Shown here one piece after another: positions 1-64,000 of a DNA stretch of 64,000 nt (the first letter of the stretch is position 1; the number at the start of each line of letters is the position of its first letter). Source of the DNA: Candidatus Latescibacterota bacterium (GTDB lineage Bacteria > Latescibacterota > UBA2968 > UBA8231); NCBI GenBank assembly GCA_965242865.1, contig CBDETK010000013.1, positions 3,904,001 to 3,968,000 on the forward strand. The letters run 5' to 3'. The translations under genes and the position numbers were made by a program. The notes beneath the pieces are model-generated. The model saw only the letters and a list, made by a program, of their open reading frames with translations, did no database searches and was not told the DNA's origin.

Positions 1-377
1 GCATCTACACCGGGCTGACCGTGGTCGAGTATCTGCTGGCGGACGAAGGGCCGGGCGACGGGGGCGTAGCGGTGATACCGGGTAGCCACAAGGCCAACCT
101 CGCCTGTCCGCCGAGCATGATTCGGTGGGAACAGTACCAAGAGCACGTACTCGAAGTAAACGGCAAGGCCGGCGACGCCGTGATCTTCACCGAGACTTTG
201 ACGCACGGGACCCTGCCGTGGACGGCCACCCACGAGCGGCGAGCGCTGCTGTACAAGTTCAGCCCAGGCACCCTGTCTTACGGATCGGGCGCGCACCAGA
301 CGACGTATTCCGACTACATCGAGGACATGACCGAGGAGGAACGGGCCGTGATGGAAGCGCCGCACATTCGGCGGTGA
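1..377 (+). CDS. Phytanoyl-CoA dioxygenase (PhyH) family protein, 5'-truncated by window edge
   Basis: Motifs VIPGSHK, AGDAVIFTETLTHG and RRALLYKFSP are typical of the PhyH 2OG-Fe(II) C-terminal half; stop at 375-377. Confidence 0.8.
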   Translation, partial: IYTGLTVVEYLLADEGPGDGGVAVIPGSHKANLACPPSMIRWEQYQEHVLEVNGKAGDAVIFTETLTHGTLPWTATHERRALLYKFSPGTLSYGSGAHQTTYSDYIEDMTEEERAVMEAPHIRR

Positions 378-412
378 AGCGACGAGGGCCATTCTGAAAA
401 GGAGTTTTTGCG

Positions 413-1294
413 GTGAGTGACAGCACCAGAGATCGTGTTCCAAGAGATCGCGATCTAATAAAGCCGACACTTGATGCCCTCCATCGGCTAGGGGGCAGTG
501 CTAACAATAGAGAAATCGTCAATCAAGTAATTGAAGATATGAGCCTGTCTGCTGCTATCACTCAAGTCCCGTATAGCGGAAAAGCAAATAGGACCGCGCT
601 GGAGGACAAATTGGGTTGGGCGCGAACCTACCTCAAAAAGTACGGTTTGATCGACAGTTCGGAGAGAGGCGTGTGGTCTCTTACTGCTAAAGGGCGGCAA
701 ACACAAGACGTTGACCCTCAAGCAGTTTGTGATTCTTATCATCAAGACCTGAGACAGAAACGAGCTCGCAAACAAACGAAACCTGAGGAAGACGCCTCAG
801 CCGAAGAAATCGAAACTTCAGCCGAGGAGACCGCTTCTTGGCGTGAACATTTGCTCGACACCCTCCGCAACATTCCTCCCGACGCATTTGAACGACTGTG
901 CCAAAAGCTACTGCGGGAATCGGGCTTTATTGAGGTTGAGGTCACGGGAAAATCGAGCGATGGCGGAATCGACGGGCACGGAATAATCCGCCTTGCAGGG
1001 CTGATTAGCTTTCCCGTGCTGTTCCAGTGCAAGCGCTACAGCGGTAGCGTTGGCGCGAGCGTGGTCAGGGACTTTCGCGGCGCGATGGCGGGACGGGCGG
1101 AAAAGGGCCTTATATTGACGACAGGTGGTTTCACAAAAGAGGCTCAACGAGAAGCCACCCGGGATGGAGCGACGCCAATAGACTTGATTGACGGGGACTT
1201 GCTAATGGATAAAATGAAAGAACTCAATCTCGGCGTGTCCGCCAAGATGGTCGAAGTCGTGGAAGTGGACGAGGATTGGTTCGCGTCGATTTAG
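413..1294 (+). CDS. mrr: Mrr-family type IV restriction endonuclease
   Basis: N-terminal winged helix (LGWARTYLKKYGLI..SERGVWSLT); Mrr catalytic domain FERLC..LL..GF, DGGIDG, QCKRY, IDLIDG; RBS AAGGAG upstream of GTG. Confidence 0.92.
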   Translation: MSDSTRDRVPRDRDLIKPTLDALHRLGGSANNREIVNQVIEDMSLSAAITQVPYSGKANRTALEDKLGWARTYLKKYGLIDSSERGVWSLTAKGRQTQDVDPQAVCDSYHQDLRQKRARKQTKPEEDASAEEIETSAEETASWREHLLDTLRNIPPDAFERLCQKLLRESGFIEVEVTGKSSDGGIDGHGIIRLAGLISFPVLFQCKRYSGSVGASVVRDFRGAMAGRAEKGLILTTGGFTKEAQREATRDGATPIDLIDGDLLMDKMKELNLGVSAKMVEVVEVDEDWFASI

Positions 1295-1375
1295 ACAGCT
1301 CAAGGAGTGGAGGATTTGGACTTGCCGAAGACTACGGCAGAGGCGGCGGATTTTCCGACGTGGTATGACCGCGCC

Positions 1376-2362
1376 TCACCCATGTTCTGACTCCGTTCTG
1401 TGCAATATCGTTTCAGTCATTCTTTTGAATTCCATGTAACATTTAGAAACGCTTTGGGCGTGTGAGCCAATGGCACCATCAGCCGGTTTGAGAAAAAAGA
1501 CTGGTTTTCTCGATTCCTGCGCCATGGGCATCAGGCTCTGGTAATGGCGAACTAGCCCCACCTGATTGGAATCGTCGTCTATAGATGTAAAATCTTCTGT
1601 TTGTGCAAGAACGTATTTCAGATACGTAGCCGGTATTCTCTCGACCCAGTTTTGATACGCTTTAACAGGACGCCTTTTTCGCTCGATATGCTGCATGACA
1701 ATATACCCTGCTGGTGTCATTGCGCCGGAGGGCATGTTCAGGTTGTCTGGTTTTTGTTGCAGCCTCTGTTTCCAATCACGACGCCACGTTTTCAGCGTAG
1801 GCCCGAGGTTTTTGAGACCCTGAAGAGAATAGAGGTCAGGAGCCAGAGGGGAGATTACGTAGTCTGCGGCAATCAAGGACGAGCGGTTGATCGCCCCAAG
1901 ATTTGGTCCGACATCAATCAGAACGATATTCGCACCAACCTGCTCAGCAGCCGTATAAATGACCCGGTAAAACGCAGTGATAGCACGGAATGCGGCAGGG
2001 TCACGATCTAAGCAGCGAGGCCAACTGTCCGAGAGCTTATCCTCAAATCGGGACAGCCCAAGATCACCAGGAATCAGGTGCAGGCCGTCCTGAATGATCT
2101 CCGTATGCGCCGGCGCAATATCGCCAGTTCCTTCTAAAATTGGCGAAATACAAGGCAGAATACTCTGGTGTTTTTGCTCCTCCTCCGGCCAGATTTTTTC
2201 CAGTCGCTCTTCATCCAGAAACATGCTCGAAAGATTAGCCTGCGGATCCAGATCAGCTGCCAGTACCTTTTGCTCCAGCTCCATCATCATCCAAGCAATA
2301 TGATAGACCAATGTCGTTTTCCCCACACCGCCCTTGTTATTGAAAAAGGCGATTGTTTTCAT
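1376..2362 (-). CDS. ParA/Soj-like ATPase (long, stand-alone type)
   Basis: Deviant Walker A FNNKGGVGKTT, DLDPQANL, LIDVGPNLG; start overlaps the upstream gene stop (ATGA). Confidence 0.88.
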   Translation of the reverse strand: MKTIAFFNNKGGVGKTTLVYHIAWMMMELEQKVLAADLDPQANLSSMFLDEERLEKIWPEEEQKHQSILPCISPILEGTGDIAPAHTEIIQDGLHLIPGDLGLSRFEDKLSDSWPRCLDRDPAAFRAITAFYRVIYTAAEQVGANIVLIDVGPNLGAINRSSLIAADYVISPLAPDLYSLQGLKNLGPTLKTWRRDWKQRLQQKPDNLNMPSGAMTPAGYIVMQHIERKRRPVKAYQNWVERIPATYLKYVLAQTEDFTSIDDDSNQVGLVRHYQSLMPMAQESRKPVFFLKPADGAIGSHAQSVSKCYMEFKRMTETILHRTESEHG

Positions 2363-3543
2363 GGCTTGGCCTCCAACACCGTTACAAGAAAATAGGATAC
2401 TTGGCTAATATCAAATTCAGCAGGCTGGTTGCCGTTTTTTTGTAGGGCAGCTTGGACTGTCGCTATCCCACGCCCGAACTGATTGACATACGCAAGATTT
2501 TTCATGGCCTCGGCTAGTTTGGGATTCCGGTAATCGTTCTGGTTCGGGAAATCAGCGGCAGCACCGTAAAGCCCGCCCGGATTCTGAATTTCGATCCGAT
2601 CAGAAAACCAATAAAAACGAATCGGTGCATTCGACTGATAGTCGCGATGCATAACCGCATTCATCAGTAATTCGCGAATGGCTCGTCGTGGGTACGGAGT
2701 TACCTGTTTTTCTCGTAACGCGGAGAGCGGAATGGGACGGGATGGAAAGAGCGTTTGCATGAACGCATCTAATGCGTGAAGGCTTGTAGGCAGATCGCCT
2801 GTGAATCTGCGCTCGTCAAGAATGTCAGATTCCAATTCGGCCCCAGCATAGCGGACGTATTGAATATACGAACCTGGCAACCAATTTTGTGGCACTTCCG
2901 AAAACAACAGGGCTCCAGCGTTCGTGACACACTGGTTCTGTACGTCCCATAACCCCAGAGCGGCCATTTGCTGCAATATGTCGCGATTGTTCTCTTCGAT
3001 GGCCTCTGGAGCCAAGGCAGCGTTTCGGTAATCATGGAAGAGTGAATAGACGATCTGATCTTGGCCACAACCAATACAGAGCCGCATATCAAATGTCTTG
3101 GCGCGGTGTATCCGACGCTCGATGAGTATGCGTTCGTCCTGTTCGTTAGCGATGCCCTGACGCGGACCAACTCGGATCCAGACCCGCCCGCGGTAGCGGA
3201 CCGGTGGCATATCAGACGGCTGTACTTCCACCACAGCAATATCGCCTTCGGGGAAAGAGCGTTTTTGAACGGTAAGAGACGGCAGGGGAACAATTTGACC
3301 GGAGTCGCGATGACTGGCAAGACCCTGAAGAAGCTGATCTGTGATCTCAATACCTGCAATTTTTCCGGTTTCATCCTCTGCACCGATAAGCAGATAGCCT
3401 GGTTTTCCGTGATTCGGCAGGTCGTTGGCAAAGGCGCAAATAGCGTTGCAGAATTTGGCCGTATCTTTCGTGGAAACGGTACGCTCCACATTGTCGGCCT
3501 CTATATCTGTCAAAAGAGCCTTGATTTCTTCATCGGTCAACAC
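2359..3543 (-). CDS. AlbA_2 (Schlafen-like) domain + HATPase_c_4 ('RecG C-terminal-like') ATP-binding protein
   Basis: ICAFANDLP..G.LLIG N-terminal domain; YP..AIRELLMNAVMHRDY, DRIEIQNPGGL, YRNPKLAEAM, G.GI C-terminal motifs; probable start GTG 3543 or TTG 3540 after RBS AGGAGAGG. Confidence 0.85.
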   Translation of the reverse strand: MLTDEEIKALLTDIEADNVERTVSTKDTAKFCNAICAFANDLPNHGKPGYLLIGAEDETGKIAGIEITDQLLQGLASHRDSGQIVPLPSLTVQKRSFPEGDIAVVEVQPSDMPPVRYRGRVWIRVGPRQGIANEQDERILIERRIHRAKTFDMRLCIGCGQDQIVYSLFHDYRNAALAPEAIEENNRDILQQMAALGLWDVQNQCVTNAGALLFSEVPQNWLPGSYIQYVRYAGAELESDILDERRFTGDLPTSLHALDAFMQTLFPSRPIPLSALREKQVTPYPRRAIRELLMNAVMHRDYQSNAPIRFYWFSDRIEIQNPGGLYGAAADFPNQNDYRNPKLAEAMKNLAYVNQFGRGIATVQAALQKNGNQPAEFDISQVSYFLVTVLEAKP

Positions 3544-4447
3544 GGGACCTCTCCTTTGGCGAGCAATCAAATGTCCGCGTCAGAAATTTATCCATCGCTG
3601 GAAAGACGGAGTAAAACTTGTCAATCGCAGGAGCGTCCGCCGGGACTGGCAACTCTATCATTTCCGCTCGATCCAGCAGAGACAGGAGTCGCTCAGCGCT
3701 TTGTCGCGGATGTATTTCATCGTCACCCGGCACAAGCATAACCGGGAACGAAATCGAGCGTATATCCTCTTCAGTCAGCCCCGCGGGCCAACTCATCGAC
3801 AAGAGGAATTCACCCCAGCGACGAGTTGTTTCGGCAAACAACTGCGGGTCTAGCGCTAAAACGCGCGCTCGATTGCTTGGATTTCGATAGATCGTTTGTG
3901 CCAACCAAGTGCCTCGTTCAGAGGGTTGCCCCTGCAACTCACCAACCCACGACTCTGTTGACGCATCAATCGCGGCCTGCATCCCCCCACGTTCCGCTAC
4001 TTCTGCGAGACTAAAGCAATGCTTATATACACTGGGTCTAATCAAGGCGGTATCGTCGGTCGGTGGAGAGAGTAGAATGAGCGATTTTACCGCTGCTGGG
4101 TATCGATGCGCCATCCAAAGCGACAAACTGCTACCGGCCGACGCGCCAGCAAAACAAGCGGGTCCCACCCCCAAGTTTCGCAGGAGTGCATAAAGATCCT
4201 CTACGTCTGTCGTCATGTAGTTTGGACTATCCGATAGGGCGACATCAGACGCTCCAAATCCATTGCGTCGATCCCAAATCAGCACGGAGTATTGACGAGA
4301 AAAATGACCCGCCACCAAGTAACTCCATTCGTTGCGGCCAAAGCGACCCCCTTCCGTCCACACCAGCAGCGGTCCTTTACCAAAGACTTCATATACAATG
4401 GACGCACCATTCACAGTCATTGTGGGCATTGATTGTAGGCTGATCAC
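3530..4447 (-). CDS. Alpha/beta fold hydrolase
   Basis: WDRRN.G.S, nucleophile elbow GASAG, D...HP near the C-terminus. Confidence 0.8.
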   Translation of the reverse strand: MISLQSMPTMTVNGASIVYEVFGKGPLLVWTEGGRFGRNEWSYLVAGHFSRQYSVLIWDRRNGFGASDVALSDSPNYMTTDVEDLYALLRNLGVGPACFAGASAGSSLSLWMAHRYPAAVKSLILLSPPTDDTALIRPSVYKHCFSLAEVAERGGMQAAIDASTESWVGELQGQPSERGTWLAQTIYRNPSNRARVLALDPQLFAETTRRWGEFLLSMSWPAGLTEEDIRSISFPVMLVPGDDEIHPRQSAERLLSLLDRAEMIELPVPADAPAIDKFYSVFPAMDKFLTRTFDCSPKERSRVDR

Positions 4448-6315
4448 TTAACGCCGCGCAGTAGGAACACGCGGTCGCTGTTGAAGTAGTTGCCGACCCG
4501 CTCGTCGCGGTACGCACCACCGGCGATCAGCAGGCGGCCGTTGACCGCGGCGGCCGCGCCCCAGCTAACCGGCAGGGGCAGGTCGGGGACGCGACGCCAC
4601 TGACCGGTATCCGGCGCGTAGGCAAAGGCCGCCGTCTGGCCGCTATCGGCCCCTCGACCGCCCATGACCCAGACGCTGCCAGCAAAAGCCGTACACAGCG
4701 GGGCACTCGGAGGGCGCGCCGGATGCTCAATTTGGCTCCAGCTATCACGCTCGGGGTCATAGACGAATAGACCCGGACACTGGGACGAGGGACCGGCGGC
4801 GATGTAGAGCTTGCCGTCCAGAACGCAGCCGCTGGCCTGCGACACGGGGCCGGGCGCGGGCGCGTCAACCCGCCAACTCGTCTCCCCAACCCCAATGCTC
4901 AGGACCTCTGCCATCGGGCCTTCGTCGTCGGCACCGCCCACGGCGTACAACCGGCCATTGACCGCGAGGGCCACTACTTGCCCGGCTTTGCGGGGCAGCG
5001 GCGGCCCGAGACGATAACGCCGCGTGTGGGGATCGAAGATCTCGACGGTCGCGGTCGCCCGCGTCCTGTTGCCGGCGCGGAAGTGCCCCCCTAAAAGCCA
5101 GAGCTCGTCGTTGAGGGCGGCGATGCCGGAATACGCCTTGCCCGGCTCGAGCATGGGCGGCTCCACGCGCCAAGTCCCCGAGGGGATGTGATAGGACCAC
5201 ACGTGGTCGAGGTTTACCCACTCCGACGCTGGCCAGCCGAAGAAGGTCTTGCCCCCGGCCGTGTACAGCCGATCCCCAATGCGAGCAAAGATGTGGTCGT
5301 GATTGCCCGCTGGCATGGGCGGCTGCTCGTCCCAGTGCTCGTGCCAAGGACGTGCGAGGTCGGCAAGACCCTGCACCCGCCCCGCCCTCAACACCCAGAG
5401 GCTACCGGACCGGGCCTGTAGCAACGCCTGCACCGGGCCGTCCTCGCCGGCCTGAATCAGCCGCCAAGCCGGTGGGCCGGCCGCTTCTACAATCAGCTCG
5501 CGCAGGCTGCCATCGGCAAAGCCGACTACGAGCTGACCGGTGCCGCGTGCAATCGCGGTGATGCGGGCATCAACCGGGTTGGCAAAGGAGCGATGAGGGC
5601 CGGACGAGCGGGGATCAACGCGCAAGACAGAGGCGTCCAAGGCCACCCAGATGAAGCCGGCGTCGTCGGTGACAGCACCCTGCCAAGAGCCAGCGAGTTG
5701 ATGCGCCGGCAGGTCGAGGAGCTGCCAGCCGTGGGGATGTTGATTCGTCAGAACGGCTATGTCCCGCCGCTGGCTGTCCTCGGCGATGGCCCACACGTTG
5801 CCGAAGGGGTCGTCGCCCACCGGCGTGATCGCCCACCCGGACGGTGCGGATGGCGCGGGCTCAAACATGGCGTCTCCCCGACGCACCGCACCGCACCCGG
5901 CGCACCAAACGTCGCCCCACCGCGTCGCCAGCAGCGGTCCGGGAGACCCCTTGAGTCGGAAAGAAGGCGTCCGGGCGACCGGCTCTCCGCCCGGACGCGG
6001 AGAGCGCAGGACCTCGTCGTCGAGGGCCAGCCACGCATCCCCGTCCGGGGCAATCTGTAGGCCCTCAACGCGCCCCTGGCCGAAAACCTCCCAAGCGTTG
6101 GCGTCGTCCGGGGTGTTGCGAGCGACGATTCCCCCGGCACCAAGAACGGCGGCGTATATCCGGCCATCGCGGTCTTCGAGGAGGAGGCCCGGCCCGTCGG
6201 GCAAAGTGTCGGCCGCGGCAAGGCCAGCGGAAATGAGCATGAGGCAACCTATTCGATAGAGGAATCGGAGTGCGATGGAATTGAGCAGCATTGTGGCCAG
6301 TTTCTCCGGTTGCAT
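4444..6315 (-). CDS. Secreted beta-propeller protein with C-terminal Kelch repeats
   Basis: Repeated (L/V)Y..GG...W Kelch units (LYTAGG, LWLLGG, LYAVGG, VWVMGG, LLIAGG); N-terminal hydrophobic signal-like segment; exact start uncertain. Confidence 0.75.
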   Translation of the reverse strand: MQPEKLATMLLNSIALRFLYRIGCLMLISAGLAAADTLPDGPGLLLEDRDGRIYAAVLGAGGIVARNTPDDANAWEVFGQGRVEGLQIAPDGDAWLALDDEVLRSPRPGGEPVARTPSFRLKGSPGPLLATRWGDVWCAGCGAVRRGDAMFEPAPSAPSGWAITPVGDDPFGNVWAIAEDSQRRDIAVLTNQHPHGWQLLDLPAHQLAGSWQGAVTDDAGFIWVALDASVLRVDPRSSGPHRSFANPVDARITAIARGTGQLVVGFADGSLRELIVEAAGPPAWRLIQAGEDGPVQALLQARSGSLWVLRAGRVQGLADLARPWHEHWDEQPPMPAGNHDHIFARIGDRLYTAGGKTFFGWPASEWVNLDHVWSYHIPSGTWRVEPPMLEPGKAYSGIAALNDELWLLGGHFRAGNRTRATATVEIFDPHTRRYRLGPPLPRKAGQVVALAVNGRLYAVGGADDEGPMAEVLSIGVGETSWRVDAPAPGPVSQASGCVLDGKLYIAAGPSSQCPGLFVYDPERDSWSQIEHPARPPSAPLCTAFAGSVWVMGGRGADSGQTAAFAYAPDTGQWRRVPDLPLPVSWGAAAAVNGRLLIAGGAYRDERVGNYFNSDRVFLLRGVK

Positions 6316-6322
6316 GGTATAC

Positions 6323-8731
6323 TTACCGCAGCAACAACATGCGGCGGGTTATGACAAAGGAGGAGCCTTCCAGACGGTAGATATAGACACCACTGGCCGC
6401 CTCTTGGCCCCTCTCGTCCTTACCGTCCCAAGCGAGTACGTGCGCCCCGGCCGCAAGATGGCCATCGGTCAGCACACGCACGATCTGGCCGGCTAGGTTG
6501 TAGATAACCAGACGTGTAGGACCGGCCATGTTGGCGGGGATTTGGAAGGAAATTACCGTGGAGGCATTGAAGGGGTTGGGGGCGTTCTGCTGCAAGAAGG
6601 GGCGGGCGGCCTCGGTGCGCAATCGGTACGCTTGTCCCTCGATCACCACCACCATATCCAGACCCAACCCAACAAAAGGAGCCAATGCGTCCGGGCCTAG
6701 AGCGTCGGAGCCGACCTCAACGATGTTCATGCCCAACTGGAACGCTATATCGACCCATAGCGCGTCCTCGCGGTAGAAAGACCGACCGAGCCAAGTCGCC
6801 ATTTCAAATTCGTCCTCCACCGCAGTAGAAACGAACAAATCGCCCACGGCCGAGTCTTCGGTCCCCTCGGGCAGAGGCAAGGGCACTGACACGGTCTCTA
6901 AGCCATCCTCGTTGCGAATGTGGCGGTCAATGGCGACAAAGGAGGTGTACTCGGTTAGCAGGTTGTAAGCCAAGCCTAGCTGCGTGATTTGGGGGCGCAG
7001 GTTGTCGCTGTAACTGGCTTGTTCATCGTCGCTCAGTTGGTCAATGCGGTGGCGTGCCCACAAATAGCGCAGGGCCCTGTTGGTAGGCTTGGCTTGGAAG
7101 GCGGATACATCGAATTGGGCGTTGTACACTTGGTCGCCAGTGCGGCCTCCCAACAGCACCGTGCCTGCGGCCGCGCCGCGCCACTTGCCAAAAACGACGA
7201 TCGGCCGATCGGCCAGCATATCGGGGATGAAGGCCGGTTCCACTTCGTAAGCATCAAAGCCGGCAAAGCCGGCCTCCACTTGGGTGAGGATAGGGGTGCT
7301 GATATAGGTCTGGAAACGAGCGGCCTCGTCGGGGGCCAGTCCTTCTTCAATAACCACAAAAGGCTCGCCTTGGCCGGCCCGGGCGAGGCCCTCAATGAGG
7401 AAGCGGTTGACCGATGAGCCAATGCCAAAGGCAAATAGACTGGCTTGGCCCAAACGCTGGCGCACTAGCTGAAAGGCGGCTGCTTCAAAGCCGACTTTAC
7501 CATCGGTGATCACCGCGATGATACGGGCATAGCCCTCCCCGGCCAAAGGCAGGTTGAAAGCACTGCGGAGCCCACGGAGCAGTTCGGTGCCGCCGCCGCC
7601 CTGTTGACCGTCAATGAGGGCCCAAGCTCGGTCAATATGTTCTTGAGTGGCCGGCAGCGAGCGTTGTTCGCTCAAAACGGCGGCCGCGCCGGCGAATAGG
7701 ACGATGTTGAAGCGGTCTTCGGGACGCAACTGGCCGAGCAGGTTTTTCATCAGACCTTTTGATACGGTGAGGGGGAAGCCCCTCATGGAGCCGGATATGT
7801 CGATTACAAAGATGTATTCGCGCGGTGGGATCTGGCTCGGAACTGGGCGGGCGGGCGGCTGGGCCATGAGCAGAAAGAAATTCTCCTCTTCGCCTTCGTA
7901 CAACAGCAAGCCCGACTCGACCTGTTGACCGGCTAGCTGGTAGCGCAAAATAAAATCGCGGTTGCCGCCAAAACCGTCCGCCGGGTCGAGGGTCAGGCGC
8001 AATTCATCCGGGGCGTCCTGCTCGACGATCACTGCGTGGCTGGGACAATCGTACGCTTGGATGGACAGCCCGGCGGCCAGACACATCTCGATCGCATAGG
8101 TGTAGTTGGGATCTTCGCCCTCGTGCAAATAGGGAATGCGATCGGCGCCGCCTGGGGCCAGAATTTCGTTGACAGCCTCGGGGGAATAGCGCGGACCGAC
8201 CACGGTGGGCAGGACGAATTCGTACTGTTTTTCCGTCGGCACCAATAATTCCGTATAGGACAGGCGCACGGCAATGGAGTCGCCCGGCAGGATATTGGCC
8301 ACGTTCATTCTGAAGACGTTGGGGCGCTCCTGTTCGAGAAGGGAAGCGGTCTGGCCCTGCTCGCGCGCCTCTTCGTATTCCCGACGGGCCTGCTCGCGCT
8401 CGCGGATTTCGGCGGTAATTTCGCGGTCGCCGGTGCGCATCACCATGCCGTACACCGCGGCCCGGGTCGAGGCCGGGAATAGGTACACGGCTTCGAGCGG
8501 GCGAGTGCCTTCGTTGCGATACACCTGCTCGATGGTCACGTCGGCGATGACCCCGGCAATGTGGACTTGGGCAGCCACTGACTTGAGCGGCAGTTGGTCC
8601 ACCGACGGATCATCGGTATCGACGAAGAAGAAAGGAGCTAGGGTCTTGTCGGCTGCGAATGGGGCTTGTTGGGCCGAGGCAGCTACGGTTCCCAGCAGAA
8701 AGACCAATGCAGTGAATCTATGTACGTTCAT
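6323..8731 (-). CDS. Secreted VIT + von Willebrand A domain protein with C-terminal FlgD-Ig-like domain
   Basis: Signal peptide; VIT (LEAVYLFP, ASLLEQERPNVF); MIDAS DISGSM and ITDG; tail QNAPNPFN...WDGKDERG..AASGVYIYRL. Confidence 0.88.
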   Translation of the reverse strand: MNVHRFTALVFLLGTVAASAQQAPFAADKTLAPFFFVDTDDPSVDQLPLKSVAAQVHIAGVIADVTIEQVYRNEGTRPLEAVYLFPASTRAAVYGMVMRTGDREITAEIREREQARREYEEAREQGQTASLLEQERPNVFRMNVANILPGDSIAVRLSYTELLVPTEKQYEFVLPTVVGPRYSPEAVNEILAPGGADRIPYLHEGEDPNYTYAIEMCLAAGLSIQAYDCPSHAVIVEQDAPDELRLTLDPADGFGGNRDFILRYQLAGQQVESGLLLYEGEEENFFLLMAQPPARPVPSQIPPREYIFVIDISGSMRGFPLTVSKGLMKNLLGQLRPEDRFNIVLFAGAAAVLSEQRSLPATQEHIDRAWALIDGQQGGGGTELLRGLRSAFNLPLAGEGYARIIAVITDGKVGFEAAAFQLVRQRLGQASLFAFGIGSSVNRFLIEGLARAGQGEPFVVIEEGLAPDEAARFQTYISTPILTQVEAGFAGFDAYEVEPAFIPDMLADRPIVVFGKWRGAAAGTVLLGGRTGDQVYNAQFDVSAFQAKPTNRALRYLWARHRIDQLSDDEQASYSDNLRPQITQLGLAYNLLTEYTSFVAIDRHIRNEDGLETVSVPLPLPEGTEDSAVGDLFVSTAVEDEFEMATWLGRSFYREDALWVDIAFQLGMNIVEVGSDALGPDALAPFVGLGLDMVVVIEGQAYRLRTEAARPFLQQNAPNPFNASTVISFQIPANMAGPTRLVIYNLAGQIVRVLTDGHLAAGAHVLAWDGKDERGQEAASGVYIYRLEGSSFVITRRMLLLR

Positions 8732-8785
8732 TAGTTATACCTCTCTGGAGTGAGCAGTGCTCAAGGCAGCGCACCGCTTGGCGGC

Positions 8786-9193
8786 TCATCTGTTGTGCCG
8801 CTCGCCATAAGGAACTTCGCACGCCGCATCGGCGCATTCGACCCGGCCGAACCGATGCCGATTGCGTGCGACGAGGGCGTAGCCGGCGCGAAAGAGTTGC
8901 TTCAGCCCCGGAATGCGGTACACCCCGGCGAACCAATGCCACGGCGGAAGCCGGCGATAAATCTGGTACACGGCATCCGCCCCAACATCAACCTGCCCGT
9001 CGGCTTGGATGAGGCGCAGGCCGGTGTTAAAGTCGGAATGGGCGAGGACCGGGAACCGCTCTTCAATGCCGGTCGTTTGGCGCGGCAGGTACTCGAAGCG
9101 GCCGGTGCGGTCAAAGCGGCGAATGCGGCCGACGCTCCACAGGCAGAAGCGGCATTCGCCGTCGTACACGATTACGGGACGAGATTCGCTCAT
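8786..9193 (-). CDS. DCC1-like thiol-disulfide oxidoreductase (DUF393)
   Basis: YDGECRFC (DxxCxxC) and YALVARNRHR motifs; ATG at 9193. Confidence 0.88.
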   Translation of the reverse strand: MSESRPVIVYDGECRFCLWSVGRIRRFDRTGRFEYLPRQTTGIEERFPVLAHSDFNTGLRLIQADGQVDVGADAVYQIYRRLPPWHWFAGVYRIPGLKQLFRAGYALVARNRHRFGRVECADAACEVPYGERHNR

Positions 9194-9256
9194 TTTAAGA
9201 TGCCCTCTGCATTGCAAGTATGACGATTATACCCTTATTACCCGCCACCCGCCACC

Positions 9257-10027
9257 TCAGCACCGCCGCCGCCGGATCATGCGCAGCACCCAATAGGCCC
9301 CCAAGGCCCCGAGCAGGTGCTTGCAAGTATGGCCGCTGATCAATCCTCCGGCCGCATAGAGGGCTTGGTCAAACACCTCGGCGGCTTTCGCGAGCAGATA
9401 AAACAGGCTGGCGACGTAGATATGGGACCCATGCGTGTATGGCGACGGCAGCAGGCGAACCATGAGGGGCACGAATAGAATCGGGTAGGCTTGGGCGACG
9501 ATGTAATACCGGAGGTCTCCGGCCCCGGCCCGCTCGGTATAGTACCAGTACAACACGCTGAAAAGGCCAAAGGCGATCAACGGCAGCAAGGTAATGATGC
9601 CTGCGCGCCGATCGAGACGCTCGGCGATTGCCGTAGCGAGAAACGCCATAAACGCAATGCTCATCGGCAGGCGATCCCACAGGAGCGTTTCATTGCTGGG
9701 CGCGAGGTGATAGTAGGTGGAGCCGAGGCCGACCAGTGCCACCGCGAGGAAGAGGATCTGATAGGCCAGCGAATCGACCGGACGCACAAACGCCTGCTGC
9801 GCGGGATCGGCGGCGAGGCGAAACACGACGCGGAACCCCCACAGCCCGACCAACAGAAAGGGCAGGTTGGAGATCACGTTCAGGCAATGGGGAATGCCCA
9901 GCAGGGTGCGCTGATCGGCGAACTGGTGATAGGCGGGGTCTTGCGGAATGGGTGCTTGCAGGAAGATGACCGCCCAGAAGACGACCGTCAGGTAAGCAAT
10001 CAGCCGGAGGCGGTGATCGCGCTTCAT
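9257..10027 (-). CDS. Ceramidase-domain (alkaline phytoceramidase-like) membrane protein
   Basis: PIPQDPAYHQFADQR, SNLPF, GSTYYH, WDRLPM, SGHTCKH; multiple transmembrane helices. Confidence 0.85.
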   Translation of the reverse strand: MKRDHRLRLIAYLTVVFWAVIFLQAPIPQDPAYHQFADQRTLLGIPHCLNVISNLPFLLVGLWGFRVVFRLAADPAQQAFVRPVDSLAYQILFLAVALVGLGSTYYHLAPSNETLLWDRLPMSIAFMAFLATAIAERLDRRAGIITLLPLIAFGLFSVLYWYYTERAGAGDLRYYIVAQAYPILFVPLMVRLLPSPYTHGSHIYVASLFYLLAKAAEVFDQALYAAGGLISGHTCKHLLGALGAYWVLRMIRRRRC

Positions 10028-10048
10028 TGAGGCTCTAACTTTCCTCGT

Positions 10049-10195
10049 TCAGGCGACGCGATAACGCTCAACCACGTCCATATCCACCGTCTGGACGCGA
10101 CAGAGCGTGATGTCGTAGATCTTGGGATAGTAGCGGGCGATCGCTGGGATCGGGGGAATCTCGACTTCGCACAGCTCTACTTGGGTGATTTTCAC
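10049..10195 (-). pseudogene. Internally deleted mandelate racemase/enolase-family gene remnant (48 aa)
   Basis: RBS GAGGAGGT, GTG start, translation MKITQVELCEVEIPPIPAIARYYPKIYDITLCRVQT-VDMDVVERYRVA*: an enolase-type N-terminus joined to an enolase-type C-terminus. Confidence 0.65.
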
Positions 10196-10322
10196 AGGGG
10201 ACCTCCTCGGCCATAAGGTTGCCGTTGCGCGTGGTTTGTCAAAGGACTAGAATGATACCAAATTGCCGGGTAATCACAAAGCGTTTCGTCGAAGCCGTCC
10301 CTTTGCGAAGAATGGAGAATTT

Positions 10323-11135
10323 ATGCGACTCAAACTAGCGTGTGCTGATTTCACCTTTCCCATCTTGCCGCACGAGCAAGTGCTGCAACTCATCGCCATG
10401 CTGGGGCTGAAGGGCGTGGATATTGGGCTTTTCGAGGATCGCTCGCACTTGCGGCCTTCCACTGAGTTCAAAAACGTCCAACGCTCCGGGCGTGTCTTGG
10501 GGCAGAAGCTGGCGGACAACGGCCTAGTGGCCGCCGACCTGTTCCTGCAACTGGCCCTCGAATACGAGTCTCACGCGGTCAACCACCCTCAGCCCGAGCG
10601 CCGCGACCATGCGCGCGATGCCTTCCTCAAGGTGCTCGACTACGCGGCCGAGTGCAGCGGCAAGCACGTCACCGGCCTGCCCGGCGCTTTCTTCGCGAGC
10701 GAGCCAGAGCCTGATTCTACGGCCCGGGCGGCCGAGGAGCTGGCGTGGCGAGTGGAGCAGGCGCAGGCGCACGACATCGTCTTCGCCATAGAGCCGCACA
10801 TCGGTTCGCTCGCCAACACCCCCGACCGCGCCATCGCGCTGGTACAAGCCGTCCCGGGGCTGACCCTGACGCTCGACTACGGGCACTTCGTCCCGCGCGG
10901 CTTTGCGGCCGCCGAGGTCGAGCCGCTGCTCCAGCACGCCACTCACTTCCACGTGCGCGGCGTCAACAGCCACAGCGGCTCGGCCTCCTTGGCCGACAAC
11001 GCGCTCGACTGGCAGCGCGTTCTCCACGTCATGGAGCAAACGGGATACAGCGGCTGGCTCGAGTTGGAGTTCGGGGGCAACAACCTCACCGACACGGTCG
11101 CGTTCCGCGACTACTTGCGGACGCTCATGACCTAA
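10323..11135 (+). CDS. Sugar phosphate isomerase/epimerase (xylose isomerase-like TIM barrel)
   Basis: IEPHIGS, LTLDYGH, HFHVRG, GYSGWLELE metal-binding motifs; ATG 10323 after GGAG. Confidence 0.85.
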   Translation: MRLKLACADFTFPILPHEQVLQLIAMLGLKGVDIGLFEDRSHLRPSTEFKNVQRSGRVLGQKLADNGLVAADLFLQLALEYESHAVNHPQPERRDHARDAFLKVLDYAAECSGKHVTGLPGAFFASEPEPDSTARAAEELAWRVEQAQAHDIVFAIEPHIGSLANTPDRAIALVQAVPGLTLTLDYGHFVPRGFAAAEVEPLLQHATHFHVRGVNSHSGSASLADNALDWQRVLHVMEQTGYSGWLELEFGGNNLTDTVAFRDYLRTLMT

Positions 11136-11241
11136 CCGCGCGGTGCTCATGGCGAGGAACTCTTTGGCGAGTCAAGACGTCTTTTGACAAACCGGCTTCG
11201 CCTCGACCACACCACAACCTTTCCCATCCACGGAGTATATC

Positions 11242-11694
11242 ATGCTGACTCAATGCGTCCTCACGCTCACAGCCTTGGCCTTCTTATTCACCCCAGCCCC
11301 CTCCTTCGCCGGCCCCGTCCCGATAGAAGGCGAAGGCGACCCGGCCTTGTACGTGCTCAAAGTCCACGCCGATTGGTGCGGCTCCTGCAAGGCCCTAGCG
11401 CCCATTCTCAAAGAAGTCCAAGCCGAGGTGGCTGACCGGCCTGTCCTCTTCGTCGAATTGGACGTCACCGATTCAACGTTGACATCCCAAGCCCGTCTGC
11501 TCGCCGCGGCCCTCGACGTAGAAGACCACTTCAAGGCCAACAACAAAACCGGCCTCGTCCTGCTCATCAACGCGCAAGACCACACCCTGCTGGAAACGGT
11601 GACCAAGCAAAACTCCGCCACTGAGATCGTCGGCAAAATCGAAACGCACCTCGCCGCCCAAGCCGAGCAGAACGGGGCTGCCACTAGCCCCTAA
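11242..11694 (+). CDS. Exported thioredoxin-family protein
   Basis: Signal peptide and HADWCGSCK (WCxxC). Confidence 0.8.
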   Translation: MLTQCVLTLTALAFLFTPAPSFAGPVPIEGEGDPALYVLKVHADWCGSCKALAPILKEVQAEVADRPVLFVELDVTDSTLTSQARLLAAALDVEDHFKANNKTGLVLLINAQDHTLLETVTKQNSATEIVGKIETHLAAQAEQNGAATSP

Positions 11695-12119
11695 GTGCGC
11701 AACCCGCGCTCGGCCACCAAGGCGTGCAACCGCGCTAAAAACGGGGCGATGTCCGGCGGTTGGCCGGCCGCGTTGTGGAGGACGATGTCCGCACCCGTTG
11801 CGGCGTGGAACACGGTCGCGGCCGGCGACAGGCTGACCTTTTCGACCTCGGCCCACGTCAGCGTCTGCCGCCCAAACAGGCCCTCCTCCACGGTCACGCC
11901 CTCCGGCCCTAGCCAGACCAAGCGGCGATGGAGGCGATGGACGAAGAAGGCCGCCGCGCAGAACGCCGCCAGCCCACAGCCGAGCACCGCCAGCCCATAG
12001 CCGAAGCCGCCGCGCTGGAAAGCGATGGTGCTCAACAGCAACTGGCCAACGCCCAACAGGGCAAAAATTAGACGCTGGTTGGCGCCGGGACTGGTGGATA
12101 GGTCGAACCGTTCAGCCAT
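11691..12119 (-). CDS. Hypothetical membrane protein (2 TM + possible PH-like domain)
   Basis: Two hydrophobic helices then a G.T......W.EV pattern; host-like codon usage. Confidence 0.55.
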   Translation of the reverse strand: MAERFDLSTSPGANQRLIFALLGVGQLLLSTIAFQRGGFGYGLAVLGCGLAAFCAAAFFVHRLHRRLVWLGPEGVTVEEGLFGRQTLTWAEVEKVSLSPAATVFHAATGADIVLHNAAGQPPDIAPFLARLHALVAERGLRT

Positions 12120-12873
12120 GCGCGGTCCGCATCTTTAGCATCTCATCGTCCAGTCCATATCGAACCATATCGATCCGGTCGCTGTGCTGAGCAATAAAGG
12201 CACCAGTTGTCACCGAAAGATGGAACGGAAAAAACGCTGGATGCTTCAGCAATAAGCTCAGTGCTCCTTGGCCTTCGGGAGTAGTGTGCAATGCGGCCTC
12301 AAACATCAGCATAATCAAGCTATGATCTGCCAAGTTCATCGGCGCGGACCTTTCGTAGCAACCTTTAGCCTCAGCGTCTTTTAGTACTCCCCAAGCAACA
12401 AAGGAGCGGATGACGTAACGCGCATACCGGCTTATAGTGGACCGGTCACCGTACTGCTCCTTGAGACGATGGACGATTTGCGCTTGGGTGACTTGGTCTT
12501 GCAGTGTCAATAGGCGTCCCGTCTGCCACGCTACGTTGAACCAGAAAGGATAGACAGCCGTGATCATTCCCCAGTGAATGGCCAGTCCCATTGATGGATG
12601 TGTGCGGAGAAAGGCTAACGCTGAGTCTCTAAAAGCGACCAATTCGGGGGCTGGAGCGACCCAGATATTCACTAGGTTAGCAACGACGCATCTGCGGGTT
12701 TGCTCACTACGATCCCCTCTCGAGCCGCTCCCTTTCCGGTCAGTTAGGTAATCGTGCAGTTCTTAGCGGATCGCTTGGGTGCCAAGCCCAGCGAGCAGCA
12801 GACCGGCAGACTTTTGCATCCACTCAAAGCGGATGACCTGCTTGATTCCAATGACCTGATGTCGCTTGCCCAT
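12112..12873 (-). pseudogene. brxA: BREX-3 BrxA-like protein with premature stop codon
   Basis: ATG at 12873 (overlapping pglZ stop) reads MGKRHQVIGIKQVIRFEWMQK...AIR*ELHDYL...NLVNIWVAP, in frame with the 186-aa ORF; TAA at 12763-12765; HWGMITAVYPFW motif; last position in operon. Confidence 0.75.
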
Positions 12874-14873
12874 CACCGCGTTCTCCTTTCAAATCTCACT
12901 AAAGGCACGATGACTTCCTCAAGGGCGATTCCGCCGTGACCAACTATTGAATTGCCGGGGTTCCCAAACGCATCTCGGCCGCCAGCTACGAGGGGAAAGT
13001 AATTGTCGGGTAGGCCGACCAGCTCCCACTCGCAGGCCGATGTAAAGGCGGATGCTAGTTGTGAACGGAGTTCGGACGTTTGGTACACACGAGCTCTCGC
13101 ACCGCGTGTTTCCGCGAGCACTCCCTCACTAGGCCGCCCTTTGCCCTCGCATTCGATGTTGCCGTGATCGGATGTCAGCCATATATCATAGTCGTGATCC
13201 AATAGATAGTCGATGAGCTTCCCAAGATATCCGCCTCGGCACCACTGCGCGACCTGACCGTGCATACCCACAGACCCTAGCCGCATACCGTGCATTATCT
13301 TATCGACCATATCCACAACCAAGCCCACGGCCTTGGTCCGGCCGGGATTAACCGTTTTATCGAGGTCTTTACTTACGTCACCATTGCCTAATCCGCGCTT
13401 ATAGGCGATCTCAGGACGGGAAAGACCGTTGGCCATCCAGAATTGCTGCCAGAGCTTTTCTTCGCTAGCGGTCGAGTTAATGGATGCAGGAAAAAACTGC
13501 GGCGGCTTACCGGAAAAGATCGCCTGCCGGGATACGGAAGTTAGCGTCGGAATCCAAGCAAAGGTCGCGGACTCCCGCATGACGCAACCAATGTTTTGCC
13601 CATTTAGAACCTGGCGTACAGTCACCCACTGATCGAGGGAAAGGCCATCGGTCACAATCAGTGCAACGCGCTTTTCGTCAGAGTCTTCCATATCGCGAGC
13701 CAACCGTCGCGCCAAGTGATGTCCCATCGCGGGACGGATTGGCGGCAGGGTAATAAGGCTGGCGTAGTGCTCCCTCAGCCAACTGGCAAAGGTCCTGTTC
13801 AACTCATCGCCTATCTCTCGCCATTGGGATCGTTGTGTACTGATGCTTCCACAATGGATCAACGCAGAGAGTTCGGCCCATTTTAGCGCAAAGCCCGTCC
13901 AGTCGTCATAGCGAGATTCTACTGTCGGCAGCTTTTTCTCAACGAGTTCAAACAGACGGGAGATACGTTCCTCATCATCGCCTGCGTCGGCTTCGACGAC
14001 TCCGCAGCGAATCCACGGACTTGCATCTACATCTACAGCAAGGTTAGTCGCTTGAACAGGAACGAGCATTCCTTCGACGAACAGATTGTCGATGTAGATT
14101 CTGATATTTTGGTGCTCGAATGGCAGGAGGTCCGGCCCCTCATACTCAAGTTTATATTCGCGCCGACCTTCTCCAATCCGTTCAGCGTTGCCAAGCCTGT
14201 TTAGGAAAACCGGCCAGCGCTCCTGTAGGAACTCAAAAAACGCCTTATCGTCTGGTATGATTTCATCTAAAGGCCATGAATGAAACGCATGTTGCTGTCG
14301 CAGTACCTGCACGAGCCGATCAGTCAGTTCGTGAGGAACTTGGATTTTGCCGTAATGTAGGCGGAGCAAGGTGCTTAGAAGTTCTACCCCGTTGTCAATC
14401 TGCTCTGCCACGATGCCGAACACTTGGCGAAGAATGAAGTCCTTGGTGGCGTTCTCACCTAGGCGACCCGGCGGCAATTTGCACTGTGCGTCAAACAGGG
14501 AGTCGAGGAGGCTTAGGTCTAGTTTCTCGACGACTGGATAGCTCAGATCGGGAAAGAGCTTGCCAAGATTGAAGGATAGTTTCTTTCCGGCTTGCAGGAG
14601 GTCGTAAGGCAACGACGTTAGTTTTGTATCTTGACGGCGAAGAATGACCACCAGATCCGTGTACTCGCCGCGATCCCAAAGCGAACGGTATTTCGCCTCA
14701 TAAACATACCTGAACTCGACCGGATCTTTGAATTCGATGAGATCAAACCCGCGCCGACGCAACTCCAGTGCCAGTTTTTCTTCGGCTAAGAGGCTGTCTG
14801 GGTCGGCGACTACGGTGAGTTTGCTGACCTCGGGAACAAATTCGTTCAGGATAGAGTCTCGCCAGTTACTCAT
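12873..14873 (-). CDS. pglZ: BREX-3 system phosphatase PglZ
   Basis: Start MSNWRDSILNEF; VADPDSLL; PglZ domain IVTDGLSLDQW, PTLTSVSRQAIFSG, VDKIMHG, TSDHGN, HGGIALEEVIVP. Confidence 0.92.
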   Translation of the reverse strand: MSNWRDSILNEFVPEVSKLTVVADPDSLLAEEKLALELRRRGFDLIEFKDPVEFRYVYEAKYRSLWDRGEYTDLVVILRRQDTKLTSLPYDLLQAGKKLSFNLGKLFPDLSYPVVEKLDLSLLDSLFDAQCKLPPGRLGENATKDFILRQVFGIVAEQIDNGVELLSTLLRLHYGKIQVPHELTDRLVQVLRQQHAFHSWPLDEIIPDDKAFFEFLQERWPVFLNRLGNAERIGEGRREYKLEYEGPDLLPFEHQNIRIYIDNLFVEGMLVPVQATNLAVDVDASPWIRCGVVEADAGDDEERISRLFELVEKKLPTVESRYDDWTGFALKWAELSALIHCGSISTQRSQWREIGDELNRTFASWLREHYASLITLPPIRPAMGHHLARRLARDMEDSDEKRVALIVTDGLSLDQWVTVRQVLNGQNIGCVMRESATFAWIPTLTSVSRQAIFSGKPPQFFPASINSTASEEKLWQQFWMANGLSRPEIAYKRGLGNGDVSKDLDKTVNPGRTKAVGLVVDMVDKIMHGMRLGSVGMHGQVAQWCRGGYLGKLIDYLLDHDYDIWLTSDHGNIECEGKGRPSEGVLAETRGARARVYQTSELRSQLASAFTSACEWELVGLPDNYFPLVAGGRDAFGNPGNSIVGHGGIALEEVIVPLVRFERRTR

Positions 14874-14884
14874 TGAATCGTGTC

Positions 14885-15934
14885 TTATTCTGGTATCGAA
14901 AAATCGTTGTGATAAACGACAGATGCTAACTCGATACGGCCGTCGATACAGGCCCAATAGTGGAGATGGAACTCTTGATCTATATCGCGGCGCTGAGCCT
15001 TATCAGAACCACGCATACGCTGTGGATCATTTCCACCCTGTCCTATCCTGAGTGTGTGAACAGCGGACATGTTCTGGCCTTCAATTGTTTCGACTATAGA
15101 GCGGAGTATTTTTGGTGGTAAGGAATCCCCTGTATTATTGCAACATTGTTGGCAAGTTTCACGAAATTCAGGACCAATACTTGGGACTTGGATAGTTTCC
15201 CATTCTGGCTCCTCGCTTTGGGAAAGAGCCTGTTTGAACGAGGCGATTCGGATTGAAAGTTCAATTTCAAGATCGTCGGAAGCACCAACAAGTATCACCG
15301 ATTCGTTGAGGCACTCTATCAAGCCGCTAAAATCGTCGCATACCAGTACATCGCCTTCAAAAAATTCAGGCGGACAGGGTAACTCTGGAATATCATCTCT
15401 ATTGTGTTCGAGATCGTGAATTTGTGCTCTGACTTGAACGACTTGTTTTGGGGCTTTTCTTAGTACGAGAGAATGTCCCCCCAGAGGCTGTGGACAGTAC
15501 TTTCTCAAAACTGCAATCAGGATGATACAGCGTACTAAATCGGACCGGAGACCATCATGTACAGTAAGGTTAATAACGTCCGGCTCTGTTACAAGGTTTT
15601 CAGATAAAACTTCTTCGACTTGATAGCGGTTCTCGAAAGACGGAATGAGCGTCAGCAACTTTTCTGTAATCGTGGCAACAGTATTTACGTCGTACTCGAC
15701 GATTCTGTGCGCCTTAAAGAGTTTACGAAGATGCTCTCGAAATGGGTAAAGCTTATTAGAAATAAGGGCCTCTGACGCCCTTTCACTCATGTAGATGGCT
15801 ACCCATGTCTCATCAAGTAGTTTGCTCCAGTCTAGTAAGGTATCTACATACTGGAACGCATCATCTTTGGTACAGGAGACATGAGGGACGGCAAGAACAC
15901 TTGCATCGATTGTCACTCCGGGTAAACTCCTCAT
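14885..15934 (-). CDS. Hypothetical protein, possible C-terminal RelE/ParE-like toxin fold
   Basis: 349 aa, coupled (ATGA) to the upstream ATPase; C-terminus RRDIDQEFHLHYW...IELASVVYH resembles the RelE strand pattern; function inferred. Confidence 0.55.
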   Translation of the reverse strand: MRSLPGVTIDASVLAVPHVSCTKDDAFQYVDTLLDWSKLLDETWVAIYMSERASEALISNKLYPFREHLRKLFKAHRIVEYDVNTVATITEKLLTLIPSFENRYQVEEVLSENLVTEPDVINLTVHDGLRSDLVRCIILIAVLRKYCPQPLGGHSLVLRKAPKQVVQVRAQIHDLEHNRDDIPELPCPPEFFEGDVLVCDDFSGLIECLNESVILVGASDDLEIELSIRIASFKQALSQSEEPEWETIQVPSIGPEFRETCQQCCNNTGDSLPPKILRSIVETIEGQNMSAVHTLRIGQGGNDPQRMRGSDKAQRRDIDQEFHLHYWACIDGRIELASVVYHNDFSIPE

Positions 15935-17850
15935 CGGTCTTCCTTCCGACTGGCTTTTCTCTTTTTAGCGGCAGCACGAAGGATTTCCTCCGCCTGCTCC
16001 TGCGATTGGTCAAAAAATCCCTCAGGCCAGTCGGAAATAGCACCATATTCGTTAATTACTACTTCCCGGAAGGATGAGCTTTCGGCTGGCTTTTCGACAA
16101 AGTAGATTTTTGCTTGGTTGTTCAATTCGTTTTCTGAGGATGCCGCAGCAATTCGGAATCTTAGGCGGTCAATAAAGTATTCACTGTGGGTCTCGACGAT
16201 GCACTGTTTATTACATAACGCCATAGAGAGGAAGAAGTCTCCCAACAAGGTCTGAACCTTTGGATGTAGATGTAGCTCTGGCTGTTCAAACACTAGGGTT
16301 GAGTCGGTATCGGCCAAGAGGCCCATCACCAAGATAGGAAGAACCTGACTTACACCAACGCCGACATGTGTAAGGTCGTGAGTGCTATCTGAGCCGGAAA
16401 GTGCCACCTTCAGTTCATGACCCAGCTTACCTTGGTCTCGACTCTTTACAGACTTCGCGACTTTAAGATATTGGAGCCAGTCAACCACCGCGACTTCAAG
16501 TTTTCTGATGACCTTTCTACTATCTATGAGCGAGGATTTGAAATTGGCTGAAGGTATATACTTGATTTTTTTGTTTTTATGTAGCTCAAGAATTGAGGCC
16601 GTGTGCTCCCCACGCAGACCGACATCATACGGATCGGCTGCTGGAGTAAGAGGATATAAAGGCTTTGGAGCATCCCTTAAAGGTCCGAGGTATTTTAACG
16701 ATGAGGTAAAGAAATCATCTAAGTAACCTGTGGCCTCAGCAATCAAATGAGGCGGGTGAACTTGTACGAATCTGCGAGACTCAGACATCGAATCATTAGA
16801 AGCCTTCATTGCCTCATAAATTAATTCGGAAAGGTCATTCTGCGCTCTCAGTATTCGTTGGACGTTCTCTCGGCCTTCATCAGACAGTTTGAGAAAATTA
16901 TCATGCCAAGTACTAAGTTTCATTCCCTCTGAACCTATACCCGTACCCAGCAACATTTCTTGTTGAGGCTCATCGTCGAAAAACTTATCAAAGTCGATAG
17001 TGTCCTCCAGAACATTCTGCAAAACAGCAATTACTTCCTGAGTAAGAAGGATATCTCTCCTTGGGACACTCCTATACCTGACAGACCTACGGCCGGTGTT
17101 CGTCAGAAAACGAGCTATTTCGTTGGCATCCTCTTCGATTGTATCAATTTCGCAAGTAATTCGCTCAGAAAGAAAATGACGCATAACGCATCCTATGGGC
17201 CGTGCCGACATGAGATCCTCTTTCATCTCGGCCATAGAGCTATCATCAAAATCGACCTCGTACGCCATACTGGCGCGTACTGATTCATCTCGTTCACTTA
17301 TAGTACCTATTTCATCAGTTTCAGAGACATTCTTCTCAGAATGGCGAATAGAGATTTTAGCCTCTTGATCGACATTATCCTCGTCCCTGATCGTACAGGA
17401 TAACTGCGTTGCAAAAAGTCTCGGTTGTACCTGAAATTCGTCTCGCTGGGAGCTTGAGGGAGCAGCGTCAAAAGATAATTCGCAGGCGATCTTTTGAAAC
17501 TGCTTGATCCACGGATAGTAGTAGATATAGCTAGTGCGACGAGATCTGCTCGCTAACGATTTCTTCTGTCCAGATAGAGGACGACAAGTGCATCCGATGG
17601 TTATTTGCTCCGACTCGCTGCCGTTCGATTTCAAATCGTCAAACTGACCAAGGCTAGTAAGCGCACCGTTCAAAACAACCGATCTGGAATCGACTTTATG
17701 AGCCAGCGTTTGAGCAACGAGTAGAATCGATTGGATAAACGTACTCTTGCCGCTACTATTCGCACCAGCGAAAATTGTTAGCGGTCCAAGATCCAATTCG
17801 GTGTCCTCGCGAATTGACTTGAAGTTGGATACCTTCCATTTGGTAATCAT
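15931..17850 (-). CDS. ABC-type (AAA_15/AAA_21) ATPase with DUF3696-like C-terminus
   Basis: NFKS, Walker A GANSSGKS, YLGPLR, signature VGVGVSQVLP, Walker B FEQPELHLHP, ETHSEY, WPEGFFDQ. Confidence 0.9.
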   Translation of the reverse strand: MITKWKVSNFKSIREDTELDLGPLTIFAGANSSGKSTFIQSILLVAQTLAHKVDSRSVVLNGALTSLGQFDDLKSNGSESEQITIGCTCRPLSGQKKSLASRSRRTSYIYYYPWIKQFQKIACELSFDAAPSSSQRDEFQVQPRLFATQLSCTIRDEDNVDQEAKISIRHSEKNVSETDEIGTISERDESVRASMAYEVDFDDSSMAEMKEDLMSARPIGCVMRHFLSERITCEIDTIEEDANEIARFLTNTGRRSVRYRSVPRRDILLTQEVIAVLQNVLEDTIDFDKFFDDEPQQEMLLGTGIGSEGMKLSTWHDNFLKLSDEGRENVQRILRAQNDLSELIYEAMKASNDSMSESRRFVQVHPPHLIAEATGYLDDFFTSSLKYLGPLRDAPKPLYPLTPAADPYDVGLRGEHTASILELHKNKKIKYIPSANFKSSLIDSRKVIRKLEVAVVDWLQYLKVAKSVKSRDQGKLGHELKVALSGSDSTHDLTHVGVGVSQVLPILVMGLLADTDSTLVFEQPELHLHPKVQTLLGDFFLSMALCNKQCIVETHSEYFIDRLRFRIAAASSENELNNQAKIYFVEKPAESSSFREVVINEYGAISDWPEGFFDQSQEQAEEILRAAAKKRKASRKEDR

Positions 17851-17853
17851 TAG

Positions 17854-20651
17854 CTATTCGTCTCCCGTTCTTGTTACTGCCTGATCGTACCACAAAAGCA
17901 ACTTTGGGTCTTCTTCGAGAATGTTGTTGGGGATTTTCTCGGCCAACGCTATAATCGTAGCGTAGTCGCGCTCTTGATAGGCTTTTTTGAAGCCTGCACG
18001 GACAGCTTCCAGCCGGAAGACCCTAAGTTTCTTCTTGGCCTGCTTGTACTCCTCAAACTCCTTGAGAAGTGCCTTCTCGCGCAGCTTCTCCAAGTCGCCT
18101 GCCTTATTTGGGTCGGGCACATACCAGCGATTCTCGGCCTTGGCCTTCAGCAATGGGTTGTCCTTGGTCAGATTGCGTAGCTCCTTGAAATTCGACGAAA
18201 GATAGCTGTGAATCTGACTGGGCACTTCACCTTTGCTGTCGTGACGCAGAAAGTTCTGCTCCAGCATTTCGGACAGTTCTGGCAGCTTCTCGTGCTTTTG
18301 CCAGCCGCTGATCTCTCTCAGAAACTGAGGGTGGATGTCCTGAAAAGTCTGAGGTTTCTTGGTGAACTGCTGCTTGAGCCACTGGATGGCCGAAGCCTCG
18401 TCGGAGACGAAAAGCTGAAGCTGGAGAACCTCCTTGACCGTCATTCGCTTCTTATCGTACTCAGCCGCTTGGTCAGGTAGGAAATACATACCATCGCGTA
18501 GAGGGAATCGCTGTTCCAGACCAGCGTAAAACTCAGCAGCGGACAAGGGAACCGTCACCCCCCGCTGGACGTGGAAGGCAACCATGCGGTCGAAGAGGAG
18601 GAAATCCTGACGCTCTGCGATTATCTCACCTTGACCATCCTTTGAAATGAAAATAGGGAGTTGCTTCAAGTGAGTCCTGACAAAGTCCCAAACGCCCGCT
18701 TCAGTGCCTGATTCTAGACAGAAGCGTTCCTCAAGGCCACCATTCGGTTTATATGCAGAAATAACAAGGTCCTGCTTGATAGCGGTTGGTGTCATAACTG
18801 CCTTGAATGAGTGTTGCTTTTTATCGAGCGATGAAACATTGGCCACAACAAAGCCACTTTGCTCCAGTGCGGCCTGAATCGCATTCCATACTGATGCCTT
18901 TGTATTCGAAAATTCCACCGTCAGCCATCTACTTGGCTTTAAGATGCGGTAATACTCTGAAAATATCCGCTCCATGAGTTCACGGTAATCATCGATACTC
19001 TTTCCCTGAGATTTACTCACAATCGCTTCGGCCTTCTGATTTGTTACTGCTCCTAACAATCCCTCCCAAAAGAAGTTCAATTCGGAATAATCGAAGTTAT
19101 GACCGAACGGAGGATCGGTGAATATGTAGTCTACTGTAGAATCACAGATCTGTCGAAGATTTCCAGTATCTTGGGTGCTTATGACATGGCCTCGCTGAAG
19201 ATCGACAGGTGGAGTTAAGCTGTTGGCAATTGTTGACGCATTGCGCCGAAAAGTCTTCAAAACATGTAGCGGTGTAATCAAAGAGCTAACGTACAAAGTT
19301 CCCGATAGCGGCCCACCTCCTTTTCTATCAGCACGAAACCGTCTCATTCTTGACATATAAGGCAAGGAAGCAGTAAGGCAAAAAAGCAGCACCTGACTTA
19401 GATTTTTATTTTTAGAGTAACTCTGTATCTGACGCAGTAGAGCAGAGACGAACAAATGCTCACGTGGGGTGAAGAACTGATGTAGATGAGTAATGCCAAT
19501 TGGAACATTGCGCTGAGTTTCTTTGCCGTCGATTAGTGCAATCGCTGGTAGGCCATAAGAGCTAAGAAGGTCGGTTGCAATACCGATGCGCTGCCTATCT
19601 TGATCATCGGGTAGTTTCTCGTATCTTGTCGATCCTATACTGTAGTTAATGAGAACAGGGGCAATCCGAACGTGCTGGATAGCCTGTTTTAGGACTGGAT
19701 CAAAGCTGATCGTATATACTGGTTCCCACTTTGATTCTTGAACTAATGCCTTGCAGTACGGGCACTTTAAGTTTGACCGAAGGGAATCGTTTTGCTCATC
19801 TACGGCTACGTTATAAAGCGTGGTTTCAGTAGTGCATTCAGGACATCTGATAACATCAGAATAGAGCGTGAATTCAACGGTACCTAGCTGATCGTCTCGA
19901 TGTTGATGATGCTTGTGCTCAACTCTCTTCCTGTCGCGTACCTTCCAGCCGTTGTGGTCGGTTAAGTATAGATGGCCAAGCTTGTCCTCAATGTCGGCAC
20001 ACATTTCCTCAACGGCTGCCAAAAGATCTCTTCGATAAACTGGACGAAGCAAGTTCCCTGCGATAAATGTGGCGATAGGCGACAGGTCCGAAAGGACTAC
20101 CCAGCGTTGTCCCCATAGAAGAGCTTGTCGTAGTGACCCCTTAATTCTGCTAGGATCTTTACATAAGGCCGCCGCCACGCCGGTCATCCCCGTCCCACAA
20201 AACCCGTCGAAGACTATGTCGCCCGGCTCGGTTGGAGTATGTACCGCATGATCGCCTTGTGCGGCACCTTGGTATGGTATGAGTGAGCGTTATAAATGGG
20301 ATCGTTCTTACCTTCGCTCACATCTGTAGCAAAAGGCTCACGATGGTAATCTTCAGCCTGTTCCGGCTTCTGCGCCTCCCATTCGGCGATGAAGTCCGCA
20401 ATCCACGGATTCGGACAAGCGGTATAATACGGCGGATCACTGAGATTCAGAATGTCCTCATCCTCGCCAATCGGGAATCCCTCAATCTTGCGAAACTCGG
20501 GGTCCTTCAACTTCTTGCGGAGTTCCTCGATAAAGTGAGCACGGCGGGCTTCGTCGTTTTCAAAGGTTATGCCGAGGCAAGTTACCGATCCGTCATTCTG
20601 ACCTTCTCCGGTTGCTGATCCAAACTCTATGTTCTGCTGTTCTTGATTCAT
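17854..20651 (-). pseudogene. pglXI: BREX-3 DNA methyltransferase PglXI, frameshifted
   Basis: N-terminal part (LSDPPYYTACPNPW, HSYHTKVPHKAIMRYIL) and C-terminal part (TEPGDIVFDGFCGTGMTGVAA, CPEC..CPYC, YIFTDPPFG) lie in different frames with the junction near 20232; position after brxC. Confidence 0.82.
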
Positions 20652-20689
20652 CTCAAACTTTCCAGTTAGGCAAGACGATTTTTCTGGTC

Positions 20690-23600
20690 TTACCTTTCCA
20701 CTACGATCCGCACCTTTGCCGGGTCCTTGCCCTTGGTGAGATCATCAATATATCCGTCAAATCGGCTCTTCATCTCTGCCGGGGTCGCTGGGCCATCGGT
20801 TACCTTCAGGGCCGTTTGCATATCCTGTGTCTGGATGGCGACTTTGATCAGGCCAGAAAGCACTTCTTTGAGGGCATGTACAAAGCTACCGCTTAGGGGG
20901 ATTGGTAGCTCACGCGACTGAATGAAGGCCTCCAGTGCTTCGCGGTCATCCGTCTTCAACAAATCCATGTTGGCCTCGGTAATTGGGACCGCCAAGTTGC
21001 TGAGGAGGATGGAGGTCCAGTCTTCCCCTATCTCATCAAGTTGCTTATCCATAGCATCGATATGCTGAGAGCTTGCAACCGTGCAGGTTTCGGTAGAGGG
21101 CTTAAACCCGCAGTGCAGGCAAGTCGGCGTTGCATCTAACTCTTGGTTGGTCAAGGCAAAGCAGCTTTTCAGAGCCAGTAGGCGATCCCGGAAATCGGTA
21201 AGCTGTTGCCGAGGCATTAGATCAATTTCGGCTAATTTGACTAAGACTTGTAACCTCGGGTCGTTGAGCAATGCTGCCTTACGCTGGTCGTCGTTTACTC
21301 CCAAACGGACCTTGGTGTGTAAGCCGATATAAATGACCGTGTAGTCCCTCTTGAGCTTTTGTATTTCTACGCCGATGGCTTGGGACTGTTGGGGCTCGAT
21401 CCGACCCGCTTGGCTGAGAGCATTCAGGACGTTCTGCCGGGTCGCCTTAATCCGGCCCACCCAGTCATGTTCGGCAGGAAGTGCCGCTTCAGCCGCGACC
21501 AAATAGGAGGCCGTCGGGGCATGGTCCATTACGAACTCGCGCAAAGCGTCCAACTCATCCAGAGCCGTTAGGGCTTCTTTGTGCGCCATGATTTCCGGCA
21601 CACTGTGGCGGAAGTTCTTCAATCTGCCAGGGGAAGAATACGCCTGGAGCGATTCAAAGAAGGTTTTGGCTTTCTCTAAAACACCGGCCCGGCTGGCTAG
21701 GACAGTGCTGGCGAGCAGGTCCTGTCCCCAGAAGGAAAGCCCTTTCTGCATATCCCGTTGAGCCATGACGATGCGCCGGACCGTCTTGCCAATGGCCTGC
21801 TGCATACCTTGGACTGGTTCGTCTTTACCTTGGGCAACAAGTTGAGCCATGCCCGGCGACAAGCCAAGCAGTTCAAACAGTTCTCTGATGGCGGGCAGGT
21901 TCCATTCCTTGGGCTGCTCCAAATGCTTGAAGCGGATCAACTCGTCTATGCCAGTGGCGGCAAGTTGCGGTAGCTCGGTGGCGTCGAATTTTTTGCCCGG
22001 AATTGCGAACACGATGTCGCCGGAGTACACCAAGGCAACCAAAATGACCGCTACCCATTCAGGTTCAAGGCGGAAGCCGCTGGGGTCCATGAATTCTAGC
22101 CCGTGGTCGTCTTGAATGATCTCACTGCGATTTACCACTTGGCCGTGCCCCTTAGCCTTTACAACATCAATAATGAACTGGGTGTACTTTGATTTGTAGG
22201 GGTCCATCCTCTCGCCATCGAGCAGTTCCAGCGCATCCAGCACGGCCGTGGCCTGCTTGGTGCGGTTCTGTCCGGCGATAGCCCGCAGCGCATCTTGGGC
22301 GGCTTGGGCGCAGTTGTTACCCGTAATCAGTACCGAAAAGAATGGATAGCCAGGAGCCTGATTTTCAAAATTCGGGGCCAAGCAGATGCCCGCAATGGTA
22401 TTGATCAGATCGCGGAAGTTGATGATTTCGTGGGGCAACAGGCCCGACAGGTCGCGGATGGATTGGCCCTTGGCCCACTCGGGGATGGACTTCGTGCGGC
22501 CTTGGTAGGTGACCTCAAAGGCACTGGTCATCTGCGTTTGTAGCCACCGGACTAGCTGGCGCAAAAAGCCGTTGGCCTTAGCCTCATAAGTGGCTTTGGC
22601 TTGGGCCGCGGAAATGCCTGCGAGGTCCAAAGCCGCCGCATAATTTTTCAGCGCGGTCTGAAATTCCTCGTCGGTGCCTTTCAGGCGAAAGAAGACTTCG
22701 TCGCTCGCTTTGTGCTCCTTGAACTGGGGCGGGTCATTTGGCTGGATAAAGTAAAGGTAGAAGTCCCGCTGGGGTACGGCGGTGGAGCGCTCGTTGGGTG
22801 CGCCAAAAAACAGATACCCGGAACGAGCGGCTTTGTGCTCCTGCCAGATGAGTTCGTGTTGCCAGATTTTGTAGCCGGTTACGTAGGTAGCGTCTTGGCA
22901 CTCCATGACCCGTTTGAGGGCCTCGTAGTAGAAGCGGTCGAGCCGAGTGTTATCGAGGCTCTCTGCTCGCTTGTCAATGATGGCGTCAAAGTCTTCGGTC
23001 TTTTTTAAGTCCAGATAGTATTGGCCATTATCCTTGCTGAATGAAATGAAGCTGAATGAAATGAATTGTCCGCTAACCGCTTTTTCGATTGCGCGCAGCA
23101 CGGTTACTACGTGGGTTTGCAGATCTCTATCGGGTTCATCGCTGCCCAATTCCTCAATCAGGGGGTCAAAAAGGCAGAGGCGGTCGCGCAACTCCTCGGC
23201 GGATGCGCCCATGGGCGTATAGATGTCACCTGTGGTCAGGCGATGGACGGACAGTGCATGGATCAAGCGCAGGGCCATCGGTTTGTACTGACTGCGGGCG
23301 ATGGCGTTTTCGATGCGGGATTCCAGCACTTGGCTGCAATCAATGACTGCTCGGATTTCGGGAATGGCACGGAAGGCCGCGTTCTTCCTGAGAGTGTTCC
23401 AGTAGCTATCGAAGGCAATTAGGCCGGGTCGGTCCTGCGGAACCTCTTCGTCCATAATGTCTTTCATGCGTATGGACAGGGTCTTGAGCACCTCGCGCTT
23501 TTCGACCACAGTGACCCGCTCAAAGGTCTCAATGTAGTCGGGATGTACGGGAAAGAGATTGACGAATTCATCCATCTGCTCGTTGAGCCCGCCGTAGAAC

Positions 23601-24445
23601 TTGGAAAAGGGCATTAGATATTCGCGGATATGCGCCTGTTGCTCGGCGGTCTTTTTGAGCAGACGCTCGGCCACTACGAACTTGACGTCGTTGCGGGCGA
23701 TCAGGATTTGCTCGAAACGGTCTTTTACCCGACGGAGACTACCGGCGACAAAGCCAAAGCGGGGGCTGTCGAAAATGGCTTCCTGTACCCCGGCCATAAC
23801 GCGGAAGCGTAGGTCCTTGCACACTTCGCCCATTTCGCGGAGAAAGTTGAGGTCGAGGATCAGTTCTTGGTCCCTACGGCTACGGAGATAGTCTAGTAGC
23901 TCATCAACTACCAGCAGCAGACCGTGTTCGGGGAAAGCCTCGCCGAACTTGTCCATCAGGTCTTCAAAGGCCCGCTTGTGACTGGCAATTTCGTTCACCT
24001 CGGGGAATATGTATTCCACGCCGAGCTTTTCGAGATATTCTTCCAACTCAGAGACCAAGATGTCGCGCAAGGACATAGTGGTGGCCCCGATCTCGGTGCG
24101 GATGACCTTGAAGCGCCCGGCGATTTGTTTGACTGCGCCACGAACGCCGGGATGCTTCAATTCTTTTAGCAGAGAGGCGTCTGCGGCAAGGCTTGAAATC
24201 ATCGACATCAGGTGCGATTTACCGGTGCCGTAATTGCCGACGATCAAAATCCCTTTGTTATCGACAGGTTGGTCGAACTGCAACTGCGGGATGACAAGCT
24301 GAGTAAGCCGTTCAGCCATCTCCTCGGAAATGACGTAGGTTCTCACGAGATGGTGCGCGACACTGGACTTGTCCGCGTCGCGCAACTGAACAACCGACTC
24401 AATCGGGTCGAACTGAATAAGATCGCCGTATTTCATGTTGGTCAT
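20690..24445 (-). CDS. brxC: BREX-3 BrxC/PglY-like ATPase (DUF6079 family)
   Basis: 1251 aa; Walker [10 protein letters not shown], Walker [20 protein letters not shown]-terminal CLHCGF; operon context. Confidence 0.88.
23036..23065. repeat. Perfect 15-bp tandem duplication GCTGAATGAAATGAA x2 (in frame, [10 protein letters not shown])
   Basis: Read directly at 23036-23050 and 23051-23065. Confidence 0.9.
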
Positions 24446-24509
24446 GCTTGAGCTTGCCTCTCTACTCGTGGTTCGCGAATCATCCTAACGGACCGATCCG
24501 CATATTAAT

Positions 24510-25028
24510 TTAATATAGAGGGTTAGCTATTCTGTCGATAGGTTCCCCATTGACCGTCGTCGTTCCATCCACACGCACGATGAGCACATCGACCGAGTCA
24601 TATTCCTGGTACTCGGGATGCTCCCGCTCGGCGTATAAGAGCCTTCCTCCAGAAAACCTCCCGCTCCAAGAAGCCACCACGGCGCGGTTCCGCGAAATGT
24701 TTCGTAGCAGACTCAACGGGTCTTGCTCGAGATTTTTATCAAAGAGGATTTCGAGGTTATCGAGCACCACCGGCGGCTCAGTTTGGGCCGCGAGTTGCTT
24801 GAGGATATCCGGCATCCGCAATGATCGCTGCCGAGCCGTCAGTTCGAGCATCTCGTATGAGAGTACTCGATTGACATTGATAACTTGCGTACCGAACGCA
24901 TCGGCGACCTCTTGCAGGACGCCGGTCTTGCCGGAACCGCTCTCGGCCACCAGCAACACTAAGCGGTAGTACCGGTCATCGGCGACCTCAAGAGCCCGCT
25001 CTATTTGATCCTGAATCAGTTCAGCCAT
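24510..25028 (-). CDS. brxF: BREX-3 P-loop protein BrxF
   Basis: YYRLVLLVAESGSGKT, VVLDNLEILFD..L.QDPL.LL..ISRNR.VVASW.G, LLYA...HPEY. Confidence 0.9.
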   Translation of the reverse strand: MAELIQDQIERALEVADDRYYRLVLLVAESGSGKTGVLQEVADAFGTQVINVNRVLSYEMLELTARQRSLRMPDILKQLAAQTEPPVVLDNLEILFDKNLEQDPLSLLRNISRNRAVVASWSGRFSGGRLLYAEREHPEYQEYDSVDVLIVRVDGTTTVNGEPIDRIANPLY

Positions 25029-25031
25029 GGC

Positions 25032-26192
25032 TCAGCGCGGCACCAGCCAGTCCTCGTCTAATTCCATGCCAAAGCCCGGCGCGTCCGATGGGATCAAGCT
25101 CCCCTCTTGAGGCACGGCTGTGCCCGGGATGGTGGGGACTTCTTCGAGGGGGATGCCCGGGGCCGAGCCGAGCCAGTACTCGGCCAGGGGCGATTCCGGG
25201 AAGGCCAAGGCGAAGTGTTGGCCGTAGGCGGTGTTGGCCCCGCCGTGGGGGATGGTGACGAGGCCGGCCGCTTCGGCGATGTAGTAGATTTTGACGGCTT
25301 CGGAAAGGCCGCCGCACCACTTGAGGTCGGGTTGCAGCACGTCAACGCAGCGGTGTTCGACTAGCTGGCGAAAGGCATGACGGCCGTGGTGGTCTTCGCC
25401 GGTGGCAATGGGCACGTAGGGAGCGGCTCGCTTGAGCGCGATGTGGCCTTCGAGATCCGTGGGAATGAGCGGTTCCTCAATCCAGCGCATCTGGTAGGGC
25501 TTGAGCCGCTCGGCGACTTGAACGGCGTATTCGACGTTGTAGGACATGACCGCGTTGAGCATCAGCTCGCAGTCCGGGCCGATGGCCTCGCGCGCTTGGG
25601 CGACCTTGGCTTCGAGGCGATTGAGCCCTTCCTGCCCCTCGCGGTAGTGAACCGGGTTGGTGATCTTGAAGGCACGAAACCCCAGTTCGAGTCCCCAGTC
25701 GAGGTCGTCGCCCGTGGCGTAGAGTTCAAGGCGGTCGCGGCAGGGGCCGCCGAGCAGGCGGTACACGGGCTGGCCCAGCAGCTTGCCCTTGAGGTCCCAC
25801 AGCGCCAGATCAATGCCGCTTTGGGCAACGGCCGCGCAACCGGCATGACCGAGGCGCTGAGCAGCGCGCCACATCAGGTCGTTGAGAAATTCCGTAGCCA
25901 GACAATCGCGGCCCGTCAGCAGGGGTGCGAAGACTTGCTCGACGATGGCAGCCACTGGCTCGCCAAAGGAGCAGCCGCCCAAACCCCAAGTGCCGTCCTC
26001 GGCCACGATCTGCACCCATACCGGGCCGCCGCCCATGCCCGGCATCTGGCCGGGGAGACGCGAAAATTCTGGATACTTGTTGATCGGCAACGAGCGCGGT
26101 GCCCGCTGGTTCCAAGAGGGGCGGCGACCCGCTGTTTGGGGCGGGCGGTGCGGAAGCCGGAGGTCAACTACGCGGATGGATTGTATCTGCAC
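25032..26192 (-). CDS. Mandelate racemase/enolase family, L-rhamnonate dehydratase-like
   Basis: [38 protein letters not shown]; GTG start at 26192. Confidence 0.85.
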
Positions 26193-27420
26193 GTTTAATG
26201 CTCCAAGCCAAGTGCTGGTCGGCAAAGTCCAAGTATTGCTCCCAATCGTACTCGGCGAGGTCGTGGCCGCCGTTGCGGATGTGGTAGCCGATCTGGCCCA
26301 TGACCGGCTGATCGACAGCGGGCATTTGCGCGGCCGGCAAGCCGTCGGTCCCGAGCAGGCGATAGACGGGACCGGCGGCGCGGGCCGCGAGGAATTCGCC
26401 GCACGGGTCGGCCCAGCGGTCCTCAACGGCACTGGCTACGTACAGAGGGCGCGGGGCGCAAAGTGCCAAGAGCTGATGCTGATCTACGGGCAGCTCGTCT
26501 TCGGCGTTGTCGTAGCGTCTGAAATTGTCGCAGAACCAGTGCGGGAACGCATGGTTGATATGCGCGACGGTCTCGCCGTAGCACCGCCGCGAGAGGGCGG
26601 CCCCACCGCAGCCGGACTCGTTGGAGATGACCATGGCAAAGCGCTCGTCGCAGGCACCAGCCCACAGCGCGGTCTTGCCCAGCCGCGAGTGCCCGAGCAC
26701 GGCGACCCGCGCATGGTCGCAGTCGGGATCGGTTTGCAGATAGTCCACGGCCCGGCTCAAACCCCACGCCCAAGTGCCGATGGCACCCCACTCGTCCGGG
26801 GCGGGACGATTTTGTCCCTCTTGGTAGAAGAGCGGGTGGACGCCGTTGCGGTAGCCATCGTCGTAGTCCGGGTCGAGGTCGCCGTAGTACATGGTGGCCA
26901 AGCCGTAGCCGCGTGCGATGATCTTGGCGACGGGCCAGCGGCTAGCCAAGCAACCGCGCGAGTTGAAGGTGGCGCAGTGATTGACGATGCCGTTTTGCGC
27001 TTCGGAGCGCATCCAGCGGGTGTTGAGGTGGATTGCGGGGTCGCGTTGGATGGAGTGATTACCGAAGAAATTGAGGCCCAAGAAGACCGGCACCGGGCCA
27101 GCCGCGTCAGCGGGGCGATAGAGGAGAATATCCATGCACGGGCCATTATCGTCAGCAGTGAAAGCCACGCGGACTTGGCGTCTCAGTGCATGGCCGCCAA
27201 GGGCTTCGCCCTCCTCGGTGGTAAGGAAACGAGTAGCGGGCAGCGGGCCGGGCATCGAGCCGAAGACATGCGTTTTGAAGAGTTGGAGAATTTCCGGGCG
27301 GCGCACCTCGGCCCAAGCAGCGACGTCGGCCACGGGTTCGCCGCTGGCTAGCGTCAGCAGGTCGGGCAGCGCGTAAGCAGGGACTTTGGCTTCGTCGTAA
27401 TTGGCTTCGCTTGGGAGCAT
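26164..27420 (-). CDS. CE15 glucuronoyl esterase / acetylxylan esterase-like hydrolase
   Basis: [51 protein letters not shown]. Confidence 0.88.
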
Positions 27421-27425
27421 AGTCG

Positions 27426-27620
27426 CTAGTCCGTGATCGCTTCGATAAAGGTCTGATCCTCGCGTTCGCCCTTGCTTTGCGCCACTGCAAGTGACTGGTA
27501 ATGGGCCTCGGCCCGGAATCGCCTGGTCCGGGTTTCAGGAACCCATATCTGAACCTGCCGCATCTCTCGCGTCCGCTGGTCGCACGGATCCGGCCTTCCA
27601 ATTTCCTTGGATTGCATCAT
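27426..27620 (-). CDS. DUF3018 / MazE-like antitoxin, orphan
   Basis: R.VQIWVP.TR...F.AEAH.QS.AVA.S..E.EDQ.FIEAI pattern; RBS AGGAGA; no adjacent toxin. Confidence 0.72.
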
Positions 27621-27672
27621 CGAATCTCCTTTAGCTGTAGTCTTAGGAGCCACTGAGACGTTGGATTATGGC

Positions 27673-28554
27673 TCAGTCGCCGAAGTTATAGACGAAGGAG
27701 AGCCAAGGGATGGGAAATCCCTCTTCGATTACCTCGCCGACGATAATGGCACCTACATCAACAGCTATCTTGGGACCGAAAAAGCGGAGGGCGAGGCCCA
27801 AGGGCTGTTGGTCAAGTTTGGCATCTCCGCCAGTAATAATCCAGTTTTCCGCGACCAAGGCCATGCTCTTGGAGAGGCGGATATTGCCGCCGATGAGGAG
27901 AATAGGGTGCTCGGCGAAATCCACGTCCTCGCCTTCCTCGGCGATGTAGCCTAGGCCGATGCCACAGGTGAAGCTCTTGTCCGGGCTGCCTTTGGTTCCG
28001 ACCACAAAGGCTATACCTCCAGCACCGCCAATGGCCCGCATATAGAGCAGGCCCGCGGAAAGGGCGACATCGTCGCTAGCATAGAGGCCAAACTTGGGGG
28101 CCACTGACAGGATTTGGTCGCTCAACCCCACTGCCGGAATAACGGACACGCCCCCTGACAAGCTAAAGTGTTCGGAGAGGCCGTAGGTTATACCGGGGAA
28201 GAAGATGTAGTGGTTGTAAAAATAGCCATCCCCTCGGCGCAATGGCCTACCAGTAGGGGCGAACATCAGGCGGGTGTAGTTAGGGTCGTGCTGGAAGAAG
28301 GCACCAGGACGCGCTTTTCTTATAGCAACAATGGATGCTCTCGGGATCTTTACTTCCAAGCCAGCCGATGTCTTGATGCGAACGTGGGTTTCGGTTTCCT
28401 GAATGATGGTGCCTTCAAGTTCGGTGCCGTCGGTGAGGAAAATGGACACCAGCCGAGCGACCCAGATGTCTGTAGCCTCGGCATCTAGAGGCATGATCAC
28501 TTGGATTAGGAGCAAGAGAGTCCACGAGACCCATTTGAATCTGGGAGCAACCAT
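27673..28554 (-). CDS. Hypothetical exported / outer-membrane protein
   Basis: Signal-like N-terminus, LTDGT..EGTI domain, FAPTGRPL..G.GY, alternating beta strands, aromatic C-terminus. Confidence 0.6.
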   Translation of the reverse strand: MVAPRFKWVSWTLLLLIQVIMPLDAEATDIWVARLVSIFLTDGTELEGTIIQETETHVRIKTSAGLEVKIPRASIVAIRKARPGAFFQHDPNYTRLMFAPTGRPLRRGDGYFYNHYIFFPGITYGLSEHFSLSGGVSVIPAVGLSDQILSVAPKFGLYASDDVALSAGLLYMRAIGGAGGIAFVVGTKGSPDKSFTCGIGLGYIAEEGEDVDFAEHPILLIGGNIRLSKSMALVAENWIITGGDAKLDQQPLGLALRFFGPKIAVDVGAIIVGEVIEEGFPIPWLSFVYNFGD

Positions 28555-28608
28555 TGTAATCCCCTTGCAAAGTGTTATGCAGAAACCCATTTGGTCTGGA
28601 GAGCCGCT

Positions 28609-29409
28609 TCAATCGCTCGCCAGAATGGGATGCAACGGATGGTACCAGGGGCCGCCGGCTCTCATTTCGTCGGCTGCGCCCGCTGCGTCGTGGGTTCCGG
28701 TAAAGGTGGTGTAGTCGGGCATGTAGATAATGGCAAACGCGCGGCGCGGGGCAGCGGTCTGGTTCGGACCGGCGTAGTGGAAGGTGCAGCCGTGGTGGAA
28801 GGTTACGCCGCCGGCGGCCATGTCCATGGACACCGGCTCGGGCACGTCAAAGCCGCGCTCCCGCATCTTATCGACGATGCTCTCGCCGGCAACGCCGAGC
28901 TTGATCGGTTCGAGCCGCTCGTACTGGTGGGAGCCGGGCACAAAGTGGAGGCAGCCATTGTCTGGAGTCACGTCGTCAACCGCGATCCAAGCCGACAACG
29001 CACCAACCGGATCCATGGGCCAATAGGGCGCGTCCTGATGCCAGTTGGTCTCCTTGCTCTTTTGGCCGGGGGGCTTGATCATCGCGTGATCGTGGTAGAT
29101 GCGCACGTGGCGGCAACCGCTCAAGCGGCGGGCGGTTTCGGCCAAGCGCGGGTGAAAGGCGATTTCCTTGGCCGCCGGATAGTCGGTCCAAAGGTTGACC
29201 ATCTGATTGAAGACGCGCTCGTAGTCTTCTGAAACGCGGCCATCCTTGTCGGCCCCTTTGATGCGGGCGCGATGCGTGGCGATGGCGTGGTCAATGGCTT
29301 GGCGCAGCGAGGCGATCTCCTCGGCCGAGAAGAATTGCTCGTAGCGGATATAGCCGTTTTGCTGGTAAAATTCGGCGTCGGCTGGCGTCGCCGGGCTTAT
29401 TGTAGGCAT
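28609..29409 (-). CDS. Phytanoyl-CoA dioxygenase (PhyH) family protein
   Basis: WHQD, WIAVDD, NGCL.FVPGSH, FHHG.TFH.AGPN, RRA. Confidence 0.92.
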   Translation of the reverse strand: MPTISPATPADAEFYQQNGYIRYEQFFSAEEIASLRQAIDHAIATHRARIKGADKDGRVSEDYERVFNQMVNLWTDYPAAKEIAFHPRLAETARRLSGCRHVRIYHDHAMIKPPGQKSKETNWHQDAPYWPMDPVGALSAWIAVDDVTPDNGCLHFVPGSHQYERLEPIKLGVAGESIVDKMRERGFDVPEPVSMDMAAGGVTFHHGCTFHYAGPNQTAAPRRAFAIIYMPDYTTFTGTHDAAGAADEMRAGGPWYHPLHPILASD

Positions 29410-29464
29410 GAGGGCAAGGTATTAACTTTTGCAGTGGCAATCAACCATTCAACAGGAGGAGAAA

Positions 29465-29812
29465 GTGGCCGAAGTAACCATGTACCACAACCCGCAATGC
29501 TCCAAAAGTCGGCAGACGTTGGCTCTATTGGCCGAGCACGGCGTGGAGGCGAAGGTCGTCGAGTACTTGCAGACGCCGCCGGATGCCAAGACCCTAGACG
29601 CGCTCTTGCAAAAGCTGGGCTTGGAACCCCGGGAACTCATGCGAACCAACGAGGACGAATACGAGGCCCTCGGATTGGCCGAGGTGACCGATCGGGCGCA
29701 ACTCATTCAGGCACTGGTGGAACACCCCATCCTGATCGAGCGGCCCATCGTGGTCAAAGGAGGCCAAGCGCGCATCGGGCGTCCCCCGGAACGAGTCCTA
29801 GCTCTTCTCTAA
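29465..29812 (+). CDS. arsC: Arsenate reductase (glutaredoxin), ArsC family
   Basis: HNPQCSKSR, LIERPIV, RIGRPPE; GTG start after AGGAGG. Confidence 0.9.
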   Translation: MAEVTMYHNPQCSKSRQTLALLAEHGVEAKVVEYLQTPPDAKTLDALLQKLGLEPRELMRTNEDEYEALGLAEVTDRAQLIQALVEHPILIERPIVVKGGQARIGRPPERVLALL

Positions 29813-29813
29813 G

Positions 29814-30422
29814 ATGCTGAAACTGGGGTTTCTCGCCTCGCACACCGGGTCGAATATGCAGGCGATCGTCAACGCCTGTGCGGCCGGGACGCTGGCGGCC
29901 GAGCCGTGCGTGGCGATTAGCAACAACTCCCAGTCGGGCGCGTTGGTGCGGGCGCGGCAAGCAAACATGGCAACCTATCACCTGAGCACCCAGACGCACG
30001 GCGAGGGGCTGGGAGCGGCGATTTTGGCGGTGCTGCGGCGGCACGAGGTCGAAGTGGTTTGTCTGGCCGGATATATGAAAAAGCTAGGGGCGGAGGTACT
30101 GGCGGCCTACGAGGGGCGGGTCTTGAATATCCATCCATCCCTGTTGCCCAAGTTCGGCGGGCAGGGCCTGTACGGGATGCGGGTACACGAGGCCGTATTG
30201 GCCGCTGGCGAGCGAGCGAGCGGGGCGACGATCCACCTAGTAGATGAAGAATACGACCGAGGGCGGGTGCTGGCGCAGGAGAAGGTCGCGGTGCAGGCCG
30301 GGGACACGCCCGAGACCTTGCAGAAGCGGGTGCTGGCGGTGGAGCACCGGCTCTACCCGGCGACCCTCGCGCAAATCGCGGCCGGCGAAATCCCTATTCC
30401 GCGTCCCCGCTTTGGCGCATAA
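29814..30422 (+). CDS. purN: Phosphoribosylglycinamide formyltransferase
   Basis: ASHTGSN, LAGYMK, LNIHPSLLPKFGG, GATIHLVDEEYDRG, EH. Confidence 0.95.
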   Translation: MLKLGFLASHTGSNMQAIVNACAAGTLAAEPCVAISNNSQSGALVRARQANMATYHLSTQTHGEGLGAAILAVLRRHEVEVVCLAGYMKKLGAEVLAAYEGRVLNIHPSLLPKFGGQGLYGMRVHEAVLAAGERASGATIHLVDEEYDRGRVLAQEKVAVQAGDTPETLQKRVLAVEHRLYPATLAQIAAGEIPIPRPRFGA

Positions 30423-31875
30423 TGCGGCGCAGGTGCCCGAGCTCTTCGGCGATGGTGCGCCGCTCTAGCAGCCCAAGCACGGCCCCATAAGCCAACGCCA
30501 TAATTCCACTCCGCAAGACAAAATCGCCCGCGGCATAATCCAATGCCCAACCGGCGTACGACCACCCACAGACCGCCGCGGCCAGCAATCCCACGGCCGG
30601 CGCGGCCAATACCTTGAGCCAATGGACGCTCACGTACGCACGCAACCCAACGCACAAGCCGAGGAACCCCGTGCCGGCCACGACGCCCATGCTGTACGCC
30701 ACGCCCTCCGTGCCCCACAAGACGCCCATCGCCGGGACAGCAAAGAGGGCCACGCCCCCCTGCACCCCCACGATGTACGCGGACCGGCGCGTCGCCCCGA
30801 CGGCCCACAGCAGGCTAAACCCATCGCTGAGCAGCGGGCGCAAAAGCGCATACGCGGCGAGCCAAATCACGATGCGCGCCGACGCGGCCCACTGATCGCC
30901 CAACAGGGCGGTTATTTCGCGGGCGTTAAAGGCCAAAATCAGGGACACCGGGGCCGACACCCTCAGCACTAGGCTAATCATCTTGGCGAACAACTCGCCC
31001 AGTCGCTCGCGCTCGTGCCGATACCGCGAGTACAGGGTACCGCTGTAATTGAGGATGATATGCGCGATGATCGCGGTGGGAATCTGCACCAGCCACCAAG
31101 CTGTCTCGTAGAACGCGAGGGCCGTATCGCCGGCGACCAAGCGCACGACCAGCTTGTCGTACCACCAAATAAAAATCTGCAATATCCATCCGACCCAAAT
31201 CCACACGCCATAGCCCAACAAGCGGCGCGCCCAAACCCAGTCGAAGTGCAAAGAAGCGCGGCGCAGGGGGCGGCTGTACCAAGTGCCAGCAGAAAAAAAC
31301 AGCACATACACTACGCTGAGCACCGAGTACGTAGTCCACCCCCCCAATATCAGGCTCCACTCTCCCCAGCCAGCGCGGGCCGCCAACAGCGCACTCAGCA
31401 GGGCCAACAGCGTCCCCAGCCCGTGCAAGAGGGAGAGCCGGCCAAACTCAAAGTCCATTCTCAGCAGGGCCTCTGAAGTCAAGGTCAGTTGGCGCACAAA
31501 GTGCAGCACCGCCAGCACCCACGCGACTTGGGCAAAGGTCCAAGAAAAATCCGCTGGAAAGAGCAACGCCAAGCCCAAGACGACCCCGCTGCTGAACAAA
31601 CACGACAGCAAGGTAATGCCCGCGTTCAGCGCAAAGTGCGTGCCGACAAATTCCTCGACTCGGTCTTGGAAGTGCAACAGCGCGTGCATCAGGCCAAACT
31701 CGCGCAGGCTGGAGAGCATGGTAAAGACCGTCACGCCTAAAAACACATCGGCAAAAACGCTGGGTTCGAGCTGTCTTTTGATCAGGACCGTCAGCCCCAC
31801 GCTGCCCAGCCGCGCGGCATAGCCCGTGCCCAAGGTGTAGAAAAACCCCTTGCACATCTTTTGCGGGGTAATCAT
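30394..31875 (-). CDS. Oligosaccharide flippase (Wzx/MOP family)
   Basis: 493 aa with about 12-14 hydrophobic segments; RRLLGYG...W, DKLVV and LLG..W motifs. Confidence 0.8.
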   Translation of the reverse strand: MITPQKMCKGFFYTLGTGYAARLGSVGLTVLIKRQLEPSVFADVFLGVTVFTMLSSLREFGLMHALLHFQDRVEEFVGTHFALNAGITLLSCLFSSGVVLGLALLFPADFSWTFAQVAWVLAVLHFVRQLTLTSEALLRMDFEFGRLSLLHGLGTLLALLSALLAARAGWGEWSLILGGWTTYSVLSVVYVLFFSAGTWYSRPLRRASLHFDWVWARRLLGYGVWIWVGWILQIFIWWYDKLVVRLVAGDTALAFYETAWWLVQIPTAIIAHIILNYSGTLYSRYRHERERLGELFAKMISLVLRVSAPVSLILAFNAREITALLGDQWAASARIVIWLAAYALLRPLLSDGFSLLWAVGATRRSAYIVGVQGGVALFAVPAMGVLWGTEGVAYSMGVVAGTGFLGLCVGLRAYVSVHWLKVLAAPAVGLLAAAVCGWSYAGWALDYAAGDFVLRSGIMALAYGAVLGLLERRTIAEELGHLRRIMRQSGDAE

Positions 31876-31881
31876 GGATTG

Positions 31882-33240
31882 CTAGCGACCGCGGGCCGCG
31901 CCGCACCGGTAGGAGCGCGGGTCGCCGAGGCGGGCTTGCAGCGCGTCGGCGGTCATGCCAGTGTGGTGCTGGACCCAGTCGACTTCGTCGGCGAGTGTGC
32001 GGTCGAAAAGGCCGGGATCGTCGGCGCCGATGGCCAAGCGGACCTCCGAGGCGAGGAAGCGATGCACCGGGTGGTCCTTGGCCGCGGGCACACCGCCGAT
32101 GCGCAAGTTGGAGGTCGGGCAGGTTTCGACGACGGTGCCGAGCGCGGCCAAGCGGCTGAGCGCGAAGTCCTGCCGTCGGCGCACCGCTTTGAGGCGCGGG
32201 GGATCATATCCTCGACAGACGAGCGCGTCGCCGGGCCGGGCCGCGAGGCGGCTGCGTTCCTGCATCAGGGCTTGGTCGTCCACCGGGACGCCAAATTCTT
32301 CCAATCCGTTCTTGTGGTGCAAATCGTAGGCGATCTGGGCCAAGCGTTCGCTGACCCGCTCACATTCGTGGGCTTGGGGCCGGCGGGCTATGGCAACCTC
32401 CGGGTCGAGCCCGAGCGCGGTACAGTGCCCCAAGCGAAGCGCGCCCAGTTCAGCCGCTTCGTGGCACCAGCGCACCGCGCTTTCGAGCGATTTGTCGAAG
32501 TACACCTCGCCGACGTGATAGGCCACATCGAGGGCGCGCTCCGGGTGCAGCTCGTTGTCGCGGCGCAGGCGGCGGAAGAAGGCGCGGGTGCTCGCAGGCG
32601 GGTAGCCCTCCTCAAAGTGGCAGAAGTCGAGGCCGACGACCGTGGGGATTAAGTCCTCGTTTTCGTGGAGTAGGCGGCGGACCAATCGGTAGCATTCGAG
32701 CGGTGCCCAGCGCGGCAGGCCGATGAGGTAACGCGCCTCAAAGCCCGGGTCCGAGGCTCGTTGCAAGAAGCGGGCGACGAGTTGGTGAAACTGCGCGAAG
32801 GCTTCGGGCTGGGTGTGGTCGTACGGGGCCATGACGCGATATTCGACGTAGCGCAGCCCTTCGCGGCGGTGATGGGCCAAGACGCGCCGCCAGATTTCTT
32901 CCACCTTGTCTAGCCCCTTCCACCAGTAGCGATAGATGCAGATGGCCAGGTTGAACTTGGCTTGGAAACGAGCGAAGTCGCCGCCGTCTTCCGCCCCGTA
33001 CACGTAGTGCGCCGCAATGGGATCGAGGCACTGCCGGTGGAGGGCCTCGCGGAAGAGCGCGACCGGGTCGGGCCGCTTGCCATAGGCGCGTTCAAAGCTA
33101 TCGACGAAGAGCGACCAATCAATTTTCTCGTAGTAAGCGCGGCCCAAGTCGAGGAGATCGGCGGCAAAGAGGCCGCCGTAGAGGTGGACGTGCAGCTCGC
33201 AGGTCTTGGCCGCTTGGAGGGGGGGTTGGTTGTCGGTCAC
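31882..33240 (-). CDS. Adenosine deaminase-like metallohydrolase
   Basis: ELHVHLYG, YVEYR, VGLDF, HVGE, RLGH, ETCPTSN, GADDPG. Confidence 0.82.
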   Translation of the reverse strand: MTDNQPPLQAAKTCELHVHLYGGLFAADLLDLGRAYYEKIDWSLFVDSFERAYGKRPDPVALFREALHRQCLDPIAAHYVYGAEDGGDFARFQAKFNLAICIYRYWWKGLDKVEEIWRRVLAHHRREGLRYVEYRVMAPYDHTQPEAFAQFHQLVARFLQRASDPGFEARYLIGLPRWAPLECYRLVRRLLHENEDLIPTVVGLDFCHFEEGYPPASTRAFFRRLRRDNELHPERALDVAYHVGEVYFDKSLESAVRWCHEAAELGALRLGHCTALGLDPEVAIARRPQAHECERVSERLAQIAYDLHHKNGLEEFGVPVDDQALMQERSRLAARPGDALVCRGYDPPRLKAVRRRQDFALSRLAALGTVVETCPTSNLRIGGVPAAKDHPVHRFLASEVRLAIGADDPGLFDRTLADEVDWVQHHTGMTADALQARLGDPRSYRCGAARGR

Positions 33241-33243
33241 CCG

Positions 33244-34260
33244 TCACTCCAGCGCGGGCATATCGACCGCGTCGTCGCGGCGCTCGTGCATGTTCGCCTC
33301 CATGGCCTCTGGGTAGCGATGCGGGAGGTGGGAGACTGCGTCGAGCCGGGCGCGTGCATCGCTTGGGAGGCAAAAGCTGCCGGCGAGCATGTTGTCGCGG
33401 GCCTGCTCCACGGTGCGTGCGCCGATGATGACCGAAGTGATGGCCGGCTGTTCCAACACCCAACGCAGGGCCACTTGCGCCGGCGAGCGGCCCATTTCGT
33501 CGGCTACTGCTAGGAGCGTCTCTAAGGTCTCGTCGGCATTGGCGGCAAAATAGCTTTGCGGGTAGGCCCAAGCGTCGGCCGACCGCGTACCGGCCAAGGT
33601 GCGCTCGCCGGGCTTGTACTTGCCCGAGAGAAAGCCGCCGCCGAGCGGACTCCACACCACCACGCCCAGCCCCTTGAGCTGACAGACGGGAATCAACTCC
33701 TGCTCGATGTCGCGCACGACCAAGCTGTATTGCGGTTGGTAGCACTCAAAGCGCGCCCAGCCATTCGCGTCTGCAATCCACAACGCCTCCATCAGACGCC
33801 ACGCTTGATAGTTGGAACAAGCGATGTAGCGCACCTTGCCTTGGCGGACCAAATCGTCAAGGGCGCGTAGCATCTCCTCCAAAGGGGTTTGGGTATCCAC
33901 GTGGTGGATGTAATAGAGGTCGATGTAATCGGTCTGGAGGTGCTGGAGGCTGTCTTCGATGGCGTTCATAATGCGCCCCCGCGACATTCCCGAATCGTTG
34001 GGGCCAGGCCCCATGGGGTTGAAGAACTTGGTGGCGATGACCGCATCGCGGCGGCGGCTCTTGAGTGCCTTGCCGGTAAAGACCTCGGACTCGCCGCCGC
34101 CGTAGGAATCGGCCGTGTCGAAGAAATTGATGCCCGCGTCAAACGCCCGATCGACGATCCGCTCGGCTTCTCGCTCGTCGGTGCTGTGGCCAAAGGTCAT
34201 GGTGCCGAGGCAAACTTCCGATACTTTGAGGCCAGTGCGGCCCATTCTGCGGTATTCCAT
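33244..34260 (-). CDS. Aldo/keto reductase
   Basis: GLKVSEVCLGTM, FDTADSY, IATK, DYIDLYYIH, GKVRYI..SN, WSPLGGG. Confidence 0.95.
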   Translation of the reverse strand: MEYRRMGRTGLKVSEVCLGTMTFGHSTDEREAERIVDRAFDAGINFFDTADSYGGGESEVFTGKALKSRRRDAVIATKFFNPMGPGPNDSGMSRGRIMNAIEDSLQHLQTDYIDLYYIHHVDTQTPLEEMLRALDDLVRQGKVRYIACSNYQAWRLMEALWIADANGWARFECYQPQYSLVVRDIEQELIPVCQLKGLGVVVWSPLGGGFLSGKYKPGERTLAGTRSADAWAYPQSYFAANADETLETLLAVADEMGRSPAQVALRWVLEQPAITSVIIGARTVEQARDNMLAGSFCLPSDARARLDAVSHLPHRYPEAMEANMHERRDDAVDMPALE

Positions 34261-34349
34261 CGGTACTCCTCGTCTATTGAATGCGAGTGAATGTAAATGG
34301 TTTGGAGAGAATGTGCATGAGCAGGACCGGGGCGAGCGTGGAATTCGAG

Positions 34350-34478
34350 CGGCTGGCGCGAGCGCAGGGATACGAGGGGTTTGTGTCGTTGGAGTTGTTT
34401 AATCCGGGGCTGTGGGCGCAAGATCCGGCGGCCGTCGCCCGGATTGGCTTGGAGAAGATGCGGGCGTATTTCGCCTAA
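34350..34478 (+). pseudogene. C-terminal remnant of a sugar phosphate isomerase/epimerase
   Basis: RAQGYEGFVSLELFNPGLWAQDPAAVARIGLEKMRAYFA* matches the usual C-terminus of the family; no N-terminal part; left boundary approximate. Confidence 0.65.
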
Positions 34479-34978
34479 AGCCCCAGAATCTCGCGCGTCT
34501 TTTGCGGCAGGGTCCGCCAGTTGGCAATCAAATAGCGGTTGCCATCGACGTCCTCGATGACGGCTCGGTTGCCGGAGAGCATGCGTACGTTGGTGCGGTA
34601 ACTGCGGATTTCGAGTTGGCGAGGGCCGCTGGTGGTTTCGATCTGGCCGCGCAGCACGCCGAACTCTTCGTCGAGGCTATTAAAGGCCAAGACCTGCGGC
34701 TGAAAGTACACCTTGGCGAGTTCGTCTAGCAGCACTTGGCGGCTTTGGGCGTCGAGTTGCTGGGGGTCTTCAATGAGGCCGAGCTCTTGGTCTTCGGCGG
34801 CAAAGACGCCGATATAGCGGTCGGACTCTTCTAAGGGGAAGGCGCGGCGGACCTTGAGGTCCGTGTGCTCCTCGTCGCCGAGCTGGAGGATCAAGCTGCC
34901 GCGCTTGGACCGGCTAAAGCGCGTCTGTTGCGGGTCGAGCAGAAAATCTCCGTACGAATAACCGCGGGTCTTGCTCAT
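34475..34978 (-). CDS. DUF1854 domain protein
   Basis: RRAFPL...RYI, ELG.I.D...LD, EL...YF.P, ET..G.R, IEDVDGNRY.I; follows ABC transporter. Confidence 0.8.
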   Translation of the reverse strand: MSKTRGYSYGDFLLDPQQTRFSRSKRGSLILQLGDEEHTDLKVRRAFPLEESDRYIGVFAAEDQELGLIEDPQQLDAQSRQVLLDELAKVYFQPQVLAFNSLDEEFGVLRGQIETTSGPRQLEIRSYRTNVRMLSGNRAVIEDVDGNRYLIANWRTLPQKTREILGL

Positions 34979-37266
34979 AACGCCCGCACTTTCGCCATTT
35001 CGGTTTGCATATTGACCAGCCGGCGATAGACGCCGTCCTCCATGTTGAGCAACTCTTCGTGGGTGCCGACTTCGGCGATGCGCCCCCTTTCCAACACCAG
35101 CAGGCGCTCGGCGTTTTTGAGCGTCGAAAGCCGATGGGCGATGGCAAAGGTGGTGCGACCGGCCACCAACCGCTCGAGCGCTTCTTGAATCTCGTATTCG
35201 GTCTGGGTATCGACCGAGGCGGTGGCCTCGTCGAGGATCAGGATGCGCGGGTTGCCGATTAGGGCGCGGGCAATGGAAATGCGCTGGCGCTCGCCGCCGG
35301 ATAGACGCCCGCCGCGCTCGCCAACTTGGGTGTCGTAGCCATCGGGAAAATTCATGATGAACTTGTGGGCGTTGGCCGCGCGGGCCGCCTCAATGACCGC
35401 TGGGCGCGTCGCCTCGGGATGGCCGTAGGCGATGTTGCTGGCGATGGAGCCTTGAAAGAGCAAAGGCTCTTGCAACACCACGCCGATTTGGCTGCGCAGC
35501 GCCTGCTGTTTGAGCCGAGTAATGGGGTGGCCGTCAATGCGGATTTGGCCATCCGTGGCGTCGTAGAACCGCGAAATGAGGTTGACCAACGTGGACTTGC
35601 CGGCGCCGCTGGGGCCGACGATGCCGATCATCTCGCCGGGCTTGGCCCTAAAGTGGATGCGATCGAGGATGCGAGCCGAGCCGTCGTATGTGAAGCTGAC
35701 GTTGCGGAACTCGACCTCGCCGGTCAGCGGGCCGGGGTCCACGGCGTCCGCGTCGTCTTGGACTTCGGGTTCGGTGTCGATGATTTCAAAGACGCGCTCG
35801 GCCGTAGTCGCCGCGGTCTCTAGCTGCTCGGTGAGGTTGCACAGCGAGCGCACGGGGGCGTAGAACATGACCATGTACGAGATAAAGGCCTGCAAGTCGC
35901 CCAAAGTCAGCGCGTTGTTGAGCACCCGATTGCCGCCAAACCACCACAGGATGATCGAGCCGACCGAAGTGATAAAGGCGATCGTCGGAATGTAATAGGA
36001 GCGCATTTTGAAGGCGGTCATCTGCGACTCGCGCAGGTCGGTATTGCGCTCGTTGAAGCGGTCGAGCTCGCGGTTTTCTTGGGCAAAGGCTTTGACGACC
36101 TTGACGCCCGGGATGGTGTCGGCGAGCATGGCGTTGAGCGTGGAAATGCGACGCCATATCCGATGAAAAACCCAGTGGATGCGGGTGCGGTAGATGATGG
36201 TGCCGATGATCATGAAGGGGATTGGCAGCAGCGACAAAAGGGCCAATTCCCAATTCATTACAAACAGCATGGTGCAGATGCCGACGATGGTCAGCCCGTC
36301 GATGACGATGTCTTGGAACCCCGAGGTGATAAAGCTCCGCATGCGCTCGGTGTCGCTGGTGACTCGGGTCATGATCCGACCGGTGCTGAACTTGTTGTAG
36401 AACGTCAGCGACAGCCATTGCAAGTGTTGGAAAATTTGCATCTGCAAATCGTACACCACGCGCTGGCCGAGCCACCCTAAGGCGTACATTCGCACGCCGC
36501 TGATAATGCCGCGCCCGATGTAAATGCCGAGCAAGCCGAGTACGACCCACAAGAGGTATTGGACGCTCGCGGCTGGGGGCGTGGCCACCGCGCCCTCGGC
36601 TAGGCCCTCGGCCTCGTATTTGACGAGCACCGGGACGATGACGTCGTCGATGAGGATGCGGTTGAGCTGGGGCGGCAGCAGGCCAATGGCCGTCAGCACA
36701 ATCGTCAACGTAAACCCGAGCAGGGCTTGGGTTTTATAGGGCTTGATATAGGAAAACAACCGCCAAAAGGTCTCGGTCTGGCGCAGGCAGTTGGGGCAGA
36801 CTTTGGAGCCGGAGCGGAGGGCGCGTCCACAGGTGGAGCAGTGCTCTACTACTTGGACCGGATCGACGTGCAGCGGCCCACCCTCTTCGGCCGCGTCTTC
36901 CTCAACGAGGCCCGCGCCCTCGATGGCTTGGGGCACGCCGGAAAATTTGTAGTACGCACTCTGCGAAAAGCGCAGCAGCTCGACGGTTTCGTCCTCTAGC
37001 TCGACCACGAGCGCGCCGCTGCCCACAAAGTTGCGGGTCTGGATGCCCTGCACTTCGTCCAAGCCGAGCCGCACGGTCTCGGGTTTGTCCGTGCCATTGG
37101 GGTGAAAGACGAGGATGCGCTCGTCGGTAAGCGCAAACCAAGAGTCGCCGTACTGGCCGTCCGGGCGAATGTCGGCGGCGAGGAGGACGATGAGCAACTC
37201 GCCGGGTTGCAATTCGTCGCGGATGTGCGGCAATAGGCGTTCGGGTATAGGTTCGACTAGGTCCAA
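34975..37266 (-). CDS. ABC transporter, fused permease/ATP-binding, with N-terminal extension and Zn-ribbon
   Basis: GPSGAGKS, LSGGERQR, ILILDEAT, IAHRLST; transmembrane domain; CSTC..CPNC linker. Confidence 0.93.
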   Translation of the reverse strand: MDLVEPIPERLLPHIRDELQPGELLIVLLAADIRPDGQYGDSWFALTDERILVFHPNGTDKPETVRLGLDEVQGIQTRNFVGSGALVVELEDETVELLRFSQSAYYKFSGVPQAIEGAGLVEEDAAEEGGPLHVDPVQVVEHCSTCGRALRSGSKVCPNCLRQTETFWRLFSYIKPYKTQALLGFTLTIVLTAIGLLPPQLNRILIDDVIVPVLVKYEAEGLAEGAVATPPAASVQYLLWVVLGLLGIYIGRGIISGVRMYALGWLGQRVVYDLQMQIFQHLQWLSLTFYNKFSTGRIMTRVTSDTERMRSFITSGFQDIVIDGLTIVGICTMLFVMNWELALLSLLPIPFMIIGTIIYRTRIHWVFHRIWRRISTLNAMLADTIPGVKVVKAFAQENRELDRFNERNTDLRESQMTAFKMRSYYIPTIAFITSVGSIILWWFGGNRVLNNALTLGDLQAFISYMVMFYAPVRSLCNLTEQLETAATTAERVFEIIDTEPEVQDDADAVDPGPLTGEVEFRNVSFTYDGSARILDRIHFRAKPGEMIGIVGPSGAGKSTLVNLISRFYDATDGQIRIDGHPITRLKQQALRSQIGVVLQEPLLFQGSIASNIAYGHPEATRPAVIEAARAANAHKFIMNFPDGYDTQVGERGGRLSGGERQRISIARALIGNPRILILDEATASVDTQTEYEIQEALERLVAGRTTFAIAHRLSTLKNAERLLVLERGRIAEVGTHEELLNMEDGVYRRLVNMQTEMAKVRAL

Positions 37267-37493
37267 AACGGCCCTATCCTATTGTTTGAACTGCGATTTA
37301 TTGGGGAGATGGAGGCTCCGAAGGGGGCGGGAAGTCTAGCCCAAAGTTAAGGGTTTTTGGCAAAAGGGCAAACTCGCTGCGGCCCAATCCAGTGGAACCA
37401 AAATGCGTTTGCCCAATGGGTGTTTAATGGTTGTATTGACAGCCAACACAAGCGGCTTACTGCCCTCGCCTTCCCACGGATCGAGAGCATCTT

Positions 37494-37543
37494 GCCCTCG
37501 ACGAGGGCGGGGACGCCCTCGACGAGGGCGGGGACGCCCTCGA
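37494..37543. repeat. 21-bp palindromic tandem repeat GCCCTCGACGAGGGCGGGGAC x2 + partial
   Basis: Units at 37494-37514, 37515-37535 and partial 37536-37543; each full unit contains inverted repeat GCCCTCG-A-CGAGGGC. Confidence 0.85.
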
Positions 37544-37597
37544 TCCCGGACGCAGTGGCAACGCCCGAGAAGGCATACTTAGCACGAGAGGAAAACC

Positions 37598-38605
37598 ATG
37601 GCTATTAGCCGAGAGAACCTGAAAGAACGGTTGGCCGCCTTGCCGCGGTTGCCGCTAGCGGCCCTGCCCACGCCCTTGGAAGCGTTGACGCGCCTCAGCA
37701 CCCACCTAGGCGGCCTCCAGCTTTGGGTCAAGCGCGACGATTTGACCGGCTTGGCCTTTGGCGGCAACAAGATCCGCGAGTTTGAATACCAGATCGCCCA
37801 AGCCGTAGAGCAGGGCTGCGACGTGCTGGTACACTCGGCGGCCGCCCAGTCGAATCAATCGCGGCAGACAGCGGCCGTGGCCGCAAAATTGGGGCTGTCT
37901 GCGGTGATCGTCGGCCGCGACGACGCCCACGCCCAACCGCAGGGGAACCTGCTGTTGACCCACCTCTTTGGCGCGGAGGTGGACCTGCCCGCACCCGAGG
38001 CGCAGGCGCGGGCTGTGGCCGCAAAACTGGCCGCGCTGACAGCGGCTGGCCATCGCCCCTTCCACACCAGCTCGGACGCGCGCATCTTCCGCAGTGTCGC
38101 GTACGTCGATGGGGCGTTGGAGCTCTTGGCCCAATGCGAGCGACAGGGGGTTGAGCCGGCGGCGATTTACCTGTGCTCTGGGGCGCATACCCACGTGGGG
38201 TTGGTGGTGGCGTTTAAGGCGCTGGGCTTGGATATGCGGGTGGTGGGCGTCAGTCCCTCGCCGCGCGACGATCGGCAGGCGGCGAGGGAGCATCTCGCGC
38301 TGGGGCGGGAATGCGCCCAAGTCCTAGGGCTAGACCTTTCGCTGAAGGTGGAGGATTTTGAAAGTTATGCCGCGTTTGCCGGTCCGGCTTACGGCGTCGT
38401 AACCGCCGAGAGTCGCCAAGCACTGCACTTAGTGGCGCAGCAGGAAGGGCTGGTGCTCGATCCGTCTTATACCAGCAAGGCCATGGCCGGGCTGTTGGCG
38501 CACGTGCGCGTCGGTTGGTGGCGTCCCGATCAGACCCTCATCTTTCTCCACACCGGCGGCACCCCCGCGCTTTTTGCTTACGCCAAGGATCTCGGCTACC
38601 TTTGA
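37598..38605 (+). CDS. D-cysteine desulfhydrase / ACC deaminase family PLP enzyme
   Basis: PTPLE, VKRDDLTG..FGGNKIR, QSN, EG.VLDPSYTSKA, FLHTGG.P.LF. Confidence 0.9.
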   Translation: MAISRENLKERLAALPRLPLAALPTPLEALTRLSTHLGGLQLWVKRDDLTGLAFGGNKIREFEYQIAQAVEQGCDVLVHSAAAQSNQSRQTAAVAAKLGLSAVIVGRDDAHAQPQGNLLLTHLFGAEVDLPAPEAQARAVAAKLAALTAAGHRPFHTSSDARIFRSVAYVDGALELLAQCERQGVEPAAIYLCSGAHTHVGLVVAFKALGLDMRVVGVSPSPRDDRQAAREHLALGRECAQVLGLDLSLKVEDFESYAAFAGPAYGVVTAESRQALHLVAQQEGLVLDPSYTSKAMAGLLAHVRVGWWRPDQTLIFLHTGGTPALFAYAKDLGYL

Positions 38606-38653
38606 ACTCTTGCTCGCCGGCATTGAACTCAACCTCAATTACAAGGACTAAAT

Positions 38654-40855
38654 ATGACTACAACATCAAACGCCAACGGCGACAATCTGCTTTTCAATAT
38701 CAAGGCAGACCGAGACAAAGAGGAAGCCGATAAAAGGGCGAACGAGGCAATCCAAGAATTGCTCAGCCTGATCGATAAGGACCGCAACGTCGGCGACCTC
38801 ATCAGTATGGACTACGACACCGCGGAGGTGCTGATTCACGACAGACTACGACAGGATGTCGGCGGAGTGCCGCATGGGTGTCTGTTGATCGCCACTAGGA
38901 TAAGGCTAGACGCCGATCCCCCCGACCTCAACGATACTCAAACGTCCCTAATTTTGTTGCGCGCCCTGAAGGCAAGTCCCTTGCCCAACGATATAGAGAT
39001 GAAGCATGCTCGCTTGGAAGCGGGCCAGAGAGCAGCCCACACTTCCGACAATTGGGACGAGGGCGGCAAAACAGATCAGTTTACTTTAGACCAGATGCGC
39101 TATGCCGGGGCGCACTGCCGCATCCTAGGTACTTTTCGCATGAATCTCGATGAGGAAACCAAAAAGTGGAATCTTGAATACGGCGGCGACATAGATAATT
39201 TTTACGCCGGCCAAGGAATGAAGGTTTACAAACTCACTGGAGCCGCATTAGAGCGCATCGCCAATTACACCCTGTGGAAAGGAGCGAGCTCTGAGCCTGT
39301 GGAGATCGGCCAGATTCGCTATGCTGCCTCCATACGCAACTCTGAAACCGTGCCTGTCCGTATGGTCGCCGAGGATATTCTGGCTCAGCGAACTGCCCTG
39401 TTCGGCATGACCCGAACCGGCAAGTCCAACACCACTAAAACCATTGCCAGTGCTGTTTTTCGCCTGCGAACCATGAGAGATAGCCAACGGGTTGGCCAGT
39501 TAATTTTCGATCCTAATGGCGAGTATGCCAATGAAAACCCGCAAGACCAAGGTTGCCTCAAAAACATTGGCAATATCGCTCTTGGTTTAACCGAGGATGT
39601 AATCACCTACGGACTCAACCCGCATCCCAATGATGAGGATCGCAAAATCACCAAGTTCAATTTCTTCGGCAATCTCATACCAAACGATGCCAACAAGGCA
39701 GAACTGGACGAGCAGTTACAGAGCCTTTACCAAGGCAAAGAAATTATCAACGAGGTGCTGCGAGAGGAAGGGGCAGGATATATACAGGCTTTTATACAGG
39801 CTGACGTTGCCGCTCCTGAAAATATAGACGAACGCGGACAATCTGTGCGCTATCGGCGTTCCCTATTCGTGTACCGGGCGATCCTTGCCAAAGCTGGTTT
39901 CAGTTCCGCATGGCAAGGAGTACCGACCAAAGGGCTATTCAGCAAGGATATACGCGACAAGATGCGTAAAGACCCAACCCTTGCTCCATACGTTGACGTT
40001 GAGACTTCGGACAGTGGTAAACCGGACAGTGATAAACCTAAACCTAACACTTTGGACAGTGATAAACCTATGACTTGGGATCGCGCCGGACAGTTCTGCG
40101 AGAGTTTCGCCAAATGGGTCAATACAGACCCATTTAAAGAATTTGACAGAGATTATGCTCGCCGAAAGAATGGACGCCGTTGGAGTGACGATCGTCTGCT
40201 TGGATTGCTCAGCATTTTTGAAAATACTAGGGGGTTGCGCCTAATACAGAAGGCCCAGCAGTGGCACGATGTTGATTACAGCACCGATTATGCTAACGAT
40301 ATCGTGAAATACGTGCGCGAGGGTAAGCTCGTAATCGTGGACCAAGCACTAGGCAGTCCGCAGCTAAACGAACAAGCGTCTAAACGCATTATGAGACAGA
40401 TTTTTGGTGCACAGCAGGAAGCCTTCGTCAACCCGGAGCTCGATGAAAGCACTGGCGAATACAAGAAACCCGCTCCGGTCATCATTTACGTAGAAGAAGC
40501 CCATACCTTGCTACCCAAAGGGAACGAAACCGACACGACAAACATCTGGGCGAGAATCGCAAAAGAGGGTGCCAAATTTAACATCGGCTTGGTCTATTCC
40601 ACACAGGAACCGTCCACAATCCAGACCAACATCTTAAAAAACACCGAAAACTGGTTCATCGCACATCTCAACAATACCGATGAAACCCAACAATTGAGCA
40701 AGTACAACGATTTCGCAGACTTCATTCACAGCATAATCAAAGTGAATGAAACCGGCTTCCTACGAGTCCGTACCTTGTCCAGTCCGTACACCTTGCCAGT
40801 GCAAATCAACAAGTTCACGGCTCCGACGGAGACATCAGATGCCATATCAGAATGA
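38654..40855 (+). CDS. herA: HerA-family (DUF87) DNA translocase ATPase
   Basis: N-terminal HAS-barrel-like region; Walker A GMTRTGKS, IFDPNGEY, Walker B IYVEEAH, RIAKEGAKF, STQEPS. Confidence 0.88.
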   Translation: MTTTSNANGDNLLFNIKADRDKEEADKRANEAIQELLSLIDKDRNVGDLISMDYDTAEVLIHDRLRQDVGGVPHGCLLIATRIRLDADPPDLNDTQTSLILLRALKASPLPNDIEMKHARLEAGQRAAHTSDNWDEGGKTDQFTLDQMRYAGAHCRILGTFRMNLDEETKKWNLEYGGDIDNFYAGQGMKVYKLTGAALERIANYTLWKGASSEPVEIGQIRYAASIRNSETVPVRMVAEDILAQRTALFGMTRTGKSNTTKTIASAVFRLRTMRDSQRVGQLIFDPNGEYANENPQDQGCLKNIGNIALGLTEDVITYGLNPHPNDEDRKITKFNFFGNLIPNDANKAELDEQLQSLYQGKEIINEVLREEGAGYIQAFIQADVAAPENIDERGQSVRYRRSLFVYRAILAKAGFSSAWQGVPTKGLFSKDIRDKMRKDPTLAPYVDVETSDSGKPDSDKPKPNTLDSDKPMTWDRAGQFCESFAKWVNTDPFKEFDRDYARRKNGRRWSDDRLLGLLSIFENTRGLRLIQKAQQWHDVDYSTDYANDIVKYVREGKLVIVDQALGSPQLNEQASKRIMRQIFGAQQEAFVNPELDESTGEYKKPAPVIIYVEEAHTLLPKGNETDTTNIWARIAKEGAKFNIGLVYSTQEPSTIQTNILKNTENWFIAHLNNTDETQQLSKYNDFADFIHSIIKVNETGFLRVRTLSSPYTLPVQINKFTAPTETSDAISE
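40009..40070. repeat. Three imperfect copies of GGACAGTG(G/A)TAAACC inside herA (DSGKP/DSDKP)
   Basis: Copies start at 40009, 40024 and 40054. Confidence 0.8.
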
Positions 40856-42182
40856 ATTTGCCAGAAGCGATTCCCTCTGGCGTCTAATAGAAAGCGAAAG
40901 CGTCCGGGAGTTCCAAGGCATAATCAAACAGAGCGAGGGCCAAGAGCTACACGAACTACCAGCCCGGTTGGAACCACAGCGCGGCATCGGTAGCATAAAG
41001 CGAGTGGTCGCCATTGACGGCTCGACAGTAACCCACAAAGTCAAGAACGGCTATCCGGGCGCTGAGGCAGCCCTATTCAACTTGGCCGCCATAGTCATTA
41101 AGCTACAGGCAATACGCGATGTCTCGCGCAATTACATCCCTAGCCCCAGCGAAATGCGGGATATGGAGCAGTGCGAGACATTGAGTGCCGTATTTCCAGG
41201 CCGTAATATCATAAGGGAAGACGAACCGAACGACTCACCCAAACGGTTCTTCCGGGCGACTATCAGCAAGGAATTGGAGGCACGACTGGACCCGAAACAC
41301 GAGACACTGTTAGAAACATTACGTGCCATAACAACAGACCGATCCGGCGAGATAGACTGCCCACTTGACGACTGTCCGCTTGAGGACCAAAATAAGAAAA
41401 TCACGCTAGAGCAGGGCGATGGCACCTGCAATTGCAGGCGAGGCGAGATCATATACGAGACAGATGCTCTAAGAGCACACGAGCGCTTTGAAGAAAACGG
41501 TTCGAGCGAACAGGCTTTTACCGCTGTCCGTCAAGTGATAGAGCACCTTACTCTAGTGAACATCCTGAGATACTTTGAACGATTCGATAGCCTAGGGGTA
41601 TTCCAAGACACAGCATTTATAATGGACGGTCCTCTAGCTCTGTTCGGTATGCCGGCGTGGCTCAAGCATCACATACAGCGAGAAATTGCCCGCCTACATA
41701 AAAAGGTACAAAGGCATGGCGACCCTGGAATTATCCTGATGGGAATAGAGAAGTCGGGGCAGTTTCTAGATCACCTAGGTGAGTTGGACTATAAAGAAAA
41801 GGAAGGACCTCGGCAGCAGTTGCCTAACTGTACCGCATTAGCACCGGATATAGGATACATCCACAAGCATATCGTGCTACGGCCACCGAACGCCAAGCCA
41901 TATGGAGAAGCGACGTACTACGGGCGTAAGGTGCTGTATAAAAATAAAGCCGGGCAGCACTCAGTAGTAATGACGCCAATAGTGGACGACAAGGGACAAG
42001 ATCTGAATTGTGTCGACGAATCTGCTTATCCTAGAATAGGAGAGGCTCTAGATATTATGGACGAGCTTTCCACCCATCTGTACCGGGACGGCTTCGCACC
42101 GCTAGTGCGGGCACATGCTCATGCTGCCATCCCGCTCAAAACCGGCAGCAGAGTTTTAGAGAGGATATTCAGCGAGCAATGA
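40839..42182 (+). CDS. nurA: NurA-family nuclease (RNase H fold)
   Basis: VVAIDGS, IMDGPL, GIEKSG, YYGRK, PLVRAHAHA; probable start MPYQNEFA overlapping the herA end. Confidence 0.82.
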   Translation: MPYQNEFARSDSLWRLIESESVREFQGIIKQSEGQELHELPARLEPQRGIGSIKRVVAIDGSTVTHKVKNGYPGAEAALFNLAAIVIKLQAIRDVSRNYIPSPSEMRDMEQCETLSAVFPGRNIIREDEPNDSPKRFFRATISKELEARLDPKHETLLETLRAITTDRSGEIDCPLDDCPLEDQNKKITLEQGDGTCNCRRGEIIYETDALRAHERFEENGSSEQAFTAVRQVIEHLTLVNILRYFERFDSLGVFQDTAFIMDGPLALFGMPAWLKHHIQREIARLHKKVQRHGDPGIILMGIEKSGQFLDHLGELDYKEKEGPRQQLPNCTALAPDIGYIHKHIVLRPPNAKPYGEATYYGRKVLYKNKAGQHSVVMTPIVDDKGQDLNCVDESAYPRIGEALDIMDELSTHLYRDGFAPLVRAHAHAAIPLKTGSRVLERIFSEQ

Positions 42183-43327
42183 GACAACAATACGCCAAGC
42201 TGACAGCACCCCATCAACCGAAATATGGCACTGCAGCGAGTCGCTGGGCCGGCATCGGTCCTTATTATGCAATGTTCCCAACCGAGTTTGCTGATGCTGT
42301 TATAAGCAAATATACCCGTCTTGGCGAAACTATCCTCGACCCATTCGCCGGCCGTGGTACTGCCATATTCAGTGCCGCCATTCAGCAGCGTCCAGCCATC
42401 GGTATCGAAATCAGTCCCCTAGGCTACGTGTATGCTAACGCTAAACTCAAACCTGGGGACTACAAAAGAGTAGTACGAAAACTTGAAAAGCTGGGTGAAA
42501 CCGCTCACTTATATCGCTCAGAGGCGAATAACCTCCCACCATTTTTTCACCATTGCTTCGCTCCCGGAGTACTCGAGTTTCTAATCGCCGCCCGCGAAAA
42601 GTTGAAATGGAAACACGGGAGAGATGATCGAACTCTAATGGCCATCATTTTAGTATCACTGCATGGTAAACGGCTCCAGTCCCTGTCCAATCAGATGCGC
42701 CAGAGTACCTCAATGGCTCCCGATTACTGCATCCGCTGGTGGACAGAAAAAAATCTCGCCCCACCAAATATCGACCCAGTCGAGTTTTTCACCAAGCGCA
42801 TTAAATGGCGCTATGCAAAAGGAATACCCCAAACTGAAGATGCCATAGTCCACCTAGGCGACAGTATTAAAAAATTACCTCAGTTAGCCCGATATATCCA
42901 AAAACGCCAACAGTCCCAAATAAAACTCCTCATTACTTCTCCTCCCTATAGTAATGTTACAAATTACTACTACGACCAATGGCTCAGATTATGGCTATTA
43001 GGTGGTCCAGAATATCCCGGCAAACATGGTGATCTATATGGAGGAAAGTTTAGCAACTCCGAACGGTATTATCAATTACTCAACCGAGTCTTCGCTAGAG
43101 CGAAACGTATCCTTGCGAACGATGCTATTATCTACATCAGAACCGATCTCAGAGAGTCAACTCTCCATACCACACGGGCTGTTTTGAAAGAAACGTTCCC
43201 CGAAAAACACATCACCGATGAGATAGAACAACCCCTGAATCCTGCTCGTCAAACTAGACCGTACAGCCGCGGTGGAGCACCAAAAAAAGCCAATTGCGAA
43301 GTGGATATCATCCTAGAACCTCGGTAG
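42179..43327 (+). CDS. Site-specific amino (m4C/m6A) DNA methyltransferase, motif I before motif IV
   Basis: YYAMFP, motif I ILDPFAGRGT, GIEISP, motif IV LITSPPY; ATGA overlap with nurA. Confidence 0.88.
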   Translation: MRQQYAKLTAPHQPKYGTAASRWAGIGPYYAMFPTEFADAVISKYTRLGETILDPFAGRGTAIFSAAIQQRPAIGIEISPLGYVYANAKLKPGDYKRVVRKLEKLGETAHLYRSEANNLPPFFHHCFAPGVLEFLIAAREKLKWKHGRDDRTLMAIILVSLHGKRLQSLSNQMRQSTSMAPDYCIRWWTEKNLAPPNIDPVEFFTKRIKWRYAKGIPQTEDAIVHLGDSIKKLPQLARYIQKRQQSQIKLLITSPPYSNVTNYYYDQWLRLWLLGGPEYPGKHGDLYGGKFSNSERYYQLLNRVFARAKRILANDAIIYIRTDLRESTLHTTRAVLKETFPEKHITDEIEQPLNPARQTRPYSRGGAPKKANCEVDIILEPR

Positions 43328-43362
43328 CTATATGCACTGCCTTCGCATCCCGTGTACACGGG

Positions 43363-43389
43363 GCTGTGGATTACATAGACTATCATTGA
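43363..43389 (+). pseudogene. 3' remnant of HigB toxin
   Basis: GCT GTG GAT TAC ATA GAC TAT CAT TGA = AVDYIDYH*, the characteristic HigB C-terminus, directly upstream of higA. Confidence 0.65.
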
Positions 43390-43403
43390 TAGGGAGTGGA
43401 AAT

Positions 43404-43703
43404 ATGGCAATGCACGATCCTCCGCATCCGGGTGGAATCGTTCGACGGCAGTGTCTTCAGCCGCTTGGTCTGTCCGTGACACAAGCGGCGGTAGGGCTGG
43501 GCGTATCTCGTCAGATGCTGTCCGATCTGGTAAACGAGCGGACGGGCATCTCGACCGAGATGGCCATTCGCCTATCTAAGGCGTTCGGCTCTACGCCGGA
43601 GACTTGGCTCGGAATGCAAATGGCCTATGATCTCTGGCAAGCCCGCGAACGCGCCGAGCAGATTGAGAGCGAGGTATTTGAGATGCCGGCACCGGGCCAC
43701 TAA
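43404..43703 (+). CDS. higA: HigA-family addiction module antitoxin
   Basis: MHDPPHPG, LGVSRQ.LS.LVN, ISTEMAIRLSKAFGSTPETWL.MQ.AYDL; RBS GGGAG. Confidence 0.92.
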   Translation: MAMHDPPHPGGIVRRQCLQPLGLSVTQAAVGLGVSRQMLSDLVNERTGISTEMAIRLSKAFGSTPETWLGMQMAYDLWQARERAEQIESEVFEMPAPGH

Positions 43704-43728
43704 GTGGCCGGAAGCATTCGCACCGCGA

Positions 43729-43775
43729 GTTCGTGAAATGGGGCCTCTCTCAAACGGAGACCCCATTTTGCGAAC
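43729..43775. other. Long intergenic stem-loop
   Basis: GTTCGTGAAATGGGG pairs with CCCCATTTTGCGAAC (15 bp, two G-U pairs) plus an inner CTCT/GGAG stem. Confidence 0.6.
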
Positions 43776-43898
43776 AGACAGCACACAGCGTATCATTTTC
43801 AGCTTACTAGATGCCCACAATCCCGGACGCATCGGGAACACCAGCTAGGTGTCGCGTCCTTTAACAGCGTCAGCACCCGACAGACTCTCTAACGAACC

Positions 43899-44699
43899 AT
43901 GACCTTCGCCCTGCCGTTTATCACTGCCCTCGTCTCCGGGCTTTACACGTGCCTGTGGGGCGCGTTCAAAGACGCGCCTTACGAGGGATTCAAACCCAAG
44001 ACCTTTCCGCGCAGCATCTACTTCCACCTCGCAATTTTTTTGCCGTTGTATTTCGTCCCGTATTTCAGCGCACAATTCCAGCATCTTGGTCTCGTGCAAA
44101 CATTCTTCCTGATCATGGGCCTAGAGCGCTTTCTCGCCGAAATCTACAAGGGCTTCTTCCGCACGGAAGACCAGCAGAAGTACTTCGTTCCCTCGCGCAT
44201 TACCTTCTTTGGCCGCCCGGTCACCAGCGACTTCCTCCGCTATAGTGCGGGCGGTCTAATCGTCGCCATTGTCTTTGCCTTCTTGCTCGTCGCCGTGCCC
44301 GTCAAGAGCTTCTGGGCCTATCTGGCGACCGGGTATTGCACCGGGCTGCTCGTGGCCTTGGGCGGTGCTTATAAGGACGCGCCCTTCGAGGGATTCAAGT
44401 GGCTCAAATTCCAGCGCTCTGGGGTCGTCTTGGCCGCCCTGAGTCCGCTGTTTTACTTTCTCGGCAATCCCGAACACCCGGTCGGCTTGGGTTTTCTCAT
44501 TTACATGAACGGCGGGCTAGAGCGATTCACCGTCGAGTACTACAAGACTTACATCCAGCGCAATATGTCCGGGAAATTCCAACCCAACCTGCCCAGAATT
44601 CAGCGAGAATTGGACACCCGCGAAAAGTTCCACTACGCGGCCTTGGCGATCATCGCCGGGCTGGCCGCGCTCTACGCCTATGAACGCGGCGCACTATGA
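43899..44699 (+). CDS. Hypothetical polytopic membrane protein with internal duplication
   Basis: Repeated GA(F/Y)KDAP(Y/F)EGFK...F.RS and GLERF..E.YK motifs; several transmembrane helices. Confidence 0.7.
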   Translation: MTFALPFITALVSGLYTCLWGAFKDAPYEGFKPKTFPRSIYFHLAIFLPLYFVPYFSAQFQHLGLVQTFFLIMGLERFLAEIYKGFFRTEDQQKYFVPSRITFFGRPVTSDFLRYSAGGLIVAIVFAFLLVAVPVKSFWAYLATGYCTGLLVALGGAYKDAPFEGFKWLKFQRSGVVLAALSPLFYFLGNPEHPVGLGFLIYMNGGLERFTVEYYKTYIQRNMSGKFQPNLPRIQRELDTREKFHYAALAIIAGLAALYAYERGAL

Positions 44700-46167
44700 C
44701 GCAGTGGTCATTGGCTCCGGGTTCGGCGGCTCGCTGGTGGCCCACGCGCTGGTGCAATCCGGGCTAAAGACCGCGCTGCTAGAGCGGGGCCAATGGGCCA
44801 AGCGCGACGACGCAGACTGGGATCAGCGCACCATCCTGCTGCAAAAACGCTACGGCGCGGCCTCGCCCCTTTTGGTCAAGCAGTACGGCCGTCGCACCTT
44901 CCAGCGCGTCTATCCCAACGAAGTCGTCGGTGGCAACTCCGTCTTTTACGGCGGGGCGTCGCTGCGGTTGCGGCCGGCGGATTTTGCCCGCTGGCCCTTT
45001 TCCTATGCCGAGCTAGCCCCTTATTACGCCCGCGCCGAGCAGCTTCTCGGGGTACACGGAGAGGTGGGGACCGACCCCTACCAACCCCCGGGGTTGGTGG
45101 CCTATCCGCGCCGCGCTGTTGAGCTGAGTACACCGGCCCAGCGCATTTACCAAGCGGGGACGGACTTGGGGCTGCGGCCGTTCAAAATTCCGCTGGCGAT
45201 CAATTTTTCCGACCGCACCCGCCCTCTCTGCCTGCGCTGCATCACCTGCGATGGCTTCCCCTGCAAGGTGGAGGCTAAAAACGACCTGGCTTCCACTGTG
45301 CTGGCTGCGGCTGTGGCCGCCGGGCTGGAGATCGTCGTCGGCGCGGTGGCGCGGCGGTTGGTGCAGCGGGGGGGGCGCGTCGAGCAAGTCGAATACGTGG
45401 ACAGCACCTCCCGACAGGTCCACGCGCTCTCGGCCGACTTGGTGGTCTTGGCCGCTGGGGCACTCAACAGCCCGGCCCTGATGCTGCGCTCGGGATTCGA
45501 CCACCCCCTGATTGGGCGCTTTCTCATGCGCCATTGCAATGGGGTTGCCTGCTGCATCTTCCCCTTTCGCACCAACCCGCAACAGGTCTTCCACAAACAA
45601 CTCTGCTTTTCCGATTTCTACGAAGACCGGCGCGCGGAATTTGGCACGGCCGTGGGCGTCATCCAAGACATCTACACCCCGGCGCCCGCCATCATCCGGC
45701 ACCACACGCCTTGGGGCCTCAAAACCCTCGCCGGGCTGCTGGCCAGCCGCATGCAGAGTTTGCTCTGCATTGCCGAGGACGACCCGCGCCGCGAAAACCG
45801 CATGTCGTTGGCTGACGAGCGGGACATTTTCGGCTTGGAACTGGTACAAATAGAACACGCGTACAGCGACGCCGACTGCGGTCGCCGCGACCTTTTGCTG
45901 GCCAAGGCAGAGGCCGTATTGCGCCAAGCGGGCGGCCTGCTGCGCTACCGCTACCGGATCGATTCCTTCTCGCACGCCGTAGGCACCCTGCGTTGCGCCA
46001 CTGCGCCCGAGGAAGGCGTCCTCAATGCGGATTGTCGCTATTGGGGCAGCGACAACCTCTACGTATCCGACGGCAGCTTCATGCCGTCTTCGGGCGGAGT
46101 AAATCCAAGTTTGACGATTGCGGCCAATGCCCTGCGGGTCGCCGAGCGGATATTGGAGAAGCCATGA
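44680..46167 (+). CDS. GMC-family FAD oxidoreductase
   Basis: VIGSGFGG, LERG, VGGNS, LAAGAL.SP.L.LRS, HAVGT, DGSFMP, NPSLTIAANALR. Confidence 0.92.
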   Translation: MNAAHYDAVVIGSGFGGSLVAHALVQSGLKTALLERGQWAKRDDADWDQRTILLQKRYGAASPLLVKQYGRRTFQRVYPNEVVGGNSVFYGGASLRLRPADFARWPFSYAELAPYYARAEQLLGVHGEVGTDPYQPPGLVAYPRRAVELSTPAQRIYQAGTDLGLRPFKIPLAINFSDRTRPLCLRCITCDGFPCKVEAKNDLASTVLAAAVAAGLEIVVGAVARRLVQRGGRVEQVEYVDSTSRQVHALSADLVVLAAGALNSPALMLRSGFDHPLIGRFLMRHCNGVACCIFPFRTNPQQVFHKQLCFSDFYEDRRAEFGTAVGVIQDIYTPAPAIIRHHTPWGLKTLAGLLASRMQSLLCIAEDDPRRENRMSLADERDIFGLELVQIEHAYSDADCGRRDLLLAKAEAVLRQAGGLLRYRYRIDSFSHAVGTLRCATAPEEGVLNADCRYWGSDNLYVSDGSFMPSSGGVNPSLTIAANALRVAERILEKP

Positions 46168-47117
46168 AAAAGGTCTGTCTAATAGGGTGCGGCACCATCG
46201 GTCGCCTACACGCGAAAAACCTCGTCGGCCGGGTCGAGCTGTCGTTTCACAGCCGTACGCGGGCTAGTGCCGAGGCCCTCAGCCGTCAATGCGGCGGGGG
46301 GCAGGTGTTCGCCGCGTATGCCGAAGTCCTCGCCAGCGCGGTCGATGCGGTGCTCATCAGCTCGCCGCCGGATGCCCATTGCTCGCAGGTCGTCGCCGCG
46401 TTGGCCGCCGGCAAGGGCGTGCTGGTGGAAAAGCCTTTGTGCGCCACCGCAGGCGATTTGGCGGCGATTGCTGCGGCCGCCGCGGCCCATCCCGACGCGC
46501 TGCTGATGATCGCGGAAAACTACTACTACAAGCCCTTGCTCAAGCGGCTCAAGTGGATCATCCAGCAGGGTTTTATCGGCCAAGTGCAGCAGGCGACTCT
46601 TGGCAAGCACTGTACGCAGCAGACTGCGGGCTGGAAAAGCAGCTATGGCGCGTTGCTGGAGGGAGGGATCCACTTCGTGGCCCTCGGAGCGGACCTGTTC
46701 GCGGCCGCGCCCGAGCGGGTGACAGCCGAGTTTCCCGGGCACCGGGCGGGCGAGCCCGAGCGGAATTCAGTGGTGCGGCTCGAATACGCATCCGGCGCGG
46801 AGCTGGTGTTGCGCTATGCTTGGAACGCCTTCAGCTTGACCAAGGGCACCTTTCAACACGCGCGGATTTTGGGAACCGAGGGGCGGGTGATCTTCGAGTG
46901 CAATGGGCTGTACGTGCGGTTGCGGGGGCGGCGAAAGCGGCTCTACTTTCCGGGCGTGAGGGACTTGATGGGCTACCAGAGCATGACGCAGGATTTCTTG
47001 CAGTGTTTGCAGGAGCCGGGACGGAAGCCGTATTCAGACCTAGCGCGGGCTAAACGAGATTTGGGCATCGTGTTTACCGCGTATAAAGGATTGGTGCAGG
47101 GGCTAGCACCGGGGTAA
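46164..47117 (+). CDS. Gfo/Idh/MocA-family oxidoreductase
   Basis: IGCGTIG, ISSPPDAH, VLVEKP, GALLEGGIH; ATGA overlap. Confidence 0.9.
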   Translation: MKKVCLIGCGTIGRLHAKNLVGRVELSFHSRTRASAEALSRQCGGGQVFAAYAEVLASAVDAVLISSPPDAHCSQVVAALAAGKGVLVEKPLCATAGDLAAIAAAAAAHPDALLMIAENYYYKPLLKRLKWIIQQGFIGQVQQATLGKHCTQQTAGWKSSYGALLEGGIHFVALGADLFAAAPERVTAEFPGHRAGEPERNSVVRLEYASGAELVLRYAWNAFSLTKGTFQHARILGTEGRVIFECNGLYVRLRGRRKRLYFPGVRDLMGYQSMTQDFLQCLQEPGRKPYSDLARAKRDLGIVFTAYKGLVQGLAPG

Positions 47118-47136
47118 ATTTATTTGGCAAGTTTTG

Positions 47137-47170
47137 ACGCTGTTTGACATCGTGTCAAGCGTATTTTTAT
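47137..47170 (+). terminator. Possible terminator or operator between convergent genes
   Basis: Inverted repeat TTGACA-TCG-TGTCAA flanked by ACGC/GCGT and followed by ATTTTTAT. Confidence 0.4.
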
Positions 47171-47212
47171 AAAGGGCTTGATCGGGCCTCGCAATCAAGC
47201 CCTGCCTCCCGC

Positions 47213-48784
47213 TCACATCCCCCAAACATCCACCTCCACCCCACTGTCAGCTACCCGGCGGCAGTGAAACACTTTGTCGGCCCAACGCCGCCCTTCGCGT
47301 CGGTCGAAAATCACCAGATGACCCGCCTCGGCCCCGCAGCGATCCACGTATTCCGCGGTCTGCTTCAACCCAGCGACGATCGTCTGCTCCAAGCTCTGAT
47401 GCAGCACCTTGCACTCGACCACGAACCGGCGCGTCTGCTCTCCCTGCGGCCATACAATGAGCAAATCCGTCCGCATCCGACCCAAGCCGTATTCACGCTC
47501 GATGCGACTGCCGCTGTTGACGATGCGCTGCAAAAAGGCTTGCAGCAGCAACTGCGGCCCGGCTTCCTTGTACTCGAATCGCTCCACCCAGTGCTCGGAG
47601 TGCTCGCGGAAGAACGCTTGGAATGCCGACAACAGCTTGTCCAAGTCTAGGCCGCCAGCCGCATCCACATACCAAGCCGGGTCTTGGGCTAACGTCGCTT
47701 GGGTGGTGTAGATCAGCTCGCGTGGAATGACCTCTCGATATATGGGATTGGCAATACGCGCCGGGTTGTCTGCGCTGAGCAGGCCCAAATCGCGGACATA
47801 CATCAAGTCGTCGGAGGGCATGGAGTGCGCTTGGCTGCCACTCAGCAAAGGCTCGACGACGCGCCGGACGCGCTCTTCTTGCAGCTTATCGGCCAACTGG
47901 TCGAGATGGGTTTCGCGCCGCAGGATGAGTTGCTCTTGCGCGGCGAGGATGGCCTCAGCCGCGACCGGGTGCTGGCGATCTTGGGCGACGCCGTAAAAGC
48001 AGGCTTCGTCGGCCAGCGCGTTGACCAGCCACGGTTGCCCTTGGGTCTGCGTCCAGACCGTCTCCACTGCCTCGGCGGTGAACGCTTGGCCGGTCTCTTC
48101 GGTGTGCTGACCGAGCAAGGTGGACACCTCCTCGCGGGAAAAGTCGCCCAGACGCAGCGACCGCGCCTTGATGTTGAACGCACTGCCGCCGGCGATGATG
48201 GCTTTTTCGACCGTCGATTGAATGCGGTAATCGCGCACGTCGCGCACCCCGCACAGCACCACGCTCTGGGGAAACGCTCCGGGCCGGCGCACATAGCCCG
48301 CCCGCAACTGACGCAGCACCGACAGCAGCGAATCCCCGATCAGGGAATCGATTTCGTCGATCAGCAGCACCAGCGGTTTGGTTGCCGCCGCCGACCAGCG
48401 CGTCAGGGCCTCGCGCAACGCACCCGCGCCGAATTTGGCGAAGATGTCCGACCAAGTATCGGTCAGAAACTCGTCGTTGAGCGTCGAACGCGCCCAAGAC
48501 GCCAGTTCGCCCAAGATGACCTGCGTCGCCCGTTCCACGTCTTCGCGCAGGGGTTGTGCGCCCTCCACGTTGACGTACACGCAGCCGTAGTTCCCTTCGG
48601 CGTTGAGCAGGTCGCGCAGGGCCAGCAGAGCCGATGTCTTGCCCGTCTGGCGCGGCGCGTGCAGGACGAAGTAGCGTTTGTCGCGAATGAGCCGGCGCAC
48701 CTCGGCAAGGTTCAGCCGCTCCAACGGCGGGATGCAGTAGTGATCGTCGGCGACGACCGGACCGCTCGTATTGAAAAAACGCAT
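47213..48784 (-). CDS. AAA-like ATPase with C-terminal PD-(D/E)XK-like domain
   Basis: FFNTSGP, HAPRQTGKTS, LLIDEID, GGSAFNIK, GQPWLVN, RE...GRMRTDL...VVECK. Confidence 0.88.
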   Translation of the reverse strand: MRFFNTSGPVVADDHYCIPPLERLNLAEVRRLIRDKRYFVLHAPRQTGKTSALLALRDLLNAEGNYGCVYVNVEGAQPLREDVERATQVILGELASWARSTLNDEFLTDTWSDIFAKFGAGALREALTRWSAAATKPLVLLIDEIDSLIGDSLLSVLRQLRAGYVRRPGAFPQSVVLCGVRDVRDYRIQSTVEKAIIAGGSAFNIKARSLRLGDFSREEVSTLLGQHTEETGQAFTAEAVETVWTQTQGQPWLVNALADEACFYGVAQDRQHPVAAEAILAAQEQLILRRETHLDQLADKLQEERVRRVVEPLLSGSQAHSMPSDDLMYVRDLGLLSADNPARIANPIYREVIPRELIYTTQATLAQDPAWYVDAAGGLDLDKLLSAFQAFFREHSEHWVERFEYKEAGPQLLLQAFLQRIVNSGSRIEREYGLGRMRTDLLIVWPQGEQTRRFVVECKVLHQSLEQTIVAGLKQTAEYVDRCGAEAGHLVIFDRREGRRWADKVFHCRRVADSGVEVDVWGM

Positions 48785-48800
48785 CGTGGTCTCTTGCGAT

Positions 48801-48827
48801 TACTGACTCATCGAACAGCAGTCTCAT
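48801..48827 (-). pseudogene. 5' remnant of DUF5615/PIN-like toxin
   Basis: ATG AGA CTG CTG TTC GAT GAG TCA GTA = MRLLFDESV, overlapping the end of the DUF433 gene; resemblance stops before the AAA gene. Confidence 0.55.
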
Positions 48828-49047
48828 AAGCAATACTCTCCAAGGCTTCCCTCGCCATATCAATCGTCCTTACTGCCTGCTCGCGGCTTACACTCGGAAA
48901 GTCGTCCAGAAAGTCGTCTAGACTGTGCCCACCTGCCAGATAATCGAACAGGTTCTTCAGCGGTACGCGGGTCCCCACAAAAATGGGTGTCCCACTCACA
49001 AAACCCGCTTTGCTGTGAAACACGCCATTTTCGATTGTTTGTGTCAC
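48808..49047 (-). CDS. DUF433 antitoxin
   Basis: SGTPIFVGTRVP..NLFDYL..G.SLDDFLDDFPSVSREQ. Confidence 0.88.
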   Translation of the reverse strand: MTQTIENGVFHSKAGFVSGTPIFVGTRVPLKNLFDYLAGGHSLDDFLDDFPSVSREQAVRTIDMAREALESIAYETAVR

Positions 49048-49054
49048 GGCATTC

Positions 49055-50179
49055 CTACCAGTCCACGACCGACCCGTCGTCCGGGTCAAAGCGGGCTTGG
49101 TAGGGACGCGGTTCGCCGACTTGGTCCCTGAGCTTGTCTTCGTCGATGGTGATGCCGAGGCCGGAATCGGTGGGTAGGGGTCGGTGGCCGTTGGCGACCG
49201 GGGCCAAGGGTTGGGCGAGCAGGTCTGCGTATTCGTTGTCGCCGCGCTCTTGGATGAGAAAGTTGGGGATGGCAGCGGCCACCTGTAGGCTCGCGGCCAG
49301 CGAACAAGGGCCTTGGGGATTGTGCGGGGCCAGCGGCGAATAGTACGCCTCGGCCATGCCGGCGATGATCTTCAATTCGGTGATGCCGCCGGCATAGCAA
49401 ACGTCCGGCTGAAGGATGTGGGCGGCGCGTTTTTCGAGAATTTCCTTGAACCCCCACTTCGTAAAGATGCGCTCGCCAGTGGCGATAGGGATGTGGGTTT
49501 TCTCGGCGAGTTCGGCCATGACATCGACGTTGAGGGCCTGCACAATTTCCTCGTAAAACCAAGGGTGATACGGTTCGAGTGCTTTGATGAGCAGCAGGGC
49601 GGTGGGAGGCTGCACCGCGCCGTGAAAGTCAACGGCAATATCGACGCCCGAGCCGTGTTGTTCGCGGAGTGCCTTAAAACGCTCAACGACCTCGTCGACG
49701 AACTTTTGCCCCTCGATGTATTTGAAGGGGGACCGCGCCGTGCCCGGCCCCACCTTCATGGCGTTGACCCCGGTCTCCTCGCTCACTTCGCCATAAACCC
49801 GAATCCGCTCGCGCGTAGGACCGCCGAGCAACTTGTACACGGGCACGCCATAGCACTTCCCAGCGATGTCCCAAAGGGCCATATCAATGCCGGAGGAAAT
49901 CGCGGTTTTGATTGGGCCGCCGCGATAGAAGGCACCGCGGTGGATGGCCTGCCAATGGTGGGTGACGGGCCGAGGGTCCTTACCCACTAGATAATCGGCA
50001 ACTTCGAGCGCACCCGCCGCACAGGCTTTGGCGTCGTCCTTGAGCATTTCGCCCCAACCGACGATGCCCGCGTCCGTGGAAATTTTGACGAAGACCCAGG
50101 AGTTTTTGAGAACAAACGTCTCGATCTTGGCGACCTTAATCGCATCGTTGGGGCCGATGGGAGCTTGAGTGCTCGACAT
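49055..50179 (-). CDS. dgoD: Galactonate dehydratase-like enolase
   Basis: VKISTDAGIVGWGE, FYRGGP, SGIDMALWDI.GK, DFHG, ATGER, LQPD, APHNP.GP, DGSVVDW end; ATG 50179. Confidence 0.8.
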   Translation of the reverse strand: MSSTQAPIGPNDAIKVAKIETFVLKNSWVFVKISTDAGIVGWGEMLKDDAKACAAGALEVADYLVGKDPRPVTHHWQAIHRGAFYRGGPIKTAISSGIDMALWDIAGKCYGVPVYKLLGGPTRERIRVYGEVSEETGVNAMKVGPGTARSPFKYIEGQKFVDEVVERFKALREQHGSGVDIAVDFHGAVQPPTALLLIKALEPYHPWFYEEIVQALNVDVMAELAEKTHIPIATGERIFTKWGFKEILEKRAAHILQPDVCYAGGITELKIIAGMAEAYYSPLAPHNPQGPCSLAASLQVAAAIPNFLIQERGDNEYADLLAQPLAPVANGHRPLPTDSGLGITIDEDKLRDQVGEPRPYQARFDPDDGSVVDW

Positions 50180-50238
50180 GGGGGTAATCCTTTGGTTAAT
50201 GGACGGTCGAACAGGGTTGCAAGTCGCTCGGCACCGAC

Positions 50239-51036
50239 CTACTGCTTGCGCCGAGCACCTTGGCGACCGACCCGATAGGTACTCGCCGTATAGGTCAGCG
50301 TCTGCCCGGGCTGCATCTCCACTACCTTCGTATTCGGCGAGAGAAACTTCACCGCCTCGCTCAACGCGCCAATGTCCGCCGGTTGCTTCATAATCGGCCC
50401 GTAGTGGCAGGGAATGACGATGTCCGGGCGAATCAGGCTCGCCGCCCGCGCGGCCTCGCGGATCCCCATGGTGTACTGCCCGCCCACCGGCATAATCGCG
50501 AGCTGCGGCCCGTACATCTGGCCGATGAGCTGCATGTCGCTGAACAAGCAGGTGTCGGCCGTGTCGTAGATGGAGATGCCGTTGTTGTACGCTACGACGA
50601 AGCCGTTGACGGCGCTGTCGGGATGGAAGAGCAAGCCCGACGGCAGCTCGCCGCCGATCACGTGCGGCGATAGCGACTGCGAGTGGTGGCCCTGCACCAT
50701 GGTGATCGTGGCGTCCTTGACCTTGACCGCGCCGCCGGGGTTCATGGACAATGCCCGCGAGCCCAGCTTGAGCCCATGCACTGTCTCGGCGACCGAGCAA
50801 AGCTCGTAGTTGCCGACGAACTTGGCCTTGGTGCGCTTGCATATCTCGTAGGAATCGCCAATGTGGTCGCTGTGGCCGTGGCTGGCGATGACGATGTCGG
50901 CTTCTTTCACCTGACTGAGCGTCATCTCGGCCGTGGGATTGTCGTCGAGCCAAGCGTCGAAGTACGCGACCGAGCCTTTGTCGGACTCAAAGCAAAAAGA
51001 AGCGTGGCCGATAAAAGTGATCTTCACGGATGCCAT
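50239..51036 (-). CDS. Metallo-beta-lactamase-fold metal-dependent hydrolase (UPF0173-like)
   Basis: FIGHASF, SHGHSDHIGD, MPVGG.YTM, IPCHY. Confidence 0.88.
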   Translation of the reverse strand: MASVKITFIGHASFCFESDKGSVAYFDAWLDDNPTAEMTLSQVKEADIVIASHGHSDHIGDSYEICKRTKAKFVGNYELCSVAETVHGLKLGSRALSMNPGGAVKVKDATITMVQGHHSQSLSPHVIGGELPSGLLFHPDSAVNGFVVAYNNGISIYDTADTCLFSDMQLIGQMYGPQLAIMPVGGQYTMGIREAARAASLIRPDIVIPCHYGPIMKQPADIGALSEAVKFLSPNTKVVEMQPGQTLTYTASTYRVGRQGARRKQ

Positions 51037-51054
51037 GCGGATTGATCCTTTCTG

Positions 51055-51873
51055 TTAGCGTTGGCTTAGGTCGTCGCCGAGGTCCGTTGAGTCAAACTGC
51101 CCCTTCTCGGCGCAGACGGCGACGACCAACAATTCGAGATTTTCTGGGGTGTGGTTGTAGAGGCCGTGGCTACCGCCCAGCCGACTGGGAATCGCGTCCC
51201 ACTGCGCGACCTCCTGCGTCTCGTCGTCCACTGTCATCCGCCCGCTTCCCTCGATGACGATATACGCCTCCTCAACGCCTTCGTGGCGGTGGTAGCCGAT
51301 CGATGTGCCCGGCGGCAACAGACAGTGAACCAAACCGTAGAAATTGCTGCGGAAATCCTCCGGCCCCCATATACGCCGGCCGCCGATGTGGCCCTTGCCG
51401 CCGTGCGCTGGGCCGTACTGTAGGGCCGCACGGTCCAGCCGCCCTACCGGCAGGCGGTCGGTGGATTCCAGTTCAGCACCGACCCGGTCGTCGCCCAGAT
51501 CGGTCGATTTGGGGTCGCCGCCGGGAACCACGCAGTGGACGTTGAACCAGCGCGTCTCGCGGTCGGTGTGGTTGTAGATGGCGTGGGTTTCGCCCGAGCG
51601 CAAAGGCACGGCGGCCTCGCCCTCAACTAGGGCCGTGCGCCCGTTGTGGGTGAACTGGGAGGCGTTGTCAATGGCGATGAAAATTTCCTCGCTGTCGTCG
51701 TGGCGGTGGTAGCCAATCCCGCCGCCGGGCAGGAGAATGGCGGCGTGGACGAAGGCGAAGGGCGTCTCAAAATCGGCGCGGTTCCACAGGCTGTTGAAGA
51801 GGATCGTCCCGGCCCCACCGTGGACGTCGCTCAGTTCCTTCATGTTGGCCCGGTCGGCTCTCGCTACGCGCAT
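51055..51873 (-). CDS. Bicupin (two cupin domains)
   Basis: PGGGIGYHRH..SEE..H and PGTSIGYHRH..VEE..H repeats. Confidence 0.85.
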   Translation of the reverse strand: MRVARADRANMKELSDVHGGAGTILFNSLWNRADFETPFAFVHAAILLPGGGIGYHRHDDSEEIFIAIDNASQFTHNGRTALVEGEAAVPLRSGETHAIYNHTDRETRWFNVHCVVPGGDPKSTDLGDDRVGAELESTDRLPVGRLDRAALQYGPAHGGKGHIGGRRIWGPEDFRSNFYGLVHCLLPPGTSIGYHRHEGVEEAYIVIEGSGRMTVDDETQEVAQWDAIPSRLGGSHGLYNHTPENLELLVVAVCAEKGQFDSTDLGDDLSQR

Positions 51874-51880
51874 AACGGCC

Positions 51881-52252
51881 TCATTGCTCGCGGTGGAAGA
51901 GTTGTAGGTTCAGTTGGTTCGGCCCCTCGAAGAAGCCCAAGGTGATGCCGGTCCCGCCGCCGACATCAAAAGGCTCCTTGGTGATGGTGACCCCCTTGTC
52001 CTTCAACTCCTGTGCGCTGGCTTCCACGCTATCGACCTCAAAAGAGATATGGTGGAAGCCGGCGTCCTGCCCCATAGTCTTTTGCGGCATGAGTTCGAGC
52101 AGGATACCGCCGGCGTCGAGGAAGACATAGTCTTCGTCGTCCTCGGTGGCAAAGCGCTCCACCACGGTCAGCCCCAGTTTCTGCGTGTAAAACGCCACGG
52201 CCCCTTCGATGTCGTCGGTTATGACCGCGATCTTGTGGATTTTGTTTACCAT
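51881..52252 (-). CDS. VOC (glyoxalase) family protein
   Basis: IAV...D....AFY...LG, LELM, HHISFEV, FF.GP. Confidence 0.88.
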   Translation of the reverse strand: MVNKIHKIAVITDDIEGAVAFYTQKLGLTVVERFATEDDEDYVFLDAGGILLELMPQKTMGQDAGFHHISFEVDSVEASAQELKDKGVTITKEPFDVGGGTGITLGFFEGPNQLNLQLFHREQ

Positions 52253-52409
52253 CGAATCCCTCCTCGTCGTTAGCGAACCTATCCGTGGTCTGGTTCAATT
52301 TGCGGCAGCAAATATAGAGGGTGCGAACAAAGTGCCGCAAGCTCGGCAGGGCTTGGCCGCTGCTATGGGTGCCCCTATGTTCTGAAGCCCAACAAATCAG
52401 GAGGCTGTC

Positions 52410-53240
52410 ATGTCCCATCCGCTCTTCGATCTATCCAACCGCGTCGCCTTAGTCTCTGGTGCGGCTAGTGGCCTCGGCAAAGCCATGGCCACGGGCTTTG
52501 CCGAAGCAGGGGCTGACCTCGTCTTGGCCGACTTCAATGCCGATGGCTTGGCCACGGCCGCGCGCGAAATGGAAGCCTTGGGCGGCCGCGTCCTCCCGGT
52601 GACGTGCGATGTGTCCCAACCCGATCAGATCCGCGCCATGTTTGAATTGATAGACGCCGAGTACGGTCGCATTGACATCGTCGGCAACGTTGCCGGCAAT
52701 GCGCGGCGCAATACCCCGCTCGATCTGACGCCCGAACAGGTCGAGTTTACCCTGCAAAACCTCGTCGTTGGCCGCTTGGTCTGTTGTCAAGAGGCCGGCC
52801 GGCGCATGATGGCCTCGGGCACTGGCGGCAGCATCATCAACCTCGTGTCGATCGCCGGCATCAACGCCCTCGGCCGCAGCCACCTCGCGTACAGCATGGG
52901 CATGGCCGGTGCCGCGCAGATGACCCGCGAACTGAGCACGGAGTGGGCCGCCAAGGGCGTGCGCGTCAACGCCATTGTCTGCGCCCAGCTAATGAACGCG
53001 GATCTCGAGGAGCGCATCGCCGCCGACCCCGCGCTGGGCAACACCTATTTGCGCGGCCTCCCCATTGGCCGCCTCGGCACCTCCAACGACATCAAGGGGG
53101 CGGCGATTTTCCTCGCCTCGGCCGCCTCGGCTTGGATCACCGGCGCACTGCTTCCTCTAGACGGCGGCAACCTCGCCAAAAACGCCGGCGGCTCGCATCC
53201 AGGCATGCCCAACGCGCCCGCCGAGCAGGTCGGCCTTTAG
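52410..53240 (+). CDS. SDR-family oxidoreductase
   Basis: SGAASGLG, GSIIN..S, atypical YSMGM catalytic motif, VRVNAI, ITG..L.LDGG. Confidence 0.9.
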   Translation: MSHPLFDLSNRVALVSGAASGLGKAMATGFAEAGADLVLADFNADGLATAAREMEALGGRVLPVTCDVSQPDQIRAMFELIDAEYGRIDIVGNVAGNARRNTPLDLTPEQVEFTLQNLVVGRLVCCQEAGRRMMASGTGGSIINLVSIAGINALGRSHLAYSMGMAGAAQMTRELSTEWAAKGVRVNAIVCAQLMNADLEERIAADPALGNTYLRGLPIGRLGTSNDIKGAAIFLASAASAWITGALLPLDGGNLAKNAGGSHPGMPNAPAEQVGL

Positions 53241-53377
53241 GCCCTGGATGTTGGCATCTCAATGAGCACCGCGCATTTCTTTACACGAGTTGGTCCGGTC
53301 GCCTATCTTGTCGGCTGTAACGCCCGACATGTCCCGGCATTCGGGCTGCCCAAGCCGCCGCTCAGTGGAGCAAGACC

Positions 53378-54955
53378 ATGCTACGGATAGACCCCGATTC
53401 GCCCCGGACCGCCAAGCGTAAACTGCCCATCGGCATTCAGACCTTCCGCACGATTCGGGAAGAAAATTGCTACTACGTCGATAAGACCGCTTACATGGCG
53501 CGGCTGGTCGCCGAGGGTACGCACTATTTCCTGTCGCGTCCCCGTCGGTTCGGCAAGAGTCTGTTTCTCGATACGCTCAAGGAGCTGTTCGCCGGCAACG
53601 AGCCGCTGTTTCAGGAGCTGGCCATTCACCCGCGATGGGACTGGTCGGTGCGCCATCCGGTGCTGCGGCTCGACTTCAGCAGCGGCAACTTTAAGGAGCC
53701 AAGCTACCTACACAAAGATGTAATGGCCCAGCTAGACGCTATGGAGCGCGAGTCGGGGGTCGCTGCCAACTACGACACCGCACCAGCCCGCTTGCGCCAT
53801 TTGCTCAAGGTGCTGCATCAGCGCACCGGCCAGCGGGTGGCCGTGCTGATCGACGAGTATGACAAGCCCATTCTCGACGCGCTCGAAGTGCCGGAGGTCG
53901 CCCGTGCCAACCGCGACTACTTGCGGGGGCTGTATGCGACGATCAAGTTTGGCGACGCCCACATCGCGTTCACCTTCCTCACCGGGGTGAGCAAGTTCTC
54001 CAAAGTCAGCTTGTTCTCCGGCCTCAACAATCTCAAAGACATTACCTTAGACCCGCGCTACTCGGCCATTTGCGGCTACACTGAGGCGGACTTGGACGCG
54101 GTGTTCGCCGCGGAACTGCCCGGCTTGGACCGCGAAGCAATCCGCACGTGGTACAACGGCTACAACTGGCTGGGCGACGAGGCCGTGTACAACCCCTTTG
54201 ACGTATTGCTGCTGTTTGACCGCCGCCAGTTCGGGCCGTACTGGTTTGAGACGGGAACGCCGACGTTTCTGCTGGAGATGTTGTTGGCGCGCGGGGTCAG
54301 TGCGCTCTCCTTGGACGACATGCTCGGCAGCGAGGAGTTGCTGTCGTCGTTTGACGTGGACCACATTGCGACCGAGGCGTTGTTGTTCCAGACCGGCTAC
54401 CTGACCATTCGGTGCGCCGAGTTGCGCGGCGGGCGGATGTACTACCGGCTGGGCTACCCCAATCGGGAGGTGCAGCAAAGCCTGAACGATAGCTTGCTGA
54501 GTCACCTGACGGGCAATTCGTCGCGCCGGGTTGAGCACAGTGCCCGGCTCTACGATCTGCTGCTGGTCAACGACTTCGATGGCTTGGAAACGCTGTTCGA
54601 GGCGTTCTTTGCCAGCATTCCCTATCAGTGGCATACGAATAATGAGATCGCCCACTACGAGGGCTATTACGCCAGTGTGTTTTACTCCTACTTCGCGTCG
54701 CTGGGGTTGTCGATTACGGTGGAGGACAGCAGCCGGGAGGGACGCCTCGACATGGCGGTGGAGTTCAATGGAAACGTGTACCTGTTCGAGTTCAAGGTGG
54801 TAGATCAGGCGTCGGCGGGGGCGGCGATCCGGCAGTTGAAGGAGCGGGACTATGCGGCCAAGTATCGCGGGCGCGGCGAAGCGATTTTCCTGATTGGAGT
54901 GGAGTTCAGCCGAGAGACCCGCTCCGTAGCCGCCTTTGAGGTGGAGAGTACGTGA
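53378..54955 (+). CDS. AAA-ATPase-like protein with PD-(D/E)XK nuclease domain
   Basis: KLPIGIQTF, YYVDKT, SRPRRFGKSL, IDEYDKP, TGVSKF, GLNN, YNPF, GRLDM...FEFK. Confidence 0.92.
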   Translation: MLRIDPDSPRTAKRKLPIGIQTFRTIREENCYYVDKTAYMARLVAEGTHYFLSRPRRFGKSLFLDTLKELFAGNEPLFQELAIHPRWDWSVRHPVLRLDFSSGNFKEPSYLHKDVMAQLDAMERESGVAANYDTAPARLRHLLKVLHQRTGQRVAVLIDEYDKPILDALEVPEVARANRDYLRGLYATIKFGDAHIAFTFLTGVSKFSKVSLFSGLNNLKDITLDPRYSAICGYTEADLDAVFAAELPGLDREAIRTWYNGYNWLGDEAVYNPFDVLLLFDRRQFGPYWFETGTPTFLLEMLLARGVSALSLDDMLGSEELLSSFDVDHIATEALLFQTGYLTIRCAELRGGRMYYRLGYPNREVQQSLNDSLLSHLTGNSSRRVEHSARLYDLLLVNDFDGLETLFEAFFASIPYQWHTNNEIAHYEGYYASVFYSYFASLGLSITVEDSSREGRLDMAVEFNGNVYLFEFKVVDQASAGAAIRQLKERDYAAKYRGRGEAIFLIGVEFSRETRSVAAFEVEST

Positions 54956-55000
54956 AGTGCCTGTTGCGCTGCCGCGGCTGAGCACTTAGCGTAGCCAGTT

Positions 55001-56014
55001 ATGTCCAGCACACCTGCCATCCAGACCACGACCGTCGGCTCCTATCCCGTCCCGGACTGGCTCCAAGCCCTCCCCTCCGAGCAAGCCCTCGTCGATGCCA
55101 CCCGCGTAGTGTTCGACACCCAGCGCCAAGCCGGCATTGACCTGCCCACCGACGGCGAGCTATACCGCTTCGACGTCAATCACCCAGACACCAACGGCAT
55201 GATCGAGTACTTCGTCCGGCCCATGGGTGGCACCCGCACGGAATTTGGCCGCCGCGAGGCCGAGGAGTTCGCCGCCAAACAAAGCATGGGGTTCCGGGCC
55301 AAGCCCGCGGCCGTGGTTGAAGCCGAACTCAGCGCGGGCAGCCTCGACCTGCTTGCCGACTGTGCCCGCGCCGCAGCCGTGGCCGGCGGCCCCTTCAAGT
55401 TCACCCTGACCAGCCCTTACATGCTGGCTCGCACCCTCCTCGATCGCCACTACGGCGACTTTGCCGCGCTCCTGATGGCCGTTGCCCACGTCCTCGCCGA
55501 TCAGGTCCGCGGCCTGCCCTGCGCCTGCGTCCAAATCGACGAGGCCAACATCCCCGGCAATCCGGCCGACGGCCCGCTCGCGGCCCGCGCCATCAACGCC
55601 GTGCTCGACAGCATCGACGCAGGCACCCAAAAGGCCGTTCACTTCTGCTTTGGCAACTACGGCGGCCAGACCATCCAGCAGGGCGAGTGGCGCGCCTTGC
55701 TCGGCTTTCTCAACGAGCTGCGCGCCGATCACTTGGTGCTAGAGCTGGCCCATCGCCCGGCGAGCGACCTGCGTGCCCTGCAACACATCGACTCGCGCCT
55801 CGGCCTCGGCCTCGGCGTGATCGACATCAAGGTCAACCACATCGAAACGACCGAAGAGATCGCTCGCCGCATAGAAGCCGCGGCCGCCGCGGTCGGACCC
55901 GACCGCATCCGCTTCATCCACCCAGACTGCGGCTTTTGGATGCTCAAACGCTCCATCGCCGACCGCAAAATCGCAGCACTGGCTCAAGGGCGCGATCTGT
56001 ACTTGGGGCTTTAA
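55001..56014 (+). CDS. Cobalamin-independent methionine synthase II family (catalytic domain only)
   Basis: TTVGSYP.P, TDGE.YR, QIDE, HFCFGN, GVID, PDCG. Confidence 0.85.
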   Translation: MSSTPAIQTTTVGSYPVPDWLQALPSEQALVDATRVVFDTQRQAGIDLPTDGELYRFDVNHPDTNGMIEYFVRPMGGTRTEFGRREAEEFAAKQSMGFRAKPAAVVEAELSAGSLDLLADCARAAAVAGGPFKFTLTSPYMLARTLLDRHYGDFAALLMAVAHVLADQVRGLPCACVQIDEANIPGNPADGPLAARAINAVLDSIDAGTQKAVHFCFGNYGGQTIQQGEWRALLGFLNELRADHLVLELAHRPASDLRALQHIDSRLGLGLGVIDIKVNHIETTEEIARRIEAAAAAVGPDRIRFIHPDCGFWMLKRSIADRKIAALAQGRDLYLGL

Positions 56015-56021
56015 GTAGAAC

Positions 56022-56756
56022 TTACGGGCTCGTGCGGCGCATGATGCTGAGGAACTGGCCGGTCATGCCGCTGGCCGGGGGTTGCGTTGCGAGGAAAAGG
56101 GCCGCGGCAACGACCTGTTCGGGCTCCTTCCACGGGTCGCTTGCGGCGCGAAAGCTGCTAACTTCTTGCCAAGCGGGTTTTGACAGCTCCGTCCTGACCG
56201 GGCCGGGGATGAGAACGTTGGCGATAATGCCCTCGCTCCACACTTCTTCGGCAATGGCTTGGGTCAATCCGTGCAAGGCCGCTTTGGACGCGCAATAGAC
56301 GCTGAGATCCGCGTGGCCGACTTGGCCCATGCCAGAGCCGACATTGATGATGTTCCCGCTGCCCTGCCGCCGCATAATGGGCAATACCGCGCGGCAACAG
56401 CGGACGACGCCCATGACGTTGATTTGCCACGCCTGCTCCCACTGTTCATCGGTCGCGTCCAAAAACAGCCCCCGCGGATTGACGCCGGCGTTGTTGACGA
56501 GAATATCGATCCGACCGAATCGCTCGACCGTTTTCTGCACGAGGCGTTCCACCTCGGCGCACACCCGCAGATCAGTCGGCACCACAAGGGACTCGCCGCC
56601 CTGCGCGGCAATGGCTGCGGCTGTTTCGTCGAGCTGAGCTGTGCTGCGCGCGGCAATGGCGACCTGTGCGCCTTCGGCCGCATAGCCCAGCGCGATCGCC
56701 CGGCCAATGCCGCGACCTCCGCCCGTGACGAGGGCGACTTTGTCTTTGAGTTGCAT
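56022..56756 (-). CDS. SDR-family oxidoreductase
   Basis: TGGGRGIG, VNNAG, YCASK. Confidence 0.92.
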   Translation of the reverse strand: MQLKDKVALVTGGGRGIGRAIALGYAAEGAQVAIAARSTAQLDETAAAIAAQGGESLVVPTDLRVCAEVERLVQKTVERFGRIDILVNNAGVNPRGLFLDATDEQWEQAWQINVMGVVRCCRAVLPIMRRQGSGNIINVGSGMGQVGHADLSVYCASKAALHGLTQAIAEEVWSEGIIANVLIPGPVRTELSKPAWQEVSSFRAASDPWKEPEQVVAAALFLATQPPASGMTGQFLSIMRRTSP

Positions 56757-56763
56757 GGTTGCG

Positions 56764-57735
56764 TTAGGCGCGCAAGTACCCGGCGACCTCTTTGGCGAAA
56801 TACGTCAAAATCATGTCTGCACCGGCTCGCTTGATCCCGGTCAACACCTCCATGATGGCCTGCTCGCGTTCGACCCACCCCCGCTCCGCGGCCGCCACGA
56901 TCATCCCGAACTCGCCGGAGACATTGTACGCGGCAATGGGCACGTCAAAGGCTTGGCGAGCCGCGGCGATTACGTCGAGATAGGCCAGCGCCGGCTTGAC
57001 CATCACCACATCGGCTCCTTCCTCAATATCGAGTGCGATCTCCTTGAGTGCCTCGCGACCATTGGCCGGATCCATCTGATAGCTCTTCTTGTCGCCCTTC
57101 TTGGGCGCCGACTGGAGCGCGTCGCGGAACGGGCCGTAAAAGCACGAAGCATACTTGGCCGAATACGCCAAGATACCGACGTTTTTATAACCGGCCGCGT
57201 CGAGGGCTTGGCGGGTCCCGCGGACCCGGCCATCCATCATGTCGGAAGGCGCGACCCAATCGACGCCCGCTTCGGCGTGTGAAAGTGCCATCTTGCACAG
57301 CACCTCTACGGTCTCGTCGTTGACGACCTCGCCATTGACGACCAAGCCGTCGTGGCCGTGGTAGGTGTAGGGGTCGAGGGCCACATCGGTCTGTACGCAG
57401 AGCGCGGGCACTGCGGCCTTGAGGCTGCGAATCGCTCGTTGGATCAAGCCCTGCGGGTCGTAGGACTGGCTCGCTTCATCGTCCTTTTGAGCCGAGTAGC
57501 CAAAGAGGTTGACCGCTAAGATGCCCAACTCCCACAGCGCGCGGCACTCATCCACCAACTCGTCGATTGAGAAGCGGTATTGGCCGGGCATGTCGTCGAT
57601 GGGAACGCGCACTTTTTCGCCTTCGGTGACGAACAGCGGGCAGATTAGGTCATCAACGCGCAAATGGGTCTCGCGCACCAAGCCGCGCACCGCTTCTGAG
57701 CACCTGAGTCGTCGAGGTCTTTTGGTCAATTCCAC
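56764..57735 (-). CDS. hemB: Delta-aminolevulinic acid dehydratase (porphobilinogen synthase)
   Basis: RPRRLR, DVALDPYT.HGHDG, APSDMMDGR, YSAKYAS.FYGPFRDA, YQMD, MVKPAL.YLD, VSGE. Confidence 0.97.
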   Translation of the reverse strand: MELTKRPRRLRCSEAVRGLVRETHLRVDDLICPLFVTEGEKVRVPIDDMPGQYRFSIDELVDECRALWELGILAVNLFGYSAQKDDEASQSYDPQGLIQRAIRSLKAAVPALCVQTDVALDPYTYHGHDGLVVNGEVVNDETVEVLCKMALSHAEAGVDWVAPSDMMDGRVRGTRQALDAAGYKNVGILAYSAKYASCFYGPFRDALQSAPKKGDKKSYQMDPANGREALKEIALDIEEGADVVMVKPALAYLDVIAAARQAFDVPIAAYNVSGEFGMIVAAAERGWVEREQAIMEVLTGIKRAGADMILTYFAKEVAGYLRA

Positions 57736-57903
57736 AGCTATCTCCTATAGGCGGAGTAGATCGGGGTTAGCACACAGGCTAATGATAACAAATCGCCTAG
57801 CAGAAGCAATCCGACGCTTAGTGGCGCGTTGATCTAACATTTCTGATTTCGCATCTTCTGCAAACTTCAGTACCGAAGACGCCTTCCATCTCCTCGAGAG
57901 CCA

Positions 57904-58584
57904 ATGAGCCATTCCGTCCGACGCCATCTGCGCGTTGAAATTGATGCGTACGATAAGATCATCCGCGCCTTTGTCCCCGCCTACGAGGAGATGCTGGCGC
58001 GGGCCGCCGATGCGGTCGCCGAAATCAAGCCGGAAAAAGTGGTTGACCTCGGTGCCGGCACGGGCGCGTTGGCGCAAGCTGTATTGCGGCACTGCGAAGG
58101 CGTCCACGTTGAACTCATCGACGCCGATGCCGAGATGCTCGCGCAGGCCCGCGAGCGGCTCGCCCCCTTTGCCGCCCGAGTGCAGTACACAGTGCGAGCG
58201 TTCCAAGGTCTGCTCCCGGCCTGCGACGCAGTCGTCGCCTCCCTCGCGCTACACCACGTTCCCACGCTGGCCGAAAAACGGACGATCTTCAGCGCGATTC
58301 ACGCTGCGTTGCGACCCGGTGGCATATTCGTCAACGCGGATGCGACCATGCCCCCGGACCCAGCCGCTCGCCGAGCCGAATACGAGGCTTGGGCGGCCCA
58401 CCTCGTCTCCTGCGGCATCGCCGAAGAGGCCGCCTATAGCCACTTTGCGGAATGGGCCGACGAGGACACTTACTTTTCCGTGGAGGACGAACTCGCTGCG
58501 CTGACAGACGCGGGTTTTGACGCGGCCTGTCTATGGCGCGTCGTGCCTGTCACAGTCATAAGAGCGGCTAGAGCACCTGAGTGA
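57904..58584 (+). CDS. Class I SAM-dependent methyltransferase
   Basis: VDLGAGTG, SLALHH, LRPGG.FVNAD. Confidence 0.88.
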   Translation: MSHSVRRHLRVEIDAYDKIIRAFVPAYEEMLARAADAVAEIKPEKVVDLGAGTGALAQAVLRHCEGVHVELIDADAEMLAQARERLAPFAARVQYTVRAFQGLLPACDAVVASLALHHVPTLAEKRTIFSAIHAALRPGGIFVNADATMPPDPAARRAEYEAWAAHLVSCGIAEEAAYSHFAEWADEDTYFSVEDELAALTDAGFDAACLWRVVPVTVIRAARAPE

Positions 58585-58651
58585 CATTTGGCCTCGGCCC
58601 GTCGCGCCATTACTTTTTTCAGACCACCATTCACCGCAGCCCGAGCTATTT

Positions 58652-60397
58652 ATGACCGCCAAAGTCTTCGCCGTCCTCTTCCTATTCGCCGTACCCCTGC
58701 AAGCCAAAACTCGGATTGAAGCCGCTTATGCAGCCGGCGAACTCGACTTGGAGACGGCCCTGATTTACCAAGTCCTCAGCGTGCGCGCTCCCGACCAACT
58801 GCCGGCCTTGTACCGCGAGGCTGGCGAGCGAGCGGTTTGCGGAACCCCGCCCCTAGTCCAAGCCATGAGCGCGGCCCCTGAGTTGAGCGCCGAGTACCGC
58901 GCTCGCGTGGGCAAGCTGGCGCAGCACCGGCCGGCCCTCGAACACAATCTCCTCTCGCCATCGGGGCGCTTTCGCGTCCACTACGATACCCAAGGAGCCA
59001 ACGCGGTTTCGCCGACGGACGACGACGCCAACAACATCCCGGATTACATCGACCTCACGATGGCCGTCCTCGACAGCATTTGGGTGCTCGAAGTCGAAGA
59101 GCTCGGCTACAATCCACCCCCATCGGACAACGGCTTGGGCGGTGGCGACGAATACGACGCGTACGTCGTTGAGCTAAGCGGTCGCTATTATGGGTTCGCC
59201 TATCCTCAGACGGCCGGCGCGACCACCACCCACAGCTATCTCGAAATCGACAACGACTTTACAGACCCGGGCTACAAGCAGACTCGCGGGCTGGACGCCC
59301 TGCGCGTGACCATCGCCCACGAGTTCCATCACGCCATTCAGTTTGGCTACTACGCGAAATTCGACGGCAGTTGGTGGCAAGAATCGACCTCCACTTGGAT
59401 GGAGGAAGTGGCCTATCCGCACATCGACGATTACCTCCAGTACTTGACCTACTTCCTCAGCGAACCCCACCGCGCCCTCAACTCCGGCGTTTATCGCAGC
59501 CTCCACACCTACGGCTCGGCGATCTTTTCCTATTTCCTCGATCAGCGCTACGGCCGCGCCCTCAACCGCCAGATATGGGAGGAAGTGGGCCAGCACCAAA
59601 GCGTCCACCTCGATCACTTCGACCGCGTCCTCCGCCAAGTCGAGCCGGGCGGCCTCGGCAGCGTCGTGGGCGAATTTGCCGTGTGGAACTATTTCACCGA
59701 CAACCGCCACCGCGCCCCATTCTACGCCGAAGGGGACAAATACCCGCCTGTCCCCACCCGCGACCTCGCCGTCGCCGCCGAAGCGGTCGCCCGCGACACC
59801 AGCCTGATCAACGCCACCGGCAGCGTCTATCTGCGTCTCCAGCCGCACCTGCGTCCGGGCGGCGTCGAGCTGTTCTTGGACGCTAACCAAGGGGCTTGGC
59901 GTCGCCACCTGCTTTTGATCGGCCCCGACAGCGTCGCCGTGCAAGCCATCTCCGAGCCGACGGTCCAAATCATCGGCTGGGACCAGTTCGACGAGATCGT
60001 CCTCGTCGCCACCTCGGCCGAGCGCACGGGCTTGACCTACCAGCACTTCTTTACCGCCCAGTTCGATCCCGACCTGATCGCCCCCGACCAATCGGCCCCC
60101 CTCGCCACCCGGCTCAAGCCCAACTACCCCAACCCCTTCCGCCCCGGCCACCACCGGCACACCAAGCTGGCCTTTGACTTAGCTTTTCCCAGCCGAAAAA
60201 CCCGCCTGTCGATATTTTCGGCCAATGGCGATTTGGTTTGGTGGGATGACTTAGGCGAGCGGCGAGCGGACGAATACGCCGTGCGGTGGGATGGGCGCAA
60301 CGCGGCCGGCCATCCCGTCGCCAGCGGCATCTATCACCTGCTCCTCGAAGCCGACGGCACCGCCGCCAAGCGCACCATAGCGGTGGTGCGCGATTGA
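58652..60397 (+). CDS. Secreted zinc metalloprotease-like protein (HEFHH) with FlgD-Ig-like tail, copy 1
   Basis: Signal peptide, CGT, FRVHY, TIAHEFHHAIQF, WQESTSTWME, NYPNPF...WDGRN..G..VASGIY. Confidence 0.82.
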   Translation: MTAKVFAVLFLFAVPLQAKTRIEAAYAAGELDLETALIYQVLSVRAPDQLPALYREAGERAVCGTPPLVQAMSAAPELSAEYRARVGKLAQHRPALEHNLLSPSGRFRVHYDTQGANAVSPTDDDANNIPDYIDLTMAVLDSIWVLEVEELGYNPPPSDNGLGGGDEYDAYVVELSGRYYGFAYPQTAGATTTHSYLEIDNDFTDPGYKQTRGLDALRVTIAHEFHHAIQFGYYAKFDGSWWQESTSTWMEEVAYPHIDDYLQYLTYFLSEPHRALNSGVYRSLHTYGSAIFSYFLDQRYGRALNRQIWEEVGQHQSVHLDHFDRVLRQVEPGGLGSVVGEFAVWNYFTDNRHRAPFYAEGDKYPPVPTRDLAVAAEAVARDTSLINATGSVYLRLQPHLRPGGVELFLDANQGAWRRHLLLIGPDSVAVQAISEPTVQIIGWDQFDEIVLVATSAERTGLTYQHFFTAQFDPDLIAPDQSAPLATRLKPNYPNPFRPGHHRHTKLAFDLAFPSRKTRLSIFSANGDLVWWDDLGERRADEYAVRWDGRNAAGHPVASGIYHLLLEADGTAAKRTIAVVRD

Positions 60398-60530
60398 AGG
60401 AAGCAAACTCGCCAGCCGATGTCTCAGAAGCGTTCCTAACACTCATGTTGCTTTTGGCTCGTCTCGCCTGACGCCGCAAAAGAACGTCACCCCGTGCTCC
60501 GACACGGGGCGGGAATCCAGAAATTATCCC

Positions 60531-62243
60531 ATGCTTCTGACGCTGGTCATCGGAATAGTGCTCTGTACAGCACATAGCAATCACGCGGAAAGACCGCCCT
60601 CGACCGCGCTGCGCTGCGGCACCCCCTACTTGCTCCGATATATGGACGAGATCACCGAGCACCAGCGTCTAAAACTCGTGCAGCACCGACCTAGCACTCA
60701 GCACAGCCTGTTGACGCCTTCCGGCCATTTCCGCGTCCACTACGACGCTGAGGGCAGCAACGCGGTTGATCGCACGGACGACGATGGCAACGGCATCCCG
60801 GACTACATTGACCTAGCCGCCACTGTCCTCGATAGCATCTGGACGTTGGAAGTCGAACAACTCGGCTACAACCCGCCCCCTTCGGACCATGGCTTGGGCG
60901 GAGGCGACGAATACGACGTTTACATTATGGATTTAAGTCGCGGGGGCTGTGGATACGGGAATGCCGTTTACGGCTGCACTTATCCCGGAACGTCCGATGC
61001 GGTCACCCACAGCTATCTCGAAATCGACAACAACTTCACCGACCCGGGCTACAAGCAGACCCGCGGGCTAGACGCCCTGCGGGTGACCATCGCCCACGAG
61101 TTTCACCACGCCATTCAGTTCGGCTATTATGCACACGGGGCCGGTAACTGGTGGCAGGAATCGACCTCGACGTGGATGGAGGAAGTGGCCTATCCGCACA
61201 TCGACGATTACCTCCAGTACTTGACCCATTTCCTCGGCGAACCCCACCGCGCCCTCAACTCCGGCCGTCTCGGCAGCCTCCACACCTACGGCTCTGCCAT
61301 ATTTTCCCACTTCCTCGATCAGCACTACGGCCCCGCGCTCGAACCCCTGATTCGGGAAGAATTGAACCAGCATCCACCGGAGCTTATCGCGTTGCGAGCA
61401 CGGGCGCATCTCAACCGCCTGATTTGGGAAGAAATCAAGGAGCACCAAAGCGTCCACCTCGATCACTTTGACCGCGTCCTCCGCCAAGTCGAGCCGGGCG
61501 GCCTCGGCAACGCCGTGGGCGAATTTGCCGTGTGGAACTATTTCACCGACAACCGCCACCGCGACCCATTCTACGCCGAAGGGGACAAATACCCGCCTGT
61601 CCCCACCCGCGACCTCGCCGTCGCCGCCGAAGCAGTAGTCCGCGACACCAGCCTGATCAATGGCACCGGCAGCGTCTATCTGCGTCTCCAGCCGCACCTG
61701 CGTCCGGGCGGCGTCGAGCTGTTCTTGGACGCCAACCAAGGGGCTTGGCGGCGTCACCTGCTCTTGATCGGCCCCGACAGCGTCGCCGTGCAAGCCATCT
61801 CCGAGCCGACGGTCCAAATCATCGGCTGGGATCAGTTCGACGAGATCGTCCTCGTCGCCACCTCAGCCGAGCGCACGGGCTTGACCTACCAGCACTTCTT
61901 TACCGCCCAGTTCGATCCCGACCTGATCGGCCCCGACCAATCGGCCCCCCTCGCCACCCGGCTCAAGCCCAACTATCCCAACCCCTTCCGCCCCGGCCAC
62001 CACCGGCACACCAAGCTGGCGTTTGACTTAGCTTTTCCCAGCCGAAAAACCCGCCTGTCGATATTTTCGGCCAATGGCGATTTGGTCTGGTGGAATGACT
62101 TGGGCGAGCGTCGGGCGGACGAATACGCCGTGCGGTGGGATGGGCGCAACGCGGCCGGTCACCCCGTCGCCAGCGGCATCTACCACCTGCTCCTCGAAGC
62201 CGACGGCACCGCCGCCAAGCGCACCATAGCGGTGGTGCGCTAG
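60531..62243 (+). CDS. Secreted zinc metalloprotease-like protein (HEFHH) with FlgD-Ig-like tail, copy 2
   Basis: Same motifs as copy 1; 3' half nearly identical at nucleotide level. Confidence 0.82.
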   Translation: MLLTLVIGIVLCTAHSNHAERPPSTALRCGTPYLLRYMDEITEHQRLKLVQHRPSTQHSLLTPSGHFRVHYDAEGSNAVDRTDDDGNGIPDYIDLAATVLDSIWTLEVEQLGYNPPPSDHGLGGGDEYDVYIMDLSRGGCGYGNAVYGCTYPGTSDAVTHSYLEIDNNFTDPGYKQTRGLDALRVTIAHEFHHAIQFGYYAHGAGNWWQESTSTWMEEVAYPHIDDYLQYLTHFLGEPHRALNSGRLGSLHTYGSAIFSHFLDQHYGPALEPLIREELNQHPPELIALRARAHLNRLIWEEIKEHQSVHLDHFDRVLRQVEPGGLGNAVGEFAVWNYFTDNRHRDPFYAEGDKYPPVPTRDLAVAAEAVVRDTSLINGTGSVYLRLQPHLRPGGVELFLDANQGAWRRHLLLIGPDSVAVQAISEPTVQIIGWDQFDEIVLVATSAERTGLTYQHFFTAQFDPDLIGPDQSAPLATRLKPNYPNPFRPGHHRHTKLAFDLAFPSRKTRLSIFSANGDLVWWNDLGERRADEYAVRWDGRNAAGHPVASGIYHLLLEADGTAAKRTIAVVR

Positions 62244-62332
62244 ATAGCAGAAGCCGTCGCCGTGTATCCGACGCTTTTGGAGGAGGTTGGCGGATATTGA
62301 CACCCAAACCCCTACTTACTTATGCTTGGGAT

Positions 62333-62581
62333 ATGCGAATAACATTGACTATTGACGACGACATCGCCGCGCAATTAGAGGACATCCGTCGCAGCGGTAA
62401 GGGCAACTTAAAGCAAATCGTCAACGATCTTCTGCGCACTGGGCTCAAAGGAGCCAATGTCCAGCGACAGGCCCGCCATACTCACCGCACCAAGGAAGTC
62501 CGGTTGGGAGGTTGCCTGATCGATAACATTGACGACGTTGCTCAAGCCCTGTCCATTGCAGAGGGAGAAGACGCTCAGTGA
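62333..62581 (+). CDS. vapB: VapB-type (ribbon-helix-helix) antitoxin
   Basis: MRITLTIDDD...KQIVNDLLR.GL; GTGA overlap with the PIN toxin. Confidence 0.82.
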   Translation: MRITLTIDDDIAAQLEDIRRSGKGNLKQIVNDLLRTGLKGANVQRQARHTHRTKEVRLGGCLIDNIDDVAQALSIAEGEDAQ

Positions 62582-63018
62582 GGCTGGTCGATGCCAACCT
62601 CTTGGTATATGCCCATGTCGCCGACTTCGCCCAACACCGCACTGCACTCGCTTGGCTCGACGACAAGCTAAACGACACAACGCCACTCGGCCTGCCGTGG
62701 TCCAGCCTGCTGGCATTTGCCCGTCTAGTATCCAATCCCCGCATTTTTGAACGCCCCGAATCCATAGAAATAGCTTGGCAACAGGTCGAGTCTTGGCTCG
62801 ACGCGCCCGCTAGCTGGATACCGCTGGCCACCAGCCGCCACCGGAAAGTCCTAGCCCAGTTACTTAAAACACAGGGCCTGCGTGCCAACCACATACCCGA
62901 CGTCCATCTCGCGGCACTCGCCATTGAGCACGGCTTGACCCTTTGCTCTACCAACACTGTCTTCGCCCGCTTTCCCGACCTGAGTTGGGAAAATCCCCTC
63001 GTCAACATAGAGTTCTGA
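62578..63018 (+). CDS. vapC: VapC-family PIN-domain toxin
   Basis: LVDANLLVYA, F.RL..NPRIF, D.HLAALAIEHG, FARF; the last acidic PIN residues read STNTVF rather than the usual D.DF. Confidence 0.88.
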   Translation: MRLVDANLLVYAHVADFAQHRTALAWLDDKLNDTTPLGLPWSSLLAFARLVSNPRIFERPESIEIAWQQVESWLDAPASWIPLATSRHRKVLAQLLKTQGLRANHIPDVHLAALAIEHGLTLCSTNTVFARFPDLSWENPLVNIEF

Positions 63019-63021
63019 ATT

Positions 63022-64000
63022 TTGTCTGCACCCCCGCGCCGCGTCTCCCTCCGCGCCATTGCCATCGGAGCCATCGGCTGCCTCGCCATCGCCGTGGGCG
63101 AACCCTTTGGCGTCTTGGTGATGCAAAGCTCGCCCATGGCCGCCGACTACTCGACCGGCGCGGCCCTCTGCTTGTTTTTCCTTTTTACCCTGCTCATCAA
63201 CCCGCTCGCCCAATGGCTCACCGGCTCCAGCCTGCACAGCGGCGAATTGGCTACCGTGTACATAATGATGGTCGTGGGGGCCGCCATTCCCTCTTGGGGC
63301 CTGACCATGAACCTGATCCCGCTCCTCGGCGGGTTCTTTTATTACGCCACCCCGGAAAACGACTGGGCCAACACCATCCAGCCCTATATCTCGCAGCTCC
63401 TCGTGCCGGAAGACAGCGCGGCCATCCAAAAGCTGTTTGAAGGCAAGGCCCAAGGCGAACGCATTCCTTGGGGCGCTTGGACCACGCCGCTTGTGGCGTG
63501 GAGCTTGTTTGTCGTCAACATGTACTTCACCACGCTGTGCGTGCTCGTCGTGCTGCGCAAGCAGTGGGTCGAGCGCGAGCGGCTCAATTTTCCGCTGGCC
63601 ACCTTGCCCATAGCAATGAGCACCCACGCCAAGGACCGAGCTGTCGCGCCCTTCTACCGCAATTACCTGACTTGGGTCGGCTTTGCCATCCCCGCGCTCA
63701 TCGGCTCCATCAACGCCCTGCACCGCTACTTCAACTTCGTCCCCCCGATCGACCTCAACCTCTGGGTGCCCTTTTTGCGCCGCTCTATCTGGGTCAACTT
63801 TCGCCCGCACTTTGAGGTCGTCGGCCTCTCCTACTTGCTCAACCTCGACATCTCCATGGGCGTGTGGTTCTTCGCCTTGCTCAACATGCTGGCTATCGGC
63901 TTGTGCCGCATGACCGGGTGGAACATCGGCCCGGAGCAGCCCTATTCTTCGCCTTCTCCGCCCAGCCTCGCCCACATCGCCCTCGGGGCGTTGTTCTTTC
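63022..64000 (+). CDS. Polytopic membrane protein (DUF6785-like), 3'-truncated by window edge
   Basis: Open frame from TTG 63022: MSAPPRRVSLRAIAIGAIG...ELATVYIMM...YYATPENDW...LRKQWVERERLNFPLA; missing from the ORF track because it has no stop within the window. Confidence 0.78.
   Translation, partial: MSAPPRRVSLRAIAIGAIGCLAIAVGEPFGVLVMQSSPMAADYSTGAALCLFFLFTLLINPLAQWLTGSSLHSGELATVYIMMVVGAAIPSWGLTMNLIPLLGGFFYYATPENDWANTIQPYISQLLVPEDSAAIQKLFEGKAQGERIPWGAWTTPLVAWSLFVVNMYFTTLCVLVVLRKQWVERERLNFPLATLPIAMSTHAKDRAVAPFYRNYLTWVGFAIPALIGSINALHRYFNFVPPIDLNLWVPFLRRSIWVNFRPHFEVVGLSYLLNLDISMGVWFFALLNMLAIGLCRMTGWNIGPEQPYSSPSPPSLAHIALGALFF

Follow-up and report, generated by a model that had tools for sequence, protein, structure and literature searches.

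Erosion of CCWGG by inner-cytosine transitions across a clade of Candidatus Latescibacterota suggests unrepaired Dcm-type methylation

The pentamer CCWGG is strongly depleted throughout the window (the whole stretch of DNA analysed here, 64,000 bp at 58.3% GC). The loss is specific in position and direction, with transitions at the inner cytosine taking the place of the motif. It depends on reading frame, characterizes one clade of relatives, and contrasts with the plain avoidance found at other palindromes. The best explanation, to which we give a probability of about 0.7, is that a resident Dcm/EcoRII-type C(5mC)WGG methylase, acting without effective Vsr repair, drained CCWGG across the clade. 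The kind of effect is clear but not new, having precedents at ACGT in H. pylori and at RCCGGY in V. cholerae; the clade of the window is an extreme, clade-wide new instance of m5C motif erosion.

Results

Direct counting gave 24 CCWGG sites (12 CCAGG and 12 CCTGG; Table 1), in line with the hand estimates of the initial annotation (about 20-30 sites where about 200 were expected), whose eight named positions are all real (its 2066 being 2067). Base composition predicts 97.6 + 94.7, or about 192 sites. A maximal-order Markov model predicts 127 (O/E 0.19, z = -12.2), by which score CCWGG is the lowest of all 5-mers, and within-gene shuffling of synonymous codons predicts 208.6 against 22 genic sites (z = -15.3). 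The strong target deficit expected of motif erosion is thus present against composition, Markov and codon-aware nulls alike (O/E 0.11-0.19).

As had been claimed, the erasure is window-wide, low-GC islands included (segment O/E 0.06-0.39). Segment 43704-64000 holds 4 sites against 70.0 expected from base composition (O/E 0.06), and the native high-GC3 blocks at 4448-12111 (2 vs 27.9) and 25029-38653 (6 vs 48.0) are alike. In the BREX-type island, synonymous frames are purged of CCWGG although base composition has not been ameliorated, and the islands at 1-4447 and 38654-43703 behave in the same way. Within island genes, CTG occupies 0 of 69 and CAG 3 of 44 positions in the C_G context.

The initial annotation had also proposed an excess of all four transition products, which was partly confirmed. 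It holds for CTTGG (184) and CCAAG (156), together 340 in the window against 138 by zero-order and 251 by Markov expectation (z = +8.3). It does not hold for CCTAG (29) and CTAGG (28), with an O/E of 0.41 zero-order and about 1.1 Markov; under codon shuffle 53 were found for 50.0 expected, which is no absolute excess, and these two pentamers are raised only when the sister clade is the reference (about 115 vs 56 per 100 kb). The examples quoted there (CTTGG at 58747, CCAAG at 58768 and 58858, CCTAG at 58852) proved exact and in the codon frames given.

Table 1. Positions in the window of CCWGG sites, gene blocks and converted or surviving sites
Feature	Position	Strand	Remark
CCWGG sites, first 12	264, 2067, 2873, 3398, 6075, 8151, 13610, 21627, 21643, 22350, 24605, 25184		
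CCWGG sites, last 12	27522, 28304, 28645, 32946, 34004, 41196, 41724, 42452, 45285, 50096, 53199, 53243		
Largest native high-GC3 gene block	43899..64000		Most strongly purged, by CCWGG per segment
Low-GC BREX-type defence island	12112..25028	-	BREX proteins identified; 5 CCWGG vs 26.5 expected
Surviving CCW-GGN site, example	8151..8155	-	From the list of sites by frame
CTTGG in GAC-TTG-GAG, converted frame-3 site	58747..58751	+	Gene 58652-60397 (+)
CCTAG and CCAAG in CCC-CTA-GTC-CAA-GCC	58852..58862	+	One outgroup with CCAGG at 58858
CCAAG in hemB, polarised inner-C transition	57678..57682		CCAGG in 4 of 5 outgroup relatives
Similar polarised cases	55126; 59394 (CTTGG); 57207 (CTTGG)		3, 3 and 2 outgroups, respectively

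Depletion varies sharply with reading frame, where frame 1 is CCW-GGN, frame 2 is of the NCC-TGG type and frame 3 is C-CWG-G. Compared with codon shuffle, genic sites number 12 vs 19.8 in frame 1, 3 vs 35.2 in frame 2 and 7 vs 152.2 in frame 3 (O/E 0.60, 0.09 and 0.05). The corresponding values are 3 vs 8.6, 1 vs 25.1 and 4 vs 109.5 in core genes, and 9 vs 11.3, 2 vs 9.7 and 3 vs 43.8 in all low-GC3 genes. Twelve of the 22 genic survivors are CCW-GGN (Pro-Gly) sites, at which both deamination products are non-synonymous. Loss confined to frames with a synonymous transition, and persistence elsewhere, is what motif erosion predicts. In ten relatives CCW is found in 33 of 167 cases before GGN and in 507 of 2087 elsewhere, which matches the ratio in the sister group without depletion (12/64 vs 178/797). 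For the window alone, the frame-1 shortfall is about 2-fold (12/82 vs 277/958, p = 0.0046), a deficit that exceeds the prediction of a pure mutation model.

This frame dependence bears on the rival view that the restriction site is simply avoided. An orthodox type II R-M system of long standing that cuts CCWGG (EcoRII, MvaI or PspGI-like) might select against the site through occasional self-restriction, in which case the products would reflect merely which synonymous changes exist; the literature usually reads such deficits as type II site avoidance (PMC4687349). Selection on the site should, however, purge CCW-GGN as well, in which a change of CCW to CCS would be silent and in the direction of codon bias. 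Instead, loss was not frame-independent, and CCW-GGN was spared in the relatives at the sister-group ratio.

The spared frame also speaks against an artefact in which long-read base calling or assembly systematically misreads methylated CCWGG. Nanopore consensus sequences are known to contain errors at methylated motifs, and several relatives are chromosome-level assemblies. Yet such errors would strike all frames, creating stops (CAG to TAG) and Pro to Leu changes, whereas no curated gene is interrupted by a stop and the changes are synonymous. Moreover, the same deficit (O/E 0.00-0.30) occurs in L002, L005, L009 and L015, whose contig names are of SPAdes/MEGAHIT short-read style. Contradicted by short-read relatives, intact genes and the spared frame 1, an artefact was rejected as having next to no likelihood.

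Codon-context tables for 51 curated genes of the window reveal which position of CCWGG changed. CTG makes up 3 of 274 Leu codons in the C_G context, compared with 189/495, 149/510 and 256/838 in three control contexts, and CAG 4 of 108 Gln codons, compared with 118/195, 126/201 and 211/351. CAA and TTG are correspondingly frequent there (104/108 vs 292/747 elsewhere, and 90/274 vs 353/1843 elsewhere, respectively). The 72 NCN codons preceding TGG end in C 3, T 45, G 20 and A 4 times, while the 680 preceding other T-starting codons do so 307, 115, 177 and 81 times. In the replacement of NCC-TGG, T climbs from 17% to 62% and G is unchanged at 26-28% (T vs A+G among non-C codons, odds ratio 4.2, p = 1e-7). 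Avoidance should instead give proportional synonymous replacement, taking NCC-TGG mainly to NCG, which is commoner at baseline than NCT. The codon routes of loss are NCC-TGG to NCT-TGG, C-CAG-G to C-CAA-G, and C-CTG-G to C-TTG-G or C-CTA-G; the Gln route suits avoidance too, CAA being the sole synonymous alternative anyway.

For Leu, non-CTG codons in the C_G context lie near proportional redistribution when judged within the genome alone, and the deamination-specific pattern is visible only against the sister-clade control. The fractions of CTG, TTG, CTA, TTA, CTC and CTT in this context are.26,.13,.05,.05,.47 and.04 in the outgroup and.01,.34,.09,.06,.46 and.04 in the window, so that only TTG, CTA and TTA took up the CTG loss (135:136 vs 50:112, p = 1.3e-4).

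A synonymous escape through the outer C, which selection on the site could have used, was not taken. T-ending codons make up 53 of 275 non-C codons before CWG-G and 132 of 467 before CWG-H, and the outer-C products TCWGG and CCWGA number 230 vs 250 under codon shuffle. Compared with the sister clade, inner C>T neighbours of CCWGG stand at 595 vs 256 per 100 kb (ratio 2.33), a gain of 340 per 100 kb beside a CCWGG loss of 288 per 100 kb, while every other neighbour class has a ratio of 0.89-1.25 (outer-C transition 0.89). The change is C>T at the inner cytosine of either strand and not at other positions, as erosion of a methylated motif predicts.

Other palindromes provide an internal control. 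At least a dozen 6-bp palindromes (O/E 0.04-0.07 for CAGCTG, 0.10-0.15 for GTCGAC and about 0.2 for GGCGCC) are avoided in the clade but near normal in the sister group, so restriction-site selection is clearly active and may add to CCWGG loss; the window also holds defence islands and two N6/N4 methylases. However, GGCGCC and GTGCAC show in these same genomes the proportional pattern expected of selection. Where GGCGCC is avoided, GGA, GGG and GGT reach.20,.46 and.26 from.10,.18 and.12, and where GTGCAC is avoided all synonymous codons rise in proportion. Since CCWGG is not replaced in this manner, the signatures of selection and mutation are distinguishable, and we consider avoidance an improbable account of the CCWGG deficit.

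Depletion is common to ten relatives, labelled mostly Candidatus Latescibacterota; for the relatives, genes were picked from open reading frames by a simple codon score. In a HemB tree the depleted genomes fall into a single clade (support 100/98), sister to an undepleted group (L010-12) with normal CCWGG. None of 25 window positions aligned to outgroup CCWGG is conserved. Polarisation against relatives, which the initial annotation had called for, identified inner C>T in 9 of 14 single differences, although these counts are small and saturation affects some of the synonymous sites compared with the outgroup (multiple differences at 11 of the 25 positions). Similarly, of 23 CCWGG sites in ingroup relatives the window retains none, compared with 127 of 195 for CCSGG.

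The distant relatives L016-L020 differ in sign. Their CCWGG O/E is 1.46-2.26, with CCAAG/CTTGG at 0.26-0.65, and 56 of 73 codons are NCC-TGG and 1 of 73 NCT-TGG, which appears to be the opposite, Vsr-like footprint of an E. coli-type Dcm+Vsr pair. Markov O/E of CTAG falls from 0.78-0.82 in the depleted clade through 0.55 (sister group) to 0.14 (L016-L020). In the depleted clade the products CTWGG/CCWAG accumulate and are not depleted. Both observations may hint, indirectly, at ineffective Vsr-type repair in that clade. The window is opposite in sign to the E. coli-type pattern (CCWGG no rarer than expected, CTWGG/CCWAG and CTAG scarce).

Discussion

The deamination interpretation advanced in the initial annotation is supported. 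CCWGG does not lie near expectation, its replacement codons are not equally used outside the C_G context, and losses are not spread over all five positions; two further tests, the sparing of CCW-GGN and the proportional replacement at other palindromes, agree.

We propose that a candidate resident Dcm/EcoRII-type cytosine-5 methyltransferase makes C(5mC)WGG. Deamination of 5mC to T would give a T:G mismatch that would be poorly returned to C:G if Vsr-type very-short-patch repair were absent or ineffective. The inner C of CCWGG, on both strands, would thereby turn to T about 40-50 times faster than comparable cytosines. Sites would have been drained over the history of the 11-lineage clade wherever C>T or G>A is synonymous, and CCW-GGN sites would be kept by purifying selection on proteins. 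This rate derives from odds ratios that assume a two-state equilibrium: (45/3)/(115/307) = 40 for frame 2, (104/4)/(292/455), or about 40, for Gln, and (90/3)/(353/594), or about 50, for Leu TTG/CTG. Like the rate, the methylase, its mark on the DNA and the failure of repair are inferred. No C5-methyltransferase or Vsr gene was found in the window by Pfam searches of 54 ORFs, NCBIfam searches of 18 further ORFs, or a scan for the PCQ-type C5-methylase motif that covered the window and all 80 loci.

The same inner-C hypermutation might have come by another route, either enzymatic C-to-U conversion by a CCWGG C5-methylase at low SAM or a historical methylase now lost. The footprint cannot separate 5mC>T from C>U>T, and the motif has partly recovered in one relative (L003; NCC-TGG 12/35, CCWGG O/E 0.50), which fits loss of activity in a single lineage. 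However, U:G is normally well repaired by uracil glycosylase. In addition, the synonymous frames of seemingly recent low-GC islands have already been purged, and close relatives and the window have no CCWGG in common, so that activity appears to be ongoing or recent in the lineage of the window. Although C5-methylases can deaminate their target cytosine without SAM, as described for M.SssI (PMC3804486), we judge such a route unlikely compared with unrepaired methylation.

More tentatively, it is possible that the clade represents a natural, long-running dcm-plus/vsr-minus experiment, in which mutation pressure of about 40-fold, and not selection, rewrote codon-pair usage in at least 11 species-level lineages, and that part of the apparent restriction-site avoidance in such defence-rich genomes is likewise mutational, an excess of C>T products being seen also at GTCGAC, CTCGAG and TTCGAA. 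If true, sequence footprints alone could reveal how DNA was methylated and repaired in the past of uncultured lineages.

In vertebrate CpG depletion, deamination of 5mC removes the methylated motif and yields TG/CA. That system, mentioned in PMC2390760, resembles ours in that 5mC deamination is proposed for both motif loss and the gain of transition products. It differs in involving eukaryotic maintenance methylation of a dinucleotide, whereas the window concerns a 5-bp bacterial type II-like motif under codon constraints.

The closest bacterial parallels involve m5C motifs. According to PMC10423294, ACGT (M.Hpy99XI) in H. pylori is eroded mainly by deamination to ATGT/ACAT; there, too, loss leads to two transition variants (CTWGG/CCWAG in the window), events are mostly synonymous, and purifying selection shapes the frame distribution of the motif. 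Our case has another motif and phylum, its methylase is presumptive, and its deficit in synonymous frames is much deeper (O/E about 0.05-0.1). It is also fixed across a clade of species-level lineages, while the variation described in that source is among populations of one species.

In V. cholerae, the VchM target RCCGGY has a deficit of about 30% (2172 vs 3197), read by the authors as an avoidance "strategy" in a survey covering m5C motifs in VSR-containing and VSR-free genomes (bioRxiv 10.1101/070839). Under-representation of a C5-methylase target in genomes without Vsr, with C>T / G>A as the proposed cause, is common to both cases, the absence of Vsr being presumptive in ours. Unlike RCCGGY, CCWGG in the window shows a 5- to 20-fold deficit, and the tests by position, reading frame and sister clade favour mutation pressure over selection on the site. 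E. coli Dcm+Vsr shares the motif and its four product pentamers with the window but has the opposite sign, CCWGG being about 26% over-represented (Bhagwat & McClelland 1992, cited in 10.1101/070839); the distant relatives L016-L020 resemble it.

With orthodox type II R-M avoidance, as treated in PMC4687349, the window shares a strongly under-represented short palindrome in a defence-rich genome. It departs from it in the replacement pattern of CCWGG and the spared frame 1, whereas GGCGCC and GTGCAC do fit.

CCWGG Depletion in the Window

Direct counting in the window (64,000 bp, 58.3% GC) gave 12 CCAGG and 12 CCTGG, 24 sites where base composition predicts about 192. The scarcity of CCWGG that the initial annotation had estimated by eye is thus borne out, and all eight of the positions it named are real sites. 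A maximal-order Markov model predicts 127 CCWGG, which gives an observed/expected ratio (O/E) of 0.19 (z -12.2), not near 1 and the lowest of all 5-mers in the window under that model. When synonymous codons were shuffled within each of 51 curated genes, 22 genic sites were observed versus 208.6 expected (z -15.3); this null holds codon totals fixed and was therefore used for site and frame counts only. Every segment of the window is depleted, low-GC islands included (segment O/E 0.06-0.39), in agreement with the window-wide extent proposed earlier.

An excess of four pentamers, those expected from C>T changes at the inner cytosine, had also been proposed. There are 340 CTTGG and CCAAG in all, where composition would give 138 and the Markov model 251 (z +8.3), and the three examples of codon replacement cited from the sequence match exactly. 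CCTAG and CTAGG (57 in total) exceed the level of the sister clade, but in absolute terms they do not bear out the claim: O/E is 0.41 by composition and about 1.1 by the Markov model, and the codon shuffle gives 50 where 53 are observed. Markov excesses of CCTGC/GCAGG, CCAGC/GCTGG and ACTGG/CCAGT were set aside because they are forced by the CCWGG deficit itself.

Distribution of the Depletion among Relatives

Relatives were found with HemB as query (hemB, 56764-57735), and the closest public genomes are metagenome-assembled genomes (MAGs), titled mostly Candidatus Latescibacterota and in some cases Gemmatimonadetes. All ten loci with at least 90% HemB identity (L001-L009 and L015) are depleted, with composition O/E of 0.00-0.50 for CCWGG and 2.0-2.7 for CCAAG/CTTGG. 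The corresponding values in L010-L012, with HemB identities of 83-86%, are 1.00-1.33 and 0.87-0.98. A single-gene HemB tree groups the window with the ten depleted loci in a single clade (support 100/98), with L010-L012 as its sister group. The more distant L016-L020, labeled Latescibacterota, show the opposite: CCWGG stands at 1.46-2.26, CCAAG/CTTGG at 0.26-0.65, and CTAG-containing pentamers are almost absent, which suggests, from sequence composition, that these genomes carry Dcm plus Vsr. They are E. coli-like also in CTAG (Markov O/E 0.14), in C-CTG-G (215/323) and in NCN codons before TGG, of which 56/73 end in C and 1/73 in T.

Per 100 kb, the depleted clade has 288 fewer CCWGG and 340 more inner-C transition pentamers than its sister group (ratio 2.33). 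All other single-substitution neighbors of the motif stand at 0.89-1.25 of the sister values, so the losses are not spread over all positions. Counts per 100 kb roughly double for both product pairs, to about 466 (versus 200) for CCAAG/CTTGG and about 115 (versus 56) for CCTAG/CTAGG, and all four predicted products are therefore in relative excess. The CTAG pair is probably the smaller because CAG>TAG creates a stop and because CTA and AGG are poor codons.

The depletion is no base-calling artefact: it is common to chromosome-level assemblies and to relatives whose contig names are of short-read-assembler style, the curated genes have no internal stops, and the effect depends on reading frame.

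Within the depleted clade, L003 (flagged together with L004-L006) has a CCWGG O/E of 0.50, NCC-TGG at 12/35 and frame-3 sites at 13/129, yet its CCAAG/CTTGG remains at 2.1-fold. It appears that sites have partly returned since the activity was lost or weakened in that lineage. Phylum labels of L002, L010, L011, L013 and L014 differ (Latescibacterota, Gemmatimonadetes/-ota, Planctomycetota) within well-supported HemB clades, and the labels of these MAGs appear inconsistent.

Codon Contexts and Reading Frames

Replacement by TTG, CTA and CAA is concentrated in codons preceded by C and followed by G (the C_G context), and the three reading frames behave very differently. In frame 3 (xxC-CWG-Gxx), Leu CTG makes up 3/274 in the C_G context of window genes and 189/495, 149/510 and 256/838 in control contexts; for Gln CAG the figures are 4/108 against 118/195, 126/201 and 211/351. 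In frame 2 (xCC-TGG), NCN codons before TGG end in C in 3/72 and in T in 45/72 cases, compared with 307/680 and 115/680 before other T-starting codons, while G is unchanged (20/72 versus 177/680) and A is lower (4/72 versus 81/680). Among the non-C codons, T is favored over A+G before TGG with an odds ratio of 4.2 (p=1e-7), so that the replacement is the transition product and not the commoner NCG codon. By automatic gene calls in the relatives, NCN codons before TGG end in T in 84/181 and in C in 22/181 ingroup cases (the depleted clade), versus 5/54 and 41/54 in the sister group.

Frame 1 (CCW-GGN), where both deamination products alter the protein (Pro>Leu, or Gly>Ser/Arg), is only weakly depleted: 12 sites observed versus 19.8 in shuffled genes, compared with 3 versus 35.2 in frame 2 and 7 versus 152.2 in frame 3. 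Of the 22 surviving genic sites, 12 sit in frame 1. Automatic gene calls place CCW before GGN at 33/167 in the ingroup (507/2087 elsewhere) and at 12/64 in the sister group (178/797 elsewhere); the two ratios are equal, and frame 1 is thus essentially at baseline in the ingroup.

These patterns contradict selective restriction-site avoidance as the main cause of the CCWGG loss. Frame 1 is spared, the replacement is transition-specific, and the outer C, for which a synonymous xxC>xxT escape is possible, is unused: T-ending codons make up 53/275 of non-C codons before CWG-G versus 132/467 before CWG-H, and TCWGG or CCWGA occurs 230 times versus 250 expected from the codon shuffle. Selective avoidance may nevertheless add to the loss, given that in the window itself frame 1 is about 2-fold low (12/82 versus 277/958, p=0.0046). 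A within-genome comparison of Leu codons seemed to favor plain avoidance, in that lost CTG looked proportionally redistributed, with CTC up to.42-.48; this was rejected because CTC is already.47 of C_G-context Leu codons in the sister clade and so reflects a baseline codon-pair bias. From sister group to window, CTG in this context goes from 26% to 1%, TTG from 13% to 34% and CTA from 5% to 9%, the lost CTG being absorbed by TTG, CTA and TTA and not by CTC or CTT (135:136 versus 50:112, p=1.3e-4). TTA, the double-transition Leu codon, is itself enriched in the C_G context (16/274 versus 15/495, 29/510 and 27/838 elsewhere), and may derive from over-populated TTG and CTA, of which it is the one-step transition neighbor.

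Aligned Positions

To polarize the changes, five outgroup loci were aligned with the window by blastn. At 25 distinct window positions one or more of these loci has CCWGG, and at none of the 25 has the window kept the site. Counts are low, and at 11 of the 25 positions the window and the outgroup differ at more than one base. The other 14 have one difference each: an inner C>T in 9 of them, an inner C>G in 2, an outer C>G in 2 and a central change in 1. The class analogous to inner C>T amounts to 1/8, 1/10 and 1/25 in control pentamers and to 7/21 in CGWCG, which contains CpG. Among ingroup relatives, 0/23 CCWGG occurrences are conserved in the window, versus 127/195 for CCSGG, 110/221 for GCWGC, 22/75 for GGWCC and 306/409 for CGWCG (counts not deduplicated across relatives). 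The 0/25 and 0/23 indicate fast turnover of CCWGG sites.

Other Avoided Palindromes

Many 6-bp palindromes are avoided in the window and the ten depleted relatives and are near normal in the sister group, including CAGCTG (O/E 0.04-0.07), TCCGGA (0.00-0.19), GTCGAC (0.10-0.15), GGCGCC (about 0.2), GATATC, CTCGAG, AGGCCT, TTCGAA, GTGCAC, AAGCTT and ACGCGT. At GGCGCC, Gly GGC before GCC goes from.60 to.08 while GGA/GGG/GGT go from.10/.18/.12 to.20/.46/.26, all up about 2- to 2.5-fold; at GTGCAC, GTG is 0/66 and GTC, GTA and GTT rise together. Such proportional replacement is the pattern expected of selection on the site, and it is absent for CCWGG. GTCGAC is mixed (GTT.12 to.40, GTG.32 to.38), and TTCGAA and CAGCTG have one synonymous alternative each. 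Since C>T neighbors of GTCGAC, CTCGAG and GTGCAC are in 1.9- to 2.8-fold excess, some avoided hexamers may be m5C-driven too.

Mechanism and Significance

These data are best read as the work of a process that is symmetric and specific to the palindrome, and that increases C>T changes at the inner C of CCWGG on both strands. Assuming a two-state equilibrium, odds ratios of 40, about 40 and about 50 would correspond to a rise of about 40-50-fold. A putative Dcm/EcoRII-type methylase would make C(5mC)WGG, and the resulting T:G mismatches would not be returned to C:G by Vsr; an inner C>T rise is the expected behavior of such a methylase without Vsr. Enzyme-catalyzed deamination, or a methylase now lost, would leave the same sequence pattern. 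Although not ameliorated in composition, the low-GC islands have been cleared of CCWGG in the synonymous frames (frame 3: 3 versus 43.8). Together with the fast turnover, this suggests that in the lineage of the window the erosion of CCWGG is still under way or was so until recently.

Erosion of an m5C motif through its methylation, with frame bias and synonymous products, is already described for H. pylori ACGT (PMC10423294). C5-methylase motifs are also described as under-represented in genomes that lack VSR, with RCCGGY of V. cholerae among the examples (bioRxiv 10.1101/070839). E. coli differs from the window in that its CCWGG is over-represented (bioRxiv 10.1101/070839). Palindrome avoidance is usually explained by selection (PMC4687349, in which the word "deamination" does not occur). 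The open-access literature searched yielded no report of CCWGG depletion this deep or of this clade's methylome. The erosion phenomenon is already known, and the window's clade is an extreme, clade-wide new case.

If a methylase is responsible, as we infer, mutation pressure alone can drive a bacterial methylase target almost to extinction. The triple signature (specific for transition, inner position and reading frame) is diagnostic, and tells methylation-driven erosion from selective restriction-site avoidance inside one genome. Its predictions for this uncultured lineage are that the genome encodes a C5-methylase for CCWGG but lacks vsr, and that the surviving Pro-Gly sites carry 5mC; nonsense, Pro>Leu and Gly>Ser/Arg mutations would be especially frequent at the surviving sites. 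It is also a warning for annotation and codon-usage studies: a codon-pair bias like that of NCT-TGG (62-72%) can originate in mutation.

Gene Content of the Window

Pfam, PADLOC and NCBIfam scans describe an ordinary bacterial chromosome segment, in which high-GC3 housekeeping genes, hemB among them, are interspersed with three lower-GC defense islands. No cytosine-5 methylase or Vsr gene was found within the 64 kb. Both methylases of the window, the BREX PglX and that of island 3, are N6/N4-type and were rejected as the CCWGG C5 enzyme. The latter may be an m4C CCWGG enzyme (MvaI or PspGI type), but m4C methylation is not expected to cause C>T changes, and the low-GC island that holds the gene cannot explain a clade-wide trait.

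Defense islands and their genes in the window
Feature	Coordinates	Strand	Remark
Island 1: Mrr-type restriction enzyme	413-1294		type IV, methyl-directed
ParA-like ATPase	1376-2362		adjoins Mrr-type enzyme
Schlafen/AlbA_2 protein	2359-3570		weak matches to pAgo-associated models
Island 2: BREX-type locus	12112-25028	-	
BrxA	12112-12672	-	
PglZ	12873-14957	-	
349-aa ORF, unknown	14885-15934	-	between pglX and pglZ
NsnB/OLD-like ATPase	15931-17850	-	between pglX and pglZ
PglXI (pglX methylase)	17854-20187 and 20214-20651	-	two ORFs in different frames, overlap ~20214-20289
BrxC	20690-24445	-	
BrxF	24510-25028	-	
Island 3: low-GC, four genes	38654-43703	+	
HerA-like ATPase	38654-40855	+	
478-aa ORF	40746-42182	+	no match in Pfam, PADLOC, NCBIfam or PDB sequences
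N6/N4-type DNA methylase	42179-43327	+	
HigA-like HTH protein	43332-43703	+	

The Mrr-type nuclease, being methyl-dependent, must coexist with any methylation of this genome. The two pglX ORFs look like one gene broken by a frameshift; decay to a pseudogene, phase variation or faulty assembly could each account for it. Island 3 may be a restriction-modification-like module.

Outside the islands, tandem paralogues at 58652-60397 and 60531-62243 (+) are about 78-88% identical in parts and both end in a FlgD Ig-like domain, possibly of secretion-sorting type; a VIT/VWA protein (6323-8731) has the same C-terminal domain. In two mandelate racemase/enolase-family ORFs (25032-26432 and 49055-50953, -), the conserved domains start only at residues ~138 and ~281 of the longest ORF; the true starts probably lie far downstream, unless the stretches ahead of the domains are genes of their own.

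Follow-up and report, generated by a model that had tools for sequence, protein, structure and literature searches.

Three overlapping genes, predicted to encode a HerA ATPase, a NurA-like nuclease and a DNA amino-methyltransferase (MTase), were found in a 64,000-nucleotide stretch of DNA from Candidatus Latescibacterota bacterium (hereafter the window), and our analysis suggests that the trio probably forms a mobile restriction-modification (R-M)-like module, the base-methylation counterpart of the phosphorothioate-based TdpABC. TdpABC is reportedly a phosphorothioate-based R-M system of thermophiles, in which TdpA and TdpB make up the restriction half, phosphorothioate is reported to block TdpAB and TdpAB is reported to sense the backbone sulfur; its PDB entries are 8wet and 8wfd.

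The cassette comprises three genes in 4.7 kb (Table 1). A sequence-only reading had described them as intact, overlapping and same-strand genes in a low-GC block, flanked by a PLP-enzyme gene and a broken higBA module, and this description was confirmed throughout. The ORFs together cover 38654-43327, and GC falls to 0.48-0.54 across the cassette block compared with 0.60-0.66 in the flanks. The herA and nurA-like genes overlap by 17 nt (nurA ATG at 40839, herA stop at 40853-40855), with a GGAGA 5-6 nt upstream of the nurA ATG, and the nurA-like and MTase genes share a 4-nt ATGA overlap that was read directly from the sequence; these overlaps suggest translational coupling. All of the motifs named in that reading (GMTRTGKS, EEAH, IDGS, DGPL, GIEKSG, DPFAGRGT and TSPPY) were present, the left flank matched PF00291, and the right flank held a higB tail followed by higA.

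Table 1. Position of the cassette genes and of the flanking features in the window.
Feature	Position	Strand	Description
PLP-dependent enzyme gene	37598..38605	+	Left flank; Pfam PALP PF00291, 8e-39
Low-GC block	38600..43400 (~38.5-43.5 kb)	n/a	Coincides with the cassette
herA	38654..40855	+	ORF of 733 aa, without internal stops
nurA-like (TdpB-like) gene	40839..42182	+	447 aa, without internal stops; longest ORF from 40746
DNA amino-methyltransferase (MTase) gene	42179..43327	+	ORF of 382 aa, without internal stops
higB remnant	43363..43389	+	Last ~8 codons and stop; ORF ends ..AVDYIDYH; cassette/higBA junction
higA-type HTH antitoxin gene	43405..43703	+	Pfam HTH_3 9e-11; toxin gene gone

In a close relative (locus L007) an intact 92-aa higB, ending ..AVDVDYIDYH, lies directly before higA, and in that locus higA is upstream of herA. 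The two higA copies share 88% DNA identity, the best higA start in the window (ATG 43405) is preceded by GGGAG, and blastn homology between the window and L007 begins at window position 43365. The absence of mre11/rad50 and of a classical restriction endonuclease (REase), which had also been claimed, held for the ORFs scanned between 28.6 and 55 kb of the window. Scans for promoters and terminators did not rise above background, with counts of 7 and 5 where 5.2 and 6.8, respectively, were expected. The DNA sequencing runs that were matched include some labelled as sponge or marine metagenome, and no RNA run was among those listed.

Judged by its sequence, the herA product is a HerA/FtsK-class ATPase-translocase that is predicted to be hexameric, with the Walker A motif GMTRTGKS at residues 250-257 and the Walker B motif ..YVEEAH at residues ~610-617. 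It was matched by Pfam DUF87 (3e-10), by PADLOC HerA (1e-20) and, at 1e-16 but far under the cut-off, by the NCBIfam HerA models. The best solved relative by sequence was TdpA (8wet_A, 2.7e-15), and when an AF2 model (pLDDT 79) was searched with Foldseek the top six matches were all TdpA chains (E 1e-25 to 9e-24, TMt 0.69-0.72). HerA is ~150 aa longer than TdpA, and a mostly helical stretch of the model, residues ~345-555, is a candidate for the extra length.

The second protein is less easily recognized. Its match to Pfam NurA (PF09376; E=0.039, 13.9 bits) lies below the gathering cut-off of 21, there was no match in PADLOC or NCBIfam, and a profile of its family compared with PDB sequences gave only chance antibody matches (E 0.25-0.54), so that its kinship with NurA and TdpB is visible by fold alone. 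The AF2 model of the nuclease (pLDDT 74, pTM 0.76) had TdpB as its top Foldseek match (2.6e-6); in VIA-align it scored Z 17.1 over 301 residues with TdpB (8wet_G) and Z 11.1-11.6 with D. radiodurans NurA, S. solfataricus NurA and TM1739, and the modelled fold is thus that of NurA/RNase H. In an alignment of 73 nuclease sequences D60, S62, D209, D263, G264, K305 and H312 were present in every row that was aligned at these positions (72-73 sequences, with a gap at D60 and S62 in a single row), and these are candidate catalytic residues. The protein is ~90 aa longer than TdpB and carries a Cys-rich insert (C174, C179, C197 and C199), of which C174, C179 and C197 were kept in 70-72 of the 73 sequences. 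A HMMER search over 1.84 billion representative proteins gave 722 matches to the family at E<=0.001. PF09376 was assigned to 24-43% of the members of its Atlas look-alike clusters, and some distant relatives are labelled "DNA double-strand break repair nuclease NurA" in RefSeq.

The third gene is predicted from its motifs to encode a SAM-dependent DNA amino-methyltransferase. Motif I (DPFAGRGT, residues 54-61) comes before motif IV (TSPPY, residues 253-257), a circular permutation of the order in the beta-class Pfam model, and the protein was matched by Pfam N6_N4_Mtase in two stretches (6e-15) and by PADLOC MTase_II (5e-21). Its profile matched, with the halves swapped, the TTHA0409-like methylase 2zie (1.3e-14), CcrM, N4-cytosine MTases and M.PvuII. 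GPYYAMFP, DPFxGRGT and TSPPY are invariant across the family, as are the core residues of motifs I and IV in 25 sequences. Diversifying R-M systems typically carry a hypervariable target-recognition domain; such a region was sought in the MTase family and is absent, since the stretch between motifs I and IV is well conserved. When a complex of the NurA-like protein and the MTase was predicted, the score was 0.00 in two runs that had no controls, a result that speaks neither for binding nor against it.

It had been predicted that homologues would keep the three-gene synteny, and in a tblastn survey spanning many bacterial phyla HerA, the NurA-like protein and this MTase were indeed encoded in the same order and on the same strand at 71 of 78 loci, nearly all of them from metagenome-assembled genomes (MAGs). 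Two of the remaining seven are truncated at HerA where the contig stops, and the other five are without this MTase. In four of these five (L072, L076, L077 and L078) a D12/Dam-class MTase (PF02086) is found within ~2 kb, either upstream or encoded on the other strand, and a copy in a Vibrio prophage carries a D12 MTase as well, 48% identical to that of L078. The link to a methylase thus survives both family replacement and rearrangement, and a methylase is the near-constant partner of the pair. On the Asgard contig L074 no methylase was found within 7.5 kb, and a relative on a Tolypothrix plasmid has an exonuclease-domain gene in place of a nearby methylase. Among 41 related genomes, full-length matches to the MTase profile (at least 472 bits) occurred in exactly the five genomes that have a full-length NurA-like gene, and related MTases without NurA were found in G023, G012 and G006. 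A conserved fourth gene was looked for within 2.5 kb at the 78 loci and none was found, the largest flank family spanning 4 loci.

We propose that the methylase would mark a motif on host DNA, and that a HerA hexamer and a NurA-fold dimer would load on DNA, for which the free ends of incoming phage or plasmid DNA would be the easiest sites, and would then translocate with ATP and degrade the DNA that is unmarked. Methylated self sites might keep the complex from loading or bring the motor and nuclease to a halt, as is reported for phosphorothioate and TdpAB. More tentatively, and with rather less confidence than we place in the R-M-like nature of the module, it is possible that the trio represents a distinct class of R-M in which a HerA ring and an RNase H-fold nuclease degrade DNA processively unless the host mark is met, the mark itself being interchangeable (permuted N4/N6 methylase, Dam-like methylase, or phosphorothioate in Tdp) and base methylation being read during translocation via clade-specific inserts. 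Speculatively, the methyl mark might be read by the parts that have no counterpart in TdpA/TdpB, namely the additional ~150 residues in HerA and the nuclease's Cys-rich insert. We know of no R-M enzyme that tells self from non-self by base methylation during such translocation. Sensing of a base methyl group by a ring translocase is a different problem from the sensing of backbone sulfur reported for TdpAB, and this counts against the proposal of an R-M-like module, as do the lack of a hypervariable target-recognition region, the relatives without a nearby methylase and the related MTases without NurA.

That difficulty would not arise if the module worked in the manner of Type I/III systems, with the MTase acting both as protector and as sequence reader, binding the unmethylated site and recruiting or licensing HerA-NurA, so that specificity would reside in the MTase and there would be no need for the ring motor to sense the base methyl. 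The 4-nt ATGA overlap of the nurA-like and MTase genes recurs in many loci, which favors such an arrangement, and invariant non-catalytic MTase motifs (GPYYAMFP, LSNQ, WW and WLRLW) could be surfaces for interaction or DNA reading. However, in the divergent branch the MTase is an unrelated D12 enzyme, sometimes on the opposite strand or ~2 kb away, and such replacement and displacement fit a protective methylase that acts on its own better than they fit a fixed subunit. In addition, HerA and NurA identities co-vary closely (r=0.95, 49 loci) and the MTase is less tightly coupled to the two (r=0.76) than they are to each other. We therefore regard a Type I/III-like mechanism as unlikely.

The cassette is accessory and horizontally mobile. 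A patchy distribution had been predicted, and within the genus the cassette was found in its own genome and in one of 24 others; this makes two genomes out of 25, so that it is accessory in the genus and not core. In another genus it was present in four of 12 genomes, at only 35-42% identity. In the relative G022, which holds locus L007, it lies on a 5.66-kb insert bounded by direct repeats of 132 nt (3960-4091 and 9622-9753, 95% identity) that correspond to the last 132 nt of the PLP gene, and in three genomes with empty sites (G019, G001 and G012) the PLP gene runs directly into the sequence that follows the second G022 repeat. Within this genus the cassette inserts at the 3' end of the PLP gene, and decayed herA fragments were seen in G002. 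The closest NurA relatives (74-76% identity) come from MAGs titled Caldilineaceae, Chloroflexota and Binatia, and NurA identity is 39-55% in other MAGs titled Latescibacterota.

Versions of the cassette are also carried on plasmids of Halorarius, an archaeon, and Deferribacter, and the Vibrio prophage copy, for which there are two Vibrio prophage records in INPHARED, lies between an integrase and an excisionase. When viral contigs were scanned for two peptide patterns there were 26 matches, and no match was confirmed. It had further been predicted that homologues would sit in defence islands, and their neighbours were often defence or mobile genes: Tn7-like tnsCDE, Wadjet jetCD, a VWA-PP2C-kinase set with an OLD nuclease, Pycsar, and type ISP/IIG R-M genes. 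When every third locus was sampled (17 loci), R-M or defence Pfam domains were found within 5 kb at eight and a transposase or integrase at four; at seven of the 17 the neighbours had no R-M, defence or mobile domain and were mostly metabolic or housekeeping genes, which counts against the R-M-like reading.

Such mobility might also be expected of a selfish addiction module that mainly stabilises itself or its carrier, in which loss of the methylase would expose the chromosome to HerA-NurA and lead to post-segregational killing, with phage defence as at most a by-product. The cassette travels with mobile DNA, adjoins the higBA addiction module in this genus, and has copies on plasmids, in prophage and near a Tn7-like element. 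The pattern of gene decay is in line with this reading and also with that of an R-M-like module. All three genes were fully intact at 52 of the 78 loci, the restriction side was broken with the MTase intact at 12 (HerA alone in 10, NurA alone in one, both in one), HerA and the MTase were both broken at three, and a broken MTase beside an intact HerA and NurA was never seen (0/78). By gene length alone, the probability that none of the 11 single-gene breaks would fall in the MTase is ~0.045; the asymmetry is weak, given that herA is longer than the other two genes, that the loci share ancestry, and that some apparent breaks could be frameshifts from long-read sequencing. Nevertheless, defence systems of all kinds show these features too, and the Pycsar, Wadjet and type ISP/IIG R-M neighbours are those of defence islands. 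Breaks on the restriction side at 15 of the 78 loci show that it is readily lost, which argues against addiction, and we consider this explanation quite improbable.

Ordinary HerA-NurA resection of double-strand-break ends, with the methylase a chance neighbour or one that has an unrelated epigenetic role, would agree with folds that are those of archaeal and Deinococcus repair proteins and with the repair-nuclease names in RefSeq, but is very hard to accept for a low-GC cassette present in so few genomes of its genus, with direct-repeat flanks, empty sites, carriage on prophage and plasmids, no mre11/rad50 in the scanned part of the window, and a methylase link that outlasts family replacement and rearrangement.

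If the trio is indeed an R-M-like module, TdpAB would belong to a widespread family with a swappable modification partner and not an oddity of thermophiles and phosphorothioate, and methylation-based immunity would gain a new restriction architecture composed of a ring translocase and an RNase H-fold nuclease. Bacterial "HerA-NurA" pairs at present annotated as repair genes would find an explanation too, and a sharp mechanistic question would arise: how a motor that encircles DNA senses a methyl group on a base. The small size of the cassette makes it easy to test.

Neither PADLOC nor NCBIfam gave a named system when the three proteins were checked, and the literature search, which covered sources other than the text and supplements of An et al. 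2025 (Nat Chem Biol, said to describe TdpABC), brought up no system of HerA, NurA and a methyltransferase. The claim that no characterised system has this exact trio stands to that extent; the sequence-only reading had, however, overlooked TdpAB, the closest characterised relative of the trio. MADS, a multi-gene mad set (PADLOC mad1-8), was set aside, as the cassette has three genes, only HerA gave a partial match (mad8, 7e-14) and the nuclease gave none in PADLOC. Features of Type II R-M are present in the MTase motifs I (FxGxG) and IV ((S/D/N)PP(Y/F)), but the only nuclease of the cassette has an RNase H/NurA fold in its model and is probably ATPase-coupled, with no stand-alone REase of classical fold. 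Types I, III and ISP resemble the proposed module in combining methylase-marked self DNA with a nuclease that translocates on NTP; they differ in their SF2 helicase motor and PD-(D/E)XK nuclease, in place of which the trio would have a hexameric HerA ring and an RNase H fold. The ATPase of the trio is of the HerA/FtsK class and not the SF2 helicase-nuclease subunit of Type I/III.

SIR2-HerA (Nezha) and DUF4297-HerA likewise use a HerA ATPase to power or scaffold a defence effector, and their HerA folds matched at E ~1e-18 to 1e-16. Neither system includes a gene for DNA modification, and both work through abortive infection; the effector of the trio is instead the NurA-fold nuclease, and with no SIR2 or DUF4297 match from Pfam or PADLOC in the cassette, membership in either was rejected. 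Anti-invader systems that have recruited HerA/FtsK translocases alongside nucleases and DNA-modification modules are described in parts of a study from the Aravind lab (NAR 2024, PMC10853773) and of one on BRC systems (PMC12839542), the former also noting circularly permuted N4-cytosine methylases in conflict systems. In the portions of PMC10853773 and PMC12839542 that were searched NurA occurs 0 times, and the DndFGH and "HerA/FtsK capture" systems, as portrayed in such excerpts, differ from the trio in having REase- or PglZ-type nucleases and many domains and genes. Membership in Dnd was rejected on the Pfam and PADLOC matches of the cassette. Canonical HerA-NurA end resection, as in Sulfolobus, Thermococcus and Deinococcus, relies on the same two folds, with genes that are adjacent or overlapping, and a ring motor with a dimeric nuclease would be expected for the trio from its models; the trio differs in that it lacks mre11/rad50 linkage, is accessory and mobile instead of core, has a dedicated methylase, and matches Pfam NurA only below threshold.

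The greatest likeness is to TdpABC, in which a hexameric HerA-type ATPase (TdpA) and a nuclease with the NurA fold (TdpB) are encoded with one DNA-modification gene; among solved structures these two match the window HerA and nuclease best. The modification is where the two part. TdpC is described in sections of PMC12914056 as the phosphorothioate-forming enzyme of TdpABC; its place is taken here by an amino-methyltransferase, or by a Dam-like MTase in the side branch. When a TdpC-like phosphorothioate enzyme was looked for, the third gene proved to be of the N6_N4 MTase type, and within 2.5 kb at the 78 loci no other gene was conserved. The window proteins are also only 14-17% identical to TdpA/TdpB in structural alignments and exceed them in length by ~150 (HerA) and ~90 aa (nuclease), and TdpABC comes from thermophiles, whereas the hosts of the trio are mesophile-type MAGs of many phyla. 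Because TdpAB is coupled to phosphorothioate, the logic of a modification combined with HerA-NurA is already established for another modification, and it is the methylase-coupled form of HerA-NurA that appears to be undescribed.

The genes for a HerA-type ATPase (herA), a NurA-like nuclease (nurA) and a methyltransferase (MTase) form a cassette of three overlapping, intact same-strand reading frames (window 38654-43327), as the sequence-only reading had described them, and all of the motifs it had quoted were found in the window proteins. herA shares 17 nt with the nuclease gene, which in turn overlaps the MTase gene by ATGA. The lower-GC block claimed in that reading was recovered as well, with values falling from 0.60-0.66 outside to 0.48-0.54 over the cassette block, and its "broken higBA" is truly broken, since a relative (L007) carries an intact, whole higB.

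Features of the cassette and its surroundings in the window
Feature	Position	Strand or placement	Remarks
PLP-dependent enzyme gene		left neighbour of cassette	
herA	38654-40855	same strand as other two	733 aa, no internal stop
Nuclease gene (nurA)	40839-42182	same strand	447 aa counted from ATG with GGAGA 5-6 nt upstream
MTase gene	42179-43327	same strand	382 aa, no internal stop
HigA-type HTH gene (higA)		right of cassette	preceded by last ~8 codons of higB only
ORF	43899-44699	right flank	266 aa, hydrophobic, no Pfam match
GMC oxidoreductase gene	44680-46167	right flank	
AAA_22/AAA_35 ATPase	47213-48784	-	
Predicted AAA-ATPase	53378-54955	+	C-terminal PD-(D/E)XK nuclease domain (PF09820 + PF08011)

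Judged by sequence, the assignment of the 733-aa protein to HerA is secure (Pfam DUF87, 3e-10; PADLOC HerA, 1e-20), its best solved relative being TdpA (2.7e-15), the HerA-type ATPase of the phosphorothioate (PT) restriction-modification (R-M) system TdpABC. The six best Foldseek matches of its model (pLDDT 79) were all TdpA chains, followed by Thermococcus and Sulfolobus HerA and by SIR2-HerA and DUF4297-HerA proteins. The MTase assignment of the 382-aa protein is likewise secure at the sequence level (Pfam N6_N4_Mtase, 6e-15); motif I precedes motif IV, a circular permutation relative to the beta-class model, and SPPY is often found in N4-cytosine enzymes. The nuclease could not be identified from its sequence, for which searches gave a Pfam NurA hit at E=0.039 and no match in PADLOC, NCBIfam or PDB sequences. 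Its AlphaFold model, built from 23 homologues (pLDDT 74, pTM 0.76), matched TdpB, the NurA-fold nuclease of the TdpAB complex, with a Z of 17.1 over 301 residues, compared with 11.1-11.6 for other NurA structures and about 8 for Argonaute PIWI domains, and Foldseek likewise ranked TdpB first. Residues D60, S62, D209, D263, G264, K305 and H312 occur in every aligned row (72-73/73 sequences, one row being gapped at D60 and S62), and three cysteines of the nuclease insert are kept in 70-72/73.

At least 535 nuclease homologues in 90% clusters were found (245-783 aa), with no precomputed Pfam domain among the 120 listed, and HMMER of 1.84 billion representatives (50% identity) gave 722 nuclease matches at E<=0.001. 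A genome scan yielded 78 loci, with titles from many different phyla and one Asgard archaeon. The synteny asked about in the earlier reading is real, as 71 of the 78 carry HerA, nuclease and cassette MTase in this order on the same strand (tblastn); among the other seven, two had lost HerA at a contig end and five were without the cassette MTase. A D12/Dam-class MTase, unrelated to that of the cassette, was present in four of these five, directly upstream of herA (L076 and L077), directly downstream on the opposite strand (L072) or 1.8 kb off (L078), and no MTase was seen on the 7.5-kb contig of L074. The identities of HerA and nuclease co-vary tightly (r=0.95, 49 loci), that of the MTase less so (r=0.76), and the 4-nt overlap of nuclease and MTase genes is repeated in many loci. 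No fourth conserved gene was found within 2.5 kb of the cassette. Among 41 related genomes, strong full-length MTase matches occur in exactly the five with a full-length nuclease gene, and weaker MTase relatives without a nuclease gene in three.

Several loci depart from this arrangement. In a Dehalococcoidia MAG (L011, 4751-8329) HerA and the NurA-like protein form one 1192-aa ORF, which a natural fusion, loss of a stop codon or an assembly error could each explain. A second kind of HerA cluster (L095, G012:C1:111000-126000, about 7200-11250, minus strand) encodes a 380-aa protein matching neither Pfam nor the NurA-family HMM, a 700-aa HerA (DUF87, 3e-20) and a cassette-MTase relative (30% identity) whose frame appears interrupted, with an ORF bearing a Tse2-like ADP-ribosyltransferase domain nearby. 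The Tolypothrix sp. PCC 7910 plasmid NZ_CP050441.1 (L091, 52067-58456) has a methylase-free variant with an HTH regulator, DUF87/HerA, a NurA 25% identical to the window nuclease, then a short gene of hypothetical product and one for an exonuclease-domain protein of 816 aa.

The cassette is mobile and an accessory element, and its distribution is patchy, as the sequence-only reading had thought worth checking: the nuclease gene was found in its own genome and 1/24 others of the genus, and in 4/12 genomes of a second genus at 35-42% identity only. For the nuclease, the nearest relatives (74-76% identity) belong to MAGs whose titles name Caldilineaceae, Chloroflexota and Binatia, and other Latescibacterota-titled MAGs reach 39-55%. 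In three genomes (G019, G001, G012) the PLP-enzyme gene runs straight into its normal downstream DNA, without the cassette; in a fourth (G002) it is directly followed by three herA fragments of 89-148 bp. The genome of L007 (G022, titled Candidatus Latescibacterota) carries a 5.66-kb insert ordered higB-higA-herA-nurA-MTase, flanked by two 132-nt copies of the PLP-enzyme gene 3' end (95% identical). In the window the genes run herA-nurA-MTase-truncated higB-higA, an arrangement that looks like a circular permutation of that insert. In each of the five genomes of the genus that were compared, the DNA right of higA (43704-43889 onward) maps to a place on the chromosome quite distinct from that of the left flank, and therefore the window cassette is at a rearrangement breakpoint. 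Within the first ORF of the right flank a direct repeat of 58 nt (at 43936 and 44341, 71% identity) points to an internally duplicated membrane protein.

Distant versions were found between integrase and excisionase in two Vibrio prophages (with a D12 MTase), on a plasmid of Halorarius (DUF87, hypothetical protein, DNA methyltransferase) and on a Deferribacter megaplasmid (MTase, an IS200/605-split DUF87 gene, then NurA), and also adjoin Tn7-like tnsCDE, Wadjet jetCD, and VWA-PP2C-kinase with an OLD nuclease. In Clostridium malenominatum (L078, 39-11035) a HerA-NurA pair directly follows Tn7-like TniB/TnsC, TnsD and TnsE, precedes an AAA_15/AAA_21 ATPase and a D12-type methylase, and looks like transposon cargo. 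The check for defence islands proposed in the sequence-only reading came out in its favour: R-M or defence domains lay within 5 kb at 8/17 sampled loci (every third locus, 133 flank ORFs, L073 left out for size) and a transposase or integrase at 4/17; 7/17 had neither domain class, most of them with ordinary neighbours. Both kinds of ATPase downstream in the window (see table) are frequent in mobile or defence contexts.

In 2025, An and colleagues reportedly found that hexamers of TdpA, with dimers of TdpB, move along DNA that lacks the modification and cut it, and that PT on self DNA blocks both. By analogy with TdpABC, the trio, whose identity, linkage and mobility the data above show, would serve in defence with self-protection: the MTase would mark self DNA, HerA-NurA would degrade DNA using ATP, free ends being its easiest loading sites, and methylated sites would stop loading or stall the complex. 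All three genes are intact in 52/78 loci, the restriction side is broken beside an intact MTase in 12 (10 with only HerA broken, 1 with only the nuclease, 1 with both), HerA and MTase are both broken in 3, and a broken MTase with intact HerA and nuclease occurs in none, the rest being contig-end cases or divergent loci with a Dam-like (PF02086) MTase in place of that of the cassette; given that HerA is the longest target, that loci are inter-related and that assembly frameshifts are possible, this pattern fits weakly the prediction for a toxic nuclease paired with a protective methylase. A sister-genus copy (L096, G034:C73, 5014-8173) is decayed, with an internally gapped HerA, a nuclease cut off past residue ~387 and an MTase of which just the C-terminal ~70 residues survive. 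The HerA insert and the nuclease insert are candidate readers of the methyl mark; in a Type III-like alternative, also a candidate, the MTase itself would read it. No hypervariable recognition region was found in the MTase family, which may thus share one target motif.

The suggestion of an undescribed R-M-like system withstood the PADLOC check for a named one: PADLOC-DB 2.0, like NCBIfam, holds no model for the nuclease. A full-text literature search, whose reach stopped short of the Tdp paper and of supplements in general, found no HerA-NurA-methyltransferase system, the word NurA is absent from two comparative studies of "capture" systems of the HerA/FtsK kind, and the depositors' labels on the Vibrio prophage go no further than "Type II MTase" and HerA domain. 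Membership tests rejected Type I, II or III R-M, SIR2-HerA, DUF4297-HerA or MADS, and a canonical HerA-NurA repair module. TdpABC is described as the third R-M system based on phosphorothioate, with one gene, tdpC, responsible for the modification (PMC12914056); the trio was ruled out as a Tdp member and stands outside TdpABC because TdpC is replaced.
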